From: Bdellovibrionales bacterium
GTDB lineage: Bacteria; Bdellovibrionota; Bdellovibrionia; Bdellovibrionales; DASUEL01
Length of the DNA stretch: 64,000 bases
Reading direction: 5' to 3'
NCBI GenBank assembly: GCA_050250255.1
Contig: JBFWOZ010000008.1
Coordinates: 1-64,000 of the forward strand
Below the pieces are notes generated by a model. The model did no database searches. It was not told where the DNA came from and saw only the letters and a list, made by a program, of their open reading frames with translations. Numbering within the stretch: position 1 is the first letter of the stretch; each line of letters opens with the position of its first letter. This document shows positions 1 to 64,000 of the stretch, one piece after another. The position numbers and the translations under genes are program-made.

Positions 1-190
1 AAAACCGAAAACGTACGTTAAAATTAAAAAAACTTTCTCACGGAGAATATGTTTCAGAACTCAGCAGGACCCGGACGCCTATAGAAATGGAAGTGCGAGT
101 AAAGGTAGGAGACAACACAGAAAAATTTGACGTTGTTCTTCCACAGAGAAAATAAAAAATAAGCAGAGTTCCGTTGTGAATGACTCGCTC

Positions 191-1291
191 TTAGTTGGCC
201 TTTAAAAGGCTCACTGTGAATTTTGCTCCGCGGCCTTCCTGACTCGACACTTGGATTGAACCACCCCACGATTGTGCGATCTTTAAAGAGGTCGCTAAAC
301 CTAATCCCGTTCCTTGCCCAATATCTTTGGTTGTAAAGAATGGTTTAAATAACTGAGACAAATTCTTTTCAGCAATTCCGCAACCAGTATCCTGTATAGC
401 GAGCTCAACTCGGTCGCTTTGATTTTGAACTTGAATGGAAATTTTATGTTCGTCTTTTTTGCCGGTCTTTTTTGCGTCCTCAATAGCATGCATGGAATTG
501 ACGAGAAGGTTGAGCACCACTTGTCCCAAAGGACCCGCCTCAGCCCTCACAAAAAAAGACTCGTTAATATTTGAATCTAATTTAATATTTTTTCTTTCCA
601 ATTCATGACTTATAAGATTCAAAACATCTTGAACGGTATCATTGAGATTTACTGATGTTACGAAGTCAGATTGGTTCCCACGAGCAAGGTGTAGTAACGA
701 ATTCACTAATTTTGCAATCCGCTCTATTTGAGAAATAATAAGTCCCATGTCCGCCGTTATACTGCCATGATCATGATACTTTTTAGCCAACAACTCTGCT
801 CGACCACTAATGACTCCAAGAGGAGTCCCAATCTCGTGGGCCAGACTCGACGCAAGTAGCCCAAGAGAAGCCAATCTATCTTGCTGGAGAATTTGAGCCA
901 AATCTTGGGCGTGTTTTATCGAATATCTGATAGCACGCTCTAAAAGTAATGAAGTGATTTGCCCTTTCACTAAATAGTCGGCTGCGCCCATTTGCATCGC
1001 TTGTACGTCAAGCTCAAAGTCTCCATGCCCAGTAAGAACTATGATAGGACACGATTTTCCGAGCCGCTGGGCTTCCTGCAAAAGTTCAAGGCCCGTATGC
1101 CCGCCCAGTCGGAAATCAAGTAAACAAGCATCAAACTTTGCCTGAGCTAATTCATCCAAACCTGTTTGATACGTGGACTTCCACGTAAGATGATATTTAA
1201 CGCCTTTGATCTCTCTCAATAAGTCTCTGATATTAACGAAATCATCTTCATCGTCGTCAATGAGGAGGATTCGTAATTCATTTTCACTCAC
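191..1291 (-). CDS. Hybrid response regulator / sensor histidine kinase (REC-HisKA-HATPase)
   Basis: N-terminal receiver (LLIDDDEDD, LLDFRL, ADYLVK); H-box LAHEIGTPL; N box QVVLNLLVNS; G1/F/G2 boxes DTGCG, FKPFFTTK, GTGLGL. Confidence 0.93.
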   Translation of the reverse strand: MSENELRILLIDDDEDDFVNIRDLLREIKGVKYHLTWKSTYQTGLDELAQAKFDACLLDFRLGGHTGLELLQEAQRLGKSCPIIVLTGHGDFELDVQAMQMGAADYLVKGQITSLLLERAIRYSIKHAQDLAQILQQDRLASLGLLASSLAHEIGTPLGVISGRAELLAKKYHDHGSITADMGLIISQIERIAKLVNSLLHLARGNQSDFVTSVNLNDTVQDVLNLISHELERKNIKLDSNINESFFVRAEAGPLGQVVLNLLVNSMHAIEDAKKTGKKDEHKISIQVQNQSDRVELAIQDTGCGIAEKNLSQLFKPFFTTKDIGQGTGLGLATSLKIAQSWGGSIQVSSQEGRGAKFTVSLLKAN

Positions 1292-1752
1292 AACTTGGGC
1301 CTATCAACTTCTTGGGGAAGTTCAACAATTTCTAACCAATATCTTCCTAAGTCCTTCATGACTTGAACAAGAGCGCTGAATGTGACAGGTTTTGAAACAA
1401 AAGAATTCACTCCGAGATTATAAGTTTTATAAATGTCTTCTTCAGCTTTTGAAGTTGTCAGCACGACGACTGGTATTTGCCTCAAGCTAGGATGATTTTT
1501 TATTTCTTTTAAGGCTTCACGTCCGTCTTTTTTAGGCATATTAAGGTCTAATAAGATTAATCCTGGTCGTGGGTACCTCTTCTTATCGGCAAATTTCCCC
1601 TCGTGAAGAAGATAATCCATAAGGTCTTCACCATCGTTAACAAAAAAAAGTTCATTTACCACACGACTTTCCTGCAAAGCCTCTTTAATCATTTGACGGT
1701 CTTCTTGATCATCATCAGCAATAAGGATAGGCACTTGACTTGTTATTTTCAT
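1288..1752 (-). CDS. Single-domain response regulator (Rcp1-like)
   Basis: ILIADDD, LILLDLNMPKKDGREAL, VVVLTTS, GVNSFVSKPV; overlaps both neighbours by 4 nt. Confidence 0.93.
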   Translation of the reverse strand: MKITSQVPILIADDDQEDRQMIKEALQESRVVNELFFVNDGEDLMDYLLHEGKFADKKRYPRPGLILLDLNMPKKDGREALKEIKNHPSLRQIPVVVLTTSKAEEDIYKTYNLGVNSFVSKPVTFSALVQVMKDLGRYWLEIVELPQEVDRPKL

Positions 1753-2939
1753 AAAGCTCTCTCCAACATTTGTTTTACGGGTAATACAATAATAAATTTA
1801 GCGCCCTTACCAGGCGCAGATGTAGCTGTTAAATGTCCTCGATGTCTATCAACAATCTTTCGGCAAACGGCTAAGCCAATGCCCGTTCCCTGGTATTCTT
1901 GTTTCCCATGAAGCCGCTGAAATATTGTAAAAATACGATCAAGGTATTTTTCATCAAAACCGATCCCATTGTCTTCAACGGTAATTTGACATGCACTACT
2001 ACCCCCCAATACCGAACTCTCAACAATCTTTGTCTCAATTTTTACAACTGGGGGAATATTAGGCTGATGAAATTTCAAAGCATTGCCCACAAGATTTTGA
2101 AATAATTGATGCATCTGGGTGGCATCGGCTTGAACAGTTGCAAGATTCTTCCATTCCATTTTTCCACGGGTTTGCTCAAGACGAACCTCTAACGTAGAAG
2201 CCACCTGTTCCATGACCTGATTTAAATCTACATTTACAAAAGGTTGAGCCTTTGTCGTAACGCGTGAGTAGCTCAGTAAGTCGTCAATAAGAGTTTGCAT
2301 CCGACTTGCGGAGTTTTGAATTCGCGTCAGATAGTCAATTTCATCTTCCGATAATTTCTCTTGCGTTTTCGTTTTTAAGCGGTCTGAAAAAGATTGAATC
2401 TTTCTCAGAGGCTCTTGCAAATCGTGGGCTGCAACAGAAGCAAAATCTTGTAGCTCCTTATTGCTCACTTCGAGTTTTTGCGCATAAACCTTCAGCTGAT
2501 CTTCAGCTAATTTTCGCTCAGTAATTTCATATCTGACAGCTGCGTATTGCTCAGGTGTGCCATCTGCACCTAAAAAAGGCACGATGGATGTATGAACCCA
2601 ATAGTATGAACCATCTTTCGCCCTGTTCTTAATTTCACCTTCCCAAACTTTTCCTGAAGAAATCGTTTTCCACATCTCGATAAAAAATTCCTTAGGATGG
2701 AATCCGGAGTTGATGATTTTATGAGTTTTCCCAATCAGCTCGCTCAATGGATATTGCGAAATGGCGCAAAACTTCTTATTCGCGTAGGTGATAATTCCAC
2801 GCTTATCTGTGATCGCCACAATTGCAGCCTCATCAATCGCCGACTTAAGGTGTACGAAATCCTGACCTGAAAGACCTTCTGATCCTTGTGTGCCGATAAT
2901 GCCTCCGAAGTAGTTCCTATCGTCTATCAATTCTCTCAT
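1749..2939 (-). CDS. PAS/PAC sensor histidine kinase (phytochrome-type kinase core, no bilin module)
   Basis: PAS/PAC (AITDKRGIITYAN...NRAKDGSYYWV); H-box AAHDLQEPLRKI; NLVGNALKF; DNGIG; IFQRLH; GTGIGL. Start set at ATG 2939. Confidence 0.92.
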   Translation of the reverse strand: MRELIDDRNYFGGIIGTQGSEGLSGQDFVHLKSAIDEAAIVAITDKRGIITYANKKFCAISQYPLSELIGKTHKIINSGFHPKEFFIEMWKTISSGKVWEGEIKNRAKDGSYYWVHTSIVPFLGADGTPEQYAAVRYEITERKLAEDQLKVYAQKLEVSNKELQDFASVAAHDLQEPLRKIQSFSDRLKTKTQEKLSEDEIDYLTRIQNSASRMQTLIDDLLSYSRVTTKAQPFVNVDLNQVMEQVASTLEVRLEQTRGKMEWKNLATVQADATQMHQLFQNLVGNALKFHQPNIPPVVKIETKIVESSVLGGSSACQITVEDNGIGFDEKYLDRIFTIFQRLHGKQEYQGTGIGLAVCRKIVDRHRGHLTATSAPGKGAKFIIVLPVKQMLERAL

Positions 2940-2955
2940 ATAATTGCTATCAACT

Positions 2956-2971
2956 TGCAGGCTTAGGACCA
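2956..2971 (-). promoter_or_regulatory. Putative sigma54 (-24/-12) promoter of the kinase operon
   Basis: Minus strand reads TGGTCCTAAGCCTGCA (GG-N10-GC), about 17 nt upstream of the ATG at 2939. Confidence 0.4.
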
Positions 2972-3009
2972 AGCCCAGAGTGTTTTAAAACACCTAAAAA
3001 CATCCTTCC

Positions 3010-3051
3010 TTGCCACTTTGGCTCATTGACGCATTGCCAACTTGTCTCATT
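3010..3051. repeat. Imperfect 18-bp direct repeat, candidate activator binding sites
   Basis: ttgccactttggctcatt (3010-3027) vs ttgccaacttgtctcatt (3034-3051); 15/18 identical, 24-bp period. Confidence 0.55.
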
Positions 3052-3087
3052 CATGGCTTTGAAAGCATTTAAATCAGATTAGAGCCT

Positions 3088-3103
3088 AGGTCTCTCTTTT
3101 GCT
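3088..3103 (+). promoter_or_regulatory. Putative sigma54 promoter of the osmC-dps operon
   Basis: AGGTCTCTCTTTTGCT (GG-N10-GC ending TTGC), about 14 nt upstream of the ATG at 3117. Confidence 0.4.
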
Positions 3104-3116
3104 TTGTTGGTCTCAC

Positions 3117-3563
3117 ATGAAAGCAAAGTTGAAGTGGAAAGATCAAATGGTGTTTGAAGGAGTAGTTGATGGGCATAGAATTACTATGGATGCTAAGGCA
3201 CCATTTGGTAAAAACATGGGTCCCTCCCCTAAAGAGCTTGTAGCTTTGGGTATGGGTGGCTGTACGGCCATGGACGTTATCTCTCTTCTACATAAGAACA
3301 AGCAACTTCCCCAAACTTTTGAAATCGAAGTGGAAGTCGACATATTACCGACCGAAGGAAAGCAACCCGCCGTTTTTTCACAAGCACTCCTCTCTTTCAT
3401 CGTAACCGGAAATATTGAACCCGCAAGCCTGGTTGAAGCCGTCTATCTTTCTCAGTCAAAATATTGTGGCGTCAGCGCGATGCTTTCAAAATCATTTCCC
3501 ATCAGCTATCGAATTGAACTTAATGGTGCCGAAGTCGGCGCGGGCAAAGCTCGATTTTCTTAA
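3117..3563 (+). CDS. OsmC/YhfA family protein
   Basis: GPSPKELV..GMGGCTAMDV and SQSKYCGVSAML (the two conserved Cys); start set at ATG 3117. Confidence 0.9.
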   Translation: MKAKLKWKDQMVFEGVVDGHRITMDAKAPFGKNMGPSPKELVALGMGGCTAMDVISLLHKNKQLPQTFEIEVEVDILPTEGKQPAVFSQALLSFIVTGNIEPASLVEAVYLSQSKYCGVSAMLSKSFPISYRIELNGAEVGAGKARFS

Positions 3564-3589
3564 CAACCTATTTCCTTAAGGAGGAACTC

Positions 3590-4069
3590 ATGAAAGGCCT
3601 AATTATTGATATCGGAATACCGGCGGAAGATCGTAAAAAAGTAGCCGATGGTCTTTCATGCTTACTCGCTGATTCTTATACTCTTTATTTAAAAACACAT
3701 TATTTTCATTGGAACGTAACGGGACCTATGTTTCAAACTCTGCATCTTATGTTTGAAACACACTATACAGAACTAGCGCTGGCTGTTGATGTTATTGCTG
3801 AGCGAATCCGATCTTTAGGTCATCCTGCACCTGGCACTTACAAAACTTTTCAGCAATTAACCAAGATAAAAGAAACGGTGGATATCCCTAACGCCAAAGA
3901 GATGATTCGTCTTTTAGTAGAAGGAAATGAAACGCTCGTAAGAACAGCTCGTAGTGTTTTCCCGATAGCTGAGAAAGCTCAAGATGAAGCAACAGCGGAT
4001 CTGCTCACTCAACGTATTCAGCTCCACGAGAAAACCGCCTGGATGCTCAGAAGTTTACTTGAGGAATAA
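3590..4069 (+). CDS. dps: Dps DNA-binding ferritin-like protein
   Basis: LYLKTHYFHWNVTGPMFQTLHLMFE, DVIAERIRSLG, HEKTAWML; GGAGG RBS. Confidence 0.96.
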   Translation: MKGLIIDIGIPAEDRKKVADGLSCLLADSYTLYLKTHYFHWNVTGPMFQTLHLMFETHYTELALAVDVIAERIRSLGHPAPGTYKTFQQLTKIKETVDIPNAKEMIRLLVEGNETLVRTARSVFPIAEKAQDEATADLLTQRIQLHEKTAWMLRSLLEE

Positions 4070-4102
4070 TCAAACGAAATAAATGAAGCTAAGGAGTGTG
4101 TT

Positions 4103-4531
4103 GTGAAACTAAAATCTAAAAAGAAAAATGCTGGAGTTTGGCTAGACCAATCAAAGGCAGTAATCGTATTAATCGATGGTAAAAATATAGATGTTAAGAA
4201 ATTAAAATCTTCTTTGAAACGACATCATAAGGCAACTGGAGGCTCTCGAAAGGCACTACCTTATGTCTATAACGGTGGAGCTGATGGACATAATGAAGAG
4301 AACAAAAGAAAGCAGGAATTAAAAGAGTACTTTGATAAAATCCTTGAGGCTGTTCAAGACGCAAACAAGCTGTATATTTTTGGACCATCAGCAGCTAAGT
4401 TTGGGCTACAAAATCAAATTGAAAGCTCGGGAAAAATTAAAAATGCCACGGTTGAAGTCTCCGACAACTTAACAGATCGCCAAATTATTGCACATGTTAA
4501 AAAGCATTACCATGCGTTGACAGGGCATTAG
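4103..4531 (+). CDS. Hypothetical protein resembling eRF1 domain-2-like / baeRF / host-attachment-type proteins
   Basis: GVWLDQSKAVIV, YFDKI...LYIFGPSAAK, DNLTDRQIIA..K..Y pattern; AAGGAG RBS with GTG start. Confidence 0.6.
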   Translation: MKLKSKKKNAGVWLDQSKAVIVLIDGKNIDVKKLKSSLKRHHKATGGSRKALPYVYNGGADGHNEENKRKQELKEYFDKILEAVQDANKLYIFGPSAAKFGLQNQIESSGKIKNATVEVSDNLTDRQIIAHVKKHYHALTGH

Positions 4532-4542
4532 TCGGAATACTT

Positions 4543-4710
4543 ATGAAAGTATTTTTTAAAGCTCTGTCTCTTTGGTTTGGAATCTTCATCATTGCGTTTA
4601 TTAATGGAGCTATCAGAGAACTTGTTATCAAACTCTCGTCACTAGTGCTCGTATGGATTGCCTTACACTATATGTTCCTCACCGGTCGGCTCCCCTTGAG
4701 GATTCAATGA
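4543..4710 (+). CDS. Small membrane protein, 55 aa (below the ORF-track cut-off), possibly internally deleted
   Basis: MKVFFKALSLWFGIFIIAFINGAIRELVIKLSSLVLVWIALHYMFLTGRLPLRIQ*; its stop overlaps the next ATG (ATGA at 4707-4710). Confidence 0.6.
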   Translation: MKVFFKALSLWFGIFIIAFINGAIRELVIKLSSLVLVWIALHYMFLTGRLPLRIQ

Positions 4711-5987
4711 ACAATGTAAAAAAAATAACTTCTCAAATAAATTCAGGTGATCGTGTATTTGTTCATGGAGGGAGCGCAACTCCTAACGCCATCCTGGATA
4801 TCCTCGTCAGTGAAGCCGACCGTCTACAAAATGTTGAGCTAATGCATCTACATACGCATGGATCACCAAAATACGCAGATCCCAAACTGAGGAAAAGCTT
4901 CCAAGTGACCAATCTCTTTGTTGGCGCTAATATGCGAGACCACCTTGACTACGAAACCAATGACTATCTACCGTGCTTCCTCTCGGAAATTCCACAACTT
5001 TTTTTAAGCGGAGCGCGTGCGCCAGATGTTGCAATTTTGCACCTCTCTCCACCCGACAAAAATGGATTCTGCTCACTAGGTACGAGTGTTGATGTCGCTC
5101 TCGCCGCATTCCAATCCTCAAAAAGAGTGATTGCACAACTCAATAGCCAAATGCCTCGCACACATGGTGACGGGTTTATCCATATCAGCGAAATTGATGA
5201 TTCTATTGAAGTGAACGAACCTCTATTTCAAGCAACCCCTCACACGTTGACTGAGGCTGAAATGAAAATTGGTTCTCTTGTCTCTACACTTGTCGAAGAT
5301 GGTGCTTGTCTGCAGGTTGGCATTGGTTCGGTGCCTGATGCCGTGTTGAATGCTCTTAAAACTCATAAACATTTAGGGATTCATAGTGAGATGTGGTCGG
5401 ATGGTGTTTTAACTCTTATCCAAGGAGGAAACGTCGATAACTCCAGAAAACTTGTGCATCCCGGGAAAACCGTTTCAGGATTTATTATTGGCTCACAAGC
5501 AGTCTATGACTTCATTAACGATAACCCCTCTGTTCTGCAATTAGGAATGGATTACGTTAATAACCCAAATATTATTTCGCGAAATCCGAAAGTAGTGGCT
5601 ATTAATTCTGCGGTTGAAATTGATCTCACGGGCCAGATCTGTGCAGATTCTGTCGGGCACTCTATTATTTCAGGCGTCGGCGGACAGATGGATTTCATGA
5701 GAGGCGCAGCTCTCGCGCCTGGCGGTAAAGCCATTATCGCAATCACATCTCGTACCAAGCATGGTGATTCAAGAATTGTTTCTTCATTAAGAAGTGGTGC
5801 GGGAGTTGTTACTACGAGATCACATGTCCACCATGTCGTGACAGAATATGGAATTGCGGATCTCTATGGCAAAACATTGGGTGAACGAGCAAAAGCGCTT
5901 ATCTTGATCGCTCACCCGGAAGATCGAGAGAAGCTAACAAAAGAATGGTACGAAATTATTCACAAAAAAACTAAAGCGAGAGGTTAA
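4707..5987 (+). CDS. Acetyl-CoA hydrolase/transferase family (4-hydroxybutyrate CoA-transferase-like)
   Basis: SLGTSVD, MPRTHGD, LQVGIGSVPDAV, GIHSEM, GVGGQMDF, VVTEYG, IAHPEDRE; start set at ATG 4707. Confidence 0.93.
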   Translation: MNNVKKITSQINSGDRVFVHGGSATPNAILDILVSEADRLQNVELMHLHTHGSPKYADPKLRKSFQVTNLFVGANMRDHLDYETNDYLPCFLSEIPQLFLSGARAPDVAILHLSPPDKNGFCSLGTSVDVALAAFQSSKRVIAQLNSQMPRTHGDGFIHISEIDDSIEVNEPLFQATPHTLTEAEMKIGSLVSTLVEDGACLQVGIGSVPDAVLNALKTHKHLGIHSEMWSDGVLTLIQGGNVDNSRKLVHPGKTVSGFIIGSQAVYDFINDNPSVLQLGMDYVNNPNIISRNPKVVAINSAVEIDLTGQICADSVGHSIISGVGGQMDFMRGAALAPGGKAIIAITSRTKHGDSRIVSSLRSGAGVVTTRSHVHHVVTEYGIADLYGKTLGERAKALILIAHPEDREKLTKEWYEIIHKKTKARG

Positions 5988-5988
5988 T

Positions 5989-7044
5989 ATGAAAAAAATG
6001 AAAGCAGCCGTCTTTGTAAGACCAGGAAAAATCGAACTCCAAGAAAAACCGATTCCAGAAGTCGGCCCGACAGATGCTCTACTAAAGATCACAACGACCA
6101 CAATCTGTGGAACAGATGTGCATATTCTTAAAGGTGAATATCCGGTGAAGGCTGGATTAACAATTGGTCATGAACCCGTTGGCACCATTGCCGCCTTCGG
6201 CCAAGCTGTAACAGGCTACAATATCGGCGACAGAGTCATTGTCGGCGCTATCACCCCTTGCGGACAGTGCGCTCCCTGTTTAGATAGTCATCACTCACAG
6301 TGCGGCGGTCATGCCATGGGTGGTTGGAAATTCGGCAATTCCATCGACGGTTGCCAGGCAGAATACGTGCTCGTACCAAACGCAATGGCAAATCTCACTC
6401 CAGTTCCAAGCACATTGACGGACGAACAAGTTTTGATGTGTCCAGATATTATGAGCACAGGGTTTAGTGGTGCAGAAAGTGGACAAATCAGAATTGGTGA
6501 TAGTGTAGCCGTTTTTGCACAAGGCCCAATAGGGCTCTGTGCAACTGCTGGTGCAAAGCTTAAAGGCGCCAGTGAGATCTTTGTTGTCGACAGCATTGAA
6601 AGCCGACTCCATATTTCTAAAAGCTTTGGCGCAACAAAAACGATCAATTTTAAAACCCATGATCCGGTTTCGGTGATTATGGACGCAACACACGGCCGCG
6701 GTGTTGATGTCGCAATTGAAGCATTGGGAACTCAGTCGACGTTTGAAGCCTGTTTAAGAGTATTACGTCCAGGAGGAAGTCTTTCGAGCCTTGGTGTCTA
6801 CTCTGGAAAACTCACTCTACCTTTAGATGCGTTTGCAGCTGGACTCGGAGATCACAAAATCGTCACTACACTTTGTCCCGGTGGAAAAGAAAGAATGCGC
6901 CGACTCCTTAACGTAGTGGCATCAGGAGCCGTGGATCTTAAGCCCCTAGTGACACACCGATTTAAGTTGGACGAGATCGAAAAAGCTTATGATTTATTTG
7001 CCAACCAGCGTGATGGAGTTTTGAAAATTGCCATCACCCCGTAA
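5989..7044 (+). CDS. Zinc-dependent NAD(P) alcohol dehydrogenase (MDR family)
   Basis: ICGTDVH, GHEPVG, structural Zn motif CGQCAPC...C, CPDIMSTG, QGPIG. Confidence 0.94.
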   Translation: MKKMKAAVFVRPGKIELQEKPIPEVGPTDALLKITTTTICGTDVHILKGEYPVKAGLTIGHEPVGTIAAFGQAVTGYNIGDRVIVGAITPCGQCAPCLDSHHSQCGGHAMGGWKFGNSIDGCQAEYVLVPNAMANLTPVPSTLTDEQVLMCPDIMSTGFSGAESGQIRIGDSVAVFAQGPIGLCATAGAKLKGASEIFVVDSIESRLHISKSFGATKTINFKTHDPVSVIMDATHGRGVDVAIEALGTQSTFEACLRVLRPGGSLSSLGVYSGKLTLPLDAFAAGLGDHKIVTTLCPGGKERMRRLLNVVASGAVDLKPLVTHRFKLDEIEKAYDLFANQRDGVLKIAITP

Positions 7045-7059
7045 CGAAGGGCATTTGGC

Positions 7060-7395
7060 TTAGCATTTAATATCTTTGATTTGTAATGAGATCTGTTGGG
7101 TGAAGGAATTCATTAAGGATATCATTCGGTTAAAATTCTTTTTATTAATACAATACTTTGAGCGGGGACCATCGACCTCGCCGATAATCAAACCCGAAGC
7201 CTTGAGTGCTTTTAAATGCTGACTGACTGTGGATTGAGCTAGCGGGAGATCAATCACTAAATCTCCACAAATACATTCTTGTTTTTCAGCTAACGCTCTT
7301 AAGATCACAATGCGAGCCGGGTGACTTAATGCCTTCGCAAAATCTGCCAATGTAATTTCTTTATCGGGAAACTCTTCTACTCTTGCCAGTGCCAT
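7060..7395 (-). CDS. arsR: ArsR/SmtB family arsenic-responsive repressor
   Basis: [29 protein letters not shown]; divergent from arsC. Confidence 0.9.
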
Positions 7396-7408
7396 ATTTA
7401 GTACGTAT

Positions 7409-7424
7409 ATCGTAGCTATACGAT
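7409..7424. promoter_or_regulatory. Probable ArsR operator palindrome
   Basis: ATCGTA-GCTA-TACGAT lies in the 49-bp divergent arsR/arsC gap. Confidence 0.7.
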
Positions 7425-7444
7425 TAATACAATAGGAGACTCTA

Positions 7445-7873
7445 ATGAAGATACTATTTATGTGTGTCGCGAACTCCGCTCGTAGCCAATTAGCCGAAGG
7501 ACTCGCAAGAAAAACATTCGGGACATCGGCAGAAATTCAAAGCGCAGGTTCGCAACCCACCAAAGTCAATCCCATTGCCATTAAAGCCATGCAAGAAATC
7601 GGGCTCGATATCACAAAGCATACTTCAAAAACTTACGAACAGTTGCCTACTCTATTTACTTCCGATTTAAACTACATCATCACTCTTTGTGCAGAAGAAG
7701 TCTGCCCCATCGTCATATCCAAGACGGCGAAAAAACTCCATTGGCCTTTTCAAGACCCTGCTCGAAAAGATTTGTCTGAAGAAGAACAACTGAAACTTTT
7801 CCGTGAAGCGCGGGATGGGATTCAAAAAAAGATCGAAGCTTTTGCTAAAGATTTGAATGGCGGAAAATCTTAA
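7445..7873 (+). CDS. arsC: Arsenate reductase, thioredoxin/LMW-PTPase type
   Basis: P-loop [34 protein letters not shown]. Confidence 0.93.
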
Positions 7874-8514
7874 TGAAAAAATATATTGCGGAATTTTTAG
7901 GAACAGCTTTTTTGCTTGCCATCGTTGCAGGCTCAGGAATCATGGGCGAAAATTTATCTCAAGGGAATGCGGCCATCGCTCTGCTTGCAAATGCAATAGC
8001 AACGGGCGCAGGTCTTTTTGTTCTTATTCAATGTGTAGGCCCTATTTCGGGAGCACATTTTAATCCAGCGGTTACACTGGTCGAATTTTTTTGGCGCAGA
8101 ATTGAAAAGCATGAAGCTCTCCTTTATTGTTTGGCACAACTTCTAGGAGCTTTAACGGGTATATTTGTGGCACACCTCATGTTTGGTCTCCCTCTCCTAC
8201 AAGTTTCTCAAAAAAGTCGTTCTGGTTTTCATCTTATGGCTTCAGAGTTCGTGGCTACATTCGGTCTCATCATGGTGATTGGACTTGCAGGACGAAAACG
8301 AGTGGAATGGGCGCCACTCACAATTGCAGCCTACATCACGTCAGCCTATTGGTTTACTTCATCAACCTCCTTTGCAAACCCCGCCGTGACTTTTGCTCGA
8401 GCTTGGACCAATACATTTTGTGGTATTGCCCCTACTGACATCTGGGGATTCTTTTTGGCCCAAGGCTTAGGGGCATTCGCAGCCTTTTTAACGCTCAAAG
8501 GATTAGAGTCATAG
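7873..8514 (+). CDS. MIP/aquaglyceroporin, AqpS-like arsenite channel
   Basis: ISGAHFNPAVT and FTSSTSFANPAVT NPA motifs; coupled to arsC. Confidence 0.9.
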   Translation: MKKYIAEFLGTAFLLAIVAGSGIMGENLSQGNAAIALLANAIATGAGLFVLIQCVGPISGAHFNPAVTLVEFFWRRIEKHEALLYCLAQLLGALTGIFVAHLMFGLPLLQVSQKSRSGFHLMASEFVATFGLIMVIGLAGRKRVEWAPLTIAAYITSAYWFTSSTSFANPAVTFARAWTNTFCGIAPTDIWGFFLAQGLGAFAAFLTLKGLES

Positions 8515-8560
8515 TTTTTGTTTTATTGCAGTACAAAAAAGGAACTGTTACTTTACTCGC

Positions 8561-8812
8561 ATGACTGAATACAACAGCCATTCAAAAGAACCGCAAGAAG
8601 CCCCTATTAAAGTTCCCATCGATGCGTTAAGCCCTGAGGCACTTCTTGGTGTTGTTCACGAATTTATTCAGCGTGAGGGCACAGATTATGGCCATAGTGA
8701 AGTTTCATTAGAAACTAAGACCGAACAAATTCTTAAACAACTCAAGAGCGGCTACGCGGAACTTTACTTTGATGCCAGCACAGAGTCGGTTACTCTCGTC
8801 CGCAAAAAATGA
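8561..8812 (+). CDS. YheU/UPF0270 family protein
   Basis: LSPEAL.GVVHEFIQREGTDYG..EVSLETK. Confidence 0.85.
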   Translation: MTEYNSHSKEPQEAPIKVPIDALSPEALLGVVHEFIQREGTDYGHSEVSLETKTEQILKQLKSGYAELYFDASTESVTLVRKK

Positions 8813-8854
8813 ATCATGCCTAGACAGAAACTCGACCCCACACTCAAATAGACG

Positions 8855-10198
8855 TTACTTCTTTGATAATTCCTCGAAAATCTCCGGCATGTCTAATCGC
8901 CCACCCCAAATGGTACGGGACATGCTTCGCTGATCAGAGGTGATATGTCGGCTCATTACCGAAGTTAATTCATCAAAACTCAAATGAGGATAATGACTTT
9001 TGATTAATCCCACGCATCCCGCAACTCCGGGAGAAGCCATGCTTGTTCCACTCATGGACTGATAAGTGTTTCCCGGAGTCGTGCTATAGACATCTGCTCC
9101 TCCCATAGAAACGTGAACCGAATTTCTTCCATAATTAGACCAAGGGGTCATCCCAGAACTACTCGTTTCATAGAGCGCAGCCACTGTAATAAGACCTGGA
9201 ACTTTAAATTCTGCTGGATAAGCTTTGCCCTCTAGATCCAAATTTTTTCCATCATTTCCGGCAGCCACAACGTTGAGAACTCCAGCTTGAGAGGCCGCTT
9301 TGAAAGCGTCTTCGAGCGCTGGGTTGTACTCATCGCTCCCCCAGGAGCTATTGATCACAGTGGCTTTCATTTTTACCGCGTACTCGATGGCTTCAATCGC
9401 ATCCGCATCCGTGCCCGAACCATTGGCTCCCATAAATTTTAATCCCATGATGGAGCATCGAGGACAATGTCCGGCAATTCCCACACCGTTCCCACCAACG
9501 GCAGCGGCAATTCCCGCTACGTGTGTTCCGTGATTATGGTCGTCATAAGGTTTAGATTTTTTTCCGGCAAAATCATATCCAACGACGTCATCGATGTAAC
9601 CGTTCTCGTCATCATCCACACCGTTGGTTTCTTTTGGGCGATTTTGTGAGTCGACCCCTGTCTCACCTGGATTACGCCAAAGATTAGCGACAAGATCAGG
9701 ATGAGTGTAATCGATTCCCGTATCAAGAACCGCAATGATTGTATCGGGATGACCAATGGCTTGATAATTCTTCCACACAAGTCGCGTACCACTTTGGTAG
9801 TCACTCGTACCGTAATTCAAACTTTCTTTGGGGTCCGTTTTCCACGTGGTGGGCTGCGGAACAAAAGCAGGAATTGCCGGCACATCTTTTGGTTTAGGAG
9901 GCTTCGGCGAACCCATATTCACCCGACGTACATAATTGGGTACGACGTAGTCAGCACCTAATTCCTTTTTGAGAGCCTCCAAGGTTTTTTGCGCGTCCTT
10001 TTCAGAAACGTTCACACGCATAAGGCCAGGCACAATTTCATATTTTTTTAGAACCGTCGACTGAGTTCGCTTAACCACAGATTCCACATTCGCGGCAGAA
10101 GACCTGAAAGAGTGAGGGTTCACGCGAATTAAATATTCAGCGGCAAGTCCTGATGAAGCGCATAAAGAAATAAAAAGTAGAGAAAAAAGATTTTTCAT
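8855..10198 (-). CDS. Secreted S8 family serine peptidase (subtilase)
   Basis: Signal peptide; catalytic triad AVLDTG, HGTHVAG, GTSMASP; AAGN oxyanion motif. Confidence 0.95.
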   Translation of the reverse strand: MKNLFSLLFISLCASSGLAAEYLIRVNPHSFRSSAANVESVVKRTQSTVLKKYEIVPGLMRVNVSEKDAQKTLEALKKELGADYVVPNYVRRVNMGSPKPPKPKDVPAIPAFVPQPTTWKTDPKESLNYGTSDYQSGTRLVWKNYQAIGHPDTIIAVLDTGIDYTHPDLVANLWRNPGETGVDSQNRPKETNGVDDDENGYIDDVVGYDFAGKKSKPYDDHNHGTHVAGIAAAVGGNGVGIAGHCPRCSIMGLKFMGANGSGTDADAIEAIEYAVKMKATVINSSWGSDEYNPALEDAFKAASQAGVLNVVAAGNDGKNLDLEGKAYPAEFKVPGLITVAALYETSSSGMTPWSNYGRNSVHVSMGGADVYSTTPGNTYQSMSGTSMASPGVAGCVGLIKSHYPHLSFDELTSVMSRHITSDQRSMSRTIWGGRLDMPEIFEELSKK

Positions 10199-10368
10199 GT
10201 GTCTGCCCTCCTTAGCAACAGTAGAGGGGACGATGGGATCTCGCGGCTCGGTTAAAGAATAAAAAAAACTAGACCCGTTGGCAGCTCTGTTAGACCTTTA
10301 TTAATAGATGTATTATAAGAAGCGGCTTCCAAAATTAGTCAAAAAAGTCCAATAGGAGTACGTAAGTA

Positions 10369-10722
10369 ATGAAAGATCCGACCTGCCCGAAATGTAATTC
10401 AGAAAATACCTATCACGATGGCAATGTTTGGGTTTGCCCTTCCTGCGCCCATGAATGGAATCCAGAAGCGGAAGTGCCACCCACCTCGGATCTATCAACC
10501 GTGCGCGTGTTTAAAGATGCCCATGGCAATATCTTACAGGATGGCGACGCCGTGACCGTGATCAAAGATTTAAAGATCAAAGGGAGTTCACAAGTTGTTA
10601 AAGTGGGAACAAAGGTGAAAAACATTCGCCTTGTTGACGGTAACGACGGACACGACATTGCCTGTAAGATAGATGGCTTTGGCGCCATGAATCTCAAATC
10701 AGAATTTGTTAAAAAGGCTTAA
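10369..10722 (+). CDS. PhnA/YjdM zinc-ribbon protein
   Basis: CPKC...[31 protein letters not shown]. Confidence 0.92.
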
Positions 10723-10829
10723 GCCGATGCCCCCCCCACTGCCAACGGCTAGAGGTACTGAAGCTTTTGAAGATACAGTGGCTCCGCCTATTACATTGCA
10801 GGCGCGAGATGAGCAATGCGTTAACGCAT

Positions 10830-12944
10830 TCAGAGAAGAGACGCTAGACTTTTAGCCTTCAACTCTTCACATACATTTTTCTGATTTGCAGATTTATAAA
10901 AGAGATTCGGCGGAGCTCCCATGCCTAGCAATGGCTTGCGAGCATCCAAAAACTTTTTATACAAAGATGCATCCATTTGTGGATCCAAGAGTTCCGTCCA
11001 GACGTAATTCTCAAGTCCACGGTTTGAGAAATTGGGAACATAGCTTGGCTTATTAAAATTAAATGGCGTGAACCAATCAGACATATCCACCATATTGTTT
11101 TCGACCACATAACGAAGTTGAACTGTTCTTTGAATATCAAAGTTACGACCTGCCTGATCGTAATAATTCGTTATTCCAAATTTCCCTTGTAAAACGTAAC
11201 GTCCTTGAGGTGCTCCCGGTGTGAAAGCTTCAAGTAACTGCATACGATTCGCCAATTCCTCTGACGACTTTTTGATCGTATCTGCCATGAGGTACTGATA
11301 CGGGAGAAGAAATCGAGAACGTCTCTCTTCTGGAATAAATTCTTCTATCGACATTTCCGAGCAAGAGAGGGCCGCTAAAGCTGCATATCGAAAAGGTCTG
11401 AGCGTCACATTAGTCGAAAGTTTTCTCGTAATACTTTCGGTCATAAGATTCTCTGTGAAAAAATCCATTTTTATATTTTGTCCAAATATGAACGCCTGTT
11501 TACCAAAAAGTCCTGTCACTGGCTGAGTATCAAAAGCAGGGAGATGCTGGTACCGACCTTTATGTTTGTTTTTTAAATAACGTTGATAATACGGTTTCTC
11601 AGCAGGAAACTGGCTTTCCATTTCTCCTTGAAATTTCCCAGGCCAAAACACCCAATTATCCCATAAGGGCCTTGGGGACGTTCCATGGCAGCCTAAACAT
11701 TTTGGCGGATTCGCATTGGAAACCGTAACTTTCCCGTCGTTGGCAAAATGAATATCGCGAAATTCAAAAGTCTTCGTTTCATCACGAAACTGCATGAGTT
11801 CTAAATTGTTAAAACCTTTTTGAGTTTTGTGACCGTTAAAAGTGATCATCAATTTTCCATCACGGCCGTAAATGATTGTCTGAGGATAATCCGGTGAAGC
11901 ATCAATGGCGGCTTGAGTGGCATAAGCCAGAGTATAGTTAGAAATAAAATTGATTGGCAGAAGTGGCAAAAGCTCATCAACGGACTCCACACCACAATCA
12001 TGAATGAGCTTAGTTAAACGTTCAAAATTCAGCGGACCCACGTTCTGCGCATGACATCGGTTTTCTGTAGAGAGAACGATGTCCCTTGCTCCACGCCGCA
12101 GAAGATAATCAATGGTTGGCTGATCTTGATTTTCGCGCGCAAGACTAAGAGCGGTATCTCCCGCATCCGATCTTGCGTTCACATTGACGCTAAAAGTTTC
12201 TACTAAATACTTTACAGCAGCGATGTTCTTTTTCTGTGCGGCTTCATGAAGAGGGGTTACGCCGTTTTTCATTGGAAGACCAGCAAAACGTTTTTGCTCT
12301 GCAAGAGATAGTCGATCCATGAGCCTTTTTAAAAACAGCTCCTGCCCCACTTCAGGAAGTTTTGTAGCGGCTCTATGAGCAAAGTGCATCCCAAATCCCG
12401 TGATGGTTGTTTGCTTAAGACCTAAATCTAACAGTCGAAATAAATCAGCTTCTCGATTTCCTGTTGCGAGAAGATGGATCAATCCCCAGCCCGCGTAGTT
12501 TCCAATTTCTTTCGACAAGACATTAAGGTCAGGATTTTTACTGAGAAGTAACTCGAACATAGGCTTTGCCGATGGGATATTCGCGCCATAGCGGAGAACT
12601 ACATAGAGAGGAGAAAGACCACGGTAATCCGCTGGACTCACATCACCCCCTAAATCGACAAGATATTTCACAATCTCAAAAATCTTAGGGGCCTTTACAG
12701 GATCCGTGGAGGCGTAGGCCCAACTTTCAATCGCCACGCTCACAGCGTTCCCACCCGTTGGCCCAAGCGCATGGATATCGGCACCTTTTGCAACAAACTC
12801 TTTTGCTTTTTCTGGGTCAATATTTTGATATTTTGGTTGCTCGATCGCAAGTAACCACTTGTGAAAATCTAAGGTCACATCGGCCTTGGCAAAAACTCCT
12901 GTGAATAAAAAAACAAATAATATGATGACTTGAAAAGGATGCAT
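10830..12944 (-). CDS. Secreted ankyrin-repeat protein with a C-terminal CxxCH (putative c-type heme) domain
   Basis: Signal peptide; ankyrin motifs GLSPLY, GVTPLHEAA, GDTALSLA; NPPKCLGCHG; start set at ATG 12944 after a GGGGAA RBS. Confidence 0.75.
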   Translation of the reverse strand: MHPFQVIILFVFLFTGVFAKADVTLDFHKWLLAIEQPKYQNIDPEKAKEFVAKGADIHALGPTGGNAVSVAIESWAYASTDPVKAPKIFEIVKYLVDLGGDVSPADYRGLSPLYVVLRYGANIPSAKPMFELLLSKNPDLNVLSKEIGNYAGWGLIHLLATGNREADLFRLLDLGLKQTTITGFGMHFAHRAATKLPEVGQELFLKRLMDRLSLAEQKRFAGLPMKNGVTPLHEAAQKKNIAAVKYLVETFSVNVNARSDAGDTALSLARENQDQPTIDYLLRRGARDIVLSTENRCHAQNVGPLNFERLTKLIHDCGVESVDELLPLLPINFISNYTLAYATQAAIDASPDYPQTIIYGRDGKLMITFNGHKTQKGFNNLELMQFRDETKTFEFRDIHFANDGKVTVSNANPPKCLGCHGTSPRPLWDNWVFWPGKFQGEMESQFPAEKPYYQRYLKNKHKGRYQHLPAFDTQPVTGLFGKQAFIFGQNIKMDFFTENLMTESITRKLSTNVTLRPFRYAALAALSCSEMSIEEFIPEERRSRFLLPYQYLMADTIKKSSEELANRMQLLEAFTPGAPQGRYVLQGKFGITNYYDQAGRNFDIQRTVQLRYVVENNMVDMSDWFTPFNFNKPSYVPNFSNRGLENYVWTELLDPQMDASLYKKFLDARKPLLGMGAPPNLFYKSANQKNVCEELKAKSLASLL

Positions 12945-13088
12945 AATTCCCCCGGTTTGCTTATTGAAGAGTCTCCAAGCCGAAATGACAACACAAAAAG
13001 TTTGAGGGCCAAAACGCACTCCTTCAAAAAGGGAAAAGACATTATGATACGTTCAAGAAAGCCCCGCTCACACCCTATTTGCCTATAG

Positions 13089-13176
13089 GGAAGGAAGAAA
13101 TGTTACGCTTCAGGCTTCAATGAATATCTCATAAAGCCCATTCAAAAAAATCTTCTTATCCAGACTTTGAAGCACT
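13089..13176 (+). pseudogene. Remnant of a receiver-domain C-terminus
   Basis: Frame reads KCYASGFNEYLIKPIQKNLLIQTLKH (receiver end pattern C.xSG.xxYLxKP); preceded by in-frame TAG at 13086-13088. Confidence 0.6.
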
Positions 13177-16100
13177 CTATGCCTGAGCTGACTCTCTATT
13201 CATATACTTTTCGAACATAAGATAGAGCACCGGCAAGATCACAAGCGTGAGCAACGTTGAAGAGATAATTCCGCCGATCACCACCGTCGCAAGTGGCCTT
13301 TGCACTTCAGCTCCCACTCCTGAGGAAATCATCATCGGTAAAAATCCAAAGATCGCCACAAGCGCTGTCATCAAAACAGGACGCAACCGAATCAACGCTG
13401 CTTTTTTCACAAGCTCTACTCCTGACAATTTTTCTGTCAAACGTAGTTGATTAAAGTAATTCATCAATACCACTCCATTCAATACGGCAATCCCTGATAG
13501 AGCAATGAATCCAATTCCCGCAGATATGCTAAACGGCAAGCCCACAAGAATGAGATTTACGATTCCCCCTACAAGCGCCAGTGGTACACAACTAAAAATG
13601 AGAAGTGTCTGCGAGATGCTTCCAAATGCCGCATAAATCATCATCAGCACGAGGGCGAGAGCAACAGGTGTTAAGATCAGAAGTCTCTGTTTGGCTTGCT
13701 GGAGATTTTTGAAGTTGCCACCCCACTCAACAAAATATCCATCTGGAAACCTGACCTCTTCCTCTACTTTTTTACGTGCTTCACCTACGAAGGATTCCGT
13801 GTCTCTTCCGCGAAGATTAATGAGCACCGCCGAACGACGAGATGAATTTTCACGAGTCACCGAACCATAAGTCTCTTGAAATTTTAAATTCGCCACCTGA
13901 GAAAGTTCAGCCGTTGCATTAGCCGCCAAACCGACAGGCAACGACTTGATCGTATCTAAATCTTGTCTATGTTCTTCACTAAGACGTACAACAACGGGAA
14001 ACTTTCGGTCTCCTTCATAAATAAACCCCGCCTCTTCTCCACCAAGTGCAACCGACACAGATTCCAATATATCTGTAAGGTTAGCTCCAAAAGAAGACAA
14101 CTGAGCCGTTTTAGGTTCAATCCTTAAAACCGGAGAGGTCCCCGCCATATCCACTTCCACATCACCTGCTCCAGGCACCTGCGAAACTACCGACTGAATT
14201 TTTGCACCTAAATCTGTAATGATTTTTAAATCGGGACCAAAAATTTTCACTGCAACGTCAGCTCTGGTACCTTCCAGTAATTCATTAAAGCGCATTTGAA
14301 TGGGTTGGGAGGCTAGATAGTTTTGGCCCGGCAAATATTTTTCAAGCTTCGCAATGATTTCTACTACAAGCTCTTCATAACTTTTCTTAAATATTCCCTG
14401 ACTTGGCCATTCACTTCGTGGTTTGAGCATAATGTAAGCATCCGACACATTCACTCCCATAGGATCAGTCGCGACTTCGCTCGTGCCAATTCGTGAAAAG
14501 ACATGTTCCACTTCGGGAAACTCTTTAAGAATTTTATCGGCTCTTTCCTGAAACTCGATAGATTGAGTTAAGCTAATATTCACAGGGCGAATCATGTGGA
14601 AAGCAAAAGATCCTTCACCGAGCTGAGGGAGAAACTCAGAGCCTCTTGTCATCAAAAGACCCGCTCCTACAAACACTGCGACGACTCCAAAAGACAAAAC
14701 AGCTTTTTGTCTTTTAAATGCGGAAACCAAGAGAGGTTTATAAGTCTTTTCTGCAAGTTTCATCAAGAAAGGCTCTTGATCTTTAGAATTTCCAGAAAGC
14801 AAAAGACTTGCAAGGGCAGGAATGAATGTGAATGAAAGAAGCAAAGCACCCACAATGGCAATTGTGAACGTGGAAGCCATGGGGATAAACATCTTGCCTT
14901 CAATACCCGTCAACGCAAACACCGGTAGAAACACCACCACAATAATCAACTGTCCAAAACCTGCAGCCTTTCGAATTTCGATGGAGGCTTCGATCACAGC
15001 TTCTTTGACTTCATGACGGGTGAGCTTTCTCCTTAGACTTTCCGTTCTGGTCTGAATCAAACGAACACAGTTATCGATCACAATAACAGTTCCATCAACG
15101 ATGATCCCGAAATCCAGAGCTCCTAAACTCATGAGATTCCCTGACATACCTAAAGGTTTCATAACTAAAAATGTAAACAGAAGAGAGAGCGGAATCGTTA
15201 CGGCCGTGATCACTGCTGCGCGAGCATTTCCAATGAGGAGAAACAAAATCAAAATTACAAGTCCTGCGCCCATAAGAAGATTATGCTCTACTGTCGCAAG
15301 GGTGGCATTCACAAGCTGGGATCTATCGTAAACGGTCTTTAGCTTAAACTGCTCCGGCAAGGAGGCACTGATTTCTTTTATTTTTTCATCTACACGAAGA
15401 GCTACCGAACGACTATTTTCACCTAATAACATCATCGCGGTACCTAATACCACTTCGCGACCATTATAAGTCGCGGCTCCTGTCCTTAAATCTTTCCCAA
15501 GTGTCACTCTTGCGATGTCTCCAATCGTAAGTACACGAAAGTTATCTAAAGTTTTAACAGGAACTTTTTCGATATCTTGGACGGACTTTAAAATTCCAAC
15601 CCCTTGAACTAAAAATTGTTCTGCGGTCTGCTCAATGTACCCTCCGCCAACATTTTTATTGACCCGTCTTAAGGCTTCAATGATTTCTCCAAAATGAACA
15701 CGGAATGAAGCCATCTTTTTAGGATCTGGTTGAACGTGGAATTGTTTTTCATACCCTCCACTCGTATTCACTTCGGCGATTCCTTCTACAGTAAGAAGTC
15801 TTGGCTTAATAAACCAATCCTGCAGGGCTTTCACCTCCATAAGTTGCTCTAGCCGACCATTGCCTTCTTTTGGTTTCTTGAAGTCCACCACATATTGATA
15901 AATTTCTCCAAGGCCTGAGGAGATTGGTCCTAAGTTAGCCTCAGCATTTTGAGGTAGATCATTGATCACTGATTGCAGGCGTTCAGACACCAGCTGTCTC
16001 GCTCGATAAATATCAATATCGTCACGAAACACAACCGTCACTTGCGAGAGTCCAAATCGTGTAATAGATCTCACCTGCTGAACTCCTCCAATCCCTCTCA

Positions 16101-16314
16101 TAGAAGACTCCACTGGAAATGTGATCGTTCGTTCAATCTCTTCGGGAGCAAGTCCCTCAATTGTGGTGTTCACCTGAACTTGATTGTTTGTAATATCTGG
16201 TACGGCATCTATAGGAAGTTGTTGAAAACTGATGATGCCCACAATCACCATAAGCAGAGTCAAAAAAAGGACTAATCCTCGGTGATTTACTGAAAATCGA
16301 ATAATGGTATTCAT
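13177..16314 (-). CDS. czcA: CusA/CzcA family heavy-metal efflux RND transporter
   Basis: LPIDAVPDITNNQVQ, GNLMSLGALDFGIIVDG, RLRPVLMTALVA, GAEVQRPLATVVIGG; 1045 aa. Confidence 0.95.
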   Translation of the reverse strand: MNTIIRFSVNHRGLVLFLTLLMVIVGIISFQQLPIDAVPDITNNQVQVNTTIEGLAPEEIERTITFPVESSMRGIGGVQQVRSITRFGLSQVTVVFRDDIDIYRARQLVSERLQSVINDLPQNAEANLGPISSGLGEIYQYVVDFKKPKEGNGRLEQLMEVKALQDWFIKPRLLTVEGIAEVNTSGGYEKQFHVQPDPKKMASFRVHFGEIIEALRRVNKNVGGGYIEQTAEQFLVQGVGILKSVQDIEKVPVKTLDNFRVLTIGDIARVTLGKDLRTGAATYNGREVVLGTAMMLLGENSRSVALRVDEKIKEISASLPEQFKLKTVYDRSQLVNATLATVEHNLLMGAGLVILILFLLIGNARAAVITAVTIPLSLLFTFLVMKPLGMSGNLMSLGALDFGIIVDGTVIVIDNCVRLIQTRTESLRRKLTRHEVKEAVIEASIEIRKAAGFGQLIIVVVFLPVFALTGIEGKMFIPMASTFTIAIVGALLLSFTFIPALASLLLSGNSKDQEPFLMKLAEKTYKPLLVSAFKRQKAVLSFGVVAVFVGAGLLMTRGSEFLPQLGEGSFAFHMIRPVNISLTQSIEFQERADKILKEFPEVEHVFSRIGTSEVATDPMGVNVSDAYIMLKPRSEWPSQGIFKKSYEELVVEIIAKLEKYLPGQNYLASQPIQMRFNELLEGTRADVAVKIFGPDLKIITDLGAKIQSVVSQVPGAGDVEVDMAGTSPVLRIEPKTAQLSSFGANLTDILESVSVALGGEEAGFIYEGDRKFPVVVRLSEEHRQDLDTIKSLPVGLAANATAELSQVANLKFQETYGSVTRENSSRRSAVLINLRGRDTESFVGEARKKVEEEVRFPDGYFVEWGGNFKNLQQAKQRLLILTPVALALVLMMIYAAFGSISQTLLIFSCVPLALVGGIVNLILVGLPFSISAGIGFIALSGIAVLNGVVLMNYFNQLRLTEKLSGVELVKKAALIRLRPVLMTALVAIFGFLPMMISSGVGAEVQRPLATVVIGGIISSTLLTLVILPVLYLMFEKYMNRESAQA

Positions 16315-16328
16315 TTCTTACTCTTTTC

Positions 16329-16829
16329 TTAATGTGAATGTCCATGAGAAACGCCACCTTCAGCAGCTATTTCTGCAACTCTCAAGAAGGCGGCACCGCG
16401 AGTGATCACTTTGTCTGAAGATTTTAAGGATGGGCTTTCGACAAGTGCGCTGCTCCCATTTTTTTTCAGAATTTTTACCGAGATTCTTTTATAGCGATTT
16501 TCTCTCAATCGAAAAATAGAGACGGTGTCTTTTACTGTGACAAGAGCGTCCTTCGGAAGTGTAAGGTGCGCTCCTTTCACATCCAATGTCTGAATCGCAA
16601 AGCTCGCTGTCGCTTCAGACGAGAGCGTAAACCCTTCGGCATTGAAACTGGTAATGCCCTTCTCAGCACCTACAATGGGAGAACTCTCTTCGTGCTTATC
16701 CCCATGTTCATCAGCATGGGCTTCCTCGTGCTTTTCTGAATGACCGTGTTCATGCGTATGTTCGTCTTCCGCAAAAGCGACAGAGCAAGACAAAAAAGTA
16801 AATAATAAAATACTTCTTAAAACTTCCAT
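16329..16829 (-). CDS. Short His-rich periplasmic protein in the CzcB (adaptor) position
   Basis: Signal peptide; HTHEHGHSEKHEEAH tract; LPKDALV...LKSSDKVITRGA resembles an MFP C-terminus; ends HGHSH. Confidence 0.65.
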   Translation of the reverse strand: MEVLRSILLFTFLSCSVAFAEDEHTHEHGHSEKHEEAHADEHGDKHEESSPIVGAEKGITSFNAEGFTLSSEATASFAIQTLDVKGAHLTLPKDALVTVKDTVSIFRLRENRYKRISVKILKKNGSSALVESPSLKSSDKVITRGAAFLRVAEIAAEGGVSHGHSH

Positions 16830-18049
16830 TACAAAATCCCTTCAACATCTTTTCCGGCCAGAGACATAATTTCGACATACGAATCTAAAGCCAGCATCTC
16901 ATGTTCGTGCTGAGACTCTGTGAATTCAGTGATTTGACGGTGGGCCTCGATCACAATCCCACCTGCCGCCAAACCTTGTCGAAAGAGACTATCAATTTTT
17001 TCATGCTTTCTTGTGAGTTCCTTGCGACTTGAAGATTTCCTCAACGATTCTACGGCCGTTTTATATTTCTGAATGAGGATACTTTTCTCCACGAGAGATT
17101 TTTTTTGAGCATAATCTGACATGTATCTTGCTTGGGCCGCTTTGGTTTCTGCTAATTTCCTGGAACCGCTATTGAGTGAGAAGAGGGGAAGGCTCATCGA
17201 AACAAGAACTCCGTATTCCCAATGCTGATTTGGGCCCTCGATCGTACGTTCAGCGATAGGGCCTACATTTAACTCCGGGAGAGAAGCCCAGTTCACAACT
17301 CGCTGTTCAGCATCTGCTTTTTCGCTTTCGGCGATAAGCTTTTGCACACCAAAACCCGTACCGATATGACCTTCATCAAGACTCGGCCACTGATCCTTCA
17401 AAGGTGGAAGGTATTCTTTTTTCATTTCTTCCTGAGGTCCCCAAATCGCCTTCACTCTCGAAAGAATTTCCGACTTCTCAATCGCAAGATGATTCTTTTT
17501 AAGCTCGTAATCTCCCAGAGCAAGCTCTACAAGATTGAGGGTGATTTCTTGCTCCGGGCCTCGAGCACGACGGTCCTTCAACTGTCTCACCACTTTTTCA
17601 AAAGAACTTACGGCATCATCGCTGAGATGAGACTCCTCTTCGATCTGTCTCAAGCGATAAATATCTTTTAAAACTTCCTTTTTAATGCTCATAAGAGCTT
17701 CTTTAGATTCGATTTCTAAAATTCTTTGCTCCGCTTTACCGACCGCCCTCTCGGAACCTTTCGTCCAAACCTGAGAAAGCGGAACAGACAGAGCAATCTC
17801 CGTCGTTCCAATCTTTTCACCTAATTTACTTCCCGAGGTATCTTTAAGTTCAATTTCAGGGTTCTTAAGCTGGGTTGATCTTTCGAAAATCGCATCGCCT
17901 TCCAATGTCTTTAATTTAGCCACTTGAAACCCTGGATGTTTCACAATACTGCAACGATAAAAGTCTTTATAGTTTCGCATTGTCTGACAATTCGTATCGG
18001 CCGATAGTTTTAATGAAAAAAATAAGAATAAAAATATGGTTTTCACCAA
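16829..18049 (-). CDS. TolC/CzcC family outer-membrane efflux protein
   Basis: Signal peptide; NPEIEL and PELNVG repeat motifs, VSMSLPLFSLNSG; upstream of czcA. Confidence 0.8.
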   Translation of the reverse strand: MVKTIFLFLFFSLKLSADTNCQTMRNYKDFYRCSIVKHPGFQVAKLKTLEGDAIFERSTQLKNPEIELKDTSGSKLGEKIGTTEIALSVPLSQVWTKGSERAVGKAEQRILEIESKEALMSIKKEVLKDIYRLRQIEEESHLSDDAVSSFEKVVRQLKDRRARGPEQEITLNLVELALGDYELKKNHLAIEKSEILSRVKAIWGPQEEMKKEYLPPLKDQWPSLDEGHIGTGFGVQKLIAESEKADAEQRVVNWASLPELNVGPIAERTIEGPNQHWEYGVLVSMSLPLFSLNSGSRKLAETKAAQARYMSDYAQKKSLVEKSILIQKYKTAVESLRKSSSRKELTRKHEKIDSLFRQGLAAGGIVIEAHRQITEFTESQHEHEMLALDSYVEIMSLAGKDVEGIL

Positions 18050-18104
18050 TATACTCCTCTAGAAGAAAATAATTTTTAAAATGAAAATAAATAGATTCTA
18101 AATC

Positions 18105-18263
18105 TTAATCTCCAAACCTACCTGTATTCCATCTATCAAAGGCAGGATCGCGTTGACACGTTGAGTTTTCTGGTGTTTTCGCCTGACAGTTTTTTCGTTT
18201 CGAAGTCGTGGAACAGCCAGAAACAAATAGCGTAATCGCCACAATAAAAAATAATATGCGCAT
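18105..18263 (-). CDS. Small lipoprotein, 52 aa (below the ORF-track cut-off)
   Basis: MRILFFIVAITLFVSGCSTTSKRKNCQAKTPENSTCQRDPAFDRWNTGRFGD*; lipobox VSGC; GGAG RBS. Confidence 0.65.
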   Translation of the reverse strand: MRILFFIVAITLFVSGCSTTSKRKNCQAKTPENSTCQRDPAFDRWNTGRFGD

Positions 18264-18340
18264 ACTTTCTCCAAAGTTTTTTAGTCAGCAAAAAAGCTGA
18301 ACTGATGATTAAAGATTTTAAAAAAGATACCTAAATGAGA

Positions 18341-18676
18341 TTAGGCTTTTGGAGGACGCTTTAAAGTTTTAGCGTAAGGATGAGATACTGAAAAAACATA
18401 AGGGAAATACTTAATATTTTCAACTAAAGTAGCTTGAGAAACAAAGGGTCTCATTGCAATAAAAACGTGACATGTGGGGCATTGGTGACAGGTTGTGTGC
18501 GTATCATGCTCACTTGTGCTTTGGGAGTCAGAAGTAGTCACTGTACAAGAATGGTCAGCGCACACTTTTTGAGCTTCAATTCCTGCGAAAACCGCTAGTC
18601 CTTGAAAGATATCCTCCGCATAACAGGCGTCTAATACTGCAGAAAATATAATGAACGAAATAAGTAAAACACGCAT
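18341..18676 (-). CDS. CzcI/DUF2946-like metal-binding leader protein
   Basis: Signal-like N-terminus; HDTHTTCHQCPTCH; C-terminal KRPPKA; first gene of the czc-like locus. Confidence 0.7.
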   Translation of the reverse strand: MRVLLISFIIFSAVLDACYAEDIFQGLAVFAGIEAQKVCADHSCTVTTSDSQSTSEHDTHTTCHQCPTCHVFIAMRPFVSQATLVENIKYFPYVFSVSHPYAKTLKRPPKA

Positions 18677-18784
18677 GAAACTTCAGCTCCTAAAAAGGAA
18701 ATTACTTAAACTCCTTGGCTTTGACAAGCGTTCTATAGGTACGGACACACTTTTGGGACTAACCGCATAAAACGCATTTCAAAT

Positions 18785-18800
18785 CGGCATGGCGCTTGCC
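18785..18800 (+). promoter_or_regulatory. Putative sigma54 promoter of the RAYT gene
   Basis: CGGCATGGCGCTTGCC, a close match to TGGCACG-N4-TTGC, about 13 nt before ATG 18813. Confidence 0.55.
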
Positions 18801-18812
18801 TATCCAACTTGG

Positions 18813-19412
18813 ATGCCAAGAAAAAAGCTTATATATACTCATGAATTTCCCTACCACGTGAGCGCAAGGTCCAATAACAAAGAATGGTTCTACCTACCAA
18901 AAGAAAAGGTTTGGGAAATATTTATTACCGAACTTAATTACATCTCAGTCAAATACAAGGTACTGATTCATGCTTTTGTGCTGATGGACAATCATTATCA
19001 CTTATTACTCACTACATATCCCAATTGTGATTTAGGGAAAGTTCTATGTGAACTGCAAAAATCCGTAAGTCGGAAAATCAATTTCTATGCGGGTAGAATT
19101 AATCATGTTTTTGGTGGCCCCACCAAACCTTCCCTCATCGTTACGCCAGAGTCTTATCAACGAGTTTTAAAATATATTTATAGAAATCCTGTAACCGCAA
19201 ATTTAACCACACATGTAGAGCACTATAAATACTCGAGCTTAAACAGCGACCGCTTTGGATTATCAAGTCCTATAGGATCTATTGCACGCATGGTTCCGCA
19301 AGAAGGTCTAAATGAATGGCTTAATCAAGCCGAGTCTCCAGACGACTACGAAGCCACAAAACATGGATTAAAGAGAACCACCTTTAAACCTAGAATTTTA
19401 AGGAAATACTAA
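18813..19412 (+). CDS. REP-associated tyrosine (Y1/HUH) transposase, RAYT
   Basis: MPRK..YHVSARSNN, AFVLMDNHYHLL (HUH), YIYRNPV (catalytic Tyr), YKYSS. Confidence 0.9.
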   Translation: MPRKKLIYTHEFPYHVSARSNNKEWFYLPKEKVWEIFITELNYISVKYKVLIHAFVLMDNHYHLLLTTYPNCDLGKVLCELQKSVSRKINFYAGRINHVFGGPTKPSLIVTPESYQRVLKYIYRNPVTANLTTHVEHYKYSSLNSDRFGLSSPIGSIARMVPQEGLNEWLNQAESPDDYEATKHGLKRTTFKPRILRKY

Positions 19413-19477
19413 CGCTTGTAGTCCCAAAAGTGTGTCCGTACCTTGACACCCCCAGGAACTTGCGATTTCTCATCAGC

Positions 19478-20977
19478 ATGAGTCATCTCACATCTCCCCT
19501 TCATTATAAGAAGATCGAAAAGATCTATGCCGATCGTGAGAAGGATTTGATCCTATTCAGCCAAGCTTCGCTGAGCCCGCTATTTGGGCTAAACCGCATC
19601 GGTGTTCATCATGTCACCCTATCGCCGGGATATCGCCTCTCTTATCCTCATGCCGAAAGTCACGAAGAAGAATTTGTGTACGTAATTGAAGGTGAAATAC
19701 ATGCATGGATCAATGGTTTCATTTATGAAATGAAACCTGGTTGGGCCCTTGGCTTTCCAGCCGGCACTGGTATTGCGCACACCTTTATCAACAATTCACA
19801 AAAAGATGTACGCCTCTTGGTTGTTGGTGAAAGAACAAAAAAAGAAAATCTTTGTTCTTATCCCTTGAATCCAGAGATGAAAGAAAAGAGTGAGATTTGG
19901 TGGGACGATTATCCTCCGCAAAAATTGGGACCACATAACGGGCTCCCCGGTCCTTTTGATTCTTCTATGATCAAAAAAGAAGTTCCTACTTTTGCGGCTT
20001 ATGTCCCTGATCTCGCCCCCACTCCACCTTTTCACTACCCAGGAGATAACGAAACATTTGCGACAAGTACACGACTTACAGATGTCCTGGGATTAAAAAC
20101 TTTGGGTATTGGACTTGATGTCATATCCCCAGGAAGGCGCAGCTGTTATCCCCATGCCCATACTCACGAGGAAGAGTTTGCTTTTGTACTCGAAGGAAAA
20201 GCGAAGGTGTGGCTTAACGGAGAAGTGAAAGAGATGTCGTCTGGCGAAGGGCTCGCGTTTCTTCCAGGAAGTGGAATCTCCCATTGTTTGATTAACGACA
20301 GCGCAGAGCCTATTACATTTATGGGAATTGGTGAGAATAGACAATTTCCTGATGAGGAACTCATTTACCCACTGCACCCTCTTCGAAATAAAGAAGGTCA
20401 AAGAAAAAATTGGTATTGGAATGAGGCCGAGAAGTTCCCCATAGGCCCACACAATGGAAAACCGGAAAAGCCAATTCCTGAACATTTAAAATTAAGACTT
20501 TGCTCTGAGCAAGATGCAGAAGAGGTTTTTAAAATTTTAGAAACGTCTCCGGAATACTCTTTAAAAGTGGACGGTTGCCTTCCTACGCTGAAAATAGCGA
20601 AAGAAGCTATTTCAAGTGGCCCAAAAAAGAGAAGCGAAACGTATTTCAAAGAGTTTTTAATCATCGAATACAATGAAAAGCCTATCGGCGTGGTGGACCT
20701 CTATGCCAATCACCCAGAAAAAGGTTTTACCTATTTAGGCCTTCTCCTCATTGGGGAACATCTCTTTGGACAAGGCTTAGGAGGAAAATGTTTTGGTTTG
20801 GTGTCAGACTATGTCAAACGCTCTTTTCAAACCAAAACGATTCGCCTAGGAGTTTCCGACGACCATGATGTCTCAGGCTTTTGGAAGAAGATGGGCTTTC
20901 AACCCAACGGCAGAACTTATTCCTGGCAAGGCGAGACAAAAACATCGAATGTGATTGAATACAATAAAGATCTTTAA
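19478..20977 (+). CDS. Tandem cupin-cupin-GNAT fusion protein
   Basis: Two repeats YPHAESHEEEFVYVIEG...GIAH and YPHAHTHEEEFAFVLEG...GISH; C-terminal GNAT with YLGLLLI..GQGLG..FWKKMGF. Confidence 0.85.
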   Translation: MSHLTSPLHYKKIEKIYADREKDLILFSQASLSPLFGLNRIGVHHVTLSPGYRLSYPHAESHEEEFVYVIEGEIHAWINGFIYEMKPGWALGFPAGTGIAHTFINNSQKDVRLLVVGERTKKENLCSYPLNPEMKEKSEIWWDDYPPQKLGPHNGLPGPFDSSMIKKEVPTFAAYVPDLAPTPPFHYPGDNETFATSTRLTDVLGLKTLGIGLDVISPGRRSCYPHAHTHEEEFAFVLEGKAKVWLNGEVKEMSSGEGLAFLPGSGISHCLINDSAEPITFMGIGENRQFPDEELIYPLHPLRNKEGQRKNWYWNEAEKFPIGPHNGKPEKPIPEHLKLRLCSEQDAEEVFKILETSPEYSLKVDGCLPTLKIAKEAISSGPKKRSETYFKEFLIIEYNEKPIGVVDLYANHPEKGFTYLGLLLIGEHLFGQGLGGKCFGLVSDYVKRSFQTKTIRLGVSDDHDVSGFWKKMGFQPNGRTYSWQGETKTSNVIEYNKDL

Positions 20978-20992
20978 AAGATCCTTCCACTT

Positions 20993-21553
20993 CTATTCAC
21001 GTACTAGCCAAAAGACACCTGAGTCGCTTTTTCCACGCCCCCAACCTTTGCAATTTCTTTCAGACGGTCGAGAGACCATTCGTCGCACAATTTTTCCATT
21101 CTCCGACACTTGCTTAACAAAAAACCGATTACAACTACGTGTCGCAAACCAATGCACAGCATATTCACCGGAAGTGAGGCGAAATACCTCTCCATGCCTC
21201 CTCGCTTTCTGATCTACAGAAAAGGAACCTGCATAGCGTCCAGGTCCACAAAAATCAGATTCATACTGAACCTCACACATCTCGATCTGAATGGCTCCCC
21301 TCAACGACCCAGACCTCTGTGTCGTTCCACGTGCCACATAGTTGATATTGGTACAACCAAGATCTAAACATTCTCCACCACGACTTCCTTCTTGAAATGG
21401 TTTTTGAATATCTATGACACCTCCGCGACCACCCTGCATACGCACGATGTATTCTTCCTCTGTGATAAACTCACTTTCTTCTTGTGTCCAGCCAACGCTG
21501 CCTACGAGAAGGATTAGAGCAAAGACCATGTTTTTCTTTTTCGAGAGTTTCAT
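20993..21553 (-). CDS. Secreted hypothetical protein, coupled to the upstream TIGR02147 gene
   Basis: MKLSKKKNMVFALILLVGSVGW signal; 6 Cys; RBS lies inside the upstream gene end; 1-nt gap. Confidence 0.7.
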   Translation of the reverse strand: MKLSKKKNMVFALILLVGSVGWTQEESEFITEEEYIVRMQGGRGGVIDIQKPFQEGSRGGECLDLGCTNINYVARGTTQRSGSLRGAIQIEMCEVQYESDFCGPGRYAGSFSVDQKARRHGEVFRLTSGEYAVHWFATRSCNRFFVKQVSENGKIVRRMVSRPSERNCKGWGRGKSDSGVFWLVRE

Positions 21554-21554
21554 T

Positions 21555-22370
21555 TTATTCCCTTTCTTTTGTAAGATTAAAAACCTGTACGGATGCACAG
21601 TAGACATTTTTTTTATTTTTTGAACGTTTGGAGAGCGCTACCATTTTCTTAAAAAAGGATTCCATAATTTGCGACGCCTCTTGAAGTTGATCTTGAGAAA
21701 TCGTGAGCATTTCTGTTCCAATTAACTTTTCTTGAGGTGTTTGCGTTTCAATACTATCCATCGCTAGCTCTAGAAGCTGACGATGGTACTTTCGAATCGC
21801 TGTATCTTTTGAGTTGGATTGGATGATCAAATCACCTTGAACGCGCCTGAAAATTTTAGGATTTTTTTCATCTTGCTCCAGGAGTTCCAATTGTATAAGT
21901 CGATTGATCGCAGCCTGAACTTCAAATTTACTGAGCTTGAGCCTTTTAGAAATCGCATTGACGTTGAAATCAAAACCGCGAAGCTCTGTCATCATCAAAA
22001 TACAATAGTGATACCAATCCGAGATGATTTTAAAATGTTCAAGACTTAAATCTTTCACATCTGTCTTAGGGCTAAAATGATTGAGCTGCTCAATAAGACG
22101 TTCCTTGAGTTCGAAACTCTTAGCACCCTCCAGTTGCACTAGAAGGTAAAAATAAGCCGTGTTCGTCTCATCCAATCCCAGCTTGTTCGCGACATGTATG
22201 CTTAACTCAGAAGATAGATTTTTCTTTGCAGAAAGAACTTCGGAGAGGGTGGCTGGCGAAACGCCCAAGTGTTTGGCAAAAGCGCGCAGAGAGTAGGAAC
22301 GGTTTTTAGTGATCCGTTCTGCCAGGACGGCTTTTAAATAATTTCTGTAACTTGTATGCGCTAAAATCAT
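21555..22370 (-). CDS. TIGR02147 family protein (XRE-like HTH + DUF4423)
   Basis: NRSYSLRAFAKHLGVSPATLSEVL, FKIISDWYHYCIL, IRKYHRQLL, VYCASVQVFNLT. Confidence 0.88.
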   Translation of the reverse strand: MILAHTSYRNYLKAVLAERITKNRSYSLRAFAKHLGVSPATLSEVLSAKKNLSSELSIHVANKLGLDETNTAYFYLLVQLEGAKSFELKERLIEQLNHFSPKTDVKDLSLEHFKIISDWYHYCILMMTELRGFDFNVNAISKRLKLSKFEVQAAINRLIQLELLEQDEKNPKIFRRVQGDLIIQSNSKDTAIRKYHRQLLELAMDSIETQTPQEKLIGTEMLTISQDQLQEASQIMESFFKKMVALSKRSKNKKNVYCASVQVFNLTKERE

Positions 22371-22415
22371 TACGGACTACTTAGTACAAATAGTCCGCAC
22401 AAGCTACTGACGAGC

Positions 22416-22448
22416 GAACATTGTGTTCTTTAATAGCGAACAGTCTGT
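22416..22448. promoter_or_regulatory. Candidate operator upstream of TIGR02147 #1
   Basis: GAACA-TTG-TGTTC (22416-22428) and a second ACA-N3-TGT site GAACA-GTC-TGT 22 bp away. Confidence 0.5.
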
Positions 22449-22481
22449 AAAAAGGAAAAGCTTGTCGAAGAACTTCTCTCC

Positions 22482-22940
22482 TTATGGCGTAATTTTCCCC
22501 TGAGCCACACCTTCAAAGGCCAATGACCACTGACATCCAAGGTCCGTCGGAAAACAGCGGTAAAGCCCAGAGGCCCCCTCGTAAACAGAGGGTTGCGTGG
22601 GAAACTGAGGTATTTCAAAATGAAAAACATGAGCCGTCTTCCGGTCTAAATACGCTAAGGCTCGCATTTTCCATTTATTACTTTTACGCTCCCAAGTTAT
22701 TTTCAGTGTCTGTGCATACTCCTCACTTTTCTCTGGACCTTTTTCAAGGACATCCACAATTCCCTGATAAACCAGTTCATCGGCTTGCGCCCGCTCCAAG
22801 CTTAAAGAGCCTTTAAACTGAAAAACAATTTTTAACCTTGAGAAGTTCGATTGACCTTCGAAATGAATGGTTCTCGGAGCAGACTGAGCCAAGGTAAAGT
22901 AAAAAGAAATGAACGAGAAAAATAGAATTTTAAGCTTCAT
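22482..22940 (-). CDS. Secreted hypothetical protein
   Basis: Signal peptide MKLKILFFSFISFYFTLAQS; AAGGGG RBS. Confidence 0.7.
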   Translation of the reverse strand: MKLKILFFSFISFYFTLAQSAPRTIHFEGQSNFSRLKIVFQFKGSLSLERAQADELVYQGIVDVLEKGPEKSEEYAQTLKITWERKSNKWKMRALAYLDRKTAHVFHFEIPQFPTQPSVYEGASGLYRCFPTDLGCQWSLAFEGVAQGKITP

Positions 22941-23044
22941 ACGTCCCCCTTAATGAATTCACAGGCTAGGTGGTCTACTTTATAGCTGTCAATAGAATGA
23001 ACCCTACCCATCATTAAAAGTGTTCCTGAATCGTAAACACCCTT

Positions 23045-23260
23045 ATGGGAAGTGTTCTGAAAAAGTCTGAGGTGACTCAAGAGAAAAAAACCGACATTTT
23101 TCAAAAAACAGGACACGTGATTCAAGAAACGACCAATCAGGTTTCGCAAACGCTTTCCGAAACCAGAGCTCTTCGTGGTGGGGCTAACTATTATCTTCTC
23201 GCCAGCTACTCTCTTATTGATTTGATTATCCCCATTAAATGCGGGGGATGGCCCACGTAA
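23045..23260 (+). pseudogene. Probable fragment of a truncated gene
   Basis: Natural-looking protein ending YSLIDLIIP, then running into the convergent gene (overlap 23235-23260). Confidence 0.35.
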
Positions 23261-23822
23261 GATAGCTAAGCCCCATCATTCCATGAAGCCAAGTGAAGAC
23301 GACACCCTGATGTGTTGGTTCATCGAGAGCACCACTCACAACTCCGTAAGGATACCAATAGTCGGCAAATACCTTTAGGCCAAGGTGACGCGCATACTTC
23401 CAATTCAAAATGTTATTAAAATCCCACTGGTCCGGGTGTTGGTATTGAAGTAGTTGCGAGAATCGTTCAAATATTTGTGGGATTTCTAAAAAAGTGATCG
23501 TAAGAAGAAATAAGAAAATGTTCTTTGTATCTTGCCTGCGGAGCTCTTCGTCGGGGAATTTATATTTTTTCAAAAGGCCATAGCCGTAACCCGCAAAAGC
23601 CCATAGAAGGACGATCAACGCAAAATAGAAAATCTCTGAACGTTTAGGGTAATGAGTGTAGCCCGTCACATACACACGACGTATTTCAAAAAGTGGAATT
23701 AGAAGAAGCGCGTAAAAGAGAAGGGCTTTGGTGTTAAATTCTGGCAGCTGCAAGAAGACCGATAAGGCCACGTGCGCAAGAACGAGAATCCCCACTACCA
23801 GAGTCAAACGTGAACGATTCAT
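23235..23822 (-). CDS. Multi-pass membrane protein, probably C-terminally truncated (GT-C-like)
   Basis: Several hydrophobic helices plus FADYWYPYG loop; ends abruptly; next to glycan genes. Confidence 0.55.
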   Translation of the reverse strand: MNRSRLTLVVGILVLAHVALSVFLQLPEFNTKALLFYALLLIPLFEIRRVYVTGYTHYPKRSEIFYFALIVLLWAFAGYGYGLLKKYKFPDEELRRQDTKNIFLFLLTITFLEIPQIFERFSQLLQYQHPDQWDFNNILNWKYARHLGLKVFADYWYPYGVVSGALDEPTHQGVVFTWLHGMMGLSYLTWAIPRI

Positions 23823-23879
23823 TTTGCATTCACCCACTTTCCTGCTAAACCATTACTATAACCTGAAGCGGTAAAAAAT

Positions 23880-24767
23880 ATGGAATTAAATCATTCAAAC
23901 GTCTGCACAGTTTGTCAAAAAACTCATAAAAAAATCTTCAACTATCAAGGTTATGAGTATTTCCGCTGCGACGAGTGTCTCCATGTAACGACTCTTCCCT
24001 ACCCGACCTCTCAAGCCATCAACGAACACTATGCCAAACAGTTTCAATCTGGAAACTACAACATCGCTCATAAAAATAAGGCCGGTCGCACGGCTCCTTT
24101 TCAACAATATATTTCTTTATTGAATGAGTGGTTTTCTCAAAACTCTCAAGAGAGCTTGAAAAATAAACGAGTGCTCGATATTGGCTGTTTCACTGGTGAA
24201 CTTCTCATCGAATTGGAAAAAGCGGGTGCCCAAGTCACAGGCATTGAACTTCAGACAGAAGCCGCAAAGATTGCACAAGACCAAGTGTCAGGTAAAGTCT
24301 TTAACTCATCTATCTTTGATGTGGATCTTGAATCAGGATCTTTTGATGTGGTGGTTCTCTCGGGCGTGATCGAACACGTCACCGATCCAGGAACACTCAT
24401 AAAAAAATCTGTGGAATTTTTGAAGCCTAATGGCCTACTTTTAATCCAAACACCTAACAGCGAATCATGGCTTGCGAAAACGTTTGGAAAATACTGGCCA
24501 CCTTACCAACCGGTAGAGCATATCCATCTCTTTAGTCACGAAAGCCTTCAGCGCATCATGAAGCAGCATGGCTGTACAGAAGTCCATTTTCAAAATCACT
24601 GGAAAAAACTTCCGATCGAATACGTCTACAATATGTTCGCAACGTTTGGACCTGAGTTTCATAAGCTCTTAACACCCGCCTACAACGTGTGCCCAAGCTT
24701 TATCCGTAAACGCTCTCTCCCCTTTTACGGCGGCGAGATGCTCACGCTTTATCAGCGATCAACGTAA
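23880..24767 (+). CDS. Class I SAM-dependent methyltransferase with N-terminal Zn ribbon (glycan-cluster type)
   Basis: CTVC...CDEC, VLDIGCFTG, FDVVVLSGVIEHV, LKPNG, QTPN. Confidence 0.9.
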   Translation: MELNHSNVCTVCQKTHKKIFNYQGYEYFRCDECLHVTTLPYPTSQAINEHYAKQFQSGNYNIAHKNKAGRTAPFQQYISLLNEWFSQNSQESLKNKRVLDIGCFTGELLIELEKAGAQVTGIELQTEAAKIAQDQVSGKVFNSSIFDVDLESGSFDVVVLSGVIEHVTDPGTLIKKSVEFLKPNGLLLIQTPNSESWLAKTFGKYWPPYQPVEHIHLFSHESLQRIMKQHGCTEVHFQNHWKKLPIEYVYNMFATFGPEFHKLLTPAYNVCPSFIRKRSLPFYGGEMLTLYQRST

Positions 24768-25820
24768 AAATTCGCCACTATCGCCCGATTGTTGATTCAT
24801 CAAAAGCTTATTATCGAATAGGTATTTATAAAGTGTTGGCTGATCCATCAGATCATCTTTTGAGCTGTATTCACCATCCAGAACCGCAGTTTTATTCTCT
24901 TTTACAAGCTCCGGCAGCATTGGCTGAATGGCGTAGTGATCTTTTGAGAGATAGGTACGGTTGGCTTCTTCGTCAGAAACCATAATTTCGTGAGTCTTTT
25001 CTCCTGGGCGAATGCCCGTCACCTCAACACTGATTTTACGATCTTCGATGAGCGCTTTTGCAAGCGTCATCATGCTTGTTGCTGGCACTTTTGGAACGAA
25101 AGTCTCTCCCGGCTTTGCACGCTCAATGGCACTTAAAACCGTATCGACCGCGCGATCAAGCGGGAGTAAAAATCTCGTCATTTGCTCGGTCGTGACAGTG
25201 ACAGGACCGCCGTTTTTAATTTGTTCATGAAAGAGCGGGATGACCGAGCCGCGACTGGCAAGAACATTTCCGTATCTCACGCAGACAAAACGAGTTTTCG
25301 GAAAGGTGACGTTAGCTGCGATAAAAATACGCTCTTGCATCGCCTTGCTCATTCCCATCACGTTCACGGGCTTACAAGCTTTATCCGTAGAGACCCCTAC
25401 GACCACTTCCACAGGAAAATTATGTTCGCGAACCCCGCGCACGATGTTTTCAGCACCGATAACGTTCGTACTAAAGGCCTCAAAAGGAAAATATTCGCAA
25501 GACGGTACTTGTTTGAGAGCTGCCGCGTTCACCACGATATCGGCTGTTCTTAACACGTTCACGACCGATGCGTAGTCGCGAACATCGCCAATACGAAATT
25601 CTAAAGTTTTACTGAAGTTGTGATAGATCACTTCTTCTGTGGGATTTTTCTTTTGAAGATACTCAAGACGCATGAAGTGTTGCTTTGCTTCATCGCGAGA
25701 AAAAATAATGAGTTTTTTCGGTGTTCCGCATTCGCCTGATAAAATCCGACGGGTTAACACTTTCCCGAGAGACCCTGTGCCTCCGGTGATAACGATTGTT
25801 TTGTTAGAAAATAAATCCAT
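24759..25820 (-). CDS. UDP-GlcNAc 4,6-dehydratase/5-epimerase (FnlA/WbjB/CapE-like)
   Basis: ITGGTGSLG, FSRDEAKQ, AAALKQVPSCE, STDKA..PVNVMGMSK, RYGNVLASRGSVIP, GIRPGEK. Confidence 0.9.
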   Translation of the reverse strand: MDLFSNKTIVITGGTGSLGKVLTRRILSGECGTPKKLIIFSRDEAKQHFMRLEYLQKKNPTEEVIYHNFSKTLEFRIGDVRDYASVVNVLRTADIVVNAAALKQVPSCEYFPFEAFSTNVIGAENIVRGVREHNFPVEVVVGVSTDKACKPVNVMGMSKAMQERIFIAANVTFPKTRFVCVRYGNVLASRGSVIPLFHEQIKNGGPVTVTTEQMTRFLLPLDRAVDTVLSAIERAKPGETFVPKVPATSMMTLAKALIEDRKISVEVTGIRPGEKTHEIMVSDEEANRTYLSKDHYAIQPMLPELVKENKTAVLDGEYSSKDDLMDQPTLYKYLFDNKLLMNQQSGDSGEFLR

Positions 25821-25827
25821 ACACCCT

Positions 25828-26685
25828 CTACTTCTTATAAAGTGAAGAATTGATATAGTACTCGTGCATTTTTTGAATCATCACATCCCACGACTCCGGC
25901 TTATACCCTGTCTGTGCTTGAAACTTTTCCGAGTTCAAACCGCGATTGAGTTTTGCTACGTCGTTGGGAATGATTTCAATTTTTTTACCATAAACATGAG
26001 CCACTTTTTTTAAGAGATCATATTTTGAAATTTCAAAACTCGAAAGATGATAAATACCCATAAGATGGCTCTTCAGAATGTGATGTCTTAAGATTTCCGA
26101 GACAATGATTGTCGGAAGCCCGCTGTATAGCACTTGGCGAAAGCCCGTGCAGCTCTCTTCTTGTTTTAAAAACCATTCGAGAAGATGGTGAGAAGTTCCC
26201 AGCTCGTGGCCGATAATAGAAAGTCGGAGGTTCAAGGCATGGTCCCCCTCCACTTCACCCAACAACTTCGTTAACCCATTGAGATCACGTCCATCAGGAA
26301 TATCATCTTCTTTACGATCGTTGCGATTGCCCGAAAATACACCGTCAGAACTAAAATGAATCAAACGAGTTTTATGTTTCAAACACAAATCCGAAAGCTT
26401 GTGAGGCCAGAGCGAATTCGCTTCGATGAATTGGTCTTTGTGGGTCTGCTCACTACGACGAATCAGGCTAATGCAATTCATCACTACGTCCGGTCGAAGT
26501 TTCAAAATCGTCTGATCCACTTTTTCGAGCTGCTCAGGCTTTAATCCCTCAATGCTGATACCGCCGATAAGCTTTGGATCTTGGCTCGCAGAACGAACTG
26601 TGCCGTAGACCTCAAAGTCACGGCCAAGATCATGAAACAATGTGTGCCCGAGCATGCCGCTCGCACCAAAAATCAATATCTTCAA
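25828..26685 (-). CDS. RmlD-like NDP-4-keto-6-deoxy sugar reductase (QnlA/WbvR-like)
   Basis: GASGMLG, IHFSSDGVFSG, TKLLGE, SIIGHEL...LLEWFL. Confidence 0.85.
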   Translation of the reverse strand: MKILIFGASGMLGHTLFHDLGRDFEVYGTVRSASQDPKLIGGISIEGLKPEQLEKVDQTILKLRPDVVMNCISLIRRSEQTHKDQFIEANSLWPHKLSDLCLKHKTRLIHFSSDGVFSGNRNDRKEDDIPDGRDLNGLTKLLGEVEGDHALNLRLSIIGHELGTSHHLLEWFLKQEESCTGFRQVLYSGLPTIIVSEILRHHILKSHLMGIYHLSSFEISKYDLLKKVAHVYGKKIEIIPNDVAKLNRGLNSEKFQAQTGYKPESWDVMIQKMHEYYINSSLYKK

Positions 26686-26696
26686 AACTCAAATCC

Positions 26697-27779
26697 TTAG
26701 AAAAAATTTGTGATGTTAGATCTCACGGCATTCACAATCACATTCGACGGCTTAAAGTCCTTACAGAGGTCAAATCTCGCACACCAAGTTTGTCGCGTGA
26801 TGGTTTCTACCGATTCAACGAGGGAACGTGGGTCAGTACCCGCCACGATGTGCGCTCCCGCCTCAAGAGTTTCGTATCGTTCTGTTGTTTTACGTACACT
26901 CACCACTGGTTTTTTAAAATAAATGCCTTCTTCAGGCGTTGAGCCCGAATCTCCGATGAGGCAAAAGGCATGTTTGTTCAAACAATTGAAGTCGTAAAAA
27001 CCAAGTGGCGCGTGAATTGTGATTCCTTTAGGGACTTGCACTTGATGAATTTTGCTCTGAGTTCGTGGATGCATGAGATAAATCACTTTTTTGCCGTACT
27101 TCTCGTAGAGCGCGCCAAGACCATTGAGAATTTTCTGTAATTCTTCTGGGTTGTCGACATTTTCTCTACGGTGAATCGTCACGCTGAAATATTCACCGGG
27201 CTTCACATCGAAATATTTAAGTATTTCACTTTTATCAATTTCGTTTTCGAAGGCTTCCATGACTTCAAAAACGGGATTCCCGGTACAAATAATTTTGGAA
27301 GGGTGGATGTTCTCGCGAACCAAATTTTCTCGGTGATACGGATAGTATGGGAGAAGAATATCCGACATATGATCAATCAGAACGCGATTTCTCTGCTCAG
27401 GCATTCTCTTATCGAACGCACGAAGACCTGCTTCAAGGTGGAAAATCTTAATCCCACGATTGGCCGCCGGCAAAACCGAAAGTCCGCTAAAAGTATCTCC
27501 AAGGATCAATAGAGCATCGGGCTTTACCTTCTCAAAAAGTTCATCGGATTTTCTCACGACATCAGCCACTTCTTTACCGTAAGATGTCACATCAATTCCC
27601 AAATAATGATCGGGTTCACGCAGTTTTAAATCGCGAAAGAAAAAGTCCTTCAGTTCTTTTGTATAATTTTGCCCGGTATGCACAAAAATATGTTCAAAGT
27701 TCGACTCTTCAAGAAGCTTCATTGTGGACCACATCTTGATCATTTCAGGACGCGTGCCCATGATGGACATGACTTTCAT
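26697..27779 (-). CDS. Non-hydrolysing UDP-N-acetylhexosamine 2-epimerase (WbjD/FnlC/QnlB-like)
   Basis: GTRPEMIK, HTGQNY, LGDT, HLEAGLR..D.RMPE.RNR, HRRENVD, DSG, TER. Confidence 0.92.
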   Translation of the reverse strand: MKVMSIMGTRPEMIKMWSTMKLLEESNFEHIFVHTGQNYTKELKDFFFRDLKLREPDHYLGIDVTSYGKEVADVVRKSDELFEKVKPDALLILGDTFSGLSVLPAANRGIKIFHLEAGLRAFDKRMPEQRNRVLIDHMSDILLPYYPYHRENLVRENIHPSKIICTGNPVFEVMEAFENEIDKSEILKYFDVKPGEYFSVTIHRRENVDNPEELQKILNGLGALYEKYGKKVIYLMHPRTQSKIHQVQVPKGITIHAPLGFYDFNCLNKHAFCLIGDSGSTPEEGIYFKKPVVSVRKTTERYETLEAGAHIVAGTDPRSLVESVETITRQTWCARFDLCKDFKPSNVIVNAVRSNITNFF

Positions 27780-27910
27780 TTCTTAATTCTCCCTATAACC
27801 AACTTTTATGGTCGTTCTTGCGAGAAGACCATGCGTAATACCTTGCGTTATCCCTATGAAACTTCCTTCCTTTCTCCTCGCATGGAAGTACAGCTCAAGC
27901 TTGCAAAGAT

Positions 27911-28708
27911 GTGGAAAATCGCCTAATTCTCATTCAGAATAAAACAGTGCAGTTCCCGTCGTCGAAAGGTCATTTTTTGAAATTTGCCGTCGCTCTTCCC
28001 ATGTTTAATGAAGCCGAATGTGCGGAGCGCTCTGTTCGACGAATCAACGAAGAATTGAACACCATTTCCCACGAAAGCTTCATTCTTACGATCAACGACG
28101 GCAGTAAAGACAAAACTCTCGAGATTCTTCAATCTATCAGAGATGTTCCACGCTTAGTCGTTGTGAATCACGAAGTGAACAAAGGTTACGGTGGCGCGAT
28201 TTCTACCGCTTATAAAACGGCCAGCGAAAAAGGCATTGATTACGTACTGTTTATGGATGCGGATCTTACTCAAGATCCTAAGTATCTCCATGCCTTCGTA
28301 CCTAAAATGCTCGCAGGACACGTGATGATCAAAGGTTCACGATACGTTCGCGGCGGTGGAATGCAGGGTGTACCTCTTTATCGTGTTGCTGTTTCCAAAG
28401 TGGGTAATATTATTTCTTCAATTTTGTTTCGACATAAAATCAAAGATTACACCAATGGGTTTCGTGCCGTTCGAGTTGATATGGCCAAAAAACTTCAATT
28501 GAAGGAACGTGGGTTTGCGGTTCTTCTCGAAGAGATTTATCAACTTTCTCAGTGGACCTCCGATTTTTCCGAGGTGCCTTACATTCTCACCTTCCGTCAA
28601 GAAGGTGATGGAGTTTCGACTTTCACTTACACCCCAAAAGTCTTTATGAATTATTTAAAATACCCTGTACGTAAAGCTCTCAAGGTTCCAACCAAGGAGT
28701 CTCCATGA
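27911..28708 (+). CDS. GT2 glycosyltransferase, DPM1/polyprenol-phosphate type
   Basis: PMFNEA, NDGSKDKT, NKGYGGA, MDADL, GSRYV.GG, DYTNGFRA; start position uncertain. Confidence 0.9.
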   Translation: MENRLILIQNKTVQFPSSKGHFLKFAVALPMFNEAECAERSVRRINEELNTISHESFILTINDGSKDKTLEILQSIRDVPRLVVVNHEVNKGYGGAISTAYKTASEKGIDYVLFMDADLTQDPKYLHAFVPKMLAGHVMIKGSRYVRGGGMQGVPLYRVAVSKVGNIISSILFRHKIKDYTNGFRAVRVDMAKKLQLKERGFAVLLEEIYQLSQWTSDFSEVPYILTFRQEGDGVSTFTYTPKVFMNYLKYPVRKALKVPTKESP

Positions 28709-29904
28709 GAACCACATGTCGATCTTGTGGCGATGCAAAATCCGAAATGTTTTTAGACTTAGGTCCGCAACCTCTCGCTGGAGGCTTTCTACCTCCCACG
28801 ACAGAAGCCAAAGAGCTTGAAAAAATGCATCCGCTCCCTATTCACTTCTGTCATTCCTGTGGCTTGGTTCAGACCTTTTACGTCGTGCCAGCTGAAACTC
28901 TTTTTACAAACTACTGTTTTTCCTCCAGCACGGTTCCTTATCTCGTTCAACATTTTACCGACTACGCCAAGTGGCTCAAAGCAGAGTTGAAAGCCAATTC
29001 TGTTTTGGAATTTGGATGTAACGATGGAATTTTGCTCAAGCCTCTTGAAGCCATTGGCGTAAAAGCGGTGGGTATCGACATCTCCGAAAATATCACAGAA
29101 GTGGCGAGAGAGAAGGGCCTCAAAGTCAAAACAGGCTTCTTTAATCCCGCTTCTGCAGATCAGCTGAAAGATGAATATGGCGCTTTTGATGTTGTTACGG
29201 GCAGCAACTGTTTTCCTCACAACGATGAGCCCGAGCATATTTTAAAAGCTGCAAAAAAAGTTTTAAAACCAGACGGACATCTCTGTTTAGAAATTATGTA
29301 CGCGGGAGACCTGCTGGAAAAATTGCAGTGGGATTCCATGTACCATGAGCATTTAAATTACTTCAGCTTGAAGACTCTCGACATCTTACTTCGTCGTCAT
29401 GGGTTTCATACGGTACACGTGGAAAGACTTCCGATGCACGCAGGGACTCTCCGGCTCGTGGCTGCAGTGAACCCTTCCGAGACTCCACGCACGAGTGTCG
29501 CCGAACTCATGAAATATGAAGAAGCCACCGGGCTTAATCGCTTTGAAACTTGGAAACGTTTTGCACACGATGTTTTACGACAGATCAAAGTCACAAAAGA
29601 AGTTTTGGGTGCCTTGAGCACACGTCACCGTATTTGGGGTTACGGAGCCGCCGGCCGTGCGACAATGTGGGTGAATGCTTGCCAGATGAATTATTTAGAA
29701 TTCATGGTGGACTCTTCACCTTTTCGAAGTGGCAGACTGATGCCAGGTACTCATACGCCAATTGTATTTCCCGAAGCTTTAAGAACAAAACCACCTGATT
29801 ATATTTTTGTTCCAGCTTGGAATTACATCGACGAAATCCGCAGAAAAGAAGCCTGGTTTCAAGGCATCTGGTGTATTCCAGTACCCTTTCTTAAATTTTT
29901 ATAA
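28705..29904 (+). CDS. NDP-sugar C-methyltransferase-like protein
   Basis: CRSC...CHSCGLVQ, EFGCNDG, YHEHLNYFS, HAGTLR, GYGAAGR, PGTHTPI, AWNY. Confidence 0.9.
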   Translation: MRTTCRSCGDAKSEMFLDLGPQPLAGGFLPPTTEAKELEKMHPLPIHFCHSCGLVQTFYVVPAETLFTNYCFSSSTVPYLVQHFTDYAKWLKAELKANSVLEFGCNDGILLKPLEAIGVKAVGIDISENITEVAREKGLKVKTGFFNPASADQLKDEYGAFDVVTGSNCFPHNDEPEHILKAAKKVLKPDGHLCLEIMYAGDLLEKLQWDSMYHEHLNYFSLKTLDILLRRHGFHTVHVERLPMHAGTLRLVAAVNPSETPRTSVAELMKYEEATGLNRFETWKRFAHDVLRQIKVTKEVLGALSTRHRIWGYGAAGRATMWVNACQMNYLEFMVDSSPFRSGRLMPGTHTPIVFPEALRTKPPDYIFVPAWNYIDEIRRKEAWFQGIWCIPVPFLKFL

Positions 29905-29921
29905 TTAGGAGAATCGCTCCT

Positions 29922-31970
29922 ATGAGTTATTTTATTATTCTTCTTCTTTCTTTATTCAGTTCGCTAGCGAGCGCCAAAACCGTTCGTTACGAACTTCAGA
30001 TCACTAGACAGCCTGTGAATTTAAGTGGCCACAAGACTGTGGATTTTTCACTTATGGTGAATCACTCCATTCCCGCACCCACTCTTGAGTTCACCGAAGG
30101 GGATGAGGCTGAGATCGTTGTGAAAAACGGTCTTGATAACGAAGAAGTTTCTCTCCATTGGCATGGAATCCTTCTCCCTCCAGAAATGGATGGCGTAGCC
30201 TACGTCAACACGCCCCCCATTCATCCCGGCCAGTCACACACCTTTCGTTTTAAAATTCGTCAGCATGGAACCTACTGGTACCACTCACACACAATGGTGC
30301 AGGAACAAAAAGGCGTTTATGGTGCCTTTATTATTCATCCCAAAAATAAAACGATTCGAGCCGATAAAGAAGTTGTGGCCGTCTTAAGCGATTGGTCCGA
30401 TGAGAATGCCGATAATATCATTCGTAACCTGCGAAAAGATGGAGAGTACTATGCTTATAAAAAGGGAACTGTTCGTTCGTGGGCGGGCGCCCTTCAAGCC
30501 GGAAAATTCGGAACTTTTCTTGGTAATGAATGGACCCGTATGGGCGGAATGGATCTCTCCGACGTGGGTTATGATGCTTTTTTGATCAATGGAAAACGAG
30601 AGTTGCAACTTGTCGATGCGAAGGCCGGTGAAAAAATTCGACTTCGCATTATCAATGCGGCAGCATCGACTTACTTTTATGTGTCTTTAGGAAATCTTCC
30701 GATGAAAGTGATTTCCGCCGACGGTATCGATATTGAGCCAAAGACCGTTAAACAGGCATTGATGGGAATGGCCGAGACTCTTGATGTGTTATTCGAAGTT
30801 CCTCAAAATAAAAATTTTGAATTACGTGCGACCGCGCAAGATGTGAGTGGCTTAGCCTCCGGGTGGATTGGGTATGGCGAGAAAGTCGCCGCCCCGGCTA
30901 TAGCACCACCCGATCTTTACGCTAGCATGGAGCACGATGCACACGCAGATCACACCGCAAAACCGGAGAACTCTCACGAGCATCACGGAAATCATCATGG
31001 GAACCACAACGCTTCCCCGACCGTGGTAGAGCAACTCACTGTCGACGAGATAAGAGCCCAAGAAAAAACTCTCTTTCCCGCGAAAATCCCTCGCTACGAC
31101 GTGAAACTCGTTTTAGGTGGCGACATGGAGCGATACGTTTGGCACATCAACGGGAAAGCCATTCATGAAGATCGTACTATCGCGATTAACGAAGGTGATG
31201 TCGTACGATTCACTTTTGAAAACGAAACAATGATGCATCACCCGATGCATCTTCATGGACATTTTTTTCGAGTGCTTAATCAATATGACGATTATTCGCC
31301 ACTCAAACACACTGTCGACGTTCCTCCTCATGGAAAAAGAACGATCGAATTTTTGGCCAACGAACCAGGCGAGTGGATGCTTCATTGCCACAATCTGTAT
31401 CATATGAAAACCGGTATGGCCCGAGTGATTCAGTACTCTTCTTTCAAACCGAAAGCTGAGATCACTCATCACCAAAAACACGATCCGCATCTGCATGACC
31501 ATGTTTATTTTGATGGTTCCGCAAAAGCCGCTACAAATTTGGGGGAAGCAAAATTACGATTGTCACAAACATGGCATAATTTTGAGGCCCGCATTGAAGC
31601 TCGAAAAGATGATCATTGGGAAACGGAAGGGGATCTTCTCTACCGTCGGTGGTTTGGACAATACTTTAATGTTATCGCAGGTGGTACAAGCAGGCATCAT
31701 GAACAGCGTGGGATGCTAGGCGCGGGTTATCTCTTACCAATGCTCATTGAAACACAGATTTTGATCGACCATAAAGGAAAACTCCGAGTGGATTTGGAAA
31801 AATCCTTTCAATGGACAAAATATGTTTTTAGCGACGTAGAAGTAAGACTGCGGCAAGAGGAAGCGGCCGAATGGACCACATCTTTGATGTACGCACGTTC
31901 TTGGGCCTGGAGCGCCGGGTTTTTCTTTACAGGAAAAACACTCGGCGCCGGATTACATTATAAATTCTAA
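29922..31970 (+). CDS. Multicopper oxidase (CopA/PcoA-like) with C-terminal beta-barrel-like extension
   Basis: HWHG, WYHSH, HPMHLHGH, HCHNLYHM; His-rich linker; amphipathic beta C-terminus ending GLHYKF. Confidence 0.92.
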   Translation: MSYFIILLLSLFSSLASAKTVRYELQITRQPVNLSGHKTVDFSLMVNHSIPAPTLEFTEGDEAEIVVKNGLDNEEVSLHWHGILLPPEMDGVAYVNTPPIHPGQSHTFRFKIRQHGTYWYHSHTMVQEQKGVYGAFIIHPKNKTIRADKEVVAVLSDWSDENADNIIRNLRKDGEYYAYKKGTVRSWAGALQAGKFGTFLGNEWTRMGGMDLSDVGYDAFLINGKRELQLVDAKAGEKIRLRIINAAASTYFYVSLGNLPMKVISADGIDIEPKTVKQALMGMAETLDVLFEVPQNKNFELRATAQDVSGLASGWIGYGEKVAAPAIAPPDLYASMEHDAHADHTAKPENSHEHHGNHHGNHNASPTVVEQLTVDEIRAQEKTLFPAKIPRYDVKLVLGGDMERYVWHINGKAIHEDRTIAINEGDVVRFTFENETMMHHPMHLHGHFFRVLNQYDDYSPLKHTVDVPPHGKRTIEFLANEPGEWMLHCHNLYHMKTGMARVIQYSSFKPKAEITHHQKHDPHLHDHVYFDGSAKAATNLGEAKLRLSQTWHNFEARIEARKDDHWETEGDLLYRRWFGQYFNVIAGGTSRHHEQRGMLGAGYLLPMLIETQILIDHKGKLRVDLEKSFQWTKYVFSDVEVRLRQEEAAEWTTSLMYARSWAWSAGFFFTGKTLGAGLHYKF

Positions 31971-31983
31971 AATGACCTCATGA

Positions 31984-32481
31984 TTAATTGACGTCCGTAA
32001 TTGAACACATTTCGCGTTCAGTGTAGTAACCGGGATGACAATAATATCCGTTCCACCAGTAACCATTTCGGCCTCTATAATCCCAGCCATCCCATAGCCC
32101 TGGGCAAAATCCTGGGTTATAATCAACGATAACTCTGCATTGTACACCCACAGTGGCAATAAGGCTTGAATCAACCTGTTGACGAGGCTTTTCGCCATAC
32201 ACTTCAACATCATAATGGCGCTGAACACCATCTGCCGCGACCAACTTTTCTTCGGCATCAAACTTTTTAAATTTGACGGCCTTGGCATGAATGGCTCTCA
32301 TCATTTCTTCCGTTCCATAACGTTCAAGAGCACGACCTTGCAAATGATCTTGATAGTCTGCAAAATCTAGATCCTGAGCCGCCTCAACAAGATCTTCTGC
32401 CATATCCTCAGCTGCCGAATCCGCAAAGGCCATAGGGCCTCCGAAAACAAGCGCTACTGTTAACAAAATTTTTTTCAACAT
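31984..32481 (-). CDS. Secreted hypothetical protein
   Basis: Signal peptide MLKKILLTVALVFGGPMAFA; AAGGAGG RBS; G/Y/W-rich loop among Cys residues. Confidence 0.75.
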   Translation of the reverse strand: MLKKILLTVALVFGGPMAFADSAAEDMAEDLVEAAQDLDFADYQDHLQGRALERYGTEEMMRAIHAKAVKFKKFDAEEKLVAADGVQRHYDVEVYGEKPRQQVDSSLIATVGVQCRVIVDYNPGFCPGLWDGWDYRGRNGYWWNGYYCHPGYYTEREMCSITDVN

Positions 32482-32515
32482 AATTTCCTCCTTCAGTGAG
32501 TTTCTCAATGAAATT

Positions 32516-32532
32516 TGCAAAGAGTTTGCCTA
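32516..32532 (-). promoter_or_regulatory. Putative sigma54 promoter
   Basis: Minus strand reads TAGGCAAACTCTTTGCA (GG-N10-GC) upstream of 32481. Confidence 0.5.
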
Positions 32533-32653
32533 CTCTAGGCTTGCAAACAAATTGCATATGACCAACAAATTGAATTTGGTAGCACTTAGGAAAAAGTTTG
32601 GGTCAATGTGGTACTTATTATAGTGATTTATGCCCCACAAAAGGAGATTGAAA

Positions 32654-33772
32654 ATGAAATGGTTACTCCTCTCTTTAGCATTCATAGCTCTTGCACAGGG
32701 TCAAAAAACCACAACCTATGTTTCCGAAAAGGAAAAATTTCAGGTCGAGATTCTCACCCAACAAAAAGATGTTGTTTGGGGCTTCGACTTTATTTCTGAA
32801 AATCAGATGATTTTTAGCGAGCGTAGCGGCGCCCTCCGACTTTTGAATATCTCCCAGAAGGCTGTCACCGATCTCAAAGGTGCACCTCCAGCTTGGGTGA
32901 ATGGCCAAGGTGGTCTTCTCGACGTACGCGTACATCCTTCTAGCAAAAACAAAATTTATCTCACCTACTCAGAGCCTGTAAATGATGGTGCCACCACCGC
33001 TTGGGGTATTGGGATTTTGGTCGGAGATCAGCTTCGAGATTTTAAAAAAATGTTTTCGGCCCACAAACCAAATAACAACGAGATTCATTTTGGTTCTCGG
33101 CTCGAATTCGATGGCCAAGGACACATTTTCGTGAGCGTGGGTGATCGCAACGAACGAAATCAATCTCAAGATCTCTCTTACCATATGGGGAAAGTACTTC
33201 GTTTTAACGAAGATGGCTCCATTCCTAAAGACAACTTCTTTTTACAAACGAAAAACGCCAAACCAGAGGTTTGGAGTTACGGTCATCGTAATCCCCAAGG
33301 CCTTGCTTGGGACGCACAAAAAGAAACTCTCTGGCTCGCCGAAATGGGCCCACGCGGCGGCGACGAAATCAACATTGTTCGCCCCGGCGCAAACTACGGT
33401 TGGCCGGTTATTACATACGGCCGTGAATATTATGGTCCTAAAATAGGAACGACTTCTAAAGAGGGTATGGAACAACCGGTGGCGTATTGGGTTCCATCGA
33501 TTTCTCCTTCGGCAATCGCGGTTTATAACGGAACAAAGTTTTTAAACTGGAAAGGAAATCTTTTTTTAGCCAACTTAAGCTCACAGCATATCCGACGTTT
33601 AGAAATTCAAAACAAGAAGGTCATTCATCAAGAAGAACTTCTCAAGGCGTTAAACCTGCGCTTTCGCAACATCCGCGCAGGTCCCGATGGTCTCCTCTAT
33701 TTCTCAACTGACGATGGGAAGATCGGAAGACTGATTCCTATTAATGATAAGAAGGTGGCTCCCGCACCTTAG
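32654..33772 (+). CDS. PQQ-dependent soluble aldose sugar dehydrogenase (YliI/Asd-like)
   Basis: GQGGLLDV, HFGSRL, SYGHRNPQGL, EMGPRGGDEIN, NYGWP, WVPSISPS. Confidence 0.93.
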   Translation: MKWLLLSLAFIALAQGQKTTTYVSEKEKFQVEILTQQKDVVWGFDFISENQMIFSERSGALRLLNISQKAVTDLKGAPPAWVNGQGGLLDVRVHPSSKNKIYLTYSEPVNDGATTAWGIGILVGDQLRDFKKMFSAHKPNNNEIHFGSRLEFDGQGHIFVSVGDRNERNQSQDLSYHMGKVLRFNEDGSIPKDNFFLQTKNAKPEVWSYGHRNPQGLAWDAQKETLWLAEMGPRGGDEINIVRPGANYGWPVITYGREYYGPKIGTTSKEGMEQPVAYWVPSISPSAIAVYNGTKFLNWKGNLFLANLSSQHIRRLEIQNKKVIHQEELLKALNLRFRNIRAGPDGLLYFSTDDGKIGRLIPINDKKVAPAP

Positions 33773-33773
33773 C

Positions 33774-34415
33774 CTACTCCAAACGACGGATCAGGCTCGC
33801 TAGAACTCCCAAGATTTTAAACTCGGCATCTTGCTCAACTTCAATGACTTGATAATTGGGGTTGGCAGGGTGAAGCTCCACCCTCTCCTTTGTTCTATAA
33901 AATCGTTTGATCGTCGCTTCGTCACCTACGAGAGCTACCACCGTTTGCCCATTCATCGCTGTATGCTGGCGCTTAATGATCACGAGATCTCCATCCATGA
34001 TGCAATCATCGATCATAGAATCACCCTTCACTCGAAGCGCAAAGTAATCCGTGTTCGCTGTAATAAGGCCTCGCGGAATGTCCACGTATTCACGATTTTG
34101 TACGGCTTCTGTGAGGCGCCCTGCCGCCACCAAACCTTCGAGAGGTACCGAAACCACTTCGCTCTCTTGATAACTGGCTGGAACCAAAGTGCGTTTTTTA
34201 TTTGTGCCGACTTGAGCTTTTAAAAAACCCTTCTTCACTAGCTGTTGGACGAACTGTTGAACTGACGAGATCGATTTGTAATCAAACTTTTCCCTGATTT
34301 CCTCGTAGGTTGGAGAAAAGCCATTTTGCTCGGTGTAATCCACGATGAATTCGTAGACTTTCATTTCCTTAGGAGTCTGTTCGTTTAGGCGGGGATTTAA
34401 ATGCTCTATGATCAT
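33774..34415 (-). CDS. lexA: LexA transcriptional repressor
   Basis: wHTH (SPTYEEI...LVKKGF); cleavage site VAAG; catalytic GDSM and ATIKRF. Confidence 0.93.
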   Translation of the reverse strand: MIIEHLNPRLNEQTPKEMKVYEFIVDYTEQNGFSPTYEEIREKFDYKSISSVQQFVQQLVKKGFLKAQVGTNKKRTLVPASYQESEVVSVPLEGLVAAGRLTEAVQNREYVDIPRGLITANTDYFALRVKGDSMIDDCIMDGDLVIIKRQHTAMNGQTVVALVGDEATIKRFYRTKERVELHPANPNYQVIEVEQDAEFKILGVLASLIRRLE

Positions 34416-34448
34416 AAGGACCTCGGCGGTTAATGGTTATGTACTACT

Positions 34449-34488
34449 TACGTATCTACAAACGATATACGTAGGTTTTACGTAAAAC
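34449..34488. promoter_or_regulatory. Candidate LexA operators
   Basis: TACGTA at 34449, 34468 and 34479; perfect palindrome GTTTTACGTAAAAC at 34475-34488. Confidence 0.55.
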
Positions 34489-34547
34489 AATTGACCGAAG
34501 GTCTAGATTTGGAACGCGATTAGTTAGAACCCATCTCATAAGGCGAT

Positions 34548-34581
34548 AAAAAAAAGACCAGAGCGTTTTACCCTGGTCTTT
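34548..34581 (-). terminator. Rho-independent terminator
   Basis: AAAGACCAG-N11-CTGGTCTTT hairpin with a T run on the minus strand, downstream of 34635..35750. Confidence 0.75.
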
Positions 34582-34634
34582 GAAGTCATCTTGTTTCATT
34601 TGATATCCAACCGATATTACAACCCTGGCGTTGG

Positions 34635-35750
34635 TTACTGTAAGCGAAAGATATAGTTATTGAATCCAAATTTTGGATTCAACCTGTAATCGTAATCGAG
34701 ACGTGGCTCGAAGGTTTTTGTCCCAACTAGACGCCCATATTGTCTCGCATAGATGGTCACTGTGACTGAATAAACATCACGACACCAAATGTTGGTAAAT
34801 ATCTCACCTCCATTGAGGAGTTCGTTCGGATACCTTACCGACTGCACATGGACAGGGTCTGTCAGTTGGCCACTCTTTACAAATCGATTCGTGGATGACG
34901 TAATCGCATCACGCTGCACGGAGTTGGGTAGTTTCATAAGATAAACACCAAGTGTACATTCGGCAGAACTAAGAGCACTTAGAATTTTAAATTCTGCACT
35001 GATATCCAGGGACGAAACCGCCTGCGTAAGCGGGAAAACTTGATAGTTAGGCCATAAATTAGATTTTAAACTCAAAAGCTCTTCATAGAATTTCGTCTTA
35101 AGTTTATTGAGATCTTGAGGACTCGAAGTGAACAACAAAGACGTGATTTCTCTAACCAAATCGGAATTTTCAATGGAAGCGTTCCGTTTTTTTGCTATTC
35201 TATAAGCCGCCTCATGAAAGTAAAATCCTGCAAAATCAAGTTGTGTTAAAACTCCTCTAATCTCACCATCTACCATCACTAAACCGTTAGTTTGAAAATT
35301 TGCGAATTGTTCAAATTCACAACCTCTCTTTAATCCGATACGAGGATTAAAGTCATTTGTTTTTGCAGGGCCTGCTGACGGTGATTTAAATGTTCGTGTA
35401 TTAAGTTTGATATGGGCAATCTCAGCCAAAATTTCTTGATAGACTCCTTTGTACTCAAGATAGTCTCTATCGGTGGGTTGGATTCTTTTGAGTCCCTCAG
35501 CTAAAATTTCCTCCCAAGTTGGTTTTAGATTATTGAACTCCATACCTTCTGGGTAATCGAGATAGACAGGTTCTCTAGCCTCTGCAAGGTCTAAAAGCTT
35601 AGCCGACACAATACTTCCACCTGCATCACGGCAGACAACGGAAATCCCACCTCCGCCTTCTTTGGTTGCAAACGCTGCGGGGCTCGCAACTGTTAAACAC
35701 AGCAATACGGAAAATAAATGCGTTTCCATTTTTTTAGTAAATTGTTTCAT
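34635..35750 (-). CDS. Secreted hypothetical protein (GGG-VVC-LLDLxE...HE pattern), coupled to TIGR02147 #2
   Basis: Signal peptide ending PAAFA; EGGGGISVVCRD, LLDLAEA, CEFEQFA, FHEAAY; 4-nt overlap with upstream gene. Confidence 0.75.
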   Translation of the reverse strand: MKQFTKKMETHLFSVLLCLTVASPAAFATKEGGGGISVVCRDAGGSIVSAKLLDLAEAREPVYLDYPEGMEFNNLKPTWEEILAEGLKRIQPTDRDYLEYKGVYQEILAEIAHIKLNTRTFKSPSAGPAKTNDFNPRIGLKRGCEFEQFANFQTNGLVMVDGEIRGVLTQLDFAGFYFHEAAYRIAKKRNASIENSDLVREITSLLFTSSPQDLNKLKTKFYEELLSLKSNLWPNYQVFPLTQAVSSLDISAEFKILSALSSAECTLGVYLMKLPNSVQRDAITSSTNRFVKSGQLTDPVHVQSVRYPNELLNGGEIFTNIWCRDVYSVTVTIYARQYGRLVGTKTFEPRLDYDYRLNPKFGFNNYIFRLQ

Positions 35751-36553
35751 AGGGGCTCCTTTTTACTTGTATTCGTTAATGGGAAAAAACTAATTTGAAT
35801 TTGGTAGACTTCATCTGACTCTTCTTTATTGTAAAATTCTTGAGCAAAACTTCTTCGAAATTCGGTAATTCTTTTTTTGGCTCGCTCCATATCTTGAGAT
35901 TTAAAAGCGAAAGTGGCTGAAGTATGATTTCGTTGCAATAACGGAACTTCCTGAACTGCCTTTTTGGAAATTTCAAGAAGTTGACATTGGTATTTTCGTG
36001 CAGCGCTTGAAGTCATATCGTTCGTAAGATGAGAGAGATTTCCATTTTCAGAAATGTCCTTCCACGTTCCATCGGGCATTTCTTGTAGCAAATCCAATCT
36101 CATGAGACGCTCTACTGCGATCTTCGCTTCGGTCTTCGTGATCCCTAAACGTCGACTAACCCATTGGGCATTGGGTTCGAAACTTTTAAGATAAGTTAAT
36201 TCTAAAATTGCGTAGTGATACCAATCGGAGATCACAGAAAAGGCATCCAAAGTTTGGTGCTGAAATGGAACGATACTGCCTTTGGTTATTTCGTTATTTG
36301 GAATTTTATTGAGTTCATGAACAGAGAGGCCAAGTACACTTCCTAAACGCAACTTCATTTTTTCTGTCAAAGGCCGCTTGCTACTTAATATTTGTGATAA
36401 AGCAGAAGGTTCAATGTTTAATGATCGCGCAAAGGCTCTCAACGAATAATTGGGGTTAGAACGGCATCGGCTCACGAGCTCTTCTTGCAAAAGCCGACGA
36501 AAAGACAAGGCTTCAGAAGATTTTAATTTTTTACTCTTTACGCTGACTTCCAT
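35747..36553 (-). CDS. TIGR02147 family protein (XRE-like HTH + DUF4423)
   Basis: NPNYSLRAFARSLNIEPSALSQIL, FSVISDWYHYAILEL, VYQIQISFFPLT. Confidence 0.88.
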   Translation of the reverse strand: MEVSVKSKKLKSSEALSFRRLLQEELVSRCRSNPNYSLRAFARSLNIEPSALSQILSSKRPLTEKMKLRLGSVLGLSVHELNKIPNNEITKGSIVPFQHQTLDAFSVISDWYHYAILELTYLKSFEPNAQWVSRRLGITKTEAKIAVERLMRLDLLQEMPDGTWKDISENGNLSHLTNDMTSSAARKYQCQLLEISKKAVQEVPLLQRNHTSATFAFKSQDMERAKKRITEFRRSFAQEFYNKEESDEVYQIQISFFPLTNTSKKEPL

Positions 36554-36592
36554 GGGTGGAATCTACTGAAAGTTCAGAAAACTCGCCACAGG

Positions 36593-36626
36593 TTTTGACA
36601 CAACATGTGTCAAAATGACTGACACA
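36593..36626. promoter_or_regulatory. Candidate operator upstream of TIGR02147 #2
   Basis: Perfect TTTTGACACA-ACA-TGTGTCAAAA (36593-36615) plus half-site TGACACA (36620-36626). Confidence 0.65.
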
Positions 36627-36717
36627 TATAAATCCTTCACAGATAGAGAAAGCCGGAGCTGTCTAGAAAGTTTACAAGCCTAAGACGATCGCTTCCTGTC
36701 TTCCTTCATTGTTAGCT

Positions 36718-38409
36718 CTACAACTTCTTACGAAGTTCCTCAAGCTTAGCACGAGTCTCTTTCATGTTGGGCCAATTCACATCCGTGCGGGCGAGATACT
36801 GATCCAGAAGTAACTTCGCCTCTTCTTTTTTGCTCGCGCCTATATAGGCTTTTGCCAAGAGCTCGGCCACCCAAAATTCATTTCGTTCGTAAGAATTTTT
36901 AATCGCTTTCTTTCCGAGAGGTATGGCCTCTCCAAATTTCTTAAGCTCAACCAAGACTCGGAGGCGACGACGCTGAACATCTCCGTCATTCGGGTTACGC
37001 CTTAAGAGGTCCATTGCGAGTTTGTTGGCTTCTTCAAATAGCTGTGCAGAAGTGAGAATGAAAAGATAACGAACCGCCGGCCCACTCTGACGAGCGGTGA
37101 TTTTTAAAGAGCGCCCCACATCGGCCGCTTTCTTCCAAGCCTCTTTCGCATCCATGCCTGCAGAATCTATTAAATCCGCACGAAGCATGGCGATCAGCAA
37201 AGTTTCGTATCCCGTAAATTCTCCAACGATGTCCCCAGCGAGCACCGTTTTTCTTTTTTCTGGGCTTGCAAGGAGCTCATCCGCGAACGCAACACCTTCA
37301 GCGGCGACCACTTCTTTTTCTTTTTTATCGCTGAGCTCACCGACGAGTCTTGTTCTCCAATCCAAAGAACGAAAACTCTTTGGATCAACGGCTATCGCCT
37401 CTTTTAAAGTTTTTATGTAACGCGACTGAAGAGACTTATCGTTTTTATAGTCAACAGCTACAGATTCGACTTTCGCCGTCCAATACTCTAATGGCTTCGC
37501 CGTCCAATACTCTAATGGCTTCGCCGATAAACGATCAAAAACTTTTAATGCCTCATGAAACTGATTGGCCACAACGAGTCGTTGTCCCAAAAGAAGCAAT
37601 TTTGATTCGTCAGTTTTTTCAGCTTTCTCAAGCTCCTCTTTAAGAACCTGAATCGGTGTTGAATCTTTCTTGATATCGGCAAAAAAACTTTCGATTCGCG
37701 ATAGGGGTTGGTAATCAACGACGCGATTGATTTCTTGTTGATCTGCATTCAAGACCAAAAGGGTGGGGATCGCTTTCACATGAAACTTATCGGCGATCAC
37801 AATGTTTTCAAAACGATCCATATCAATTTTTACTTTTACATAGTCACGGCCTAGTTTTTTAAAGCGCTCAGATTCGAAAACTTCTTTTTCGAGCCTTACA
37901 CAGCCCGGACACCAACGTGCAGAGAAATCAATGATCACAAGTTTTTTACGCTTCTTGGCTGTCTCTAGTGCCTGAGGCAAATCATCTTCAATAAAACCAT
38001 GGTGATTTACCCGACCGCGATTTTTATGGGTCGATACCTTTTTCGGGGCTGTCGTAGAGCCTGGTGTTGTAGGCACAAAGCCCGCATTCCAACTCGCTTC
38101 GTGAGCCTCACAAAAAGTGTTCGCATCATCACAAATATAAAACGTGCTGCTTGCTACAGACCACATTTCGGGCAGTTCGTAGCGAATCTCGCGTGCCGAA
38201 AAGGAAAGAACTTCGCGCGTTTCGTTTTCGTTAATATGGATTCGGTGAGGAGCCTTTTCATTAAAATGAAAACCTTCCTTCAACTGAGCCACGACCTCCC
38301 GCTCTGTCGCTTCTGAAGAAAATGCTTCTGCACTTCTCTGAGCTGAAGAGGCCGCTTGGACCGATATTGCAAAATAAAAAGAATACATAAATAAAATTAT
38401 TTTTTTCAT
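36718..38409 (-). CDS. Secreted thioredoxin-domain protein with DsbD-N-like region and TPR-like helices
   Basis: Signal peptide; GFHFN...ICDDANTFC; DFSARWCPGC; IPTLL cis-Pro loop; helical repeats. Confidence 0.8.
   Translation of the reverse strand: MKKIILFMYSFYFAISVQAASSAQRSAEAFSSEATEREVVAQLKEGFHFNEKAPHRIHINENETREVLSFSAREIRYELPEMWSVASSTFYICDDANTFCEAHEASWNAGFVPTTPGSTTAPKKVSTHKNRGRVNHHGFIEDDLPQALETAKKRKKLVIIDFSARWCPGCVRLEKEVFESERFKKLGRDYVKVKIDMDRFENIVIADKFHVKAIPTLLVLNADQQEINRVVDYQPLSRIESFFADIKKDSTPIQVLKEELEKAEKTDESKLLLLGQRLVVANQFHEALKVFDRLSAKPLEYWTAKPLEYWTAKVESVAVDYKNDKSLQSRYIKTLKEAIAVDPKSFRSLDWRTRLVGELSDKKEKEVVAAEGVAFADELLASPEKRKTVLAGDIVGEFTGYETLLIAMLRADLIDSAGMDAKEAWKKAADVGRSLKITARQSGPAVRYLFILTSAQLFEEANKLAMDLLRRNPNDGDVQRRRLRVLVELKKFGEAIPLGKKAIKNSYERNEFWVAELLAKAYIGASKKEEAKLLLDQYLARTDVNWPNMKETRAKLEELRKKL
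37472..37526. repeat. Perfect 24-bp tandem duplication inside a CDS
   Basis: ttcgccgtccaatactctaatggc x2 plus ttcgccg; protein reads AKPLEYWT-AKPLEYWT-AK. Confidence 0.95.
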
Positions 38410-38513
38410 GACCACATCATGTCCTTTCTGAGGTCCCACTGGCAAGATCACAACTTCTGCGTCATTGCAGGTGTTATGATTGACACTCTATGTAGCTGAA
38501 ATTTAAATAGATT

Positions 38514-40739
38514 ATGGCTCATTTACCGGTTTTAATTAAAGATCTTGCACTCATCCTCTTTGCCGCGGGGGTGGTGACTCTTTTATTTCGAAAAATGAAG
38601 CAACCCCTTGTTCTTGGCTACATCCTAGCGGGTGTCCTTGTGGGACCAGCTACTTCCCTTTTTCCCACCATCACAGATATCGAAAACATTAAAATTTGGG
38701 CAGAAATTGGCGTGATCTTTTTGCTCTTTGGCCTAGGCCTTGAGTTTAGCTTTAAAAAACTTTTTCGCGTCGGTGGATCAGCTCTCATCACTGCCTTGAT
38801 TGAAATCACTTCGATGCTTCTTCTAGGGTTCTTCTGTGGAAAACTTTTGGGTTGGAGCAATACGGATAGTTTTTTTCTTGCCGGTATTCTTTCTATCGCT
38901 TCAACGACTATCATTATTCGTGCCTTTGATGAACTAGGTGTCAAAAATCAAAAGTTCACCCAAAACGTTTTCGGCGTTCTTGTTATTGAAGATCTCGTCG
39001 CCGTTGTTCTTCTGGTTGCGCTAACAACGATTAGCATCGGCCGACAGGTTGAAGGTCTCGAAATGGTGAGCTCGGTCATTCAGCTCGGCTTCTTTTTAAT
39101 TCTATGGTTTCTTGCAGGAATTTTTCTCATCCCAACTTTCCTCAAAAAAGTGAAATCTCTGATGAGCGAAGAAACACTCATGATTGTTTCCTTAGGTTTA
39201 TGTCTTATGATGGTCATGGTGGCTTCGGGTGCAGGTTTTTCTCCCGCCCTCGGAGCATTTATTATGGGATCTATTTTAGCCGAGACGACCGAGGCCGAAA
39301 AAATTCTTCGTTCTACAGAATCTATTAAGAATTTTTTTGGAGCCGTCTTTTTCGTATCGGTAGGAATGCTCATTGAACCCAAAATGATCATTCATCATTG
39401 GAATCCCGTTTTAGTCATCACTCTCGTGCTACTCGCAGGCAAAGTCGTAAGCGTTGTTACCGGCTCTCTAGTTGCTGGGCAATCTCTTAAACCTTCAATT
39501 CAGACTGGTATGAGTCTCGCTCAAATAGGAGAATTCTCTTTTATCATTGCAAGCCTTGGACTTACTCTCGGAGTTACGAGTGATTTTCTTTACCCCATCA
39601 CGGTCGCGGTTTCTGCGATCACAACCTTTACGACGCCCTACATGGTTCGTTTTTCTGAACCAACTTTCCAGTGGGTGTCGAAAAAAATGCCTCCCACTTG
39701 GAAAGAGCAACTAGAAAGTTACTCTGTGGGTGCCCAAACAATTTCTGCTGCGGACGACTGGAAGCTTCTTCTCAGATCCTACACCTGGAGAGTTATCGGA
39801 AACTCTGTCATCGTCATCGCGATTTTCTTGCTCTCCATTAACTTTCTACATCCATTTTTCATCGCCCAAATCTCGAGACTTTTTCATGCCTCAGTTCTCA
39901 CGGTGATGACCGCTCTACTTTTTGCCGCCCCTTTCCTCTGGGCGCTAGCGGTTGCAAAGTCTCACCGCAAATCTTTTGAAGTTTTATGGAAACAAAAAAA
40001 ATATCGTGGGCAGATCATTGTTCTCGAACTTTCACGAATTTATATTGCGATCTTGCTTGTGACTTTTTTACTGATTCAATTTTCTTCTTCATCTTGGGCA
40101 GTGGTCACACCACTTCTGGCCATCTCAGCAGGAATGATTTTGTTTCGTCACCGTCTTCAAAAAGTTTATCACCTTCTTGAAAATAAATTTCTTGCAAACC
40201 TGAGGTCCCGCGAAGAGCAGGATGCACAAAGCTCTCCCGTTCTTGCTCCCTGGGATGCACACATTGCCCATTTTCATATCACCCCCAATCTCGCATGCAT
40301 TGGCAAAACATTAGCTGAACTTTCGGTGCGTGAGAATTATGGCGTCACAATCGCACTGATTCAACGAGGGCAAGAAAGGATCACCGCTCCTGGGCGTGAT
40401 GTTCAACTGTTTCCTCATGATCGTGTCGCGGTGATTGGCAACGACGAGCAGCTGGATAAATTCAAACAGCTCGTCACACCACCTGTTTTCTCTGCCTCAG
40501 ACGAGATAGAAGTTTCAGATTATTCTCTTCATAAAGTTATTTTACCAAGGAGCTCCCCTTATATTGCCAAATCCATTCGTGAATCGGGCCTTCGCGAAGC
40601 AACCCAGGGTTTAGTCGTAGGGATCGAACGCAAAGGGCAAAGAATTTTAAATCCTGACTCCAATATTCAATTTGAACCTGACGATCTCATCTGGATTGTG
40701 GGAGATGCAAAACGCATTCGCAAACTTGGAACAGCTTAA
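38514..40739 (+). CDS. CPA2 family cation:proton antiporter with two TrkA-C (RCK_C) domains
   Basis: KQPLVLGYILAG, LFGLGLEFS, GVLVIEDL, ALGAFIMG, AQIGEFSF; C-terminal GKTLAEL..R and GIER..RILNP. Confidence 0.93.
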   Translation: MAHLPVLIKDLALILFAAGVVTLLFRKMKQPLVLGYILAGVLVGPATSLFPTITDIENIKIWAEIGVIFLLFGLGLEFSFKKLFRVGGSALITALIEITSMLLLGFFCGKLLGWSNTDSFFLAGILSIASTTIIIRAFDELGVKNQKFTQNVFGVLVIEDLVAVVLLVALTTISIGRQVEGLEMVSSVIQLGFFLILWFLAGIFLIPTFLKKVKSLMSEETLMIVSLGLCLMMVMVASGAGFSPALGAFIMGSILAETTEAEKILRSTESIKNFFGAVFFVSVGMLIEPKMIIHHWNPVLVITLVLLAGKVVSVVTGSLVAGQSLKPSIQTGMSLAQIGEFSFIIASLGLTLGVTSDFLYPITVAVSAITTFTTPYMVRFSEPTFQWVSKKMPPTWKEQLESYSVGAQTISAADDWKLLLRSYTWRVIGNSVIVIAIFLLSINFLHPFFIAQISRLFHASVLTVMTALLFAAPFLWALAVAKSHRKSFEVLWKQKKYRGQIIVLELSRIYIAILLVTFLLIQFSSSSWAVVTPLLAISAGMILFRHRLQKVYHLLENKFLANLRSREEQDAQSSPVLAPWDAHIAHFHITPNLACIGKTLAELSVRENYGVTIALIQRGQERITAPGRDVQLFPHDRVAVIGNDEQLDKFKQLVTPPVFSASDEIEVSDYSLHKVILPRSSPYIAKSIRESGLREATQGLVVGIERKGQRILNPDSNIQFEPDDLIWIVGDAKRIRKLGTA

Positions 40740-41260
40740 TGGAATTTCAAATTGACCTTGCTAAAATCAGTGATTCCGCAGAGCTCAATCGTCTCGTTAA
40801 TAGCGCCTACCGCGGAGATTCTTCAAGAAAAGGTTGGACCACGGAAGCCGATCTTCTCGATGGAATACGGATCGATGAAGAGCGATTGAAAGAGCTCGCA
40901 CAAAAGACCAACTCCTATCTTCTTCTCTTACGAAACTCCCAACACGAAATCGTGGCCTGTGTCCATTTAGAAGAAAAAGGTTCTTCGCTCTACCTCGGGA
41001 TGCTCACCGTAGATCCTAAGATTCAGAATCAGGGTCTCGGAAAAATCCTACTAAAAGCCGCAGAGGAAAAGGCTCGTGAATTTAAACTCAAATCTGTTTT
41101 TATGACCGTGATTTCGGAACGAAAAGAATTGATCGACTGGTACGTCCGTCACGGATACCACAAAACAGGAAAGACTGAACCATTCCCTACGAATGATCCT
41201 CGATTTGGTCTCCCAAAAAAGCCACTAGAGTTTTTAGTACTCGAAAAACTTCTCACTTAA
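40739..41260 (+). CDS. GNAT family N-acetyltransferase
   Basis: VNSAYRG...GWTTEA, YLGMLTVDP.IQNQGLG, WY.RHGY. Confidence 0.92.
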   Translation: MEFQIDLAKISDSAELNRLVNSAYRGDSSRKGWTTEADLLDGIRIDEERLKELAQKTNSYLLLLRNSQHEIVACVHLEEKGSSLYLGMLTVDPKIQNQGLGKILLKAAEEKAREFKLKSVFMTVISERKELIDWYVRHGYHKTGKTEPFPTNDPRFGLPKKPLEFLVLEKLLT

Positions 41261-41308
41261 GTAACAGCTAAAGGCAGCACTTTGGCAGTAAAACAATCAC
41301 AAATGGTG

Positions 41309-42478
41309 TTAGCTAAGAGCTTGATCCAAATCCCGAATCAGATCTTCGGAATCTTCAATTCCAATGGACAGACGAAAGGTGCCATCAAAGAGCTGAGCTT
41401 GTTTTAGTTGCTCTTCGTTAAGATCCACTCCAAAGAATCGTTTTGCTGGAGCAATCAACGATTCGGTAGAACCAAGGCTTCCCGCTAAAACAAATTGTTT
41501 AAGTCTATTAATAAAACTCGGGAGTTTTTCTGCAGATTGTAATTCAGCTGTTACGATCGTTCCAAACTCCTTCATCTGTTCGCGCACAAGCGCATGGTGA
41601 GGGTGAGACGCCAAGCCCGGGTAAGAAACCTTTTTAATCATGGAATGTTTTTCTAAAAAGCTCGCCACCTTAAAAGCGTTTTCGCACTGACGTTCATACC
41701 GAAGGTGGTAGGTCTTCATTCCGCGAAGAAGCAAATAAGCCGCATGCGGATCAAGGGTTGCCCCCACATTCCAAACAATCGGTTTAATGAGCTGTAAAAG
41801 CTTTTCGCTAGTGATGATTGCACCACCCATCACATCGCCATGTCCCGATGCATACTTGGTCAGGCTATGAATGTAGATATCCACATCATACTGGCCATGT
41901 TGATGAAAACCCGCCAACGTATTATCGAGTAAGGTGAGCACACCCTGCGCTCGAGCTGTCGCCGTCAGCGCTTTTAAATTAAAGACAGAAAGACTGGGAT
42001 TGGTGGGCGTCTCAAAAATAACGAGTCGCGTTTTCCCTTTTTGAATGTGCTTTTCAAGATGGTAAGCCTCCCGAACCGATAGCAAAGTATGGGTCACACC
42101 ATATTTTGCTAGCAAATCGCGAATCAAATAGCGAGTCGGCATATAGGACTCGGTAAAGAGAATGACGTGATCATCTTTTTTCAAAAGGGCGATCAACGGA
42201 AGGGAAATCGAAGCCACTCCGGTGCTGACGCAAATTGCATCGTCCCGCCCTTGAAGCTCTGCTAATTGTTTTTCTAATTGTCTCACCGTAGGATTTGAAA
42301 TCCGGGAATAAAAAAAGCCCGTCATTTGATTAGCAACGAGCGATTCGTAGGATTCAAAACTGTATTTTACGCTTTGGTAAATCGGAGCCACCAAAGGTTC
42401 ATTCCCCTTTTGGAGATTCACCTTTGGTGGATGTTGTAACCGAGTATTAAGCCCTAAGCTTTCTTTCTTCTTGTCCAT
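41309..42478 (-). CDS. Cys/Met metabolism PLP-dependent enzyme (trans-sulfuration family)
   Basis: PIYQS, YSRISNPT, ETPTNP, DNT, HSLTKYASGHGD, SLGSTESL, RLSIGIED. Confidence 0.93.
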   Translation of the reverse strand: MDKKKESLGLNTRLQHPPKVNLQKGNEPLVAPIYQSVKYSFESYESLVANQMTGFFYSRISNPTVRQLEKQLAELQGRDDAICVSTGVASISLPLIALLKKDDHVILFTESYMPTRYLIRDLLAKYGVTHTLLSVREAYHLEKHIQKGKTRLVIFETPTNPSLSVFNLKALTATARAQGVLTLLDNTLAGFHQHGQYDVDIYIHSLTKYASGHGDVMGGAIITSEKLLQLIKPIVWNVGATLDPHAAYLLLRGMKTYHLRYERQCENAFKVASFLEKHSMIKKVSYPGLASHPHHALVREQMKEFGTIVTAELQSAEKLPSFINRLKQFVLAGSLGSTESLIAPAKRFFGVDLNEEQLKQAQLFDGTFRLSIGIEDSEDLIRDLDQALS

Positions 42479-42490
42479 AGAAGAACCATA

Positions 42491-43345
42491 TTATTCTTCT
42501 TCGTGGAAATTGTAAGAATTAATTAAACTTTGACCTTTCGCAGGACAACCAGATCCCGCTGGCGGTTCTTCCTGTGTTTGACAGTTCGGGCTAGTACTTG
42601 GACACTTTACGCGCACATGCATGTGATCTTGATGATTGGTAATTGGGCGTAATCGTCGAAGAGTTTCTGTCGAACGTGATGCCATAGCACCTTTTGGAAG
42701 TTGAGCGGCGTACCGACACAAAGCTTCTTTAATCACAGAATCTGTGAAGATTCGTCCCACCTGACCGGTGGCCACAAGAGCGTCTATGAAGTGATAGTTT
42801 CTGACCACATCGAAATTGGGAGTTATTTTTCCAGTTTTTACAAACACTTCATCAAACCCGCCAAAGCCTTCTGGATTCATTTCTCGACGATTTACTCTAT
42901 AGTAAGCCAAGTCTGCATCGAGTCCATTTTGATGGCTAGCATGTCGACTTAATTGCCCCCCATTAGAGTCTGACGTGTCCCCGATTTGCACACGTTCAGA
43001 GTCAGGATATCCTTCTTTTAATTCGGCGGCAGCCTCCGTAAGTACCCAATACAGCAAATCGGTCACGTAACCGCGATCACGAGTACGAAATACTTTGATA
43101 AATCCAAATCCGTCCAGCGGAAGATTATAAGAATTGATTAAACTTCCGCTGGCATAAAATCCTACTGCCTGAGGAAGCGAATCTTTAGGCATATCCTCTG
43201 GAAGTTTGCCAGGATCAGCTGGCGGTAGATCTTTTACGAGCTCCCCTCGCTGTCCGCTGACTTCACTGTTACTTTCGTCCGTTTTTGCACAACCGACGGT
43301 TCCCAACAAACTGCAAATCAACATCAACTGCACGACTTTAGGCAT
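42491..43345 (-). CDS. mepA: Penicillin-insensitive murein endopeptidase (MepA-like) lipoprotein
   Basis: Lipobox TVGC; GFYASGSL, IGD.S...GG, HASHQNGLDAD, HQDHMHVRVKCP. Confidence 0.88.
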   Translation of the reverse strand: MPKVVQLMLICSLLGTVGCAKTDESNSEVSGQRGELVKDLPPADPGKLPEDMPKDSLPQAVGFYASGSLINSYNLPLDGFGFIKVFRTRDRGYVTDLLYWVLTEAAAELKEGYPDSERVQIGDTSDSNGGQLSRHASHQNGLDADLAYYRVNRREMNPEGFGGFDEVFVKTGKITPNFDVVRNYHFIDALVATGQVGRIFTDSVIKEALCRYAAQLPKGAMASRSTETLRRLRPITNHQDHMHVRVKCPSTSPNCQTQEEPPAGSGCPAKGQSLINSYNFHEEE

Positions 43346-43551
43346 GGGCGTGTCCCCCTTTTCTCATTTGTTTTTTGTCTTTCATCCATCTTAGATGCTC
43401 AGTGGACAAAAGTGGGTAATCGGCGCCGAAAATCCATTCTTACGTCCAGCAAGCTTCGTAAAACCTAGACTTAAATCTCAGCAGTTCTCGTTGACCGTTT
43501 TTTTCTCGTGATTCATCTTTGTAAGAGGGAAGATAAAGGGAAGAGGGAAAT

Positions 43552-44424
43552 ATGTTTTCAAAAAATGTTTTAATCGTAATTTTATTATTATCCATGGCTG
43601 TCTCAGGCTGTTCATTAAAAAGAAAAAGACATGCGCGAAATCAGGTCGAGCACGTCATGCCGACTGCGGCTGAACAATTAGATGAGCGATTGATTCCACC
43701 GCCCACAGAAGAAGTCACGACTCATACCCATGCGACGGAAGAAGTCGTCGCGGTTGAAACCGCAACGCCTGCTACAGAATTACCTGCGGTGAAAGCACAA
43801 GCGTCCGCAGCGGAACACCATACTCGACCCGCTTCTGTTTCAGCGGCAAAAGCAACAAAATGGCTGAAGAACGGAAATATTCGTTATTTAAAATCTTATT
43901 TTCGAAAAGATGGCAAGACCGGAAAAGATCGCGAGCGTCTTTATAAAGGACAACACCCTCATACGATTGTTCTTTCTTGCTCAGATTCACGCGTGCCTCC
44001 GGAACTTGTGTTTGATCAATCACTTGGTGAAGTGTTCGTGATCCGTGTCGCCGGCGAAGCCCTCGACTCTTCGGTTGTCGCAAGTATCGAATATGCGGTT
44101 GAACATTTAGGAACAAATAATATTTTGGTGATGGGCCATACAAAATGTGGAGCAGTTGACGCCGCCATGAAAACTCCTCCAGGGAAAACTGCGGGTTCTG
44201 CGGATCTAGATCAGCTCCTTTCAGACATTCGCCCTCGGGTAGCACGCTTGTCGCGTGATACAGCCTCACACGATCTTTACCGAGAATCCTTTGAGAACGC
44301 AAAGGGCGTGGGTCACGATCTTCTCAAGCGTTCTGCGATTATTCGTAGTCGCGTGAATCAAGGAGAAGTGAAAGTCTCTTCTGCCATTTACAACATCACT
44401 ACTGGCATCGTGGATTTCGAATAA
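43552..44424 (+). CDS. Beta-class carbonic anhydrase, lipoprotein
   Basis: Lipobox VSGC; CSDSRVPPE, RVAG, SIEYAV, GHTKCGAV. Confidence 0.94.
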   Translation: MFSKNVLIVILLLSMAVSGCSLKRKRHARNQVEHVMPTAAEQLDERLIPPPTEEVTTHTHATEEVVAVETATPATELPAVKAQASAAEHHTRPASVSAAKATKWLKNGNIRYLKSYFRKDGKTGKDRERLYKGQHPHTIVLSCSDSRVPPELVFDQSLGEVFVIRVAGEALDSSVVASIEYAVEHLGTNNILVMGHTKCGAVDAAMKTPPGKTAGSADLDQLLSDIRPRVARLSRDTASHDLYRESFENAKGVGHDLLKRSAIIRSRVNQGEVKVSSAIYNITTGIVDFE

Positions 44425-44429
44425 CTTGC

Positions 44430-45101
44430 GTGTCTGACTTAGAGTGTGTTGAATACATTCATTCTCACCAACCAAAAGCCAACATCGTTTTCTTCCATGG
44501 ATACGGAGCCGACATGAACGATCTGGCTCCCCTCGCCGGAGTCATTGATCCAAAGGGAGAATACAATTGGTATTTCCCTAACGGTTCACTTGATGTCCCT
44601 ATCGGGCCGGGCTTTTTTGGGAAAGCTTGGTTTAATATCAACATTGCTGAGTTTGATGAGGCTGTACGCACTGGACGACATAGAGATATGTCAGCACGAA
44701 GACCTAAGGGACTGGATGAGGCATTCCAACTCGCCTCTACTTTTTTAGATAGCCGAAAACTGAGTAATGCACCTTTGATCTTAGGGGGTTTCAGCCAAGG
44801 GGCTATGCTCGCAACCGAAATCACTTTGATGATGAAAGAGACGCCGAAGGCTTTAGTCATTTTATCCGGCGCTCTACTGGATGCAAAAAACTGGAAGTCA
44901 AAAATGGCCGCAAAAAAAGGAATGAAGTTTTTTGCGTCTCACGGCACTAACGATCCTATTTTAAGTTATGAAGGTGCACAGGATCTTGTAAAAGCTTTGA
45001 CGGAAAGCGGTTGGGATGGGCATCTGGAAACATTTCGTGGAGGACACGAAATCCCCCAAAACGTTTTGCAAAATTTAGTTTATTTCTTAAGAGGTCTTTA
45101 G
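44430..45101 (+). CDS. Phospholipase/carboxylesterase (alpha/beta hydrolase)
   Basis: FHGYG, GFSQGA, HGTNDP, GGHEIP. Confidence 0.92.
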   Translation: MSDLECVEYIHSHQPKANIVFFHGYGADMNDLAPLAGVIDPKGEYNWYFPNGSLDVPIGPGFFGKAWFNINIAEFDEAVRTGRHRDMSARRPKGLDEAFQLASTFLDSRKLSNAPLILGGFSQGAMLATEITLMMKETPKALVILSGALLDAKNWKSKMAAKKGMKFFASHGTNDPILSYEGAQDLVKALTESGWDGHLETFRGGHEIPQNVLQNLVYFLRGL

Positions 45102-45752
45102 TTTCTTTTGCTCCGCACGAGCTTTCAACCACGTAAAAACCATAGGTAGCATCGACACGATAATGATTCCGAAGATCACGATGTGGAAATTTCTTTTCAC
45201 TTCAGGAATATTTCCAAACATGTATCCCGCGACAAGAAAAATCCCGACCCACAACACGGCACCAATAATGTTGTACACGAGGAATCTCGTGTAGTTCATG
45301 CGCGCCACTCCCGCCACGAAAGGCGAAAAGGTACGAACGATTGGCATGAAGCGAGTGACGATAATCGTGAGGGCTCCGTGCTTGTCATAGAATTTTTGAG
45401 TTTTAAGAAGATGTTGCTTATTTAAAAGCCAAGTAGATTTTCTTTCAAACACTTTGGGACCAAGCCATTTTCCAATAGCATAATTCACCGTATTGCCAAG
45501 GACACCAGCAACTACGAGGAGCACAAACATGAGGGGAAGGCTTAACTCACTTCCCTCGAGCGTGATCACAGCACCTACTGCGAATAGCAGCGAATCTCCA
45601 GGGAGAAAGGGTGTAACGACCAGGCCCGTTTCTGCAAATATAATTAGGAATAAAATGAGGTAGGTCCACAGGCCAAAATAAAGCGTGAGTTTTACGAGGT
45701 GAACATCAAGATGCAACATTACGTCGATAAAATAAAGTAGGTAATCCATCAT
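45087..45752 (-). CDS. DedA family membrane protein
   Basis: FAETGLVVTPFLPGDSLLF, RFMPIVRTFSPFVAG; start set at ATG 45752. Confidence 0.95.
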   Translation of the reverse strand: MMDYLLYFIDVMLHLDVHLVKLTLYFGLWTYLILFLIIFAETGLVVTPFLPGDSLLFAVGAVITLEGSELSLPLMFVLLVVAGVLGNTVNYAIGKWLGPKVFERKSTWLLNKQHLLKTQKFYDKHGALTIIVTRFMPIVRTFSPFVAGVARMNYTRFLVYNIIGAVLWVGIFLVAGYMFGNIPEVKRNFHIVIFGIIIVSMLPMVFTWLKARAEQKKLKTS

Positions 45753-45839
45753 GGACTTATCATCGTCGCGTACCTGAGAAGTTGCAAATAAAATATTTGG
45801 TAAGTTGACATGTCTGTAGAGAAATAACAGCCTCATAAT

Positions 45840-46160
45840 ATGAAGATATTAACTTGGCTGATGTTTACATGCTTGGTAGCACAATCCGAAGTTGATAAAG
45901 TATTTGTTGGTACATTCTCTAAAATTGAGTGGGGCGATTACAACCATATTGTTCTTATAGATAAAGCTGGCAAAAACGTGAGTTTTTGGTGTGGCATGAT
46001 GCAGGGGCAAGCACTCAATTGTAATGAAATCGAATCGCATTCAAATAAATATGCCGGAAAGAAAATGAAAATAACTTATAAAACCATTAAAAGTTATGTA
46101 CCAGAAGCTAAAGAAAATATCACAAAACAAGAAACTACTAAAATAGAACTTCTTAAGTAA
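45840..46160 (+). CDS. Small AT-rich secreted hypothetical protein
   Basis: Short signal-like N-terminus; GTFSKIEWGDYNH; two Cys. Confidence 0.6.
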   Translation: MKILTWLMFTCLVAQSEVDKVFVGTFSKIEWGDYNHIVLIDKAGKNVSFWCGMMQGQALNCNEIESHSNKYAGKKMKITYKTIKSYVPEAKENITKQETTKIELLK

Positions 46161-46203
46161 TTCATTATGCTAAAGCAACCTTGAATGAACCTAAAACGCA
46201 TAA

Positions 46204-47007
46204 TCAATGCGTATGCGTCAGCCGATGGTGCCCCGAACAAAGCGTCGTAAGATTCTCTAAAGCATCATTTCCACCTTTATTACGAGGAATAATGTGATGG
46301 GTGTCGAGCCACCTCCGCTCCTCGCACCTTTGTCCCATTGAGTCGCGGTGAGTGCACTGACCGCGATCTCTCAAAATCACCTGTCGCGCGACAGGGAAAT
46401 TGGCCCGATGCTGTAATTTCTCGGCTTTTCTCACTGGATCTTTTTGCTCTAAGTAGATATTGAGCAAAGCTTCAAGCGTATCTTCAAGACTCGCATGTTT
46501 TTGTTGGCGTTGAGATTCCAACTCTTGGGCTCGTTTGAGTTTTTGATGAAGCTCTTTAGAAATGCCCATTTGCAGGTTGAGTCTTTCTTCACTTACAAAC
46601 TTCACCCGCTCAGGAGTCGACTCTTGAGGGCAAATTGTAGCAACTTGCTGTTCAAGTTTTTTCTGCGGCAGCTCAATGGCCATCTTGAGCCACTCCTCCT
46701 GATTCGTAGGAGTCAAAACCGGCGTGATCTTTCTTGCCTTCGAAACGCTGAGCGTACCTGATTGAATCGCTCGCTTCAGCTCAGGCACTTCCTTGGCTTT
46801 TCTCGCTACGGTGATAAAATTGTAAGCCGTACTTTCACTCAACTTCAACACATTCACCGTATAGTCATAGAGACTTTTGCATTCGAATTTTAAATACACC
46901 CGGCCATCATCGATTTGCTGGAGAACTTCAATCACATCTGATTCCGCCTTTTTGAATCGCCCCGCTACAGCCAAAGCTTTTTGATGAATTTCCATATACT
47001 TCGTCAT
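46204..47007 (-). CDS. HNH endonuclease with DUF222-like helical N-terminal region
   Basis: LRDRGQC..C...DTHHIIPRNKGG...NLTTLCSGHH...H; N-terminal SLYDY..LKLSES..Y; AAAAGGAG RBS. Confidence 0.88.
   Translation of the reverse strand: MTKYMEIHQKALAVAGRFKKAESDVIEVLQQIDDGRVYLKFECKSLYDYTVNVLKLSESTAYNFITVARKAKEVPELKRAIQSGTLSVSKARKITPVLTPTNQEEWLKMAIELPQKKLEQQVATICPQESTPERVKFVSEERLNLQMGISKELHQKLKRAQELESQRQQKHASLEDTLEALLNIYLEQKDPVRKAEKLQHRANFPVARQVILRDRGQCTHRDSMGQRCEERRWLDTHHIIPRNKGGNDALENLTTLCSGHHRLTHTH
46380..46395. repeat. 16-bp palindrome, copy 1 (inside the HNH CDS)
   Basis: CCTGTCGCGCGACAGG, encoding PVARQ. Confidence 0.9.
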
Positions 47008-47264
47008 GCTTATCTCCTTTTCGCTAAAAGTTGCATGACCATAACATAGATTTTTCTGAGCACATTTATGAAGAGCGAAGAATGGTTTTTAAAATGCATT
47101 TAAACTTTCATAAATGCTCTCGGTCAAATTGATTTTATAAATTCAAAAATCGAAAATATTTTTTCATGTACGTGACAAGTATTCAACTTTAAGATTTAAG
47201 AAAATGTGTCAATGTTTTCTTCATATTTATTTGATTAGATATATTTGAACTACACGGCCGCAAG

Positions 47265-47280
47265 CCTGTCGCGCGACAGG
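47265..47280. repeat. 16-bp palindrome, copy 2 (intergenic)
   Basis: CCTGTCGCGCGACAGG followed by TAA; identical to copy 1. Confidence 0.9.
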
Positions 47281-47386
47281 TAATTTCAACAAGTCTCTGT
47301 CTTTCATGACGAATGATCGCTGCTAAAATTACGTTTATTGACAGCTTTGATTCGACAACCATAGACTATGGCTAAAGGATAATTTT

Positions 47387-47842
47387 ATGAGAAACCTCTT
47401 CCTCTGTTGTTTTTTTCTAGCGGGCTGCACAACTTCTTTCAAACGAGAAGGCTACAGCATTAGCTCGTACCAAGCTGATCCTCAGCAGTGCAAAGTGGCT
47501 ATACGGTATCAAGCCAAACCTGAAGAAAAAGCTGGAAAGCTTTTAGGAACAATTTCGGCAAGTGAACCCGGATTAGGAACCACTTGTGATCATGAATATG
47601 TCGTCCTTCAGTTCCTGAAAGATGCCTGCGAGATAAAAGCGGACTTAATCAATATCATCGAAGAAAAGTTTCCAGACCATATTAGCACTTGTTATCGTGC
47701 AAAGGCCGAATTGATTGCTGTGAACTCTAAACGCTTACTAAGAACTGATGCCAGATATTATCCAGACAAAATACGTAAAAATACCAAGAAGCTTGGCCAA
47801 ATATTTACTGAGCAGTTTAAAGCTCAATGGAACAATGAGTAG
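47387..47842 (+). CDS. Hypothetical lipoprotein
   Basis: Lipobox LAGC; several Cys; AAGGA RBS. Confidence 0.75.
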   Translation: MRNLFLCCFFLAGCTTSFKREGYSISSYQADPQQCKVAIRYQAKPEEKAGKLLGTISASEPGLGTTCDHEYVVLQFLKDACEIKADLINIIEEKFPDHISTCYRAKAELIAVNSKRLLRTDARYYPDKIRKNTKKLGQIFTEQFKAQWNNE

Positions 47843-48014
47843 TTGTTGCTGAAATATTCCTAGCCGAAAGCGCTGATCACAGCAACAGCATTTCAGGGAG
47901 CATTTCGTGACAAATAATGGCTAAACGTTATACTTTTTTTGTTACTTCTGATGAGCTCTGCCGGGTGAAATATCCCTCAAATTCAAATAAACTAACAAGC
48001 AGTTGTCTTTTCTC

Positions 48015-48030
48015 AGGTCTGTCTCTTGCA
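48015..48030 (+). promoter_or_regulatory. Putative sigma54 promoter
   Basis: AGGTCTGTCTCTTGCA (GG-N10-GC), similar to the 3088-3103 site. Confidence 0.4.
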
Positions 48031-48065
48031 CTTACGTCTACTACTTATCAAAACAGGAGAATCAA

Positions 48066-48335
48066 ATGAAACTTTCGCTTATTGGAATGCTGGTTTTGTC
48101 TTTTAGCACCATGGCTTCTGCTGATAGTTTTTCTGACAATTGCGACAGCATGCGAGAGCATGCAGTTATTCTATCCACCAATCTTCAAGCGATTAGCAAA
48201 AATGAATTAAATATTGCGCTTGAAGCTGCAAAAGAAGGTAAGCAAATTGATTTGAAGTCTTCTAATGAAGGCATTATAAATATTGCAGATACTATCGATA
48301 GACTAAACTACAAAATCAATCAGCAGTGCAAATAG
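48066..48335 (+). CDS. Small secreted helical protein (two Cys)
   Basis: CAGGAG RBS; signal peptide ending TMASA. Confidence 0.7.
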   Translation: MKLSLIGMLVLSFSTMASADSFSDNCDSMREHAVILSTNLQAISKNELNIALEAAKEGKQIDLKSSNEGIINIADTIDRLNYKINQQCK

Positions 48336-48392
48336 CTACCAACTACATACCTGAGCAAGCAACGACCGCAATACCACGAAATTCCATAGGAA

Positions 48393-48408
48393 CCTGTCGC
48401 ACAACAGG
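48393..48408. repeat. 16-bp palindrome, copy 3 (2 mismatches)
   Basis: CCTGTCGCACAACAGG followed by TAA. Confidence 0.75.
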
Positions 48409-48660
48409 TAAATAGAAGCCAACAAATATTTTTAGTGAATCAATGATTAGATAACGACCCAAGTATGTTTATCGTGGATAGCTAGCTTGCTTCTGAAACT
48501 TTCATACCTGCTCGCCTACTAACTGCAATCCCACAGCATTTCATGACAAATATTGCTCTCGGGTTGGCAAACTAATAATTTATTGGAGTCTGAAATTTGC
48601 AATAGATGATTCAGAGTCCATTAGACATTGGTTCAAATCGTATTTAAGAGGAGGCTATTT

Positions 48661-48975
48661 ATGAAGAGCACAATTATTGTCACTTTCATCGCATTTTTAG
48701 GATTGATTTCAAATGCCCACGCCCAAAGCGGGACCGCCAAAGTGTGCGGTAAGGTAAGCCGAATTACCACTGAAGACATCGGTTCTTCTGACATTGAAAT
48801 TAAGAATGCGAATGGGACTATAGAAGTCGTACGACTATCTACAAATGCCCATAAGCTTTATCCTAGTTTTTTTCTTGCACAAACTGCTTTTATTTCTAAA
48901 GCAAATGTATGTGCCGATGTGGAGTGGGGAACAAGCCTGATTAAGAATGTCTATTCTATGACAATTTCGAATTAA
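48661..48975 (+). CDS. Small secreted beta-rich protein (two Cys)
   Basis: GAGGAGG RBS; signal peptide ending NAHA. Confidence 0.72.
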   Translation: MKSTIIVTFIAFLGLISNAHAQSGTAKVCGKVSRITTEDIGSSDIEIKNANGTIEVVRLSTNAHKLYPSFFLAQTAFISKANVCADVEWGTSLIKNVYSMTISN

Positions 48976-48976
48976 G

Positions 48977-49359
48977 TTAGCTCGCCTTGGAAACAAACGG
49001 GCTGCTGAGTGTTACACACATGAACACATACACAGGCAAGCCCTTGTGCCCCTCGATCTTCCATTCTTTCGAAGTCATCTTCAGAGAAGAAATTGCGCTT
49101 GAAGCAGTCAAGTGTTGGTAAACATTCTCAGAGACCGCAACCTCATGAGCATCGGCAAAAGCTTGTAATTTAGAAGCTAAGTTCACGGAGTTTCCAAAGT
49201 AATCCATACCGTGATTGAGATTCACCGCAATCACCGATCCGACGTGCATTGAAATTCTTAATCGTAAGGGCGTATCCAGATTATTCTGAGCAAAGCTTTT
49301 TTTTGGATTTCAACAGCAGCTTCGAAAGCATCATCGATGGATCCAAAAGCGCCCGTCAC
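48977..49359 (-). pseudogene. Truncated, frameshifted class III adenylate/guanylate cyclase C-terminus
   Basis: VTGAFGSIDDAFEAAVEIQK, frameshift near the A8 run at about 49297-49304, then DTPLRLRISMHVG...DYFGNSVNLASKLQ; N-terminal part absent. Confidence 0.8.
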
Positions 49360-49414
49360 TTAAGAATTCTTCGGATTTTTTAAGGGCCTCACCAAGTCTA
49401 GATCGACCTTCGCC

Positions 49415-50296
49415 CTAGGTCTTTACAACAGAAGTTTCGGTGCGCACTACGCCATAAGCCGAAGCGATAATGAGAAGCGCCCCGCCCCACTGAGTAAGGC
49501 TTAAGCGGTCACCTAGAATCGCAAACGCAAAGAGAGCTGCGAAAGGAGATTCGAGAAGAAACAGGAGGCTCGCAAGTGACGAAGATAAAACTTTTTGCGC
49601 ACGAATCTGAAGCATAAACGCAAGAATTGTACTTCCAAAAATCAGCCACGCGAGTCCAAAAAGACCGACATTGGACCACGGCCATCGCCACTCTTCTGGA
49701 AAAACAAAAAGCAAAACAGCCGGAAGCCACATCGCCCAAAAACTTTGATAAGTATTAAAGGCCACCGAAGAATCAATACGGTTGGAAACTTGTCCCACGA
49801 AGAGGATATGCATAGTCGCACCCAGAGAACATCCGAGCGTGAGCAAATCTCCTAAGTTCCAATCCCCAGCGTGGAAATTACAAATGAGCGCCGTACCTAC
49901 AAGCGCAATCAGCACGTACACGTAATGACTAAAAATAATTTTTCGACGGTAGAAAAAACGCTCCATCAACGGAACAAACACGATATAAAGAGTCGTAATG
50001 AAACTGCTCTTCGTAGCGGTTGTGTATTGCAATCCCCAGGTTTGTAAAACCATGAGAAGACCGAGCATCATGCCCGGCCAAAAAGACAAAGTTAAAATTT
50101 TACGATGATTGGTATTTTTAAGTGACGGAATGAGAAAGAAAAATGGCAGAGTCGCAACAATCGCAACTACAAACCGAACCACCGCCATGGTCAGCGGACC
50201 CATGTCCCTTAGAGCAAAAACGGTGGCAATAAAACCAAAACCCCAGATGGCGCCAGCGAAAATCAATTCGCCGACGGCACGACGCTCACTGATCAT
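49415..50296 (-). CDS. DMT/EamA family transporter
   Basis: About 10 TM helices; IWGFGF, QTWGLQYTTATKSSFITTLY, GDLLTL. Confidence 0.92.
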   Translation of the reverse strand: MISERRAVGELIFAGAIWGFGFIATVFALRDMGPLTMAVVRFVVAIVATLPFFFLIPSLKNTNHRKILTLSFWPGMMLGLLMVLQTWGLQYTTATKSSFITTLYIVFVPLMERFFYRRKIIFSHYVYVLIALVGTALICNFHAGDWNLGDLLTLGCSLGATMHILFVGQVSNRIDSSVAFNTYQSFWAMWLPAVLLFVFPEEWRWPWSNVGLFGLAWLIFGSTILAFMLQIRAQKVLSSSLASLLFLLESPFAALFAFAILGDRLSLTQWGGALLIIASAYGVVRTETSVVKT

Positions 50297-52176
50297 TACG
50301 AAATACGTTCAGATCTACGTACGCCACGTAAGTTTTGAGCAAGAACCTTTTTACGAATACGGATGCTCTCAGGAGTTACTTCAATCCATTCGTCTTCTTC
50401 AATCCAATCGATACAATCTTCAAGAGACATGTTTTTAGTACCCGCAAGAGTCACAAGAATCTCCGCACCTGATGCACGAACGTTCGTGAGTTTTTTCTCA
50501 CGGCAAACGTTCACGTTCAGCTCGTTTTCTTTATTCGATTCACCCACGATCATTCCTTCGTAAACAGGAACGCCTGGTCCAAAAAAGAAAATGCCTCGAT
50601 CTTCTAAACCAAGAAGAGCGTATTCCATCGTTTCCCCTTCACGGTCCGAAATAATCGCACCGGAAGTTCTGTTAGGAATATCTCCTTTATGAGGAACGTA
50701 ATCTAAAAATTGAGAGCTAAAAAGTCCCGCACCACGAGTTGCAGTGAGGTATTTTGAACGAATCCCGAGTAGCCCACGTGTTGGAATATCAAATTCCAAA
50801 CGAACGCGACCACCAATAGCTCCTGGCTCCGAACGGGTTTCATATTTGGTCATGATCCCTTTTCGGCCTTGGAACATCTGCGTGACTTCGCCCGCATGAA
50901 GCTCTGGAAGATCAAGAACCGCTCGCTCCAGAGGTTCTAAACGACCTTCAGCGCCGCCATCTTTATAAAGAACGATGGGTTTACCCACCATGAACTCCAT
51001 ACCTTCACGTCGCATTTGTTCGATCAGAATCGCAAACTGCAATTCGCCTCGACCGAGTACACGGAACTGATCTGGCAATTCTGTTGGTTCAAATCTGAGA
51101 GCCACGTTATGACGAACTTCTTTTAAGAGGCGATCGCGTAATTTTCGAGACTGCACAGCCTCCCCTTCTCGACCCGAGAAAGGAGATGTATTGACCGAGA
51201 AAATCATTGCAAGAGTTGGTTTTTCAACCAAGATGCGTTTTACAGTTGGAGTGGCTTCTGAACCGACCACCGTGTCGCCAATTTCAAAACCTTCCACGCC
51301 CGCAAGAACGCCGATGTCTCCTGCTTCTAATTTTTCTACTTCAACTTGTTTAAGACCGTCGTAGGTAAAAACTTTGGTCACGTTAAAGCTGTCCGTTTTA
51401 GGATTGCCAGCGTCGTCAACTCCACGGCGCCAAGCCTTTTGATTTTTCTGAATTTCTCCAGAGTTCACACGGCCAATCGCTAAACGACCCACGTAATCAG
51501 AGTAAGAGAGATTAGAAACCAACATTTGGAAATCTTGATTCTCTACAATTTTTGGAGGAGGCATATACTCTAAGAGCATCTTAAAGAGCGGCTGCAAAGA
51601 CCCTTTTTTTGCTCCACTGATCAAATCCGGCACTTCATCAAAATTGGTTGTACACCAGCCATCACGACCGCAAGCGTAGATGATGGGGAATTCTGCTTGC
51701 TCGTCGGAAGCTCCGAGTTCTACGAAAAGATCAAAGGTTTGGTTGACCACTTCTTGAACGCGAGTTCCATCCTTGCATTCAGGACGATCCACTTTGTTGA
51801 TGAAAAGAATAATTTTGTGATTGTACGCGAGCGCTTTTTGAAGCACGAAGCGCGTTTGCGGCAAAGGACCTTCGGCGGCATCAACAAGAAGAACTGCGCC
51901 ATCGACCATTCCGAGAATACGTTCTACTTCACCACCGAAATCGGCGTGTCCCGGAGTATCCACGATGTTCACTTTCGTATCGCCGAGGCGAATAGAAGTA
52001 TTTTTCGCCATGATCGTGATTCCACGTTCACGTTCAAGATCCATGGAGTCCATCATTCTCTCACCAACAGTTTGATGTTGTTGAAAGGTTCCAGCCTGGC
52101 TCAGCAGTCCGTCGACGAGCGTTGTTTTGCCATGATCCACGTGAGCGATAATACAGATATTTCGAATTTTTGACAT
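50296..52176 (-). CDS. typA: Translational GTPase TypA/BipA
   Basis: AHVDHGKTTLVD, RERGITI, DTPGHADFGGEVER, NKVD, GRGELQ..ILIE.MRREG, EVTPESIRIRK. Confidence 0.97.
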   Translation of the reverse strand: MSKIRNICIIAHVDHGKTTLVDGLLSQAGTFQQHQTVGERMMDSMDLERERGITIMAKNTSIRLGDTKVNIVDTPGHADFGGEVERILGMVDGAVLLVDAAEGPLPQTRFVLQKALAYNHKIILFINKVDRPECKDGTRVQEVVNQTFDLFVELGASDEQAEFPIIYACGRDGWCTTNFDEVPDLISGAKKGSLQPLFKMLLEYMPPPKIVENQDFQMLVSNLSYSDYVGRLAIGRVNSGEIQKNQKAWRRGVDDAGNPKTDSFNVTKVFTYDGLKQVEVEKLEAGDIGVLAGVEGFEIGDTVVGSEATPTVKRILVEKPTLAMIFSVNTSPFSGREGEAVQSRKLRDRLLKEVRHNVALRFEPTELPDQFRVLGRGELQFAILIEQMRREGMEFMVGKPIVLYKDGGAEGRLEPLERAVLDLPELHAGEVTQMFQGRKGIMTKYETRSEPGAIGGRVRLEFDIPTRGLLGIRSKYLTATRGAGLFSSQFLDYVPHKGDIPNRTSGAIISDREGETMEYALLGLEDRGIFFFGPGVPVYEGMIVGESNKENELNVNVCREKKLTNVRASGAEILVTLAGTKNMSLEDCIDWIEEDEWIEVTPESIRIRKKVLAQNLRGVRRSERIS

Positions 52177-52212
52177 ACAGAGCCTATCCTAAATTTAGGG
52201 GTTTGAAGGAGA

Positions 52213-53073
52213 CTACCCGAGTCCGAACGGAGGAACAATAAAAATCCTCTCATGATACTCTTTCGGGATACGATCAAAAATAACGTTTCGGGCCTGAGCC
52301 GCCGTATAGCGCCTTGAAAGGTGCATGATCCCGATATGACGACACTCTAAATCCTTTAATCGCGTTAGAAGCTCGTCCAAATGCAAATGACCCCACTCCC
52401 GCGCTTTTTCCACAGGTTTTCTCTCATCTATGTAGGTGACTTCGAGAAAAAGAATCTGAGAACGTTTGACCCAATCCGCACGATCTAGAAACTCAATTTG
52501 AGTGTCCCCTGTAAAACTCACAAGAGGTTCATGGAGATGATTCTGTATGCTCTGCCCCTGCGCCTTCAAATCCACGATCTCACGAGGCGAAAGCTGAAGA
52601 AATTCTGGTTTTAACTTTTTGGTCTCTCGAAAGAGAGTATAGCCCTGGGAATGAATTCGATGAACCGTAGGGAATGGAACGACGGAGTATTGAGCGTTGA
52701 TTTCAATCTTTTCCTCTGGTTTCACAGCCACGAATCGATAATTGTATTCATGATTCTCAAGCTCCATCCATGTTTTCATGATGTAGTGGAGTGGCTCGAC
52801 CATATACTCGGGCATGTAAAACGTGGGTGCCCGGTGATTATTCATAGCTTTTTGGGAAATCAGATAAGGAATTCCCGCTGCGTGATCCATATGTCCATGA
52901 GTGATGAAAAAGCGGGAGCAGTTGACGGCGGGAGGAAGGCCTTGGGCGACATCAAAAACGAGGTCCAGTTCAGGCAAAACAATGCAGGTTCCCACGCCCG
53001 CAACAGAACCTCCGACAAATTGAAAAGTGCCCAGCTGCCAAGGTCTAAAAATTTCTCTATTCCAAATCGGCAC
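52213..53073 (-). CDS. MBL-fold hydrolase, short RNase Z (TM-type)-like
   Basis: SVAGVGT, THGHMDHAAG, TVHRI.SQGY, FTGDT, EVT..GHLH, MHLSRRY. Confidence 0.75.
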   Translation of the reverse strand: MPIWNREIFRPWQLGTFQFVGGSVAGVGTCIVLPELDLVFDVAQGLPPAVNCSRFFITHGHMDHAAGIPYLISQKAMNNHRAPTFYMPEYMVEPLHYIMKTWMELENHEYNYRFVAVKPEEKIEINAQYSVVPFPTVHRIHSQGYTLFRETKKLKPEFLQLSPREIVDLKAQGQSIQNHLHEPLVSFTGDTQIEFLDRADWVKRSQILFLEVTYIDERKPVEKAREWGHLHLDELLTRLKDLECRHIGIMHLSRRYTAAQARNVIFDRIPKEYHERIFIVPPFGLG

Positions 53074-53214
53074 GTCCTGTACATAGTCTAGCTAAGGGTT
53101 CGAAACAAGATCAAATTCTGTCTGACTCAGCGAATCTTAATGGACTCTCGTGGAGCCGACCCTTAAGCTTTTATTTCAGCCGCTAAGTTAGGTGATGCAT
53201 CAAGGAAAAACGTT

Positions 53215-54396
53215 ATGATGAAGGTGATTTTTCTCGCGCTCTTAATCTCATTTTATTCCCCTGTTTTTGCCCAAGAAACGGTAGTCCCCACGTTCGATCC
53301 TTGGACCCAATTTGTAGAGAATCAATGGAACAAAAGCATGGGTCTTTGCCTCATGGGAGACGAAGAATATGCGAAATATCAAACCGAGTGGCAAAACTTC
53401 CGCATTATTTCGGCCATCCGTTACGAACTTTTACTGAAACACTGGTTTAAGAGAGATCCACCCAAGCAAAACAATCTTGAAATCGATAGCGCTTTTCAGT
53501 TTCAAAAGCTTGAACCCTACATGATTGCAGGCATCAGCGAGGCCGAAAAAATCTCAAACATCGACCAAGCGATTCTTCATGCGCTCGAACTAGAGCTTCC
53601 GTCAGCAAGCCCTGAAGAGTTTCGAAAACGTTTTGGATTTTTAAAAGCGAATTTGACGGCTTACCTTCAGGTTCTCAACAAAGATTCCCTCATGGCCGCT
53701 CCCTATAACGGCCATGAGGGATTTTCGATTTTGTATCAAAACCTTTGGAAGAAAAAAGCTGCGACCTCAGGTTCTTGGAGTCTTGAAAATTATCGAGTAT
53801 CAGCTCAGGATTTAAAATCCGTCGATGCGATGGCACGTACGCTTTGGCTCGCAGGGAATTCCTGCAAGGAACCACAAAAGGGCGCTTACCAAGCCCTCGC
53901 ACGAATCATGATTGATCGTTCGAAGTTCTGTCAGGATTTTGATAAAAAATCGATTGAGTACTGTAGCTCCGATCGTCGTCTGAAAGATGCTTCTCCTATC
54001 GAAAAAGTGATCGCGAAAGCCAACGCCTTTGAGGTTTGGCGAGGGGGACTCTTTGAACAATTCCCTCAACAAAACAAAAAAAAATCGTGGGTGCGTAGCT
54101 TTTATAAGCTCTCTGTCGGAAATCCCTCACTGCAAAAAGCGCTGTGTCCCACAGCTCTCGTAAACCCCGAGCAACTCGCACAACTCAAACAAGTCTATGT
54201 GTTAGCTCTAAAAGCACATCTTGAGACGACAAATTTTGAAAAACAGTGGGTATGGGGAGCTAACCGAAAACTCAAAAGCAAAATCAAAGCGGTAACCCAA
54301 ATTTTGGATTCCACCCAAATGCCGCCACTCACTTACGATTTAAAAAAGAATTCCACCTCACAGTGTCAGCTCACAAGCTTTGTCCAGGAGCCTTAA
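53215..54396 (+). CDS. Secreted hypothetical protein with a degenerate SleB/Hydrolase_2-like segment
   Basis: Signal peptide; AMARTLWLAG...ALARIMIDR...IEKVIAKANAFEVW. Confidence 0.6.
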   Translation: MMKVIFLALLISFYSPVFAQETVVPTFDPWTQFVENQWNKSMGLCLMGDEEYAKYQTEWQNFRIISAIRYELLLKHWFKRDPPKQNNLEIDSAFQFQKLEPYMIAGISEAEKISNIDQAILHALELELPSASPEEFRKRFGFLKANLTAYLQVLNKDSLMAAPYNGHEGFSILYQNLWKKKAATSGSWSLENYRVSAQDLKSVDAMARTLWLAGNSCKEPQKGAYQALARIMIDRSKFCQDFDKKSIEYCSSDRRLKDASPIEKVIAKANAFEVWRGGLFEQFPQQNKKKSWVRSFYKLSVGNPSLQKALCPTALVNPEQLAQLKQVYVLALKAHLETTNFEKQWVWGANRKLKSKIKAVTQILDSTQMPPLTYDLKKNSTSQCQLTSFVQEP

Positions 54397-54945
54397 ATGA
54401 AATCTCTGCTTGTCGTTTTACTGATCAGCACTTTTATTTTTATTGATGATGCCGATGCACGCAGGAGAAGACGTCGCAGCAAGGAGCCTAAAACTCCTCC
54501 GAGCAAGTATGAATTAACCGATGGCGTTTCAAAAATTGAAATGAAGAAAAATCAACTCCTTTACACGCATAAAGGTCAGACCCAAACACTGACTCTCCCT
54601 TTTACCGAGCCAGAATTTAAATTGGCTTCTTTTCGTTACAGCGATCCCATCCCAGGTCAAAGACACTTCATTCAACTTTTTTATTGGACTCAGCCAACTA
54701 TAAGCTCTTACCTACACCAAGCGCAGCGTCCCCTGACTCTTCTCTGGGCGCTGTATGAAGCTAAACAAGGGAAACTTGTACACATTACCACTGAGGAAGA
54801 AGTCTACAGTAACTTCGGCTCCCCTCTCGTTGGACCGCCGACACATATCGAAAATGCCGTACGACTTCAGGTCAATGCCAAGCAACAAGTAGAGTGGGTG
54901 AAAGAACCTCGCGATCCCGAACTGATTCCTGCTACTCTCGAATGA
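54397..54945 (+). CDS. Secreted hypothetical protein
   Basis: Signal peptide ending ADA followed by RRRRRR; AGGAG RBS; abuts the upstream stop. Confidence 0.7.
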   Translation: MKSLLVVLLISTFIFIDDADARRRRRRSKEPKTPPSKYELTDGVSKIEMKKNQLLYTHKGQTQTLTLPFTEPEFKLASFRYSDPIPGQRHFIQLFYWTQPTISSYLHQAQRPLTLLWALYEAKQGKLVHITTEEEVYSNFGSPLVGPPTHIENAVRLQVNAKQQVEWVKEPRDPELIPATLE

Positions 54946-55000
54946 TAAAAACTTGAAATAAGGCAGTTTTAGTGGTCTCTTTTGATATGCGGAGGCCATC

Positions 55001-56023
55001 ATGATTCGTTTACTTGCTTGTACTTTTATTCTTGCTTTGAGCTTTGGTTGCACAAAAAAATCTGGCGATAACACGACTCCAAACCAATCTTCTGGAAATA
55101 AAATTCGAGTCGCATTGATTCTCGATAAAGGTGGAAAAGACGACAAGTCTTTCAACACTGCTGCCTGGGAAGGTGCCCTTAAAGCAAAAAAAGAATTTGA
55201 TATCGAACTCAAAGATATCGAGAGCCCTGACGACAGTGCCTATGAACCTGCAATGCGAACTTTCGGCGAACGTGGTTTCGACTTGATCGTGGCCATCGGT
55301 TTCGCACAGAAAGATGCGGTTGCGAAGGTCGCTCCGCAATTTCCAAAAACTCAATTCGCTCTTGTTGATGCGGTTGTGGATGCACCGAACGTGCTTAGTA
55401 TGATGTTCAAAGAGCACGAGGGAAGTTTTCTCGTTGGTTATTTAGCGGGCCTCACTAGCAAAACGGGTACGATCGGATTTGTTGGTGGTATGGACATCGC
55501 GATGATTCGTCGATTTTTACTTGGTTACGAGTCTGGCGCAAAACTCGCCAATCCTAAAATCAAAGTGGTTTCAAACTTCGTAGGTGTAACTTCCGACGCT
55601 TGGGCGAACCCCACTCGTGGAAAAGAATTGGCGATTGGTCAATTTGGTCGAAAAGCCGATGTGATTTATGCAGGCGCTGGCGCCAGCAACTTAGGCGTGT
55701 TTGATGCTGCGGAAGAAAAGAAATTTTTCGCAATCGGTTGTGATAGCAATCAAAATGGCATTAAACCTGGTCGTATCTTGACGAGCATGCTCAAAAGAGT
55801 CGACGTTGCCGTTTACGAAGCCATTGCCGCTAAAGTGAAAAACACATTTCAAGTGGGTACCCGACATTTTGGTCTTGCCGATCAAGGAATTGATTACGCG
55901 GTGGATTCCAACAACGAAAAGCTTGTCGCTCCTCACAAAGCGGCTGTTGATAAAGTAAAGGCAGATATCATCGCCGGAAAAATCATTGTTCCTGATCATT
56001 ACATCACGAGCAGAACGAAATAA
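55001..56023 (+). CDS. BMP family nucleoside ABC transporter substrate-binding lipoprotein
   Basis: Lipobox SFGC; DDKSFN.AAWEG, FKEHEGSFLVG, AIGCDSNQ, TSMLKRVD. Confidence 0.93.
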   Translation: MIRLLACTFILALSFGCTKKSGDNTTPNQSSGNKIRVALILDKGGKDDKSFNTAAWEGALKAKKEFDIELKDIESPDDSAYEPAMRTFGERGFDLIVAIGFAQKDAVAKVAPQFPKTQFALVDAVVDAPNVLSMMFKEHEGSFLVGYLAGLTSKTGTIGFVGGMDIAMIRRFLLGYESGAKLANPKIKVVSNFVGVTSDAWANPTRGKELAIGQFGRKADVIYAGAGASNLGVFDAAEEKKFFAIGCDSNQNGIKPGRILTSMLKRVDVAVYEAIAAKVKNTFQVGTRHFGLADQGIDYAVDSNNEKLVAPHKAAVDKVKADIIAGKIIVPDHYITSRTK

Positions 56024-56026
56024 AAA

Positions 56027-57514
56027 ATGTCGATTATCCTTGAAACACGTCAACTCACAAAAGAGTTTGGACCACATAAAGCGGTTCAGGACGTAAATTT
56101 CAAGGTTCAAGCTGGATCCATTCACGCCATCATCGGTGAAAACGGGGCCGGAAAATCCACTCTCATGAAATTGATTTTTGGTTTGTACAAGCCGACTCAT
56201 GGAGAAATTCTCTACAAAGGTCAGCCGGTGAAGTGGGCCTCACCTGTAGAAGCCATTCATTCCGGAATTGGGATGGTTCACCAGCACTTTAGTCTTCTCC
56301 CTACTTCCACCGCGATCGATAACATTGTGCTTGGTTTTGAACCTTTAAGTGGTTTTGGTAGAATAGATCGCAAAAAAGCCATCGAAGAAATTGAAAAGCT
56401 TCTCCCTAGCGAATCACTTCGTGTGCCATGGCATAAAACTATTGAGGAACTCAGTATCGGCGAGAGACAGCGAGTGGAAATACTCAAGGTCCTCTACCGT
56501 CGAGCCGACTTTTTAATTTTAGATGAACCGACGGCTGTGCTGACTCCCCAAGAATCCGAAGATCTTTATCAAGTGATGAAAGATCTTAAAAAATCGGGTC
56601 GAACGATCGTGATCATTAGTCATAAAATCCATGAGCTTCTACCCCTCGCCGATGACTACACAGTTTTAAAAGGTGGAGTTGTCACAGGCACCGGGAAAAT
56701 CAGCGAAGTGAATCAAGAAAAACTTGTTCACATGATGATCGGTCGAAATCTCGCACCTAAAACTTCTGAACGAACCGCTTGTCAAACTGGCCTTCGACTT
56801 AAAGCAGAACAAGTCTGTGATCTCGAAGGTCGTAGACTCAAAAATGTTTCCCTGTATTTACATGCAGGAGAAGTTGTAGGAATTGCTGGCGTTGAAGGTT
56901 CGGGACAAAAGGAATTTATCAATAGCATTATCGGCCTCCATCCTTTTCGTGGAAATCTAGAGGTTTTGCATCACAAAGTCGAATCAGGACATGTGCATCC
57001 TCATGGCAACATCGGGTTTGTTCCCGAAGATCGTTTGCTCAACGCGCTTTGGAGCCAGGCGAGCTGTTATCATAACCTTGTCGTGGGAATCGAAGAGCAT
57101 TTTTCAAAATATGGTGTGATGAGTGAAAAGAAAATCCGGAGCACCGTAACTCCTTGGGCTCAATCACTTGACGTACGTGCACGTAGCCTAGAACAGGCAG
57201 GCGGAGAACTCAGCGGTGGAAATCAGCAAAAGCTTGTGTTTGCTCGCGAAGTTTTTGGAAAACAGCCACCCCTCTTGATCTGCCATCAGCCCACTCGCGG
57301 TGTCGATTTAGGTGCGATGGAGAAAATTCATCAGCTTATTCTCCAAAAACGAAATGAAGGTACGGGCGTTCTTCTCGTCAGTAGCGATCTTGATGAATTG
57401 ATGGATCTTTCGGATCGTATTTATGTTTTTTATTCCGGCGGAATCACTGCCGAACTTCCGCGTGCTCAATTTGATCGTTTTCTTCTCGGAAAATACATGG
57501 CTGGTGGACAATGA
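56027..57514 (+). CDS. Nucleoside/sugar ABC transporter ATP-binding protein (CUT2, two ABC domains)
   Basis: GENGAGKST, GMVHQHF, LDEPTAVLTPQE, LSGGNQQK, QPTRGVD. Confidence 0.95.
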   Translation: MSIILETRQLTKEFGPHKAVQDVNFKVQAGSIHAIIGENGAGKSTLMKLIFGLYKPTHGEILYKGQPVKWASPVEAIHSGIGMVHQHFSLLPTSTAIDNIVLGFEPLSGFGRIDRKKAIEEIEKLLPSESLRVPWHKTIEELSIGERQRVEILKVLYRRADFLILDEPTAVLTPQESEDLYQVMKDLKKSGRTIVIISHKIHELLPLADDYTVLKGGVVTGTGKISEVNQEKLVHMMIGRNLAPKTSERTACQTGLRLKAEQVCDLEGRRLKNVSLYLHAGEVVGIAGVEGSGQKEFINSIIGLHPFRGNLEVLHHKVESGHVHPHGNIGFVPEDRLLNALWSQASCYHNLVVGIEEHFSKYGVMSEKKIRSTVTPWAQSLDVRARSLEQAGGELSGGNQQKLVFAREVFGKQPPLLICHQPTRGVDLGAMEKIHQLILQKRNEGTGVLLVSSDLDELMDLSDRIYVFYSGGITAELPRAQFDRFLLGKYMAGGQ

Positions 57515-58560
57515 ACGTGCGTGGTTTTCTCTTCTCACTGACTTGCGCAATTTTAGGTCTGATCGTGAGCCTCGTGATTTCTTTTTTCATCGGCGAAAAT
57601 CCCCTGCATGTTTTAAATGTCATGACGGCAGGTGCCTTTGGTTCATGGACCAACATTGGTTACACTTTTTACTACGCCACACCTCTCATGTTCACAGGAT
57701 TTGCCGTCAGCTGGGCGCTTCGCACAGGTCTTTTTAACATTGGAGCCGAAGGCCAAATGGTGATGGGTGCGATGGCGGCTACAGTTTTAACATTGAGTTT
57801 GCCAGAAATCCCGTCTCCACTTTCGTGGTTATTGGTCCTCATCGTGGCTTCTTTTGCTGGAGGACTCTGGGGTGCCCTTGCCGGTTGGCTCAAAGCCTAT
57901 CGTGGAGCTCACGAAGTTCTCGCCACTATTCTACTTAATATTGTTGCCGCGGGGATCACCGGCTACGTGGTGAACCATCTCTATAAAAATCCTACGTCAC
58001 AAAATCCTGAAACGTTGCCATTCACCGAAAACTTTTTGATCTCTACGATTCCTTGGCTCGGTGGACAGAGTCCCCTCAACTGGAGTTTTGTTTTTGCGCT
58101 TATCCTTATTGTTTTTTTCTCGCTCGTAAATCACTACACCATCTTAGGTTTTCGCAGTCGTCTCACTGGCGATTCACCGGGACTTGCGCTCCACGCAGGT
58201 GTTGACGTGAAAAAACAAATTCTCCTCGCAATGGCGATCTCGGGAGCCTTCGCAGGTCTTGCAGGTATTTCGGAGGTGTTTAGTTACTCTGGAAAACTCA
58301 AAGAAGGGTTTGCAGCAGGTGCAGGCTTTACCGGAATTGCCGTGGCACTTCTCGGTCGTCACCATCCCGTAGGAATTATCGCATCGGCTTTTCTCTTCGG
58401 TGCACTTCACAAAGGCTCACTCGATTTAGATATTGATACCGAATACATCAGCCGCGATTTTGCGCTGGTGATTCAAGCTTTGATCATTCTCTTTATCGCG
58501 AGCGAAAACGGTCTGGTGGCAAAAGTGCGCGAACTCACCAAAGGAAAAAAGAATGCTTGA
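57511..58560 (+). CDS. Nucleoside ABC transporter permease 1
   Basis: GLFNIGAEGQ, HEVLATILLN, GFTGIAVALLG. Confidence 0.93.
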   Translation: MNVRGFLFSLTCAILGLIVSLVISFFIGENPLHVLNVMTAGAFGSWTNIGYTFYYATPLMFTGFAVSWALRTGLFNIGAEGQMVMGAMAATVLTLSLPEIPSPLSWLLVLIVASFAGGLWGALAGWLKAYRGAHEVLATILLNIVAAGITGYVVNHLYKNPTSQNPETLPFTENFLISTIPWLGGQSPLNWSFVFALILIVFFSLVNHYTILGFRSRLTGDSPGLALHAGVDVKKQILLAMAISGAFAGLAGISEVFSYSGKLKEGFAAGAGFTGIAVALLGRHHPVGIIASAFLFGALHKGSLDLDIDTEYISRDFALVIQALIILFIASENGLVAKVRELTKGKKNA

Positions 58561-59437
58561 AGAAATTCTGCTTTCAACTCTAAGACTTGGTATTCCTCTC
58601 GCATTTGCCGCTCTTGGCGGGCTTCTTTCTGAGCGAGCGGGAGTTGCCAACATCGCTCTTGAAGCAACGCTTTTATTCTCGGCTTTTGCCGCTGCCGCGA
58701 TGACCACCCTTTCTGAATCTCTCATGATGGGTCTGACTTCTGGAGTGATCGCCGGACTCATCGTCGGTTTACTTTTTAGTTCGATTTGCATTTGGGGACG
58801 CGGCGATCAAATCGTTGTGGGTGCCGCTTTTAATCTTTTTGCCGTAGGCCTTTTACCGCTCATGATGAAAGCGCTCTTTCAAGTTTCCGGCTCAACTCCG
58901 GCACTTCCGCTGGAACTTCGCTTTTCCTCTATCACTTTATTCGTGATTCTCTGCGGAGTTCTCGTACTTGGAGTCTGGTATTTGTTTCGAGAAACTTTCG
59001 TGGGTTTACGCATTCACGCTGCCGGAGAAAATCCACAAACTCTCGCAAACCAAGGGGTCTCTTACCGCATGGTTCGCTTGGGTGCGGTGACTTTAGGCTC
59101 GGCACTCGTAGGCCTCGGCGGAGTTTACTTAAGTCTTTGTCAGGGAAGCGGATTCATCCGAAATATGTCAGCAGGTCGAGGATTTATTGCGCTTGCCGCT
59201 CTCATTCTCGGCGGATGGAAACCCTTTCCCACTCTGGCTGCCTGTTTCTTTTTTGCTTTCACCGATGCCATCCAAATTCGTTTACAAGGCACAACTGTCG
59301 GTGGTTGGAACGTGCCGAATCAGCTCGTACAGATCTCTCCGTTCATTATTACTTTCGTGGGCCTCGCTCTCTTTGGCGGCCGCATGAGAGCGCCTCTCGC
59401 CATCAATCGCAGCGATGAGCAAATGCGCACGAACTAG
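58553..59437 (+). CDS. Nucleoside ABC transporter permease 2
   Basis: SERAGVANIALE, GENP, GRGFIALAALILGGW. Confidence 0.93.
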   Translation: MLEEILLSTLRLGIPLAFAALGGLLSERAGVANIALEATLLFSAFAAAAMTTLSESLMMGLTSGVIAGLIVGLLFSSICIWGRGDQIVVGAAFNLFAVGLLPLMMKALFQVSGSTPALPLELRFSSITLFVILCGVLVLGVWYLFRETFVGLRIHAAGENPQTLANQGVSYRMVRLGAVTLGSALVGLGGVYLSLCQGSGFIRNMSAGRGFIALAALILGGWKPFPTLAACFFFAFTDAIQIRLQGTTVGGWNVPNQLVQISPFIITFVGLALFGGRMRAPLAINRSDEQMRTN

Positions 59438-59508
59438 CTCGACCTAAGTCGAATAGTCGGGAGTCCTATGGACTCGCACTCATATGTCACCACTGCTAAA
59501 CTATCTCT

Positions 59509-62421
59509 ATGATTTATTGGGGAAAACGTTTCTTGATGGCCTGGCTTATTTTAGGTGTGCTCACCTTTGGAGTCGCCTTCGTGTTTTCCCAGTTTTTTGC
59601 TGAAGGTTATATCAAAGACTTCGTTGAAAAGGATCTCGCACAAAAAACGAATCTTCAATTAAAAGTCGGCTCGGCCAAAGTTCGTTTGCTTCCTCCGATC
59701 GCAATTTCCATGGGACAAGTGGAAGCTGCAGCACCCGATCAAACAAAAAAAATGATTGCCGAACAAGCCGAGGTGAGAGTCGATCTATTTTCATTGCTTA
59801 CTCATTTGCCTCGTCATCATATAAAAACACAAATTCTCCTCTTAAAACCCGTGATTCAAATACGTTTACCGCCAGCGCCGACAGCGAACGCATCGGCGAC
59901 AACAGCCGTACCCCCTACAGTCACCAGCACCTCCATATCGTTTCCAGAAAACTTTGATGCCAATGTCGTATTCGACTTACAAGGTGGAGAATTTCACGTC
60001 ACTCAGCAAGGAGTGAACCCTACAATTCCTGACACCAAACTTTTATCTCTGAATCAGCTTTATATTACGCTTGAAATGCCAAACTTACGTTCACCCTGGA
60101 ATTTAAAAGTTTTAGCTGAGCAAAACACCTTCACTCCGTTTCTCATCACACTTCCTCTCGACTTTTATTCTGAAATTCACCCGAACTTTGAAACCATGAA
60201 GCTTGATTTTAAAAACGCCGGCCTTCGCTTTGTGGGCATTAGCACCCAGATCGCAGGACAAGTGAATTTAAACAATATGCATCACAGTTGGGATGCGAAA
60301 TTCTCCGCCCCCGATCTTGCGAGTATCAAAAATTTATCACTTCCTGGAATTTGGCGCGGCTCCATTCTTGCCAACATTAAGGTGAATGCCGCAGAAAATT
60401 TAGCGGTCAGCGGAGCCGTTAACGTGAAAGACGTGATGGGAGATTTTTCTTTAAAAAAAGAAGGTTTCTCGTATGAGGGGATTTTAAAAAGCACTGCATC
60501 TACCTCTTTCGTTTATCAAAAGCAGCTCGATTTAAAAACGGCCGTCGGCTTTTTAGATCTCACCGAAGCTTCGCTCACCTATAAAAATTTATTTAAAAAA
60601 GAACGGAATGTGGCTTTCAACGCCGATTTTGATTTAGGAAATGATCAAAATGGAATTCAGGTTAAAAAATTAAAAGCACGCCTGGCACAACTTCAAGCAT
60701 CAGGAAGCGGTCTATTAGCTCTCTCACCAGAGCAGAGTTCGGAAATCGACATTCACATTCCAAAAACAAATATGGCAGGGCTTGAAAAGAATTTTCCATT
60801 GCTTCAAGCGCCGCTCGTTGGCTCCGTTCAAATCGATGCCTCGATCAAAGGAGACTTTCAAAAACCAGACACTCTTCTCGTAAACGTCAATCCCATCGTA
60901 CTTGAGAATCTTAAAGTGAACGCCAAATGGAGTTCGGAAGACAAAACGAAAACGATTAATGGCCTCTCCGTTATCAACGCAAAAGCCACCGTGATTCTAC
61001 AGGGTCATGACTTAAAATCGTCGCAGGTAGATGCGCAGGCCGATCTCACCCACGCTAGCCTGCTCGTGCAAGATATGTTCGTCAAAGCCTTAGGCCAACC
61101 TTTTCGCCTCAGTCTCGTGACGAGTCAGAGTGCAAAAACTGTGAACATTTCAAAAGCCACTTTTTATTCGAGTGCGGGCCCCATCGATATCAAGGGAACC
61201 GTCAGCGATCCACTCAATCCCCTTATGAATCTCAATATAGAAACCGCAGGCTTAAATTTAACCAATCTTGCACAAATTTTTCCGATGCTTAAAAAATGGA
61301 AACTGAGTGGTGTAACACAAGCACGACTCAATCTTTCGGGACAGTATTTATTTAAAGAGGGCATTACTCTTTCACCACTAGCCCTCAATGGAAGAGTCTC
61401 CGCGAATTTACCAGAATTTAATTATCAATCACCACCAGCACCGGTAGGAGCTACTGGCTCTGAGCCTGCTCCCGCGCCAGCTCCTGAGTCGATTTTTCCT
61501 CAATGGCCTATTCTCAAAACCCTCAAACTCCAAACCGATCTCAAAGTTGGCAAGCTCACCTACAATGACTTATTGATCTCAGGTCTTACTTGGCAGGGAA
61601 AAATTGATAAGGGTCAATTGAACGCCAAATTTGATATTAAAAATCTTTTTGATGCCACGGTTTCTGTCATCAAATTGAGAACTTCACTTACTAATATTGC
61701 TCCAACTACACTCGTGGATGTGATCTGGGGCAATATGGATCTCGCACGTGCGACAGATTGGTTTTTTCCAAACTGGAAAGGCCTCGTCTCGGGAGTGTCA
61801 AGCGGAGCCATGGATATTAGCCTCCTCCACCCCACTCATAAAAAGTTTCTGAACGATACTGTGATTCGCGGAAGCATGAAGGTCTCTCAAGGGTTTTTGA
61901 GCACCTTAAAGTTTGACGAAATCATCAACAAAAAATTGCATGAGTTTCCCGGAGTTGGTGATCAAACCAAAATTAATTCGAAGGGTGTTGCGGGCAATAT
62001 CTCGACAAGTTTTGAATTCACCAAGTCTATGCTCAACCTCAAACCTTTTAATGTCGTTACGCCTGAAAAAAACGAACTTCAGGCTCAAGCATGGATCAAG
62101 ACAGACAAAAGCATGGAGCTAAGAGGAGATGTTTATCTCAGTAACCCTCCAGTCAAAGGTAGTATCCTTGAAGCGAACTCTGACGAAAGTGGTCGCATGG
62201 TTGTCCCCGTACGCTTTACAGGAACGGTGACGAATCCTGAGCTCAACATCGCGGAGCAAACCATCAAAACCATGCTCACCAAAACGGCCCAATACGAAAC
62301 TCGCAAAGCCGCCAACCTTCTACGAAAAAAAGCCGAATCCGAATTTAACCAGCAAGTGGATCAAGGTAAAAAGAAACTTCAAGAAGAAGTCTCCAAGGGC
62401 TTTAAGAATATTTTTAAATAA
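59509..62421 (+). CDS. AsmA family (bridge-like) envelope protein
   Basis: N-terminal TM anchor, long beta-rich body, C-terminal VPVRFTGTVTNP then amphipathic helices. Confidence 0.75.
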   Translation: MIYWGKRFLMAWLILGVLTFGVAFVFSQFFAEGYIKDFVEKDLAQKTNLQLKVGSAKVRLLPPIAISMGQVEAAAPDQTKKMIAEQAEVRVDLFSLLTHLPRHHIKTQILLLKPVIQIRLPPAPTANASATTAVPPTVTSTSISFPENFDANVVFDLQGGEFHVTQQGVNPTIPDTKLLSLNQLYITLEMPNLRSPWNLKVLAEQNTFTPFLITLPLDFYSEIHPNFETMKLDFKNAGLRFVGISTQIAGQVNLNNMHHSWDAKFSAPDLASIKNLSLPGIWRGSILANIKVNAAENLAVSGAVNVKDVMGDFSLKKEGFSYEGILKSTASTSFVYQKQLDLKTAVGFLDLTEASLTYKNLFKKERNVAFNADFDLGNDQNGIQVKKLKARLAQLQASGSGLLALSPEQSSEIDIHIPKTNMAGLEKNFPLLQAPLVGSVQIDASIKGDFQKPDTLLVNVNPIVLENLKVNAKWSSEDKTKTINGLSVINAKATVILQGHDLKSSQVDAQADLTHASLLVQDMFVKALGQPFRLSLVTSQSAKTVNISKATFYSSAGPIDIKGTVSDPLNPLMNLNIETAGLNLTNLAQIFPMLKKWKLSGVTQARLNLSGQYLFKEGITLSPLALNGRVSANLPEFNYQSPPAPVGATGSEPAPAPAPESIFPQWPILKTLKLQTDLKVGKLTYNDLLISGLTWQGKIDKGQLNAKFDIKNLFDATVSVIKLRTSLTNIAPTTLVDVIWGNMDLARATDWFFPNWKGLVSGVSSGAMDISLLHPTHKKFLNDTVIRGSMKVSQGFLSTLKFDEIINKKLHEFPGVGDQTKINSKGVAGNISTSFEFTKSMLNLKPFNVVTPEKNELQAQAWIKTDKSMELRGDVYLSNPPVKGSILEANSDESGRMVVPVRFTGTVTNPELNIAEQTIKTMLTKTAQYETRKAANLLRKKAESEFNQQVDQGKKKLQEEVSKGFKNIFK

Positions 62422-62426
62422 ATAAT

Positions 62427-63134
62427 TTATTTGTTCGCTGGTTTGCTCAGCGCAGGCTGTGTACGAATCGGATGAGTTTGTTTTAAGATTTCTTTCACCC
62501 AGTGAGCTGCACCGACTTCGTTTGCATGCATTCCATCTTTTGTTTTATTCCCCATCGTTCCGGGACGAGTCATCGGTCGACTATCAATTAATTTACAAAA
62601 AGGGCTGACCGACGCCTCAAGAGAGGCGTAAAACGGATCAAGATTTTTTTCCATTTTTGTAAGAAGGGCCGGAGAAAAGCCTTTTGCTTCCATAGGATTT
62701 AAGTGCGGGGGGCTAATCCATTCGCAGTCGTTGTTTTTCAGGGCTTCTGCCATCTGACGATAATAAGAATCAGCTTGAGTTCCTTGCAGCGAATTTGTGC
62801 CCAATGCCACGATGACTTTTGAGTCTTTGTGTTTCTCTAGCAAAGCCGTAAAAATTGGCATCTGACCTTTTGGTTCGCAGGGTATAAATGTTTTTTTCTC
62901 CACACTTCGTGTGTGGCAAATTTGACCTGAAGGTTTTTGACCTTTCACCCAGTGCTCTGCCTTGCTTGAGATTGCACATAGAAGAGTGACTTCATGATTT
63001 TTTTTCGTCAGCGCATCTACAAGTTCCGCTCCAAAGGCTGTACAACTTATGGAGTCCCCGATCACAAGAATTTTTTCTGCGTGAGCCTTTGTCACAAATC
63101 CAAAAAATAAAAGCAAAGTAATGAACTGTTTCAT
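62427..63134 (-). CDS. Secreted SGNH/GDSL hydrolase
   Basis: Signal peptide; VIGDS, LGTN, DGMH; start set at ATG 63134. Confidence 0.85.
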   Translation of the reverse strand: MKQFITLLLFFGFVTKAHAEKILVIGDSISCTAFGAELVDALTKKNHEVTLLCAISSKAEHWVKGQKPSGQICHTRSVEKKTFIPCEPKGQMPIFTALLEKHKDSKVIVALGTNSLQGTQADSYYRQMAEALKNNDCEWISPPHLNPMEAKGFSPALLTKMEKNLDPFYASLEASVSPFCKLIDSRPMTRPGTMGNKTKDGMHANEVGAAHWVKEILKQTHPIRTQPALSKPANK

Positions 63135-63221
63135 TCCCCTAATGTAACACAAGGCACGACAGCAAAGCTTCTTGGAAGCTTGTAGGTTGACAGGGGCTAT
63201 ACGAAGATCTAGGTTGCCTCT

Positions 63222-63431
63222 ATGGATCCACAAAAAAATCCCTACGCGGGACCGCAAAAATCAGTCATTACGAAAAAACTCATCGCTCTTTTTATTTTGT
63301 TTGTTGCGATCCTTTTCTTCACTTACCAAATTTGGTTGTCGAAGCATAATGCCGTAGCTCCATCGAGCCAATTCCCAACACCGCTTGAGACACAACAGAC
63401 GCCGCCAGTTGGGCCACCAGCCAATCCTTAA
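63222..63431 (+). CDS. Small single-pass membrane protein with Pro-rich tail
   Basis: One TM segment (LIALFILFVAILFFTY); co-oriented 11 nt before the next gene. Confidence 0.55.
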   Translation: MDPQKNPYAGPQKSVITKKLIALFILFVAILFFTYQIWLSKHNAVAPSSQFPTPLETQQTPPVGPPANP

Positions 63432-63442
63432 GAGAGGTTTTC

Positions 63443-63850
63443 ATGAACCCACCAGATTCAGAAATCAAAAAGGTCTTAACTCAATATAAAAATATCGCCG
63501 TGGTGGGACTTAGTCCGCAAGCGGATCGGCCCAGCTACGACGTCACCGAATATATGATTCATGCCGGTTACAACATCTGTGGCGTACGCCCCGGTGGGAT
63601 CAAATCCATTTTGAATCGTCCTTGCTTTGAAAGCTTAGCCGATGTGACCGAGCCTTTTGAAATTGTGAATGTGTTTCGTGCGAGCGATGCGATCCCTGGA
63701 GTGGTCGACGAAGTCTTGAAGACAAAAGCCAAAGTTCTTTGGCTCCAACTCGGTATCACTCATCCCGAAGCCGAAGAGAAGGCCCGCAAAGCCGGCCTCA
63801 TCGTGATCTCCAACAAGTGTATTCTTGTCGAGCACCGCCGTTTGTTATAA
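63443..63850 (+). CDS. CoA-binding protein (YccU-like)
   Basis: IAVVGLS...RPSY.V, IVNVFR, WLQLGI, NKCILVEH. Confidence 0.93.
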   Translation: MNPPDSEIKKVLTQYKNIAVVGLSPQADRPSYDVTEYMIHAGYNICGVRPGGIKSILNRPCFESLADVTEPFEIVNVFRASDAIPGVVDEVLKTKAKVLWLQLGITHPEAEEKARKAGLIVISNKCILVEHRRLL

Positions 63851-63921
63851 TAAAGGCGCCGCAGCCTTGAAGCACCATCCTTGTTTATGCTTAAAAAGCC
63901 ACCCACAATTTCGGTCTTAAA

Positions 63922-64000
63922 CTAACGGAACAAAGTCCAGATCCACCAAAGAAGTTTCAGCCAAGATAAAATAACATACGTACCATGAACCCAAGCCTTA
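63922..64000 (-). CDS. 3' end of a probable membrane protein continuing beyond the window
   Basis: ...KAWVHGTYVILSWLKLLWWIWTLFR*. Confidence 0.4.
   Translation of the reverse strand, partial: KAWVHGTYVILSWLKLLWWIWTLFR

Follow-up and report, generated by a model that had tools for sequence, protein, structure and literature searches.

In the window (the whole stretch of 64,000 nucleotides analysed here, from a Bdellovibrionales bacterium), two TIGR02147/DUF4423 genes each stand between a palindrome that matches the recognition helix of their own product and a coupled gene encoding a secreted protein, the cargo. On balance, each such gene probably encodes a peptide-controlled autoregulator dedicated to one secreted protein, reading a cognate palindrome and a cognate peptide tag. 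The original prediction, that each paralogue is an autoregulatory switch, is supported, DNA binding and autoregulation being predicted from sequence; new with respect to it is the cargo tag, which co-varies with the C-terminal domain of the regulator. The two units are laid out as follows.

20993..21553, minus strand: cargo 1, 186 aa, signal-peptide-like N-terminus (from sequence)
21555..22370, minus strand: regulator 1 (gene 1), TIGR02147/DUF4423 (profile matches, fold model)
22371..22399, minus strand: hairpin of 13 pairs, ending directly before the regulator 1 ATG
34553..34581, minus strand: terminator-like hairpin of 12 pairs with a T-tail, closing the gene 2/cargo 2 unit
34635..35750, minus strand: cargo 2, 371 aa, with signal peptide, tag, shared HE-xx-Y domain and variable C-terminal part
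35747..36553, minus strand: regulator 2 (gene 2), TIGR02147/DUF4423 (profile matches)

The tight coupling of both TIGR02147 genes to a secreted-protein gene was re-found: a gap of 1 nt separates gene 1 from cargo 1 (ATG at 21553), and gene 2 joins cargo 2 in an ATGA overlap. The cargos had been called unrelated, which holds for their bodies (blastp best E 1.4) but not for their front ends, where both carry a glycine-rich tag-like motif after the signal peptide. Pfam and NCBIfam gave no family for cargo 1. The 13-pair hairpin may act as terminator for the gene that lies upstream (22482-22940).

Both regulators (268-271 aa, three domains) match TIGR02147 (regulator 1, 143.6 bits; regulator 2, 105.1 bits; curated cut-off 50) and PF14394 (119.6 and 132.3 bits, respectively; curated cut-off 30), and profile matches to HTH_3 and HigA-like families are weak. 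The model of regulator 1 has an XRE/HigA-like HTH (residues ~8-82), a winged HTH (~105-180) and a C-terminal helix-strand-helix-strand part; HigA fold matches in the structure search support the XRE-type HTH, and the monomer model has long helices at 190-209 and 226-249, where DSSP assigns no strands. The longest match of the DUF4423 domain is Kfla_6221 (PDB 4g6q; Z 7.9, rmsd 5.4, 152 aligned over regulator residues 105-266), an ArsR-like winged-HTH protein with a C-terminal dimerisation module; the match leaves out the N-terminal XRE domain of the regulator, and a Z under 8 may reflect a common arrangement only; PH1932 (PDB 1uly/2cwe) was also matched (1uly probability 1.00, E 0.17). The profile libraries hold TIGR02147 (Fsuc_second) and PF14394 (DUF4423) without function, site or partner. 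The literature searched contained nothing on these switches and a single table mention of the family, Bd3700 (PMC12546842). TIGR02147 has 25 matches in this genome (24 near-full copies and 1 fragment) and occurs in 142 of the 151 genomes of the class searched, with up to dozens of copies per genome.

The sequences upstream of the two regulator genes contain the following elements.

22416..22428, no strand: operator 1, GAACA-caa-TGTTC, centre 22422, 52 nt before the ATG
22436..22442, minus strand: distal third half-site of operator 1, TGTTCGC, 22 bp upstream of the proximal one
36560..36565, minus strand: -10-like hexamer TAGATT, 6 nt before the gene 2 ATG
36593..36615, no strand: operator 2, TTTTGACACA-tgt-TGTGTCAAAA, centre 36604, 51 nt before the ATG
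36620..36626, minus strand: distal third half-site of operator 2, TGTGTCA, 24 bp upstream of the proximal one

Coordinates and motifs of both palindromes, about 51-52 nt from the ATG, agree with the original prediction, as do the second half-sites 22-24 bp further out and the TAGATT before gene 2, whose start is of the leaderless type with no Shine-Dalgarno sequence. For gene 1, the -35 and -10 matches are both poor. Enrichment of the palindrome near -51 is borne out in the family: CA-N3-TG at -49 to -54 (at least 7 of 8 pairs palindromic, start codons chosen blind to the palindrome) was found in 62 of 209 dereplicated family genes versus 13 of 2138 other ORFs of the genome, and in 22 of 51 held-out genes, but a second held-out set had the -52 palindrome in only 3 of 36. 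Ten other intervals before the same 209 genes gave 0-3 palindromic genes each, except for 22 at -60 to -65, an excess produced by a pseudo-palindrome between tandem half-sites. Overall, the full palindrome was called in 111 of 296 genes (only 4 of 45 in one family, f11), and the distal third half-site is present in 61 of 108 operator-bearing genes. ACA-N3-TGT had been proposed as the common core; the palindrome at a shared distance stands, whereas the core is CA-N3-TG, the ACA/TGT base being one of the variable, protein-coded positions. The flanks are indeed paralogue-specific, all 11 of 11 operator half-sites of this genome being distinct, and for 8 of the 11 operators the own site is the sole exact genomic match. 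A strict search for the architecture returned seven matches, all 7 before family genes or one derived stub.

The flanks co-vary with the recognition helix, as had been anticipated. Among 83 genes, mutual information with base 3 of the half-site peaks at the first residue of the recognition helix (z 13.5; P/A/V specify T, S/D C, Q/Y A and H G), and with base 5 at the sixth (z 10.8; E/D specify C, R/K/H G and Q/L T). In the window, P39 and E44 of regulator 1 predict TGT.C (observed TGTTC), and P49 and Q54 of regulator 2 predict TGT.T (observed TGTGT). Applied to held-out genes, the frozen code was right for the upstream half in 24 of 24, for the downstream half in 19 of 24 (permutation mean 14.6, p 0.0015) and for base 5 in 12 of 19 (p 0.01); where a base other than T was predicted in the promoter-proximal half, it was correct in only 2 of 7 of these genes. 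At the three places where they were expected, half-sites predicted from the protein were present in 24, 15 and 19 of the 69 held-out genes (7.8, 6.9 and 6.8 with swapped predictions), an excess not seen in control intervals. Tree-aware tests, in which pairs are few, gave p 0.03 for E/D to C and p 0.06-0.25 for three others among the results listed. That the regulator binds its own operator DNA is very probable.

T, T and G occupy +16 to +18 from the operator centre in 93, 74 and 72 of 108 genes, which sets a TTG -35 box at a constant distance of 16 bp downstream of the operator. Family promoters have TA at -13/-12 and TTG at -36/-35 relative to the start codon, an SD-like word is found in only 3 of 90 operator-bearing genes, and the transcript, judged by these elements, is apparently leaderless. 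The fixed spacing on such a promoter favours self-activation, and it is quite likely that the regulator activates rather than represses. Own half-sites over the -35/-10 region are not in excess in held-out genes (13 versus 12.5 swapped); a repressing site may exist in some genes, since training genes without a called palindrome have a slight half-site excess over the promoter (26 versus 19.6, p 0.046).

A copy of operator 2 (contig C45) precedes a regulator stub of 22 codons, which is coupled to a different secreted gene. It keeps 24 of 25 half-site positions and about half of the other promoter positions, and the distal half-site TGTGTCA is conserved 8/8. Regulator 2 appears to serve this second, regulator-less cargo elsewhere in the genome, which has no tag. 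One cargo per regulator, as originally proposed, describes the coupled pairs but is not strict, because regulator 2 apparently serves the satellite cargo too.

A coupled ORF lies behind 103 of 104 operator-bearing genes, 100 of these ORFs being signal-like. In 123 of 216 cargos the signal peptide is followed by the tag G-x-E-x-G-N-G-G, which falls in the exported part, past the signal-peptidase site (mode residue 22-26), and whose codons are synonymously free; under the strict score no tag was called in 93 of the 216 signal-peptide cargos, both window cargos included, for which reason the window tags were assigned by clade.

21374..21397, minus strand: second copy of the candidate tag of cargo 1, FQEGSRGG
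21419..21442, minus strand: candidate tag of cargo 1, RMQGGRGG (sequence; putative assignment)
35202..35216, minus strand: HEAAY motif of cargo 2, zincin-like by motif only
35646..35669, minus strand: tag of cargo 2, ATKEGGGG, residues 28-35 (predicted signal-peptidase site; coil in the model)

RGG-type tags recur in the clade of regulator 1, where the Arg partner of the tag Glu is missing. Tagged secreted genes likewise lie opposite the three distant paralogues that are arranged divergently. Of the 25 motif-bearing signal-peptide ORFs of this genome, 15 are coupled cargos and a sixteenth lies opposite a divergent paralogue; the others mostly look like lipoproteins with Gly linkers. Cargos range from 100 to 800 aa, and a Pfam scan matched 8 of 68, none to an R-M family. 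The HE-xx-Y domain family is common to cargo 2 and other cargos, with H and E invariant in the 62 aligned and Y (39 of 70) or H (5 of 70) as the fifth residue. Cargo 2 has HEAAY in place of the zincin motif HExxH, which occurs anywhere in 26 of 139 full cargos; its model (pLDDT 85) gave selecase as the best zincin row, a weak match (E 0.35, probability 0.38).

The cargo tag is likely the input signal of the regulator. The top 13 of 8505 cargo-regulator pairs (APC-corrected) all join tag positions -3 to +1 to ten DUF4423 columns, with a maximum z of 8.3 versus shuffled maxima of 4.2-5.2, and several of these columns stand at i, i+4, i+7/8 and i+11 of one helix. The predicted tag pocket of regulator 2 comprises E118, H175, T181, A185, Y188, Q189, L192, R208, H210 and R233. 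Regulator I/V against tag V/T/I splits 35/2/3/83; independent pairs follow this rule in 7.1 of 9 cases with 0 opposite (p 0.016), and out of sample the split is 8/0/1/7 (p 0.0007). The pairing of Arg with tag E/D also held out of sample (p 0.018) and the col134 rule failed (p 0.67), so that two of three testable rules held, two more being untestable. In tree-aware tests, again with few pairs, the three traits chosen at the outset all came to p 1, and of six traits picked post hoc five fell short of significance. Tag similarity tracks pocket identity (beta 0.41, with pocket columns that had been selected mostly from these data, and up to beta 0.26 for random sets of 12 columns), compared with beta -0.015 for the rest of the regulator and 0.06 for cargo-body homology. 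A complex model of the pair from another locus (L051, not a window pair) scored 0.52 versus 0.02 for the best control, with at least 38% of contacts agreeing between runs and a partner pLDDT of at least 44. In the benchmark, 116 of 157 solved pairs and 2 of 215 mismatched ones passed the mark, and passes with a score of 0.60 or lower comprise only 18 of the 157 solved pairs and both mismatches; at the L051 score, wrong passes outnumber right ones except where the guess was likely to begin with. The model weakly backs docking of the tag. Taken as a whole, we consider direct binding of the tag to the regulator probable.

The regulators share an XRE-type HTH with the controller (C) proteins of type II restriction-modification (R-M) systems (C.PvuII, C.AhdI, C.Esp1396I), which are small, single-domain proteins linked to a restriction endonuclease or methyltransferase gene. 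A C-protein gene is first in its operon and overlaps the controlled gene, the mRNA is leaderless, tandem sites lie upstream of its own promoter, and the proximal site occludes the -35 box, 17-18 nt from the start codon (PMC2632904). Here, similarly, the regulator gene is first and coupled to the next, the transcript is predicted to be leaderless and upstream sites are tandem; unlike C proteins, the regulators number ~270 aa and contain two additional domains, their site is centred at -52, clear of the -35 box, the extra site is distal (61/108), and the controlled gene encodes a tagged secreted protein, not an R-M enzyme. Pairs of an intracellular peptide receptor and a neighbouring secreted precursor have been described chiefly in Firmicutes (RRNPP) and for HetR-PatS; RRNPP receptors have an N-terminal HTH, bind a processed and re-imported peptide in a C-terminal TPR-type domain, and co-evolve with their peptides. 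In these systems (PlcR-PapR, ComR-ComS, Rgg-SHP) the intracellular receptor lies next to the gene for the secreted cognate-peptide precursor (PMC10075063), comparable to a regulator adjoining a secreted gene with a co-varying tag of predicted ligand role. In contrast to RRNPP, no TPR family figures in the 25 most frequent Pfam matches to 101 C-terminal domains, this part being a winged HTH plus alpha/beta module, the hosts are Gram-negative, and the peptide stands at the front of a protein of 100-800 aa instead of in a small propeptide. The cyanobacterial HetR/PatS/HetN system may be alike in domain order (N-terminal HTH, middle domain and C-terminal alpha-beta-alpha-beta module; PMC4649674), and its ligand, ERGSGR, resembles the E-x-G-N-G-G tag. 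In HetR, the peptide binds at a lateral cleft of an entwined hood; for the regulator, the complex run gave no interface to set beside that cleft. The HetR_C hood (PF18460) had no match in this genome at E <= 10, HetR is not among the fold matches listed for the regulator model, and many private copies stand here against a single master regulator.

With the same operator and tag, the sign of control could be reversed, the regulator repressing, or activating and then being shut off, a reading we regard as unlikely. The tag would then inhibit DNA binding like PatS on HetR, possibly as an unexported cytoplasmic precursor, and the outcome would be an export-coupled brake or inducer. PatS6 (ERGSGR) binds the C-terminal hood of HetR and frees HetR from DNA (PMC4649674), and is similar to tags such as GNERGNGG. 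Self-activation has to be checked by some brake, translational coupling sets the regulator beside the nascent cargo, and some genes have extra half-sites over the promoter (p 0.046). The HD100 proteome table contains the DUF4423 proteins Bd3758 and Bd2625 and not their 4-nt-overlapping neighbours Bd3759 and Bd2624, although cell proteomics may miss secreted proteins. However, the fixed 16-bp phasing and the absence of -35 overlap favour polymerase contact, divergent modules keep the tag without translational coupling, and the tag is on the exported side of the signal-peptidase site.

It is improbable that the regulator reads the operator while the tag is an envelope sorting, processing or modification signal, its co-variation stemming from co-inheritance. 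Export leaves the tag in the periplasm, regulator and cargo are passed on together, the majority of the tree-aware tests on the tag fell short of significance and the complex model is weak; yet the co-variation is limited to four positions of the tag and ten columns of the regulator, several along one helix, is independent of overall regulator identity and cargo-body homology, and involves charge and shape complementarity (Arg with E,D; I,V with V,T,I), two rules holding out of sample. Moreover, 15 of 25 motif-bearing signal-peptide ORFs are coupled cargos, and the satellite cargo, lacking its own regulator, also lacks a tag. Very improbable, and largely refuted by locus-specific, helix-matched flanks, is the reading of the palindromes as sites of one global regulator, e.g. 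LexA, or as chance or terminator hairpins: lexA (33774-34415) lies right behind cargo 2 and operator 1 resembles a GAAC-N-GTTC SOS-type box, but each locus has flanks of its own, in keeping with the helix residues of its gene, the spacer and the distance do not vary, and in all seven strict matches the architecture precedes family genes or one derived stub.

We propose that the regulator, with two predicted DNA-binding folds, the first HTH of which matches its own palindrome residue for base, would bind the palindrome as a dimer and activate a predicted leaderless transcript encoding regulator and secreted protein, while the short tag at the cargo front would dock in the DUF4423 domain and control the regulator. 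A secreted tag would have to cross back into the cytoplasm; family-5 solute-binding genes number four in this genome, but are also found in 11 of 14 control genomes. Tentatively, the tag might be released after export, re-imported as a short peptide and turn the module up; the main alternative route, rather unlikely, is that the unexported precursor binds in the cytoplasm as a brake. It is doubtful, albeit conceivable, that each secreted protein of a repertoire of 20-50 has its own N-terminal reporter peptide, and that a tag freed when the cargo is used or cut outside, possibly by the cargo's own HE-xx-Y domain, returns to activate its private regulator, as a new class of Gram-negative peptide signalling. 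If so, the predator would amplify just those secreted proteins that meet their target, and, with DNA site and peptide readable from the regulator sequence, the family would be a natural library of orthogonal peptide-inducible switches.

The base preferences constitute a clean natural residue-to-base code for XRE helices. For every copy in a family without an assigned function, a DNA site and a peptide ligand can now be predicted, which makes the function testable. Control by a tag of the secreted cargo would be an undescribed form of peptide signalling, a version for Gram-negative predators in which the signal resides inside full-size secreted proteins and a large orphan secretome is controlled protein by protein; a genome with 20-50 copies would operate an equal number of mostly private feedback channels, each devoted to a single secreted protein.

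The two TIGR02147/DUF4423 genes of the window encode regulator 1 (21555-22370, minus strand) and regulator 2 (35747-36553, minus strand), which a profile search assigned to TIGR02147/PF14394, with weak XRE/HigA matches at both N-termini. Each is coupled to a downstream secreted-protein gene, cargo 1 (20993-21553) across a 1-nt gap and cargo 2 (34635-35750) by an ATGA overlap; neither cargo matched a family above a cut-off in the profile search. As the original prediction had it, palindromes (operators) are centred at 22422 and 36604, 52 and 51 nt ahead of the respective ATG, extra half-sites (single arms) lie 22 bp (module 1) and 24 bp (module 2) further out, and TAGATT stands ahead of gene 2. 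In the AlphaFold model of regulator 1 (pLDDT 92.7), an XRE domain resembling HigA is followed by a winged HTH and by a C-terminal module that contains two long helices. Comparison of this model with solved structures gave nothing at E <= 0.001 in the fold search; the longest fold match of the DUF4423 part was Kfla_6221 (4g6q; Z 7.9, rmsd 5.4, 152 aligned), a profile search of solved structures matched only the wHTH, and the ESM Atlas leads for residues 178-271 (DUF6795, DUF6502) were all below 0.9. The following features lie around the two modules:

18789-19412, plus strand: 207-aa ORF with an H-x-H-type motif (MDNHYHLL), read from the sequence, presumably akin to a REP-associated or IS200-type tyrosine transposase
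19430-20977, plus strand: 515-aa ORF, read from the sequence, apparently a fusion of two cupin domains with a GNAT-type acetyltransferase
22371-22399: hairpin of 13 pairs whose end abuts the regulator 1 ATG
33774-34415, minus strand: lexA (TIGR00498, above cut-off), directly behind the terminator-like hairpin that closes module 2

The -35 and -10 of gene 1 itself are poor and are overlaid by the hairpin at 22371-22399, which may be the terminator of the upstream gene, overlapping the predicted promoter.

The genome of the window (G000) carries 24 near-full paralogues and one fragment. Together with 240 loci of relatives, these gave 265 distinct family ORFs (258 usable, 209 below 60% identity), whose start codons were picked by the codon itself and a -10-like hexamer, with palindromes left out of account. 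The expected enrichment near -52 was found: at least 7 of 8 base pairs are palindromic at -49 to -54 in 62/209 genes, as compared to 0-3/209 in ten other upstream intervals and 13/2138 among the other ORFs of G000, while CA-N3-TG occurs in 77/209 family genes versus 52/2138 other ORFs. A secondary peak at -60 to -65 (22/209) is a pseudo-palindrome made by the upstream half together with a third half-site; this distal site is present about two helical turns out in 61/108 operator-bearing genes. The palindrome recurred in 22/51 genes of a first held-out set, which was drawn from 109 usable new genes so as to stay below 60% identity to every gene used before, with 0-1 elsewhere and 8 at -60 to -65. 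The palindrome-module feature is real. Although common, the full palindrome is not universal: a second held-out set (36 of 88 genes) had it in only 3/36, and it was called in 111/296 genes overall and in 4/45 of family f11. Of the remaining genes, many retain just the upstream and the distal half, or have a 1-nt spacer; even-spacer palindromes gave no peak at -52. The ACA/TGT core was rejected as an invariant.

Two departures from the common arrangement were seen. A subgroup of loci (L106, L262, L366, L385, L387, L393) with mostly SPAQ-type helices apparently has ACA-N-TGT, and the 1-nt spacer in place of 3 nt implies a different dimer geometry. L159 and L168 lack the downstream half at -50 and have their -35 region covered by a complete site-like palindrome, possibly a repressing variant.

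The proposed co-variation of the operator flanks with the recognition helix was detected in 83 genes for half-site bases 3 and 5. The most informative column for base 3 is the first recognition-helix residue (z 13.5; P/A/V with T, S/D with C, Q/Y with A, H with G) and for base 5 the sixth (z 10.8; E/D with C, R/K/H with G, Q/L with T), pairings that agree with standard side-chain/base chemistry. On a tree built without the HTH, the independent pairs, few in number, went in the same direction in 4.4/5, 5.8/7 (p 0.03), 2.6/6 and 4.9/11 cases in the four tests listed, and almost never in the opposite one. The code was then frozen and applied to 25 held-out operators. It predicted base 3 correctly in 24/24 upstream halves (non-T predictions 7/7) and in 19/24 downstream halves (p 0.0015; non-T predictions 2/7), and base 5 in 12/19 (p 0.01). 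A search of 69 held-out genes for the predicted half-site located it at its three expected positions in 24, 15 and 19 genes, versus 7-8 when the predictions were swapped; control intervals showed no excess, and the result extended to the held-out set poor in palindromes. Both window genes follow the code, gene 1 with P39/E44 and TGTTC, gene 2 with P49/Q54 and TGTGT. The predicted specificity of each paralogue for its own site is borne out within G000, where the 11 well-formed operators are all distinct and 8 of them have no exact match outside their own site. That the operator belongs to the adjacent protein, with a cognate residue-to-base code, is well supported by these comparisons; a site for a global regulator was considered and rejected.

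Among 108 genes, 93, 74 and 72 have T, T and G, respectively, at +16 to +18 relative to the centre of the operator; neither selection made use of these positions. TA comes 17 bp later, a regularity that is partly circular, and an SD-like word occurs in 3/90. The predicted promoter is of the sigma-70 type with its start at about the ATG, and the operator is in a fixed phase just upstream of the -35 element. This position, fixed in phase and clear of the -35 element, favours an activator role of the regulator. One further copy of the gene 2 promoter was found in G000:

G000 contig C45, about 1371-1850, minus strand: satellite module, a copy of the gene 2 promoter and operator (operator centre 1799; stub ATG 1748)

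Here operator 2 recurs before a 22-codon regulator stub (MEVT..., compare MEVS... of gene 2), and the stub is joined through ATGA to a secreted gene of 104 aa that lacks a tag, the short glycine-rich peptide discussed below. The half-sites match operator 2 at 24/25 positions and the remaining promoter at about half. This site is kept without a regulator of its own, which suggests, from one case, that it serves cargo expression in trans; in a search for further satellite promoters only C45 stood above background. The satellite lies back to back with the promoter of another family member.

A coupled downstream ORF follows 103/104 operator-bearing genes with enough downstream sequence, 100 of these ORFs being signal-peptide-like by a crude rule; where no operator was called, the counts are 126/145 and 116/145. 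The tag, G-x-E-x-G-[N/G/H]-G-G, stands just after the predicted cleavage site in 123/216 such cargos. Its synonymous codons vary freely, so an RNA-level explanation was rejected. A following domain with an invariant H-E, mostly HExxY, is common to 92/184 cargos, present in cargo 2 and absent from cargo 1; a zincin fold is only weakly hinted at, the cargo 2 fold search gave nothing at E <= 0.001, and the tag region of cargo 2 is modelled as coil. Cargo bodies of L003, L325, L084, L258, L079 and L002 include FGE-sulfatase, Ig-like, ankyrin, MORN and matrixin-like domains behind the shared tag, a variety suggesting domain shuffling. The three most distant paralogues (contigs C24, C59 and C1 of G000) are uncoupled and face, across AT-rich intergenic DNA, secreted genes with a GG tag (512, 438 and 352 aa) on the other strand; no CA-N3-TG site was found in this intergenic DNA.

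The tag co-varies with the regulator. Ranked after APC correction, the best 13 of 8505 pairs of cargo position and regulator column all join tag positions -3, -2, -1 and +1 to ten DUF4423 columns (the pocket), five of which fall along a single face of the first C-terminal helix; the maximum z is 8.3, shuffled maxima being 4.2-5.2. Regulator I/V goes with a beta-branched tag residue (35/2/3/83; 7.1/9 independent pairs, p 0.016) and regulator Arg with tag E/D, the second clear rule; other tag traits were not significant on the tree, and three first-chosen binary traits gave nothing on it. Frozen and tested on 16 new pairs, two tag rules held (p 0.0007 and p 0.018) and the col134 rule failed (p 0.67). 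In a comparison of 134 modules, the similarity of tags tracks identity in the pocket (beta 0.41), and neither the remainder of the regulator (-0.015) nor homology of the cargo bodies (0.06); the pocket columns had been selected on mostly the same data, and column sets drawn at random reached 0.26. The regulator 1 clade is without the pocket Arg and has RGG-type tags; the regulator 2 clade has [KR]EGGG tags on unrelated bodies. The candidate tag for regulator 2 is ATKEGGGG, two RGG-type candidates go with regulator 1, and the predicted pocket of regulator 2 includes E118, A185 and R233. A complex model of two copies of the L051 regulator domain with its 32-residue tag segment lends weak support to an association of the two: it scored 0.52 versus 0.02 for the best control (partner pLDDT at least 44; runs sharing at least 38% of contacts), a mark reached by 116/157 solved and 2/215 mismatched pairs, though at 0.60 or under by only 18/157 solved and both mismatched pairs.

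We propose that a regulator dimer would bind the operator through the XRE helix, that a second dimer would join at the distal half-site and that the complex would recruit polymerase to a leaderless two-gene transcript, which is the most likely course of these steps. The cargo would be exported, and its tag would control the regulator through the DUF4423 domain; peptide control as such is probable. How the tag acts is a more tentative matter. It might be released, re-imported and serve as a co-activator peptide, a sign and route that we infer; alternatively, it might inhibit the regulator, or the precursor might be sensed, which we consider rather unlikely. The re-imported co-activator is favoured over these since the tag lies on the exported side, is module-specific and survives the loss of translational coupling.

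R-M controller proteins are alike in promoter logic (PMC2632904), RRNPP systems in gene logic (PMC10075063), and HetR-PatS in the peptide and possibly in domain topology (PMC4649674); however, the window system lacks one defining feature of each. The HetR hood PF18460 had no match in the profile search, and HetR was absent among the fold matches listed, a list dominated by wHTH that barely tested the C-terminal module. For strain HD100, PMC12546842 and PMC3627812 list two DUF4423 genes with a 4-nt overlap to their neighbour: Bd2625/Bd2624, both called expressed (growth-phase column only), and Bd3758/Bd3759, not called expressed. Six DUF4423 proteins are in the proteome table. These rows are not assignable to operator or tag classes; the start-site map there is of attack-phase promoters only. 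A literature search on TIGR02147/DUF4423 function found none, DUF4423 appearing only as a table row and subscription papers being mostly out of reach. The system would be a one-component peptide-sensing autoregulator in an uncharacterised family.

Follow-up and report, generated by a model that had tools for sequence, protein, structure and literature searches.

The part of PMC4889954 available to us defines integrons by a tyrosine recombinase together with clusters of attC sites, their cassettes being mostly promoterless. REP13E12/HNH/DUF222 is listed as a class of repetitive elements in an excerpt of PMC10589994. For REP/RAYT systems, the accessible portion of PMC3116915 describes short extragenic palindromes that are clustered next to their cognate enzyme gene and also scattered over the genome, and enzymes and sites that form lineage-specific pairs. 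According to a section of PMC7383237, ParB and Noc proteins read a 16-bp palindrome with the recognition helix of a helix-turn-helix (HTH) domain, in which a few residues switch specificity.

The window, that is the whole stretch of 64,000 nucleotides analysed here, contains an island with an HNH gene and four small ORFs (Table 1), which a preliminary description had called integron-like. As in integrons and CALINs, the enzyme gene points away from co-oriented, unrelated, AT-rich small genes, and GNAT and DUF2846 genes are present in an array of another genome, G260. Unlike them, the island has neither IntI nor an attC-like pair. TIGR02249 gave 11 weak matches genome-wide, none above the cut-off and none on this contig, and a pattern-and-fold scan of positions 45701-49450 for inverse core/core pairs 50-145 nt apart yielded no attC candidate in the spacers. 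The scans bear out the earlier statement that a tyrosine recombinase and attC are absent, and an integron or CALIN was ruled out by the absence of the integrase and the attC-like pair.

DUF222-like HNH genes in multiple copies are widespread and still lack an explanation. With the DUF222-HNH/REP13E12 elements of mycobacteria (PF02720 + HNH) the window element shares the C-terminal HNH domain and the dispersed, multicopy, stand-alone gene, as well as the helical N-terminal part and the lack of a known mechanism; however, its protein is shorter and has no DUF222 match, and an in-gene palindrome, a conserved bidirectional left end and passengers are undescribed in the papers found. Extragenic palindromes that are dispersed and linked with a cognate enzyme gene are reminiscent of REP/REPIN-RAYT systems, but the enzyme here is predicted to be an HTH-ribbon-helix-helix-HNH protein and not a Y1 HUH transposase, the HNH gene occurs in multiple copies and RAYTs in one, the site is also present within the HNH gene, and solo sites are mostly singlets. 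No Y1 HUH transposase was found beside the repeat cluster; the adjoining gene is the HNH gene and the listed Y1_Tnp genes lie elsewhere. The predicted fold of the DNA-binding part and the 16-bp palindromic site resemble ParB-parS and Noc-NBS; in contrast to these, the protein model lacks an N-terminal CTP-binding (ParB/Srx) domain and carries a fused HNH nuclease, and the element is multicopy, patchy and has the site inside its own gene. Free-standing HNH homing endonucleases are selfish nicking enzymes with an HTH-type DNA-binding part; they cut the empty allele, and their own intact site is absent, whereas the presumed site is here intact inside and beside the HNH gene. No description of this element was found in the literature searched, most subscription papers lying outside its scope.

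We lean, with a little more trust than doubt, towards reading the island as a single complete copy of a nuclease element that is multicopy and likely selfish, together with accessory genes that likely accumulated during earlier visits of such elements. The nuclease likely spreads by binding and nicking the palindrome, and it likely carries single accessory genes with it; this would be a way of capturing genes that has not been described.

Table 1. Features of the island, with positions in the window
Feature	Position	Strand	Remarks
Small ORF, 106 aa	45840..46160	+	signal-peptide-like start; GC 0.33; convergent with the HNH gene
Nuclease (HNH) gene, 267 aa	46204..47007	-	the genome has 9 intact close copies, this one included
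Predicted domains of the 267-aa protein			ParB/Noc-like HTH ~aa 16-129; ribbon-helix-helix aa 143-191; zinc-type HNH aa 204-267
Perfect 16-bp palindrome inside the HNH gene (repeat 1)	46380..46395	.	predicted binding site; codons P-V-A-R-Q-V, in the linker that precedes the HNH domain
Conserved non-coding leader, left end of the element	47008..47345	-	ribosome-binding site, A/T tracts, left-end box
Extended -10-like box of the leader	~47038-47046
Inner TTGAC box of the leader	47207-47212
Upstream palindrome copy	47265..47280	.	within an extra ~55 nt absent from the other leaders of this genome
Left-end box, repeat 2 copy 1	47298..47325	+
Outward sigma70-like promoter match, TTGACA-18-TAGACT	47338..47367	+	other leaders also have a -35-like box there
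Lipoprotein ORF, 151 aa	47387..47842	+	putative divergent passenger of this element copy
Repeat 2 copy 2	47899..47926	+	likely remnant of another element's left end; ranked ninth among 6.18 million positions by a matrix built without the window sites
Small ORF, 89 aa	48066..48335	+	signal-peptide-like start; GC 0.36; candidate stacked passenger
Degenerate third palindrome	48393..48408	.	outer arm same as in extragenic sites of another genome
Repeat 2 copy 3	48535..48555	+	19/21 identical to copy 2
Small ORF, 104 aa	48661..48975	+	signal-peptide-like start; GC 0.39; candidate stacked passenger
Adenylate/guanylate cyclase remnant	48977..49370	-	N-terminal part missing, frame broken; right border of the island

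The HNH gene family and its in-gene palindrome

The coordinates of the HNH ORF and the four small secreted or lipoprotein ORFs given in the preliminary description were verified. The HNH gene, described there as single, is so locally, but the source genome holds nine full close copies, fragments and a distant subfamily. The full copies share 68-88% nucleotide identity, and synonymous changes far exceed non-synonymous ones. The label DUF222-like holds at the family level, PF02720 matching 4 of 21 diverse homologues (best E 1.3e-7), but not for the window protein, which like all 30 near homologues gave no match. Family matches were obtained in 25 of 41 genomes, and the family comprises 2,651 clusters at E<=1e-30. 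The gene is a member of a large Bdellovibrionota family that is distantly related to the DUF222-HNH repeats.

A Pfam scan of the window protein placed the HNH domain (PF01844) at aa 228-261, and the cysteines and histidines of this domain are invariant. When the predicted structure was compared with known folds, matches to the ParB DNA-binding domain (Z 7.1, rmsd 3.5, 99 residues aligned), the TraM ribbon-helix-helix (Z 5.2, rmsd 2.5, 49 aligned) and HNH (Z 7.0, rmsd 1.4, 57 aligned) were obtained, all with Z-scores below 8; Foldseek returned nothing at E<=0.001. HTH_ParB matched weakly in 8 of 30 near homologues. The ParBc domain gave no match, and in the protein model a long N-terminal helix is followed directly by the HTH. 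Pfam and NCBIfam scans of 21 members detected no transposase of the DDE, HUH, serine or DEDD type, and the flank alignment revealed no terminal inverted repeats or target duplication common to the copies. Scans of sequence collections with the single window protein gave one metagenome, seven genome and no viral loci; all were distant and thus no near strain was found.

The preliminary description overlooked both the position of the palindrome inside the HNH gene and the family-wide occurrence of this trait. A variant is present at the same codons in all nine intact copies, and the linker V-x-[RG]-[QH], which matches the palindrome, occurs in 67 of 118 near homologues versus 5.6% of shuffles. 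Genome-wide, CTGTC-N4-GACAG was counted 10 times compared with 0-3 times for each other spacer length from 0 to 10. A site matrix derived solely from the sites of another genome hit exactly 46380, 47265 and 48393 in 3.1 Mb.

The outer base of the site varies together with residue 62 of the HTH: Y or F goes with Q in 51 of 54 proteins and A, S or G with H in 36 of 39, and the rule, which was refined after a second sequence set with leucine (7 Q, 8 H) dropped, fits 87 of 93 proteins. In a phylogenetic test with six independent pairs on well-supported branches, a mean of 5.8 were concordant and no pair ran the other way (median p 0.031); in earlier tree tests p was 0.125. The most diverse set contained the motif in only 19 of 121 members, and there the rule was not significant (p 0.27). 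Covariation between residue and site could also arise from a protein-protein contact.

Since residue 62 covaries with the site, the HNH protein likely binds the palindrome encoded in its own gene. In the mechanism we propose, the protein would dimerise via the predicted ribbon-helix-helix, the ParB/Noc-like HTH would bind the palindrome and the HNH domain would nick near the bound site. Because the site lies inside the gene, reader and site would evolve and travel together.

Left end of the element and its neighbouring genes

Both repeat types that had been noticed as common to the long spacers were located in the island. Repeat 2 (TTTCRTGACRAAT) resembles the conserved left end of the element. 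This motif, defined after being seen in the island, is matched exactly at six places in the genome, whereas 60 shuffled patterns averaged 0.7 matches; three of the six lie inside the island, where each plus-strand gene has one upstream of it. Copy 3 scores poorly and is not among the 520 best matches of the left-end matrix; with a whole-end profile the window boxes gave E 0.28 and 5.9, the third box not being found. No conserved RNA structure was detected in the leader. The conserved left end reaches within a few bases of the outer -35-like box, which is found at a nearly constant distance from the start codon and differs in sequence between leaders. Promoter-like matches precede 47387 and 48066, but there are fewer such matches overall than in shuffles.

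The N-termini of all four small ORFs are signal-peptide-like or lipobox-like, as judged from the translations, and none of the ORFs has a Pfam match above the cut-off. Nothing suggests that the 45840 ORF belongs to the HNH element, and it has one weak homologue in 200 genomes searched; the 48661 ORF has none in 200 other genomes, and its weak match to Cas7f/Csy3, below the cut-off, was disregarded. A PADLOC scan gave only weak HNH-level or chance matches. As had been described, the island ends at a broken adenylate cyclase, a truncated and frameshifted PF00211 remnant.

Leaders faced a divergent accessory gene in 12 of 13 cases in this genome, mostly at 318-437 nt from the HNH start; in four of the 13, other insertions and contig ends break the leader, and therefore no HNH gene was seen for these. 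Each of the 12 divergent neighbours is AT-rich and has the look of an accessory gene. At one locus, flaG and fliD, adjacent in all four relatives with a match, are separated by an element and a redoxin gene, and this pair is flanked on both sides by an inverted 100-nt hairpin. Relatives offered empty sites for 2 of 13 loci, conserved operons without both element and neighbour; these relatives belong to other families, so that joint and successive insertion are indistinguishable. At locus C46 the interval between the flanking genes holds ~600 different bases in the relative and lacks an HNH gene, and locus C6 had no informative empty site. The dedA-EamA comparison proposed earlier gave no empty site for the window locus, as both genes have other neighbours in the five genomes tried; in G001 EamA and typA are still neighbours, but the contig stops at that point.

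The small genes of the island are neither syntenic nor conserved across the genomes searched. Together with the leader counts, the AT-rich neighbours and the empty operons, this supports an HNH-associated insertion or gene-capture hotspot in this lineage. The expectation that HNH homologues adjoin variable small genes held here, but the bias is absent in G006 (9 of 22 neighbours divergent, 1 of 22 small secreted), G029, G012 and G017. The left end may provide an outward promoter, with one accessory gene moving along with the element in this lineage; 47387 would then be the passenger at present, and 48066 and 48661 might be earlier passengers, each preceded by a left-end-like box, whose nuclease genes were lost.

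A different reading, which we regard as unlikely, keeps the element and its site but takes the small genes as bystanders: the element would land upstream of promoters of pre-existing accessory genes, in patches that turn over anyway. It is favoured by the four genomes without neighbour bias, by the varying sequence of the outer -35-like boxes, by the homologues of 47387, which in 6 of 300 genomes stand in differing contexts with no HNH gene within 1.5 kb, and by G212, which lacks the HNH gene and carries variable secreted genes at positions corresponding to the sites of G313. Against it speak the near-fixed position of the conserved end, the uniformly accessory neighbours, the element-neighbour pair within an inverted hairpin in an operon that is tight in relatives, and the left-end-like box preceding the second small gene, which has no adjoining HNH gene.

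Palindromic sites in other genomes

In relatives, palindrome sites mark module swaps, inversions and tandem arrays. G029, the genome with most sites, has 36 of them in seven loci, with 18 arm combinations and inverted modules, and one of its HNH genes switches to a flank module exactly at the in-gene site; these mosaics come from a draft assembly and may include mis-joins. In G006, a motif particular to this genome lies inside 21 of 22 genes and upstream of all 22, with arrays of <=26 copies. Each genome with dispersed sites (G001, G029, G260, G313, G368, G518) holds an HNH gene with the same site, and site and gene are spread together patchily across families; G212, congeneric with G313, has neither. 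When the footprint of solo sites was sought by comparing G368 with nine congeneric loci and G313 with G212, the sequences were too diverged to define junctions.

Under the nuclease-element reading, a nick repaired by template switching or site-anchored recombination would leave local duplications, inversions and deletions of the kind observed in relatives, and the same repair could seed solo sites and occasionally move the HNH gene. The most far-reaching version is a recombinase-free gene capture, in which a ParB-HTH/HNH protein reads and nicks its in-gene palindrome, spreads itself and assembles accessory arrays downstream of an outward promoter or between sites, while a residue-to-base code gives each clade its own site; we offer it tentatively and think it doubtful as a whole. 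Its concrete features are the 16-bp site itself, a single residue that is predicted to switch the recognition of this site, and a nick that is likewise predicted. Should the link to passengers hold, predatory bacteria would have a non-integron way to gather small secreted genes and other accessory genes, and there would be a predicted family of compact site-specific nickases (267 aa) with natural specificity variants.

Exact reassortment of arms at the site would also fit an integrase-free cassette system, with the palindrome as the recombination site delimiting cassettes that the HNH protein excises and inserts. Two window genes lie between the sites at 47265 and 48393, and in G260 four of the 10 sites fall within 2.9 kb, each 0-80 nt after a stop codon, and separate GNAT, DUF2846 lipoprotein, DUF6163 and secreted genes, and another GNAT. 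However, no HNH gene was found in the 6.6 kb read around this array, solo palindromes also follow stop codons of housekeeping genes, a four-site cluster of G313 encloses groEL, and the inter-site segments of G029 (90-480 nt) are non-coding. Furthermore, the window genes have their own promoter-like boxes, no gene was seen flanked by sites on both sides at two places, and HNH domains are known as nucleases, not as recombinases. With the four unbiased genomes and the 47387 homologues apart from HNH genes added, the integron-like cassette system of the preliminary description is weakly supported by its one palindrome-punctuated array, and we consider it improbable.

It is more improbable still that the palindrome serves a domesticated DNA-binding protein only as an operator or Noc-like binding site, and that the mosaics are REP-like hairpins moved by Y1/RAYT transposases in trans or by replication slippage. 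Strong purifying selection on old, diverged copies, the position of the 47265 palindrome between inward and outward promoter-like boxes, the REP-like distribution of solo sites and eight Y1_Tnp matches in the source genome, six above the cut-off, are compatible with it. Yet none of seven hairpin matches is near a listed Y1 gene and five are within 1 kb of HNH genes, and an operator alone leaves the arm swapping and tandem arrays unexplained, while the invariant HNH cysteines and histidines and the patchy joint spread of site and gene likewise oppose it.

Least credible is an RNA-associated, HEARO- or OMEGA-like nuclease with its structured 3' trailer as guide scaffold: a 3' three-way junction common to seven HNH copies of the source genome (6 of 23 pairs changed on both sides) and IscB among the best HNH fold matches speak for it, but the window copy lacks the trailer, Rfam gave no match, the leader is unstructured, flanks in other lineages are unrelated, and the IscB profile match is limited to the HNH domain, with 29 bits against a cut-off of 175.

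Genes of the island and the HNH family

The HNH gene and the four small ORFs lie where the preliminary description had placed them, and secretion-type N-termini in all four small ORFs, a broken adenylate cyclase (truncated and frameshifted) and two repeats shared by the spacers at more than chance frequency were likewise confirmed. GC content of the small ORFs is 0.33-0.41 compared with a genome median of 0.44; a Pfam search returned no family over cut-off for them, and no paralogues were found in the same assembly (host genome).

Features of the island and of related loci (-, minus strand; +, plus strand)
Feature	Sequence	Position	Strand
Small ORF	window	45840	+
HNH gene	window	46204-47007	-
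Lipoprotein ORF	window	47387	+
Small ORF	window	48066	+
Small ORF	window	48661	+
Adenylate cyclase remnant	window	48977-49370	-
16-bp palindrome, inside HNH gene	window	46380	
16-bp palindrome, upstream of HNH gene	window	47265	
16-bp palindrome, degenerate	window	48393	
Left-end box and two left-end-like boxes	window	47298, 47899, 48535	
Imperfect inverted repeat, from directly behind the lipoprotein stop into the second left-end-like box	window	47846-47895	
Y1_Tnp match	window	18852-19082	
100-nt hairpin, inverted copies	host contig C1	8357-8459, 10035-10134	
HNH copy with internal deletion	host contig C1	8615-9115	
Accessory gene array of genome G260	L100 (G260:C18)	2894-6601	

Nine full HNH copies with 69-75% protein identity and several fragments are present in the host genome, where a distant HNH subfamily gave eight matches. 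The gene was matched in 25 of 41 genomes searched (maximum 48 per genome), and a profile search yielded 2,651 clusters at E<=1e-30; judged by homologue labels, Bdellovibrionota are the main home of the family. DNA identity of 68-88% among the full copies and synonymous changes at 3-8 times the non-synonymous ones (six copy pairs counted) point to old copies kept intact, which differs from a recent IS burst. The copy with the internal deletion joins aa 49 to about aa 150 and retains palindrome, leader, trailer and passenger.

A structure model of the HNH protein (pLDDT 91.9) aligned, with middling Z scores, over 99 residues to ParB/Spo0J/KorB DNA-binding domains (best Z 7.1, rmsd 3.5), over 49 to ribbon-helix-helix domains (Z 5.2, rmsd 2.5) and over 57 to HNH domains (Z 7.0, rmsd 1.4). 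Foldseek gave no matches at E<=0.001 with this model; Noc and ParB rows were recurrent. The label DUF222-like suits the family, as 4 of 21 diverse members match DUF222, and not the window protein, which has no match. The family is related, though only distantly, to DUF222-HNH repeats (PMC10589994), and the element is a variant of this known yet unexplained kind. No published description of the element was found in the literature searched, mostly papers outside subscription.

The in-gene palindrome and its dispersal

The 16-bp palindrome (site) is part of the HNH gene: a variant of it occupies the same linker codons in 9/9 full copies. The linker motif V-x-[RG]-[QH], which is translated TGTC-N4-GACA, was found in 67 of 118 near homologues versus 5.6% of shuffled linkers. 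HTH residue 62 was the one column predicting the last letter of the motif (mutual information 0.85, next column 0.48). Across 328 proteins from three sets (minimum length 220 aa), Y/F occurred with Q in 51/54 and A/S/G with H in 36/39; this count leaves out other residues and any row in which the motif was missing or both versions were present, and leucine (15 rows, both letters) was dropped after the second set. In a quickly built tree with 93 rows, the residue and motif traits changed 13 and 15 times, and six independent pairs on well-supported branches were concordant 5.8 times on average and opposite never (median p 0.031, range to 0.22). In smaller sets p was 0.125, and in the most diverse set alone, with the motif in 19/121, the rule was not significant (p 0.27). 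Such covariation is expected if, as predicted, the HTH reads the palindrome in the way that ParB and Noc read their 16-bp palindromes, where a few residues switch the specificity (PMC7383237).

Comparison of loci suggests that DNA is rearranged at the site. Genome G029 contains 63 exact sites versus 0 for the control, located, among the matches listed, at HNH genes or contig ends. Across seven of its loci, 18 arm combinations were counted among 36 sites, a module of 315-335 nt is inverted on either side of the HNH gene, and one HNH gene passes from its own sequence into a flank module precisely at the palindrome within the gene. In genome G006 a non-palindromic variant lies at the 3' end of 21/22 HNH genes and upstream of 22/22, with as many as 26 copies in tandem (209 matches in 106 kb, compared with 4 in 151 kb from other loci). 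Arrays of the in-gene motif with 18-25 nt units were seen 200-1100 nt upstream of HNH genes at its loci L033, L038, L040 and L060. HNH linkers of genome G012 (L048-L052, L058) reach about 190 aa and contain F-x-R-T-V-like motifs several times over, which is reminiscent of in-frame duplication of the in-gene site.

The window's own site variant is rare and patchy, with exact matches in 5/301 genomes of the order, matches with <=2 mismatches in 14/182 genomes of one family (mostly single, chance-level) and occurrence in 10/301 genomes of the phylum. Genomes with dispersed sites also had an HNH gene with the same site inside it (G001, G029, G260, G313, G368, G518). Solo sites lie mostly directly behind stop codons, those of housekeeping genes included. 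G212, of the same genus as G313, had no HNH match, and sites were absent from the orthologous places examined.

Left ends and accessory neighbours

The second repeat is the left-end box of the conserved non-coding leader upstream of HNH genes: with a matrix built from 10 other leaders, 47899 ranked ninth and 47298 ranked 210 of 6.18 million positions, and 48535 was missed, though 19/21 identical to 47899. The conserved left end extends to a -35-like box shortly before the start codons of the neighbours. Fourteen leaders were examined in the host genome, 13 with an upstream ORF; by crude ORF and signal calls, 12/13 of these ORFs were divergent, compared with a baseline of 55% (p 0.005), and 5/13 were small and began with a signal-peptide-like sequence, compared with 11.8% (p 0.013). 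Of the 13 loci, four consist of the leader alone, interrupted by other insertions at contig ends. The 12 divergent neighbours are AT-rich genes of accessory types (median GC 0.40, p about 1e-5 to 6e-5).

We lean towards a selfish HTH-RHH-HNH element that nicks near its own in-gene site and whose left end drives and carries one gene. The protein would bind the site that its own gene contains and probably nick close to it, and repair of the nick would produce mosaics and rare moves of the element. In this lineage the left end would drive one accessory gene and presumably move with it, and the island would consist of stacked left ends, each with its passenger, following one live HNH copy.

That the accessory genes are bystanders is rather unlikely. 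It would agree with the lack of neighbour bias elsewhere, since only 9/22 upstream ORFs were divergent in G006 and small secreted ones numbered 1/22 in G006, 0/5 in G029, 0/5 in G012 and 0/3 in G017. Homologues of 47387 occurred in 6/300 genomes, none with an HNH gene within 1.5 kb, and in G212, which has no element, similar places also hold variable secreted genes. Homologues of 48661 were absent from 200 genomes, 45840 had one weak homologue in 200, and no empty site for the island locus was found among five genomes tried. Against bystanders, element and neighbour are jointly absent from relatives at two loci. flaG and fliD are adjacent in 4/4 relatives with a match (five searched), whereas in the host genome one element copy and a redoxin gene lie between them, bracketed by the inverted 100-nt hairpin; at the second locus both are missing in 2/13 relatives, the other 11 being uninformative. 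The hairpin had seven matches, five within 1 kb of HNH genes.

Less probable still are true cassettes bounded by sites. Four of the ten G260 sites do lie between accessory genes within 2.9 kb, but a four-site cluster of G313 encloses groEL, and solo sites also follow housekeeping genes. The G260 array, which comes after a leucyl aminopeptidase gene and runs off the contig, has GNAT, DUF2846 lipoprotein, DUF6163, secreted and second GNAT genes interspersed with four 20-bp palindromes. An integron-like island had been proposed; the element resembles an integron in outcome (PMC4889954) but fails the defining tests, with no integron integrase over cut-off in the whole host genome and no attC-like pair found in the island spacers.

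Quite improbable is a palindrome acting as operator only, with mosaics made by a RAYT, despite eight Y1_Tnp matches in the host genome; these are of RAYT-like size (180-220 aa), six over cut-off. REP-RAYT (PMC3116915) is closest in repeat pattern, yet the element fails its defining tests. An RNA-guided nuclease is very improbable: seven other HNH copies of the host genome have a structured trailer, but the window copy lacks it. This trailer, just behind the stop, is a conserved three-way junction that shows compensatory changes as well as inserts of variable kind in its loops.

At the ends of host contigs C22, C37 and C57 (L094, L095, L096), three HNH-type leaders are broken at the same base by an identical insert, which adjoins an extended -10-like box and whose non-coding end is long. 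The start of the ORF in this insert points to a putative IS110-family transposase, and the insert looks like a target-specific IS that finds a safe haven in the HNH element. On C62 a further leader is cut by a presumably IS3-like ORF.

Follow-up and report, generated by a model that had tools for sequence, protein, structure and literature searches.

A 16-bp palindrome inside a predicted ParB-type HNH nuclease gene of a Bdellovibrionales bacterium is probably a binding site of the encoded protein

The window, a 64,000-nucleotide stretch at the start of contig JBFWOZ010000008.1 of a Bdellovibrionales bacterium (GCA_050250255.1), carries a minus-strand gene for a 267-residue protein with a C-terminal HNH nuclease domain, neighboured by a VTT/DedA gene and small open reading frames (ORFs), with no parA (Table 1). 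A 16-bp palindrome occurs once within this gene, again in an identical copy at the outer edge of the conserved leader, and a third time with two mismatches further upstream. The original prediction had located these three copies and seen the palindrome nowhere else in the window, and both points hold: no fourth match exists in the window at up to three mismatches, where the chance mean is 0.17 and none of 100 shuffles reaches three. The internal copy is also in frame as described, encoding P205-V-A-R-Q209 where the HNH domain begins, a position (+612) common to the close paralogues. The TAA noted after both intergenic copies is present on the plus strand, where it forms part of a wider A/T-flanked site and not a stop codon, and the adjacency claimed for both copies fails for the third, which lies behind two small ORFs. 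The plus-strand 3′ flank of this third copy is similar to the flanks of array sites in a relative (G029), and the upstream copy matches the place of the first upstream site in the G029 gene copies. Upstream and internal sites are 885 bp apart, bracketing the leader and most of the gene. In read mapping one contig, which may itself be the source of the stretch, spans it with no joint at any site, an observation not counted as evidence. Neither small ORF gave a family over the cut-off, and their interpretation as a cassette array was rejected, as the ORFs and their 21-bp spacer repeat are confined to a single locus.

Table 1. Features of the locus in window coordinates
Feature	Position	Strand	Basis or remark
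Gene for 267-aa ParB-type DNA-binding + ribbon-helix-helix-like + HNH protein	46204..47007	-	ORF, Pfam HNH, AF2, hhalign
Residues 9-127, predicted ParB/Spo0J/Noc-type DNA-binding domain	46627..46983	-	Structure matches, co-variation
Residues 143-200, ribbon-helix-helix-like region	46408..46581	-	Weak structure matches, dimer model
Residues 204-267, HNH nuclease domain	46207..46398	-	Pfam, conservation, structure
Internal 16-bp palindrome	46380..46395	.	Codons 205-210, linker/HNH junction
Leader homologous among paralogues	47008..47264	-	Paralogue comparison; conserved TTGAC at 47207-47212 (-35-like)
Upstream identical palindrome copy	47265..47280	.	258-273 bp 5′ of ATG
151-aa ORF, lipoprotein-like N-terminus	47387..47842	+	Between sites 2 and 3; single copy in genome
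89-aa ORF, signal-peptide-like start	48066..48335	+	Between sites 2 and 3; single copy in genome
Third palindrome copy, 2 mismatches	48393..48408	.	About 1.4 kb upstream of gene

The protein is modelled by AF2 with a pLDDT of 95. Residues 16-129 match the DNA-binding domains of ParB, KorB, Spo0J, and Noc (best VIA Z 7.1, rmsd 3.5 over 99 residues), and when the domain is folded alone, the Foldseek matches listed to rank 28 are all ParB, Spo0J, or Noc (probability 0.77-1.00, TM up to 0.64; next matches <0.1). With E-values of 0.12 and above, these fold scores are modest but consistent. Weak HTH_ParB matches appear in 32 of 111 homologues (E≤0.05). The N-terminal CTPase domain is absent, as the fold that binds DNA begins near residue 16 of the 267 and Pfam gives no such match. 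Residues 143-200 weakly resemble the ribbon-helix-helix proteins TraM, MazE, and MatP (VIA Z 4.4-4.5) and form the centre of the predicted homodimer interface. The homodimer model has a score of 0.77, the best of three controls having 0.00; 20 of 30 solved pairs reach the mark, as does 1 of 23 single chains, and likeness to solved dimers may contribute to the score. Between runs at least 95% of contacts are the same, and pLDDT is 86-87. The HNH domain is predicted to have its zinc-binding and catalytic residues intact: C218, C228, and H237 are invariant in the 111 homologues, and H238, N252, C257, H260, H261, and H265 are at least 90% conserved in them. In sequence searches of the PDB, all matches were to HNH domains or to designed helical repeats. 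Most of the named homologues bear the label Oligoflexia or Bdellovibrionota. No relative was found in the viral contigs or phages searched, and a single distant plasmid match was obtained; a phage or plasmid origin was rejected on these grounds.

The gene belongs to a family with nine full close copies in this genome (the window gene included), four partial copies, seven distant copies, and one fragment, the close paralogues being 69-75% identical. In 11 of the 12 close paralogue loci a GTC-N4-GAC core occupies the same codon, with several sequence classes represented, and the twelfth locus is frameshifted at the palindrome position. Synonymous positions have almost reached saturation among the paralogues (pS 0.72), and dN/dS for G000 is saturated and unusable. 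Of 26 four-fold codons, only two have a third base that never varies, and V206, which lies in the site, is one of them. Three different codons are used at position 208, and across the 12 genes all of them end in A. The palindrome is kept at the DNA level in the 11 loci.

The original prediction had advised searching the genome for the 16-mer. The exact form occurs only twice in the 3.09-Mb genome, and the arm pattern is strongly enriched: CCTGTC-N4-GACAGG has nine perfect copies against 0.036 expected, making it the most over-represented 6-4-6 palindrome of the genome. Five of the nine lie inside HNH genes, which bears out the proposed tie to the HNH family, one lies upstream at this locus, and three lie elsewhere. 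Orphan sites in this genome include several between convergent genes and one inside a coding sequence. Across the order, only 15 of 251 genomes have the pattern and 41 of 251 the gene family, which is itself patchy; all four genomes with at least six pattern copies carry the family, and G108 has three pattern copies, whose centres are asymmetric, without a close match to the family. The HNH-linked copies, together with this rarity, reject a phylum-wide box or the generic genome-wide REP that had been named as a refutation. Flanking copies are another matter in this genome. Only the window gene has upstream matches, and none of the seven other paralogues tested is flanked by a copy.

Matched pairs of sites occur among relatives, whose loci were de-duplicated by sequence to give a scan set of 142 complete loci, each with 700 bp or more of upstream sequence. 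In an unbiased scan for 16-mers repeated within 2 kb at up to one mismatch, a 16-mer of the linker, which makes up 20% of gene length, is repeated in the flanks at 51 loci and a non-linker 16-mer at 17. An upstream copy of the gene's own linker palindrome is present at 35 of the 142 loci, in 24 different sequences and with 22 exact copies, mostly 170-490 bp before the gene start. These 35 loci come from about 19 assemblies, with ten from G201 and four from G029. When sites are swapped between classes, 3 of 1086 comparisons match. G201 holds four site classes, each with its own upstream match, and two classes with their own upstream matches coexist in another assembly (L099 and L101). The co-variation that the original prediction had looked for between paralogues is thus seen across relatives, including paralogues of one genome, but not in the genome of the window. 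The absence of an upstream copy at 107 of 142 loci, and at all seven other paralogues here, indicates that the upstream site is dispensable. In the G006 copies (about 25 fetched), there is no linker palindrome and only half-site-like repeats are seen.

Such pairs might arise if the palindrome were a coincidence of codons inherited with the gene and its outer copies were chance local duplications. Two of the 35 loci, L104 and L280, do have long flanking identity and are real duplications. On average, however, the identity between upstream and internal copies drops to background beyond 16-18 bp, and the upstream copy was rejected as a remnant of tandem gene duplication with these two loci as clear exceptions. 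Coincidence is refuted by the swap control and by the occurrence of the site in other reading frames, as in L142 where the same 16-mer is read in another frame; the invariant third base of V206, the linker excess in the unbiased scan, and the symmetric centres described below also count against it. Only 29 of 116 linkers beat synonymous randomisation (p≤0.05). Taken together, we regard codon coincidence as exceedingly improbable.

The sequence of the site changes with residues of the predicted DNA-binding domain. Of the 85 confident-site rows, 77 entered the counts, eight being left out as uncertain; in one row the site was corrected manually. At alignment column 116 (Q115 in the window protein), lysine is paired with C at site base 7 in 24 of 25 cases and glutamine in 0 of 22. 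This column ranks first of 221-224 for base 7 at 90, 70, and 60% clustering, and at 60% clustering base 7 is C in 13 of 14 cases with lysine and in 4 of 20 without it. At column 93, R92 occurs with G at base 4 in 36 of 39 cases and other residues with T in 31 of 38. N63, R92, K93, and Q115 all co-vary with site bases, the top columns for bases 3-7 are mostly within the DNA-binding domain, and the window protein, with Q115 and R92, fits its own site under this code. Fisher values for these pairings are overstated because kin are not independent; a tree-controlled test had only two to four supported pairs and was not significant, and column 116 has no wrong-way pair. That the recognition helix alone (STAYN, VASN, or VAYN among nine paralogues) sets the outer bases was rejected, since column 64 pairs both ways across the family. 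In the available text on ParB, the recognition helix and two later helices contact DNA (PMC7383237), and the fold match would place Q115, R92, and the other co-varying residues on the corresponding helices. Because the site co-varies with residues predicted to read DNA, the protein likely binds its own gene.

Palindromes picked by their outer arms alone have a fully symmetric centre in 20 of 34 cases in the linker, in 0 of 16 elsewhere in the genes, and in 40 of 550 genome-wide. A symmetric centre is more readily expected of duplex DNA bound by a two-fold dimer than of a hairpin loop. The original prediction had pictured a REP-like site, and one way to retain that picture is a single-strand hairpin, either a REP moved in trans by a Y1 transposase as by RAYTs or an RNA terminator or attenuator ahead of the HNH domain. 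Y1_Tnp matches do exist, eight in G000 and two in G029, the internal copy is terminator-like on the gene strand, and other hairpin repeats accumulate in leaders. No site, however, lies near a Y1 gene, the nearest one in the window being 27 kb away; folding shows no excess over shuffles (z 0.22, 0.35, and -1.74); and terminator-like matches number 4 against 3.1 by chance. A structured RNA was likewise rejected, as L001, L051, and L053 have no Rfam match at gathering level and folding does not exceed that of shuffles. A hairpin also leaves the co-variation with the HNH protein's own residues unaccounted for. With the symmetric centres and a predicted ParB/Noc-type, duplex-binding fold in the N-terminal domain, the hairpin picture appears wrong and its probability is low.

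The leader bears on what binding might do. A TTGAC motif is conserved at -250 to -200 in 75 of 142 loci (control, 2), and at this locus the upstream site lies 52 bp from it without overlap, which makes a loop or roadblock likelier than promoter occlusion. Two sites that bracket the leader and most of the gene would suit self-repression of a toxic enzyme, as in I-TevI. The site could instead belong to the host, as a box for LexA or a similar regulator or as a chromosomal parS-type site carried along by the genes, and a nucleoside phosphorylase-like gene does have one copy ahead of it (C2:21215). Neither lexA gene is preceded by a copy, which led to rejection of a LexA box, and lexA upstream regions share only A/T-rich 12-mers with the leaders. 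The pattern is moreover missing from 236 of 251 genomes and differs between paralogues of one genome, so that a host regulator box is very unlikely.

Sites also occur away from the gene. The G029 genes carry nearly the same site as the window gene, and G029 holds 64 copies of it against none in the control. Units of 77-477 bp bounded by sites form inverted arrays there on both sides of the genes, and these repeat units are found close to HNH genes or contig ends. The repeats run past the outermost site and the outer ends are ragged, with no precise ends seen, which lends no support to the suggestion in the original prediction that the palindrome is an end site. The G029 gene copies are 90-94% identical, lie in different neighbourhoods, and have a dN/dS of 0.13. 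At L057, the stretch from the internal site to one downstream of the gene has been deleted. Solo sites were found in G189, where 10 of 10 fetched loci lack an HNH match and are mostly intergenic, and in G201, where 6 of 8 site loci lack one; one G201 orphan keeps the gene's leader and is therefore a remnant. Solo sites often directly follow a stop codon or separate convergent genes whose functions are unrelated, and at L288 and L290 the sites of two paralogue classes lie side by side.

These distributions bear on an alternative, that the palindrome is purely an operator. The protein would autoregulate and be kept for a role in the host, such as the DNA-damage response, defence, or suicide, and the extra gene copies and solo sites would come from ordinary recombination rather than from its own cuts. 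All of the binding evidence fits this account equally well, and the gene is under purifying selection. In the available portions of the sources, the 13E12 genes of Mycobacterium tuberculosis are LexA-bound and damage-induced (PMC3381160), and inversions at 13E12 genes are attributed to homologous recombination (PMC13157036). Against it, solo sites lie mostly in intergenic positions, after stops or between convergent genes, and not at promoters; sites from two paralogue classes occur next to each other; and the arrays are bounded by sites. PADLOC gave no match beyond the HNH domain, and many 16-bp specificities would be too rare to serve against random invaders. A pure operator is an account to which we give a minor share of the probability.

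The reading that we favour is that the palindrome is the duplex binding site of the gene's own protein and that the gene is a self-restraining selfish element, which the sequence evidence makes probable. It starts from a ParB-type dimer that would bind the palindrome as duplex DNA, with two-fold symmetric subunits very likely reading two 8-bp half-sites. Binding at the upstream and internal sites would then restrain the gene's own expression through a loop or roadblock, a step that seems reasonably probable. Occasional nicks made beside bound sites may be repaired from another site, for which the balance tips only slightly in favour. Such repair would keep upstream and internal copies identical through many changes of specificity, and the same process could yield site-bounded duplications, arrays, deletions, solo sites, dispersed gene copies, and lineage-specific expansions.

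A more ambitious version, which we offer tentatively and rather doubt, is that these genes are a widespread class of selfish element without a transposase, in which a small ParB-HNH dimer uses a site in its own coding sequence as a handle and protein and site re-specify together. The dimer would pair its own site with another site or with bare DNA and nick it, and repair would spread site and gene. If so, at least 34 16-bp specificities would exist in nature, with a readable code that rests on few residue changes, and the DUF222/13E12 family would work on the same principle. Genes of the DUF222-HNH type are abundant and occur in many copies. This locus supplies a candidate substrate (the gene's own palindrome), a predicted fold (a ParB/Noc reader, a dimer domain, and HNH), and single-residue predictions (Q115 or K for the centre base, R92 for base 4), which make binding, cutting, and autoregulation directly testable. 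Were the enzyme also to seed sites, it would represent a second route, besides RAYTs, for the spread of short palindromic repeats in bacteria and a natural library of compact 16-bp-specific nucleases. The family would also be a large natural data set for protein-DNA co-evolution. No published description of a self-encoded palindrome in these genes was found in a search that covered mainly openly available papers.

By descent, the protein is a compact relative of the DUF222-HNH proteins and not a ParB, RAYT, IscB, or intron homing endonuclease. It aligns over its full length (hhalign 99.8%, 288 columns) to nine DUF222-HNH proteins that all match PF02720, a family that has no match over the cut-off in the protein itself or anywhere in this genome. 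Like DUF222-HNH/13E12 genes, those described here are multi-copy and dispersed and encode a C-terminal HNH domain; they differ in length, 13E12-type proteins having about 430-480 residues against 267. Several of 13 DUF222 loci scanned, from Myxococcota and metagenomes, have palindromes both inside and upstream of the gene, and a Rhodococcus copy has an upstream palindrome only. The accessible sections of the 13E12 literature deal with LexA control, phage attachment, and inversions, and a ParB fold or self-encoded site is not described in them (PMC3381160, PMC13157036, PMC10589994). An IscB/OMEGA affiliation finds no backing, as the full model scores 29 bits against a cut-off of 175, in the HNH part only, and no Rfam guide RNA is detected at L001, L051, or L053.

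With ParB/Spo0J-parS, Noc-NBS, and KorB, the protein shares the predicted fold of its DNA-binding domain. According to the available text, ParB binds a two-fold palindrome and a few residues switch its specificity (PMC7383237), and Noc sites, in the part of the source available, are 16 bp long. The protein described here differs from ParB and Noc in lacking the CTPase clamp domain and a parA neighbour, in its fused HNH domain, in having many paralogues with different sites, and in carrying a site in its own linker. A parallel in regulation may be I-TevI which, in the accessible part of the report, binds to an operator ahead of its own gene and cleaves that operator about 100-fold less well (PMC2988022). 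I-TevI and the free-standing T4 Seg and Mob homing endonucleases are likewise selfish nucleases binding their own operator, a property that the present protein would share if it binds as proposed. I-TevI, however, is a GIY-YIG enzyme, borne by an intron, with an operator that overlaps its promoter, whereas the palindrome described here forms part of the coding sequence, copies are scattered across the chromosome, and none was found in phages.

In REP/RAYT systems, the gene of the enzyme is flanked by inverted arrays of palindromes, and solo copies are found between genes. The inverted arrays of G029 and the solo copies of G189 recall these systems (REPIN, BIME), a likeness that is weak in the genome of the window. 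The differences are an HNH rather than a Y1/HUH nuclease, a site that appears to be read as duplex and also occurs within genes, and copies that number tens at most. By analogy, the protein may be thought of as a ParB/Noc-like reader mounted on a selfish nuclease that represses itself, with side effects that resemble those of REPs.

Directly past the internal site, codons 208–232 of the HNH gene (46312–46386) are closer to the copies in another genome, G029, than to the paralogues of the same genome (0.63 versus 0.52), and they are the only one of ten windows in which this is so. The difference hints, weakly, that a patch was exchanged from the internal site onwards. In L280, a locus of genome G148, the site upstream of the gene forms the centre of a ∼54-bp near-perfect palindrome, with a degenerate version inside the gene, an arrangement that suggests fold-back repair at the site.

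Sites also occur in other arrangements. Solo sites from two paralogue classes adjoin each other in loci L288 and L290, and among L288, L290 and L304 at least six degenerate sites stand in tandem between two genes. In the genome containing the window, two solo sites of different classes lie 4 kb apart (C2:17239 and C2:21215), flanking a nucleoside-catabolism-like gene cluster. A lone 190-bp piece of an HNH gene, internal site included, is found at C1:133762–133950. The linkers of more distant paralogues (C31:22625, C27:237, C10:43518, and C5:64416) carry imperfect palindromes, some of them odd-centred, and those on C31 and C10 also have upstream palindrome copies. The copies L032–L048 and L059 of genome G006 lack a linker palindrome; they have a 9-bp half-site-like word in the gene and again ∼227 bp upstream, and are possibly a variant with split sites.

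An A-rich TTGAC-N4-TTTT motif lies in the leader, 200–250 bp ahead of the start, in 75 of 142 family loci, versus 2 in the reverse control. At the distance expected for sigma-70, it is not accompanied by a constant −10 hexamer. The motif could possibly be an alternative promoter or a regulator site. Among other features near the gene, the 21-bp direct repeat has no further copies elsewhere in the genome, with up to 3 mismatches allowed, and the cyclase-domain fragment looks like a broken gene.

Coordinates of additional features in the window
Feature	Position	Strand	Remark
TTGAC motif in the leader	47207–47212	minus	also in family leaders
21-bp direct repeat	47899–47919 and 48535–48555		upstream of two small secreted-type ORFs
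Adenylate/guanylate cyclase domain, C-terminal fragment	48977–49249	minus	borders low-GC stretch
Y1 transposase-like match	18852–19082	minus	one of eight in the genome

The DUF222-like HNH gene of a Rhodococcus plasmid (L308, NZ_CP050126.1) has no internal copy of its upstream palindrome, which is a perfect 16-bp palindrome located 109 bp upstream.
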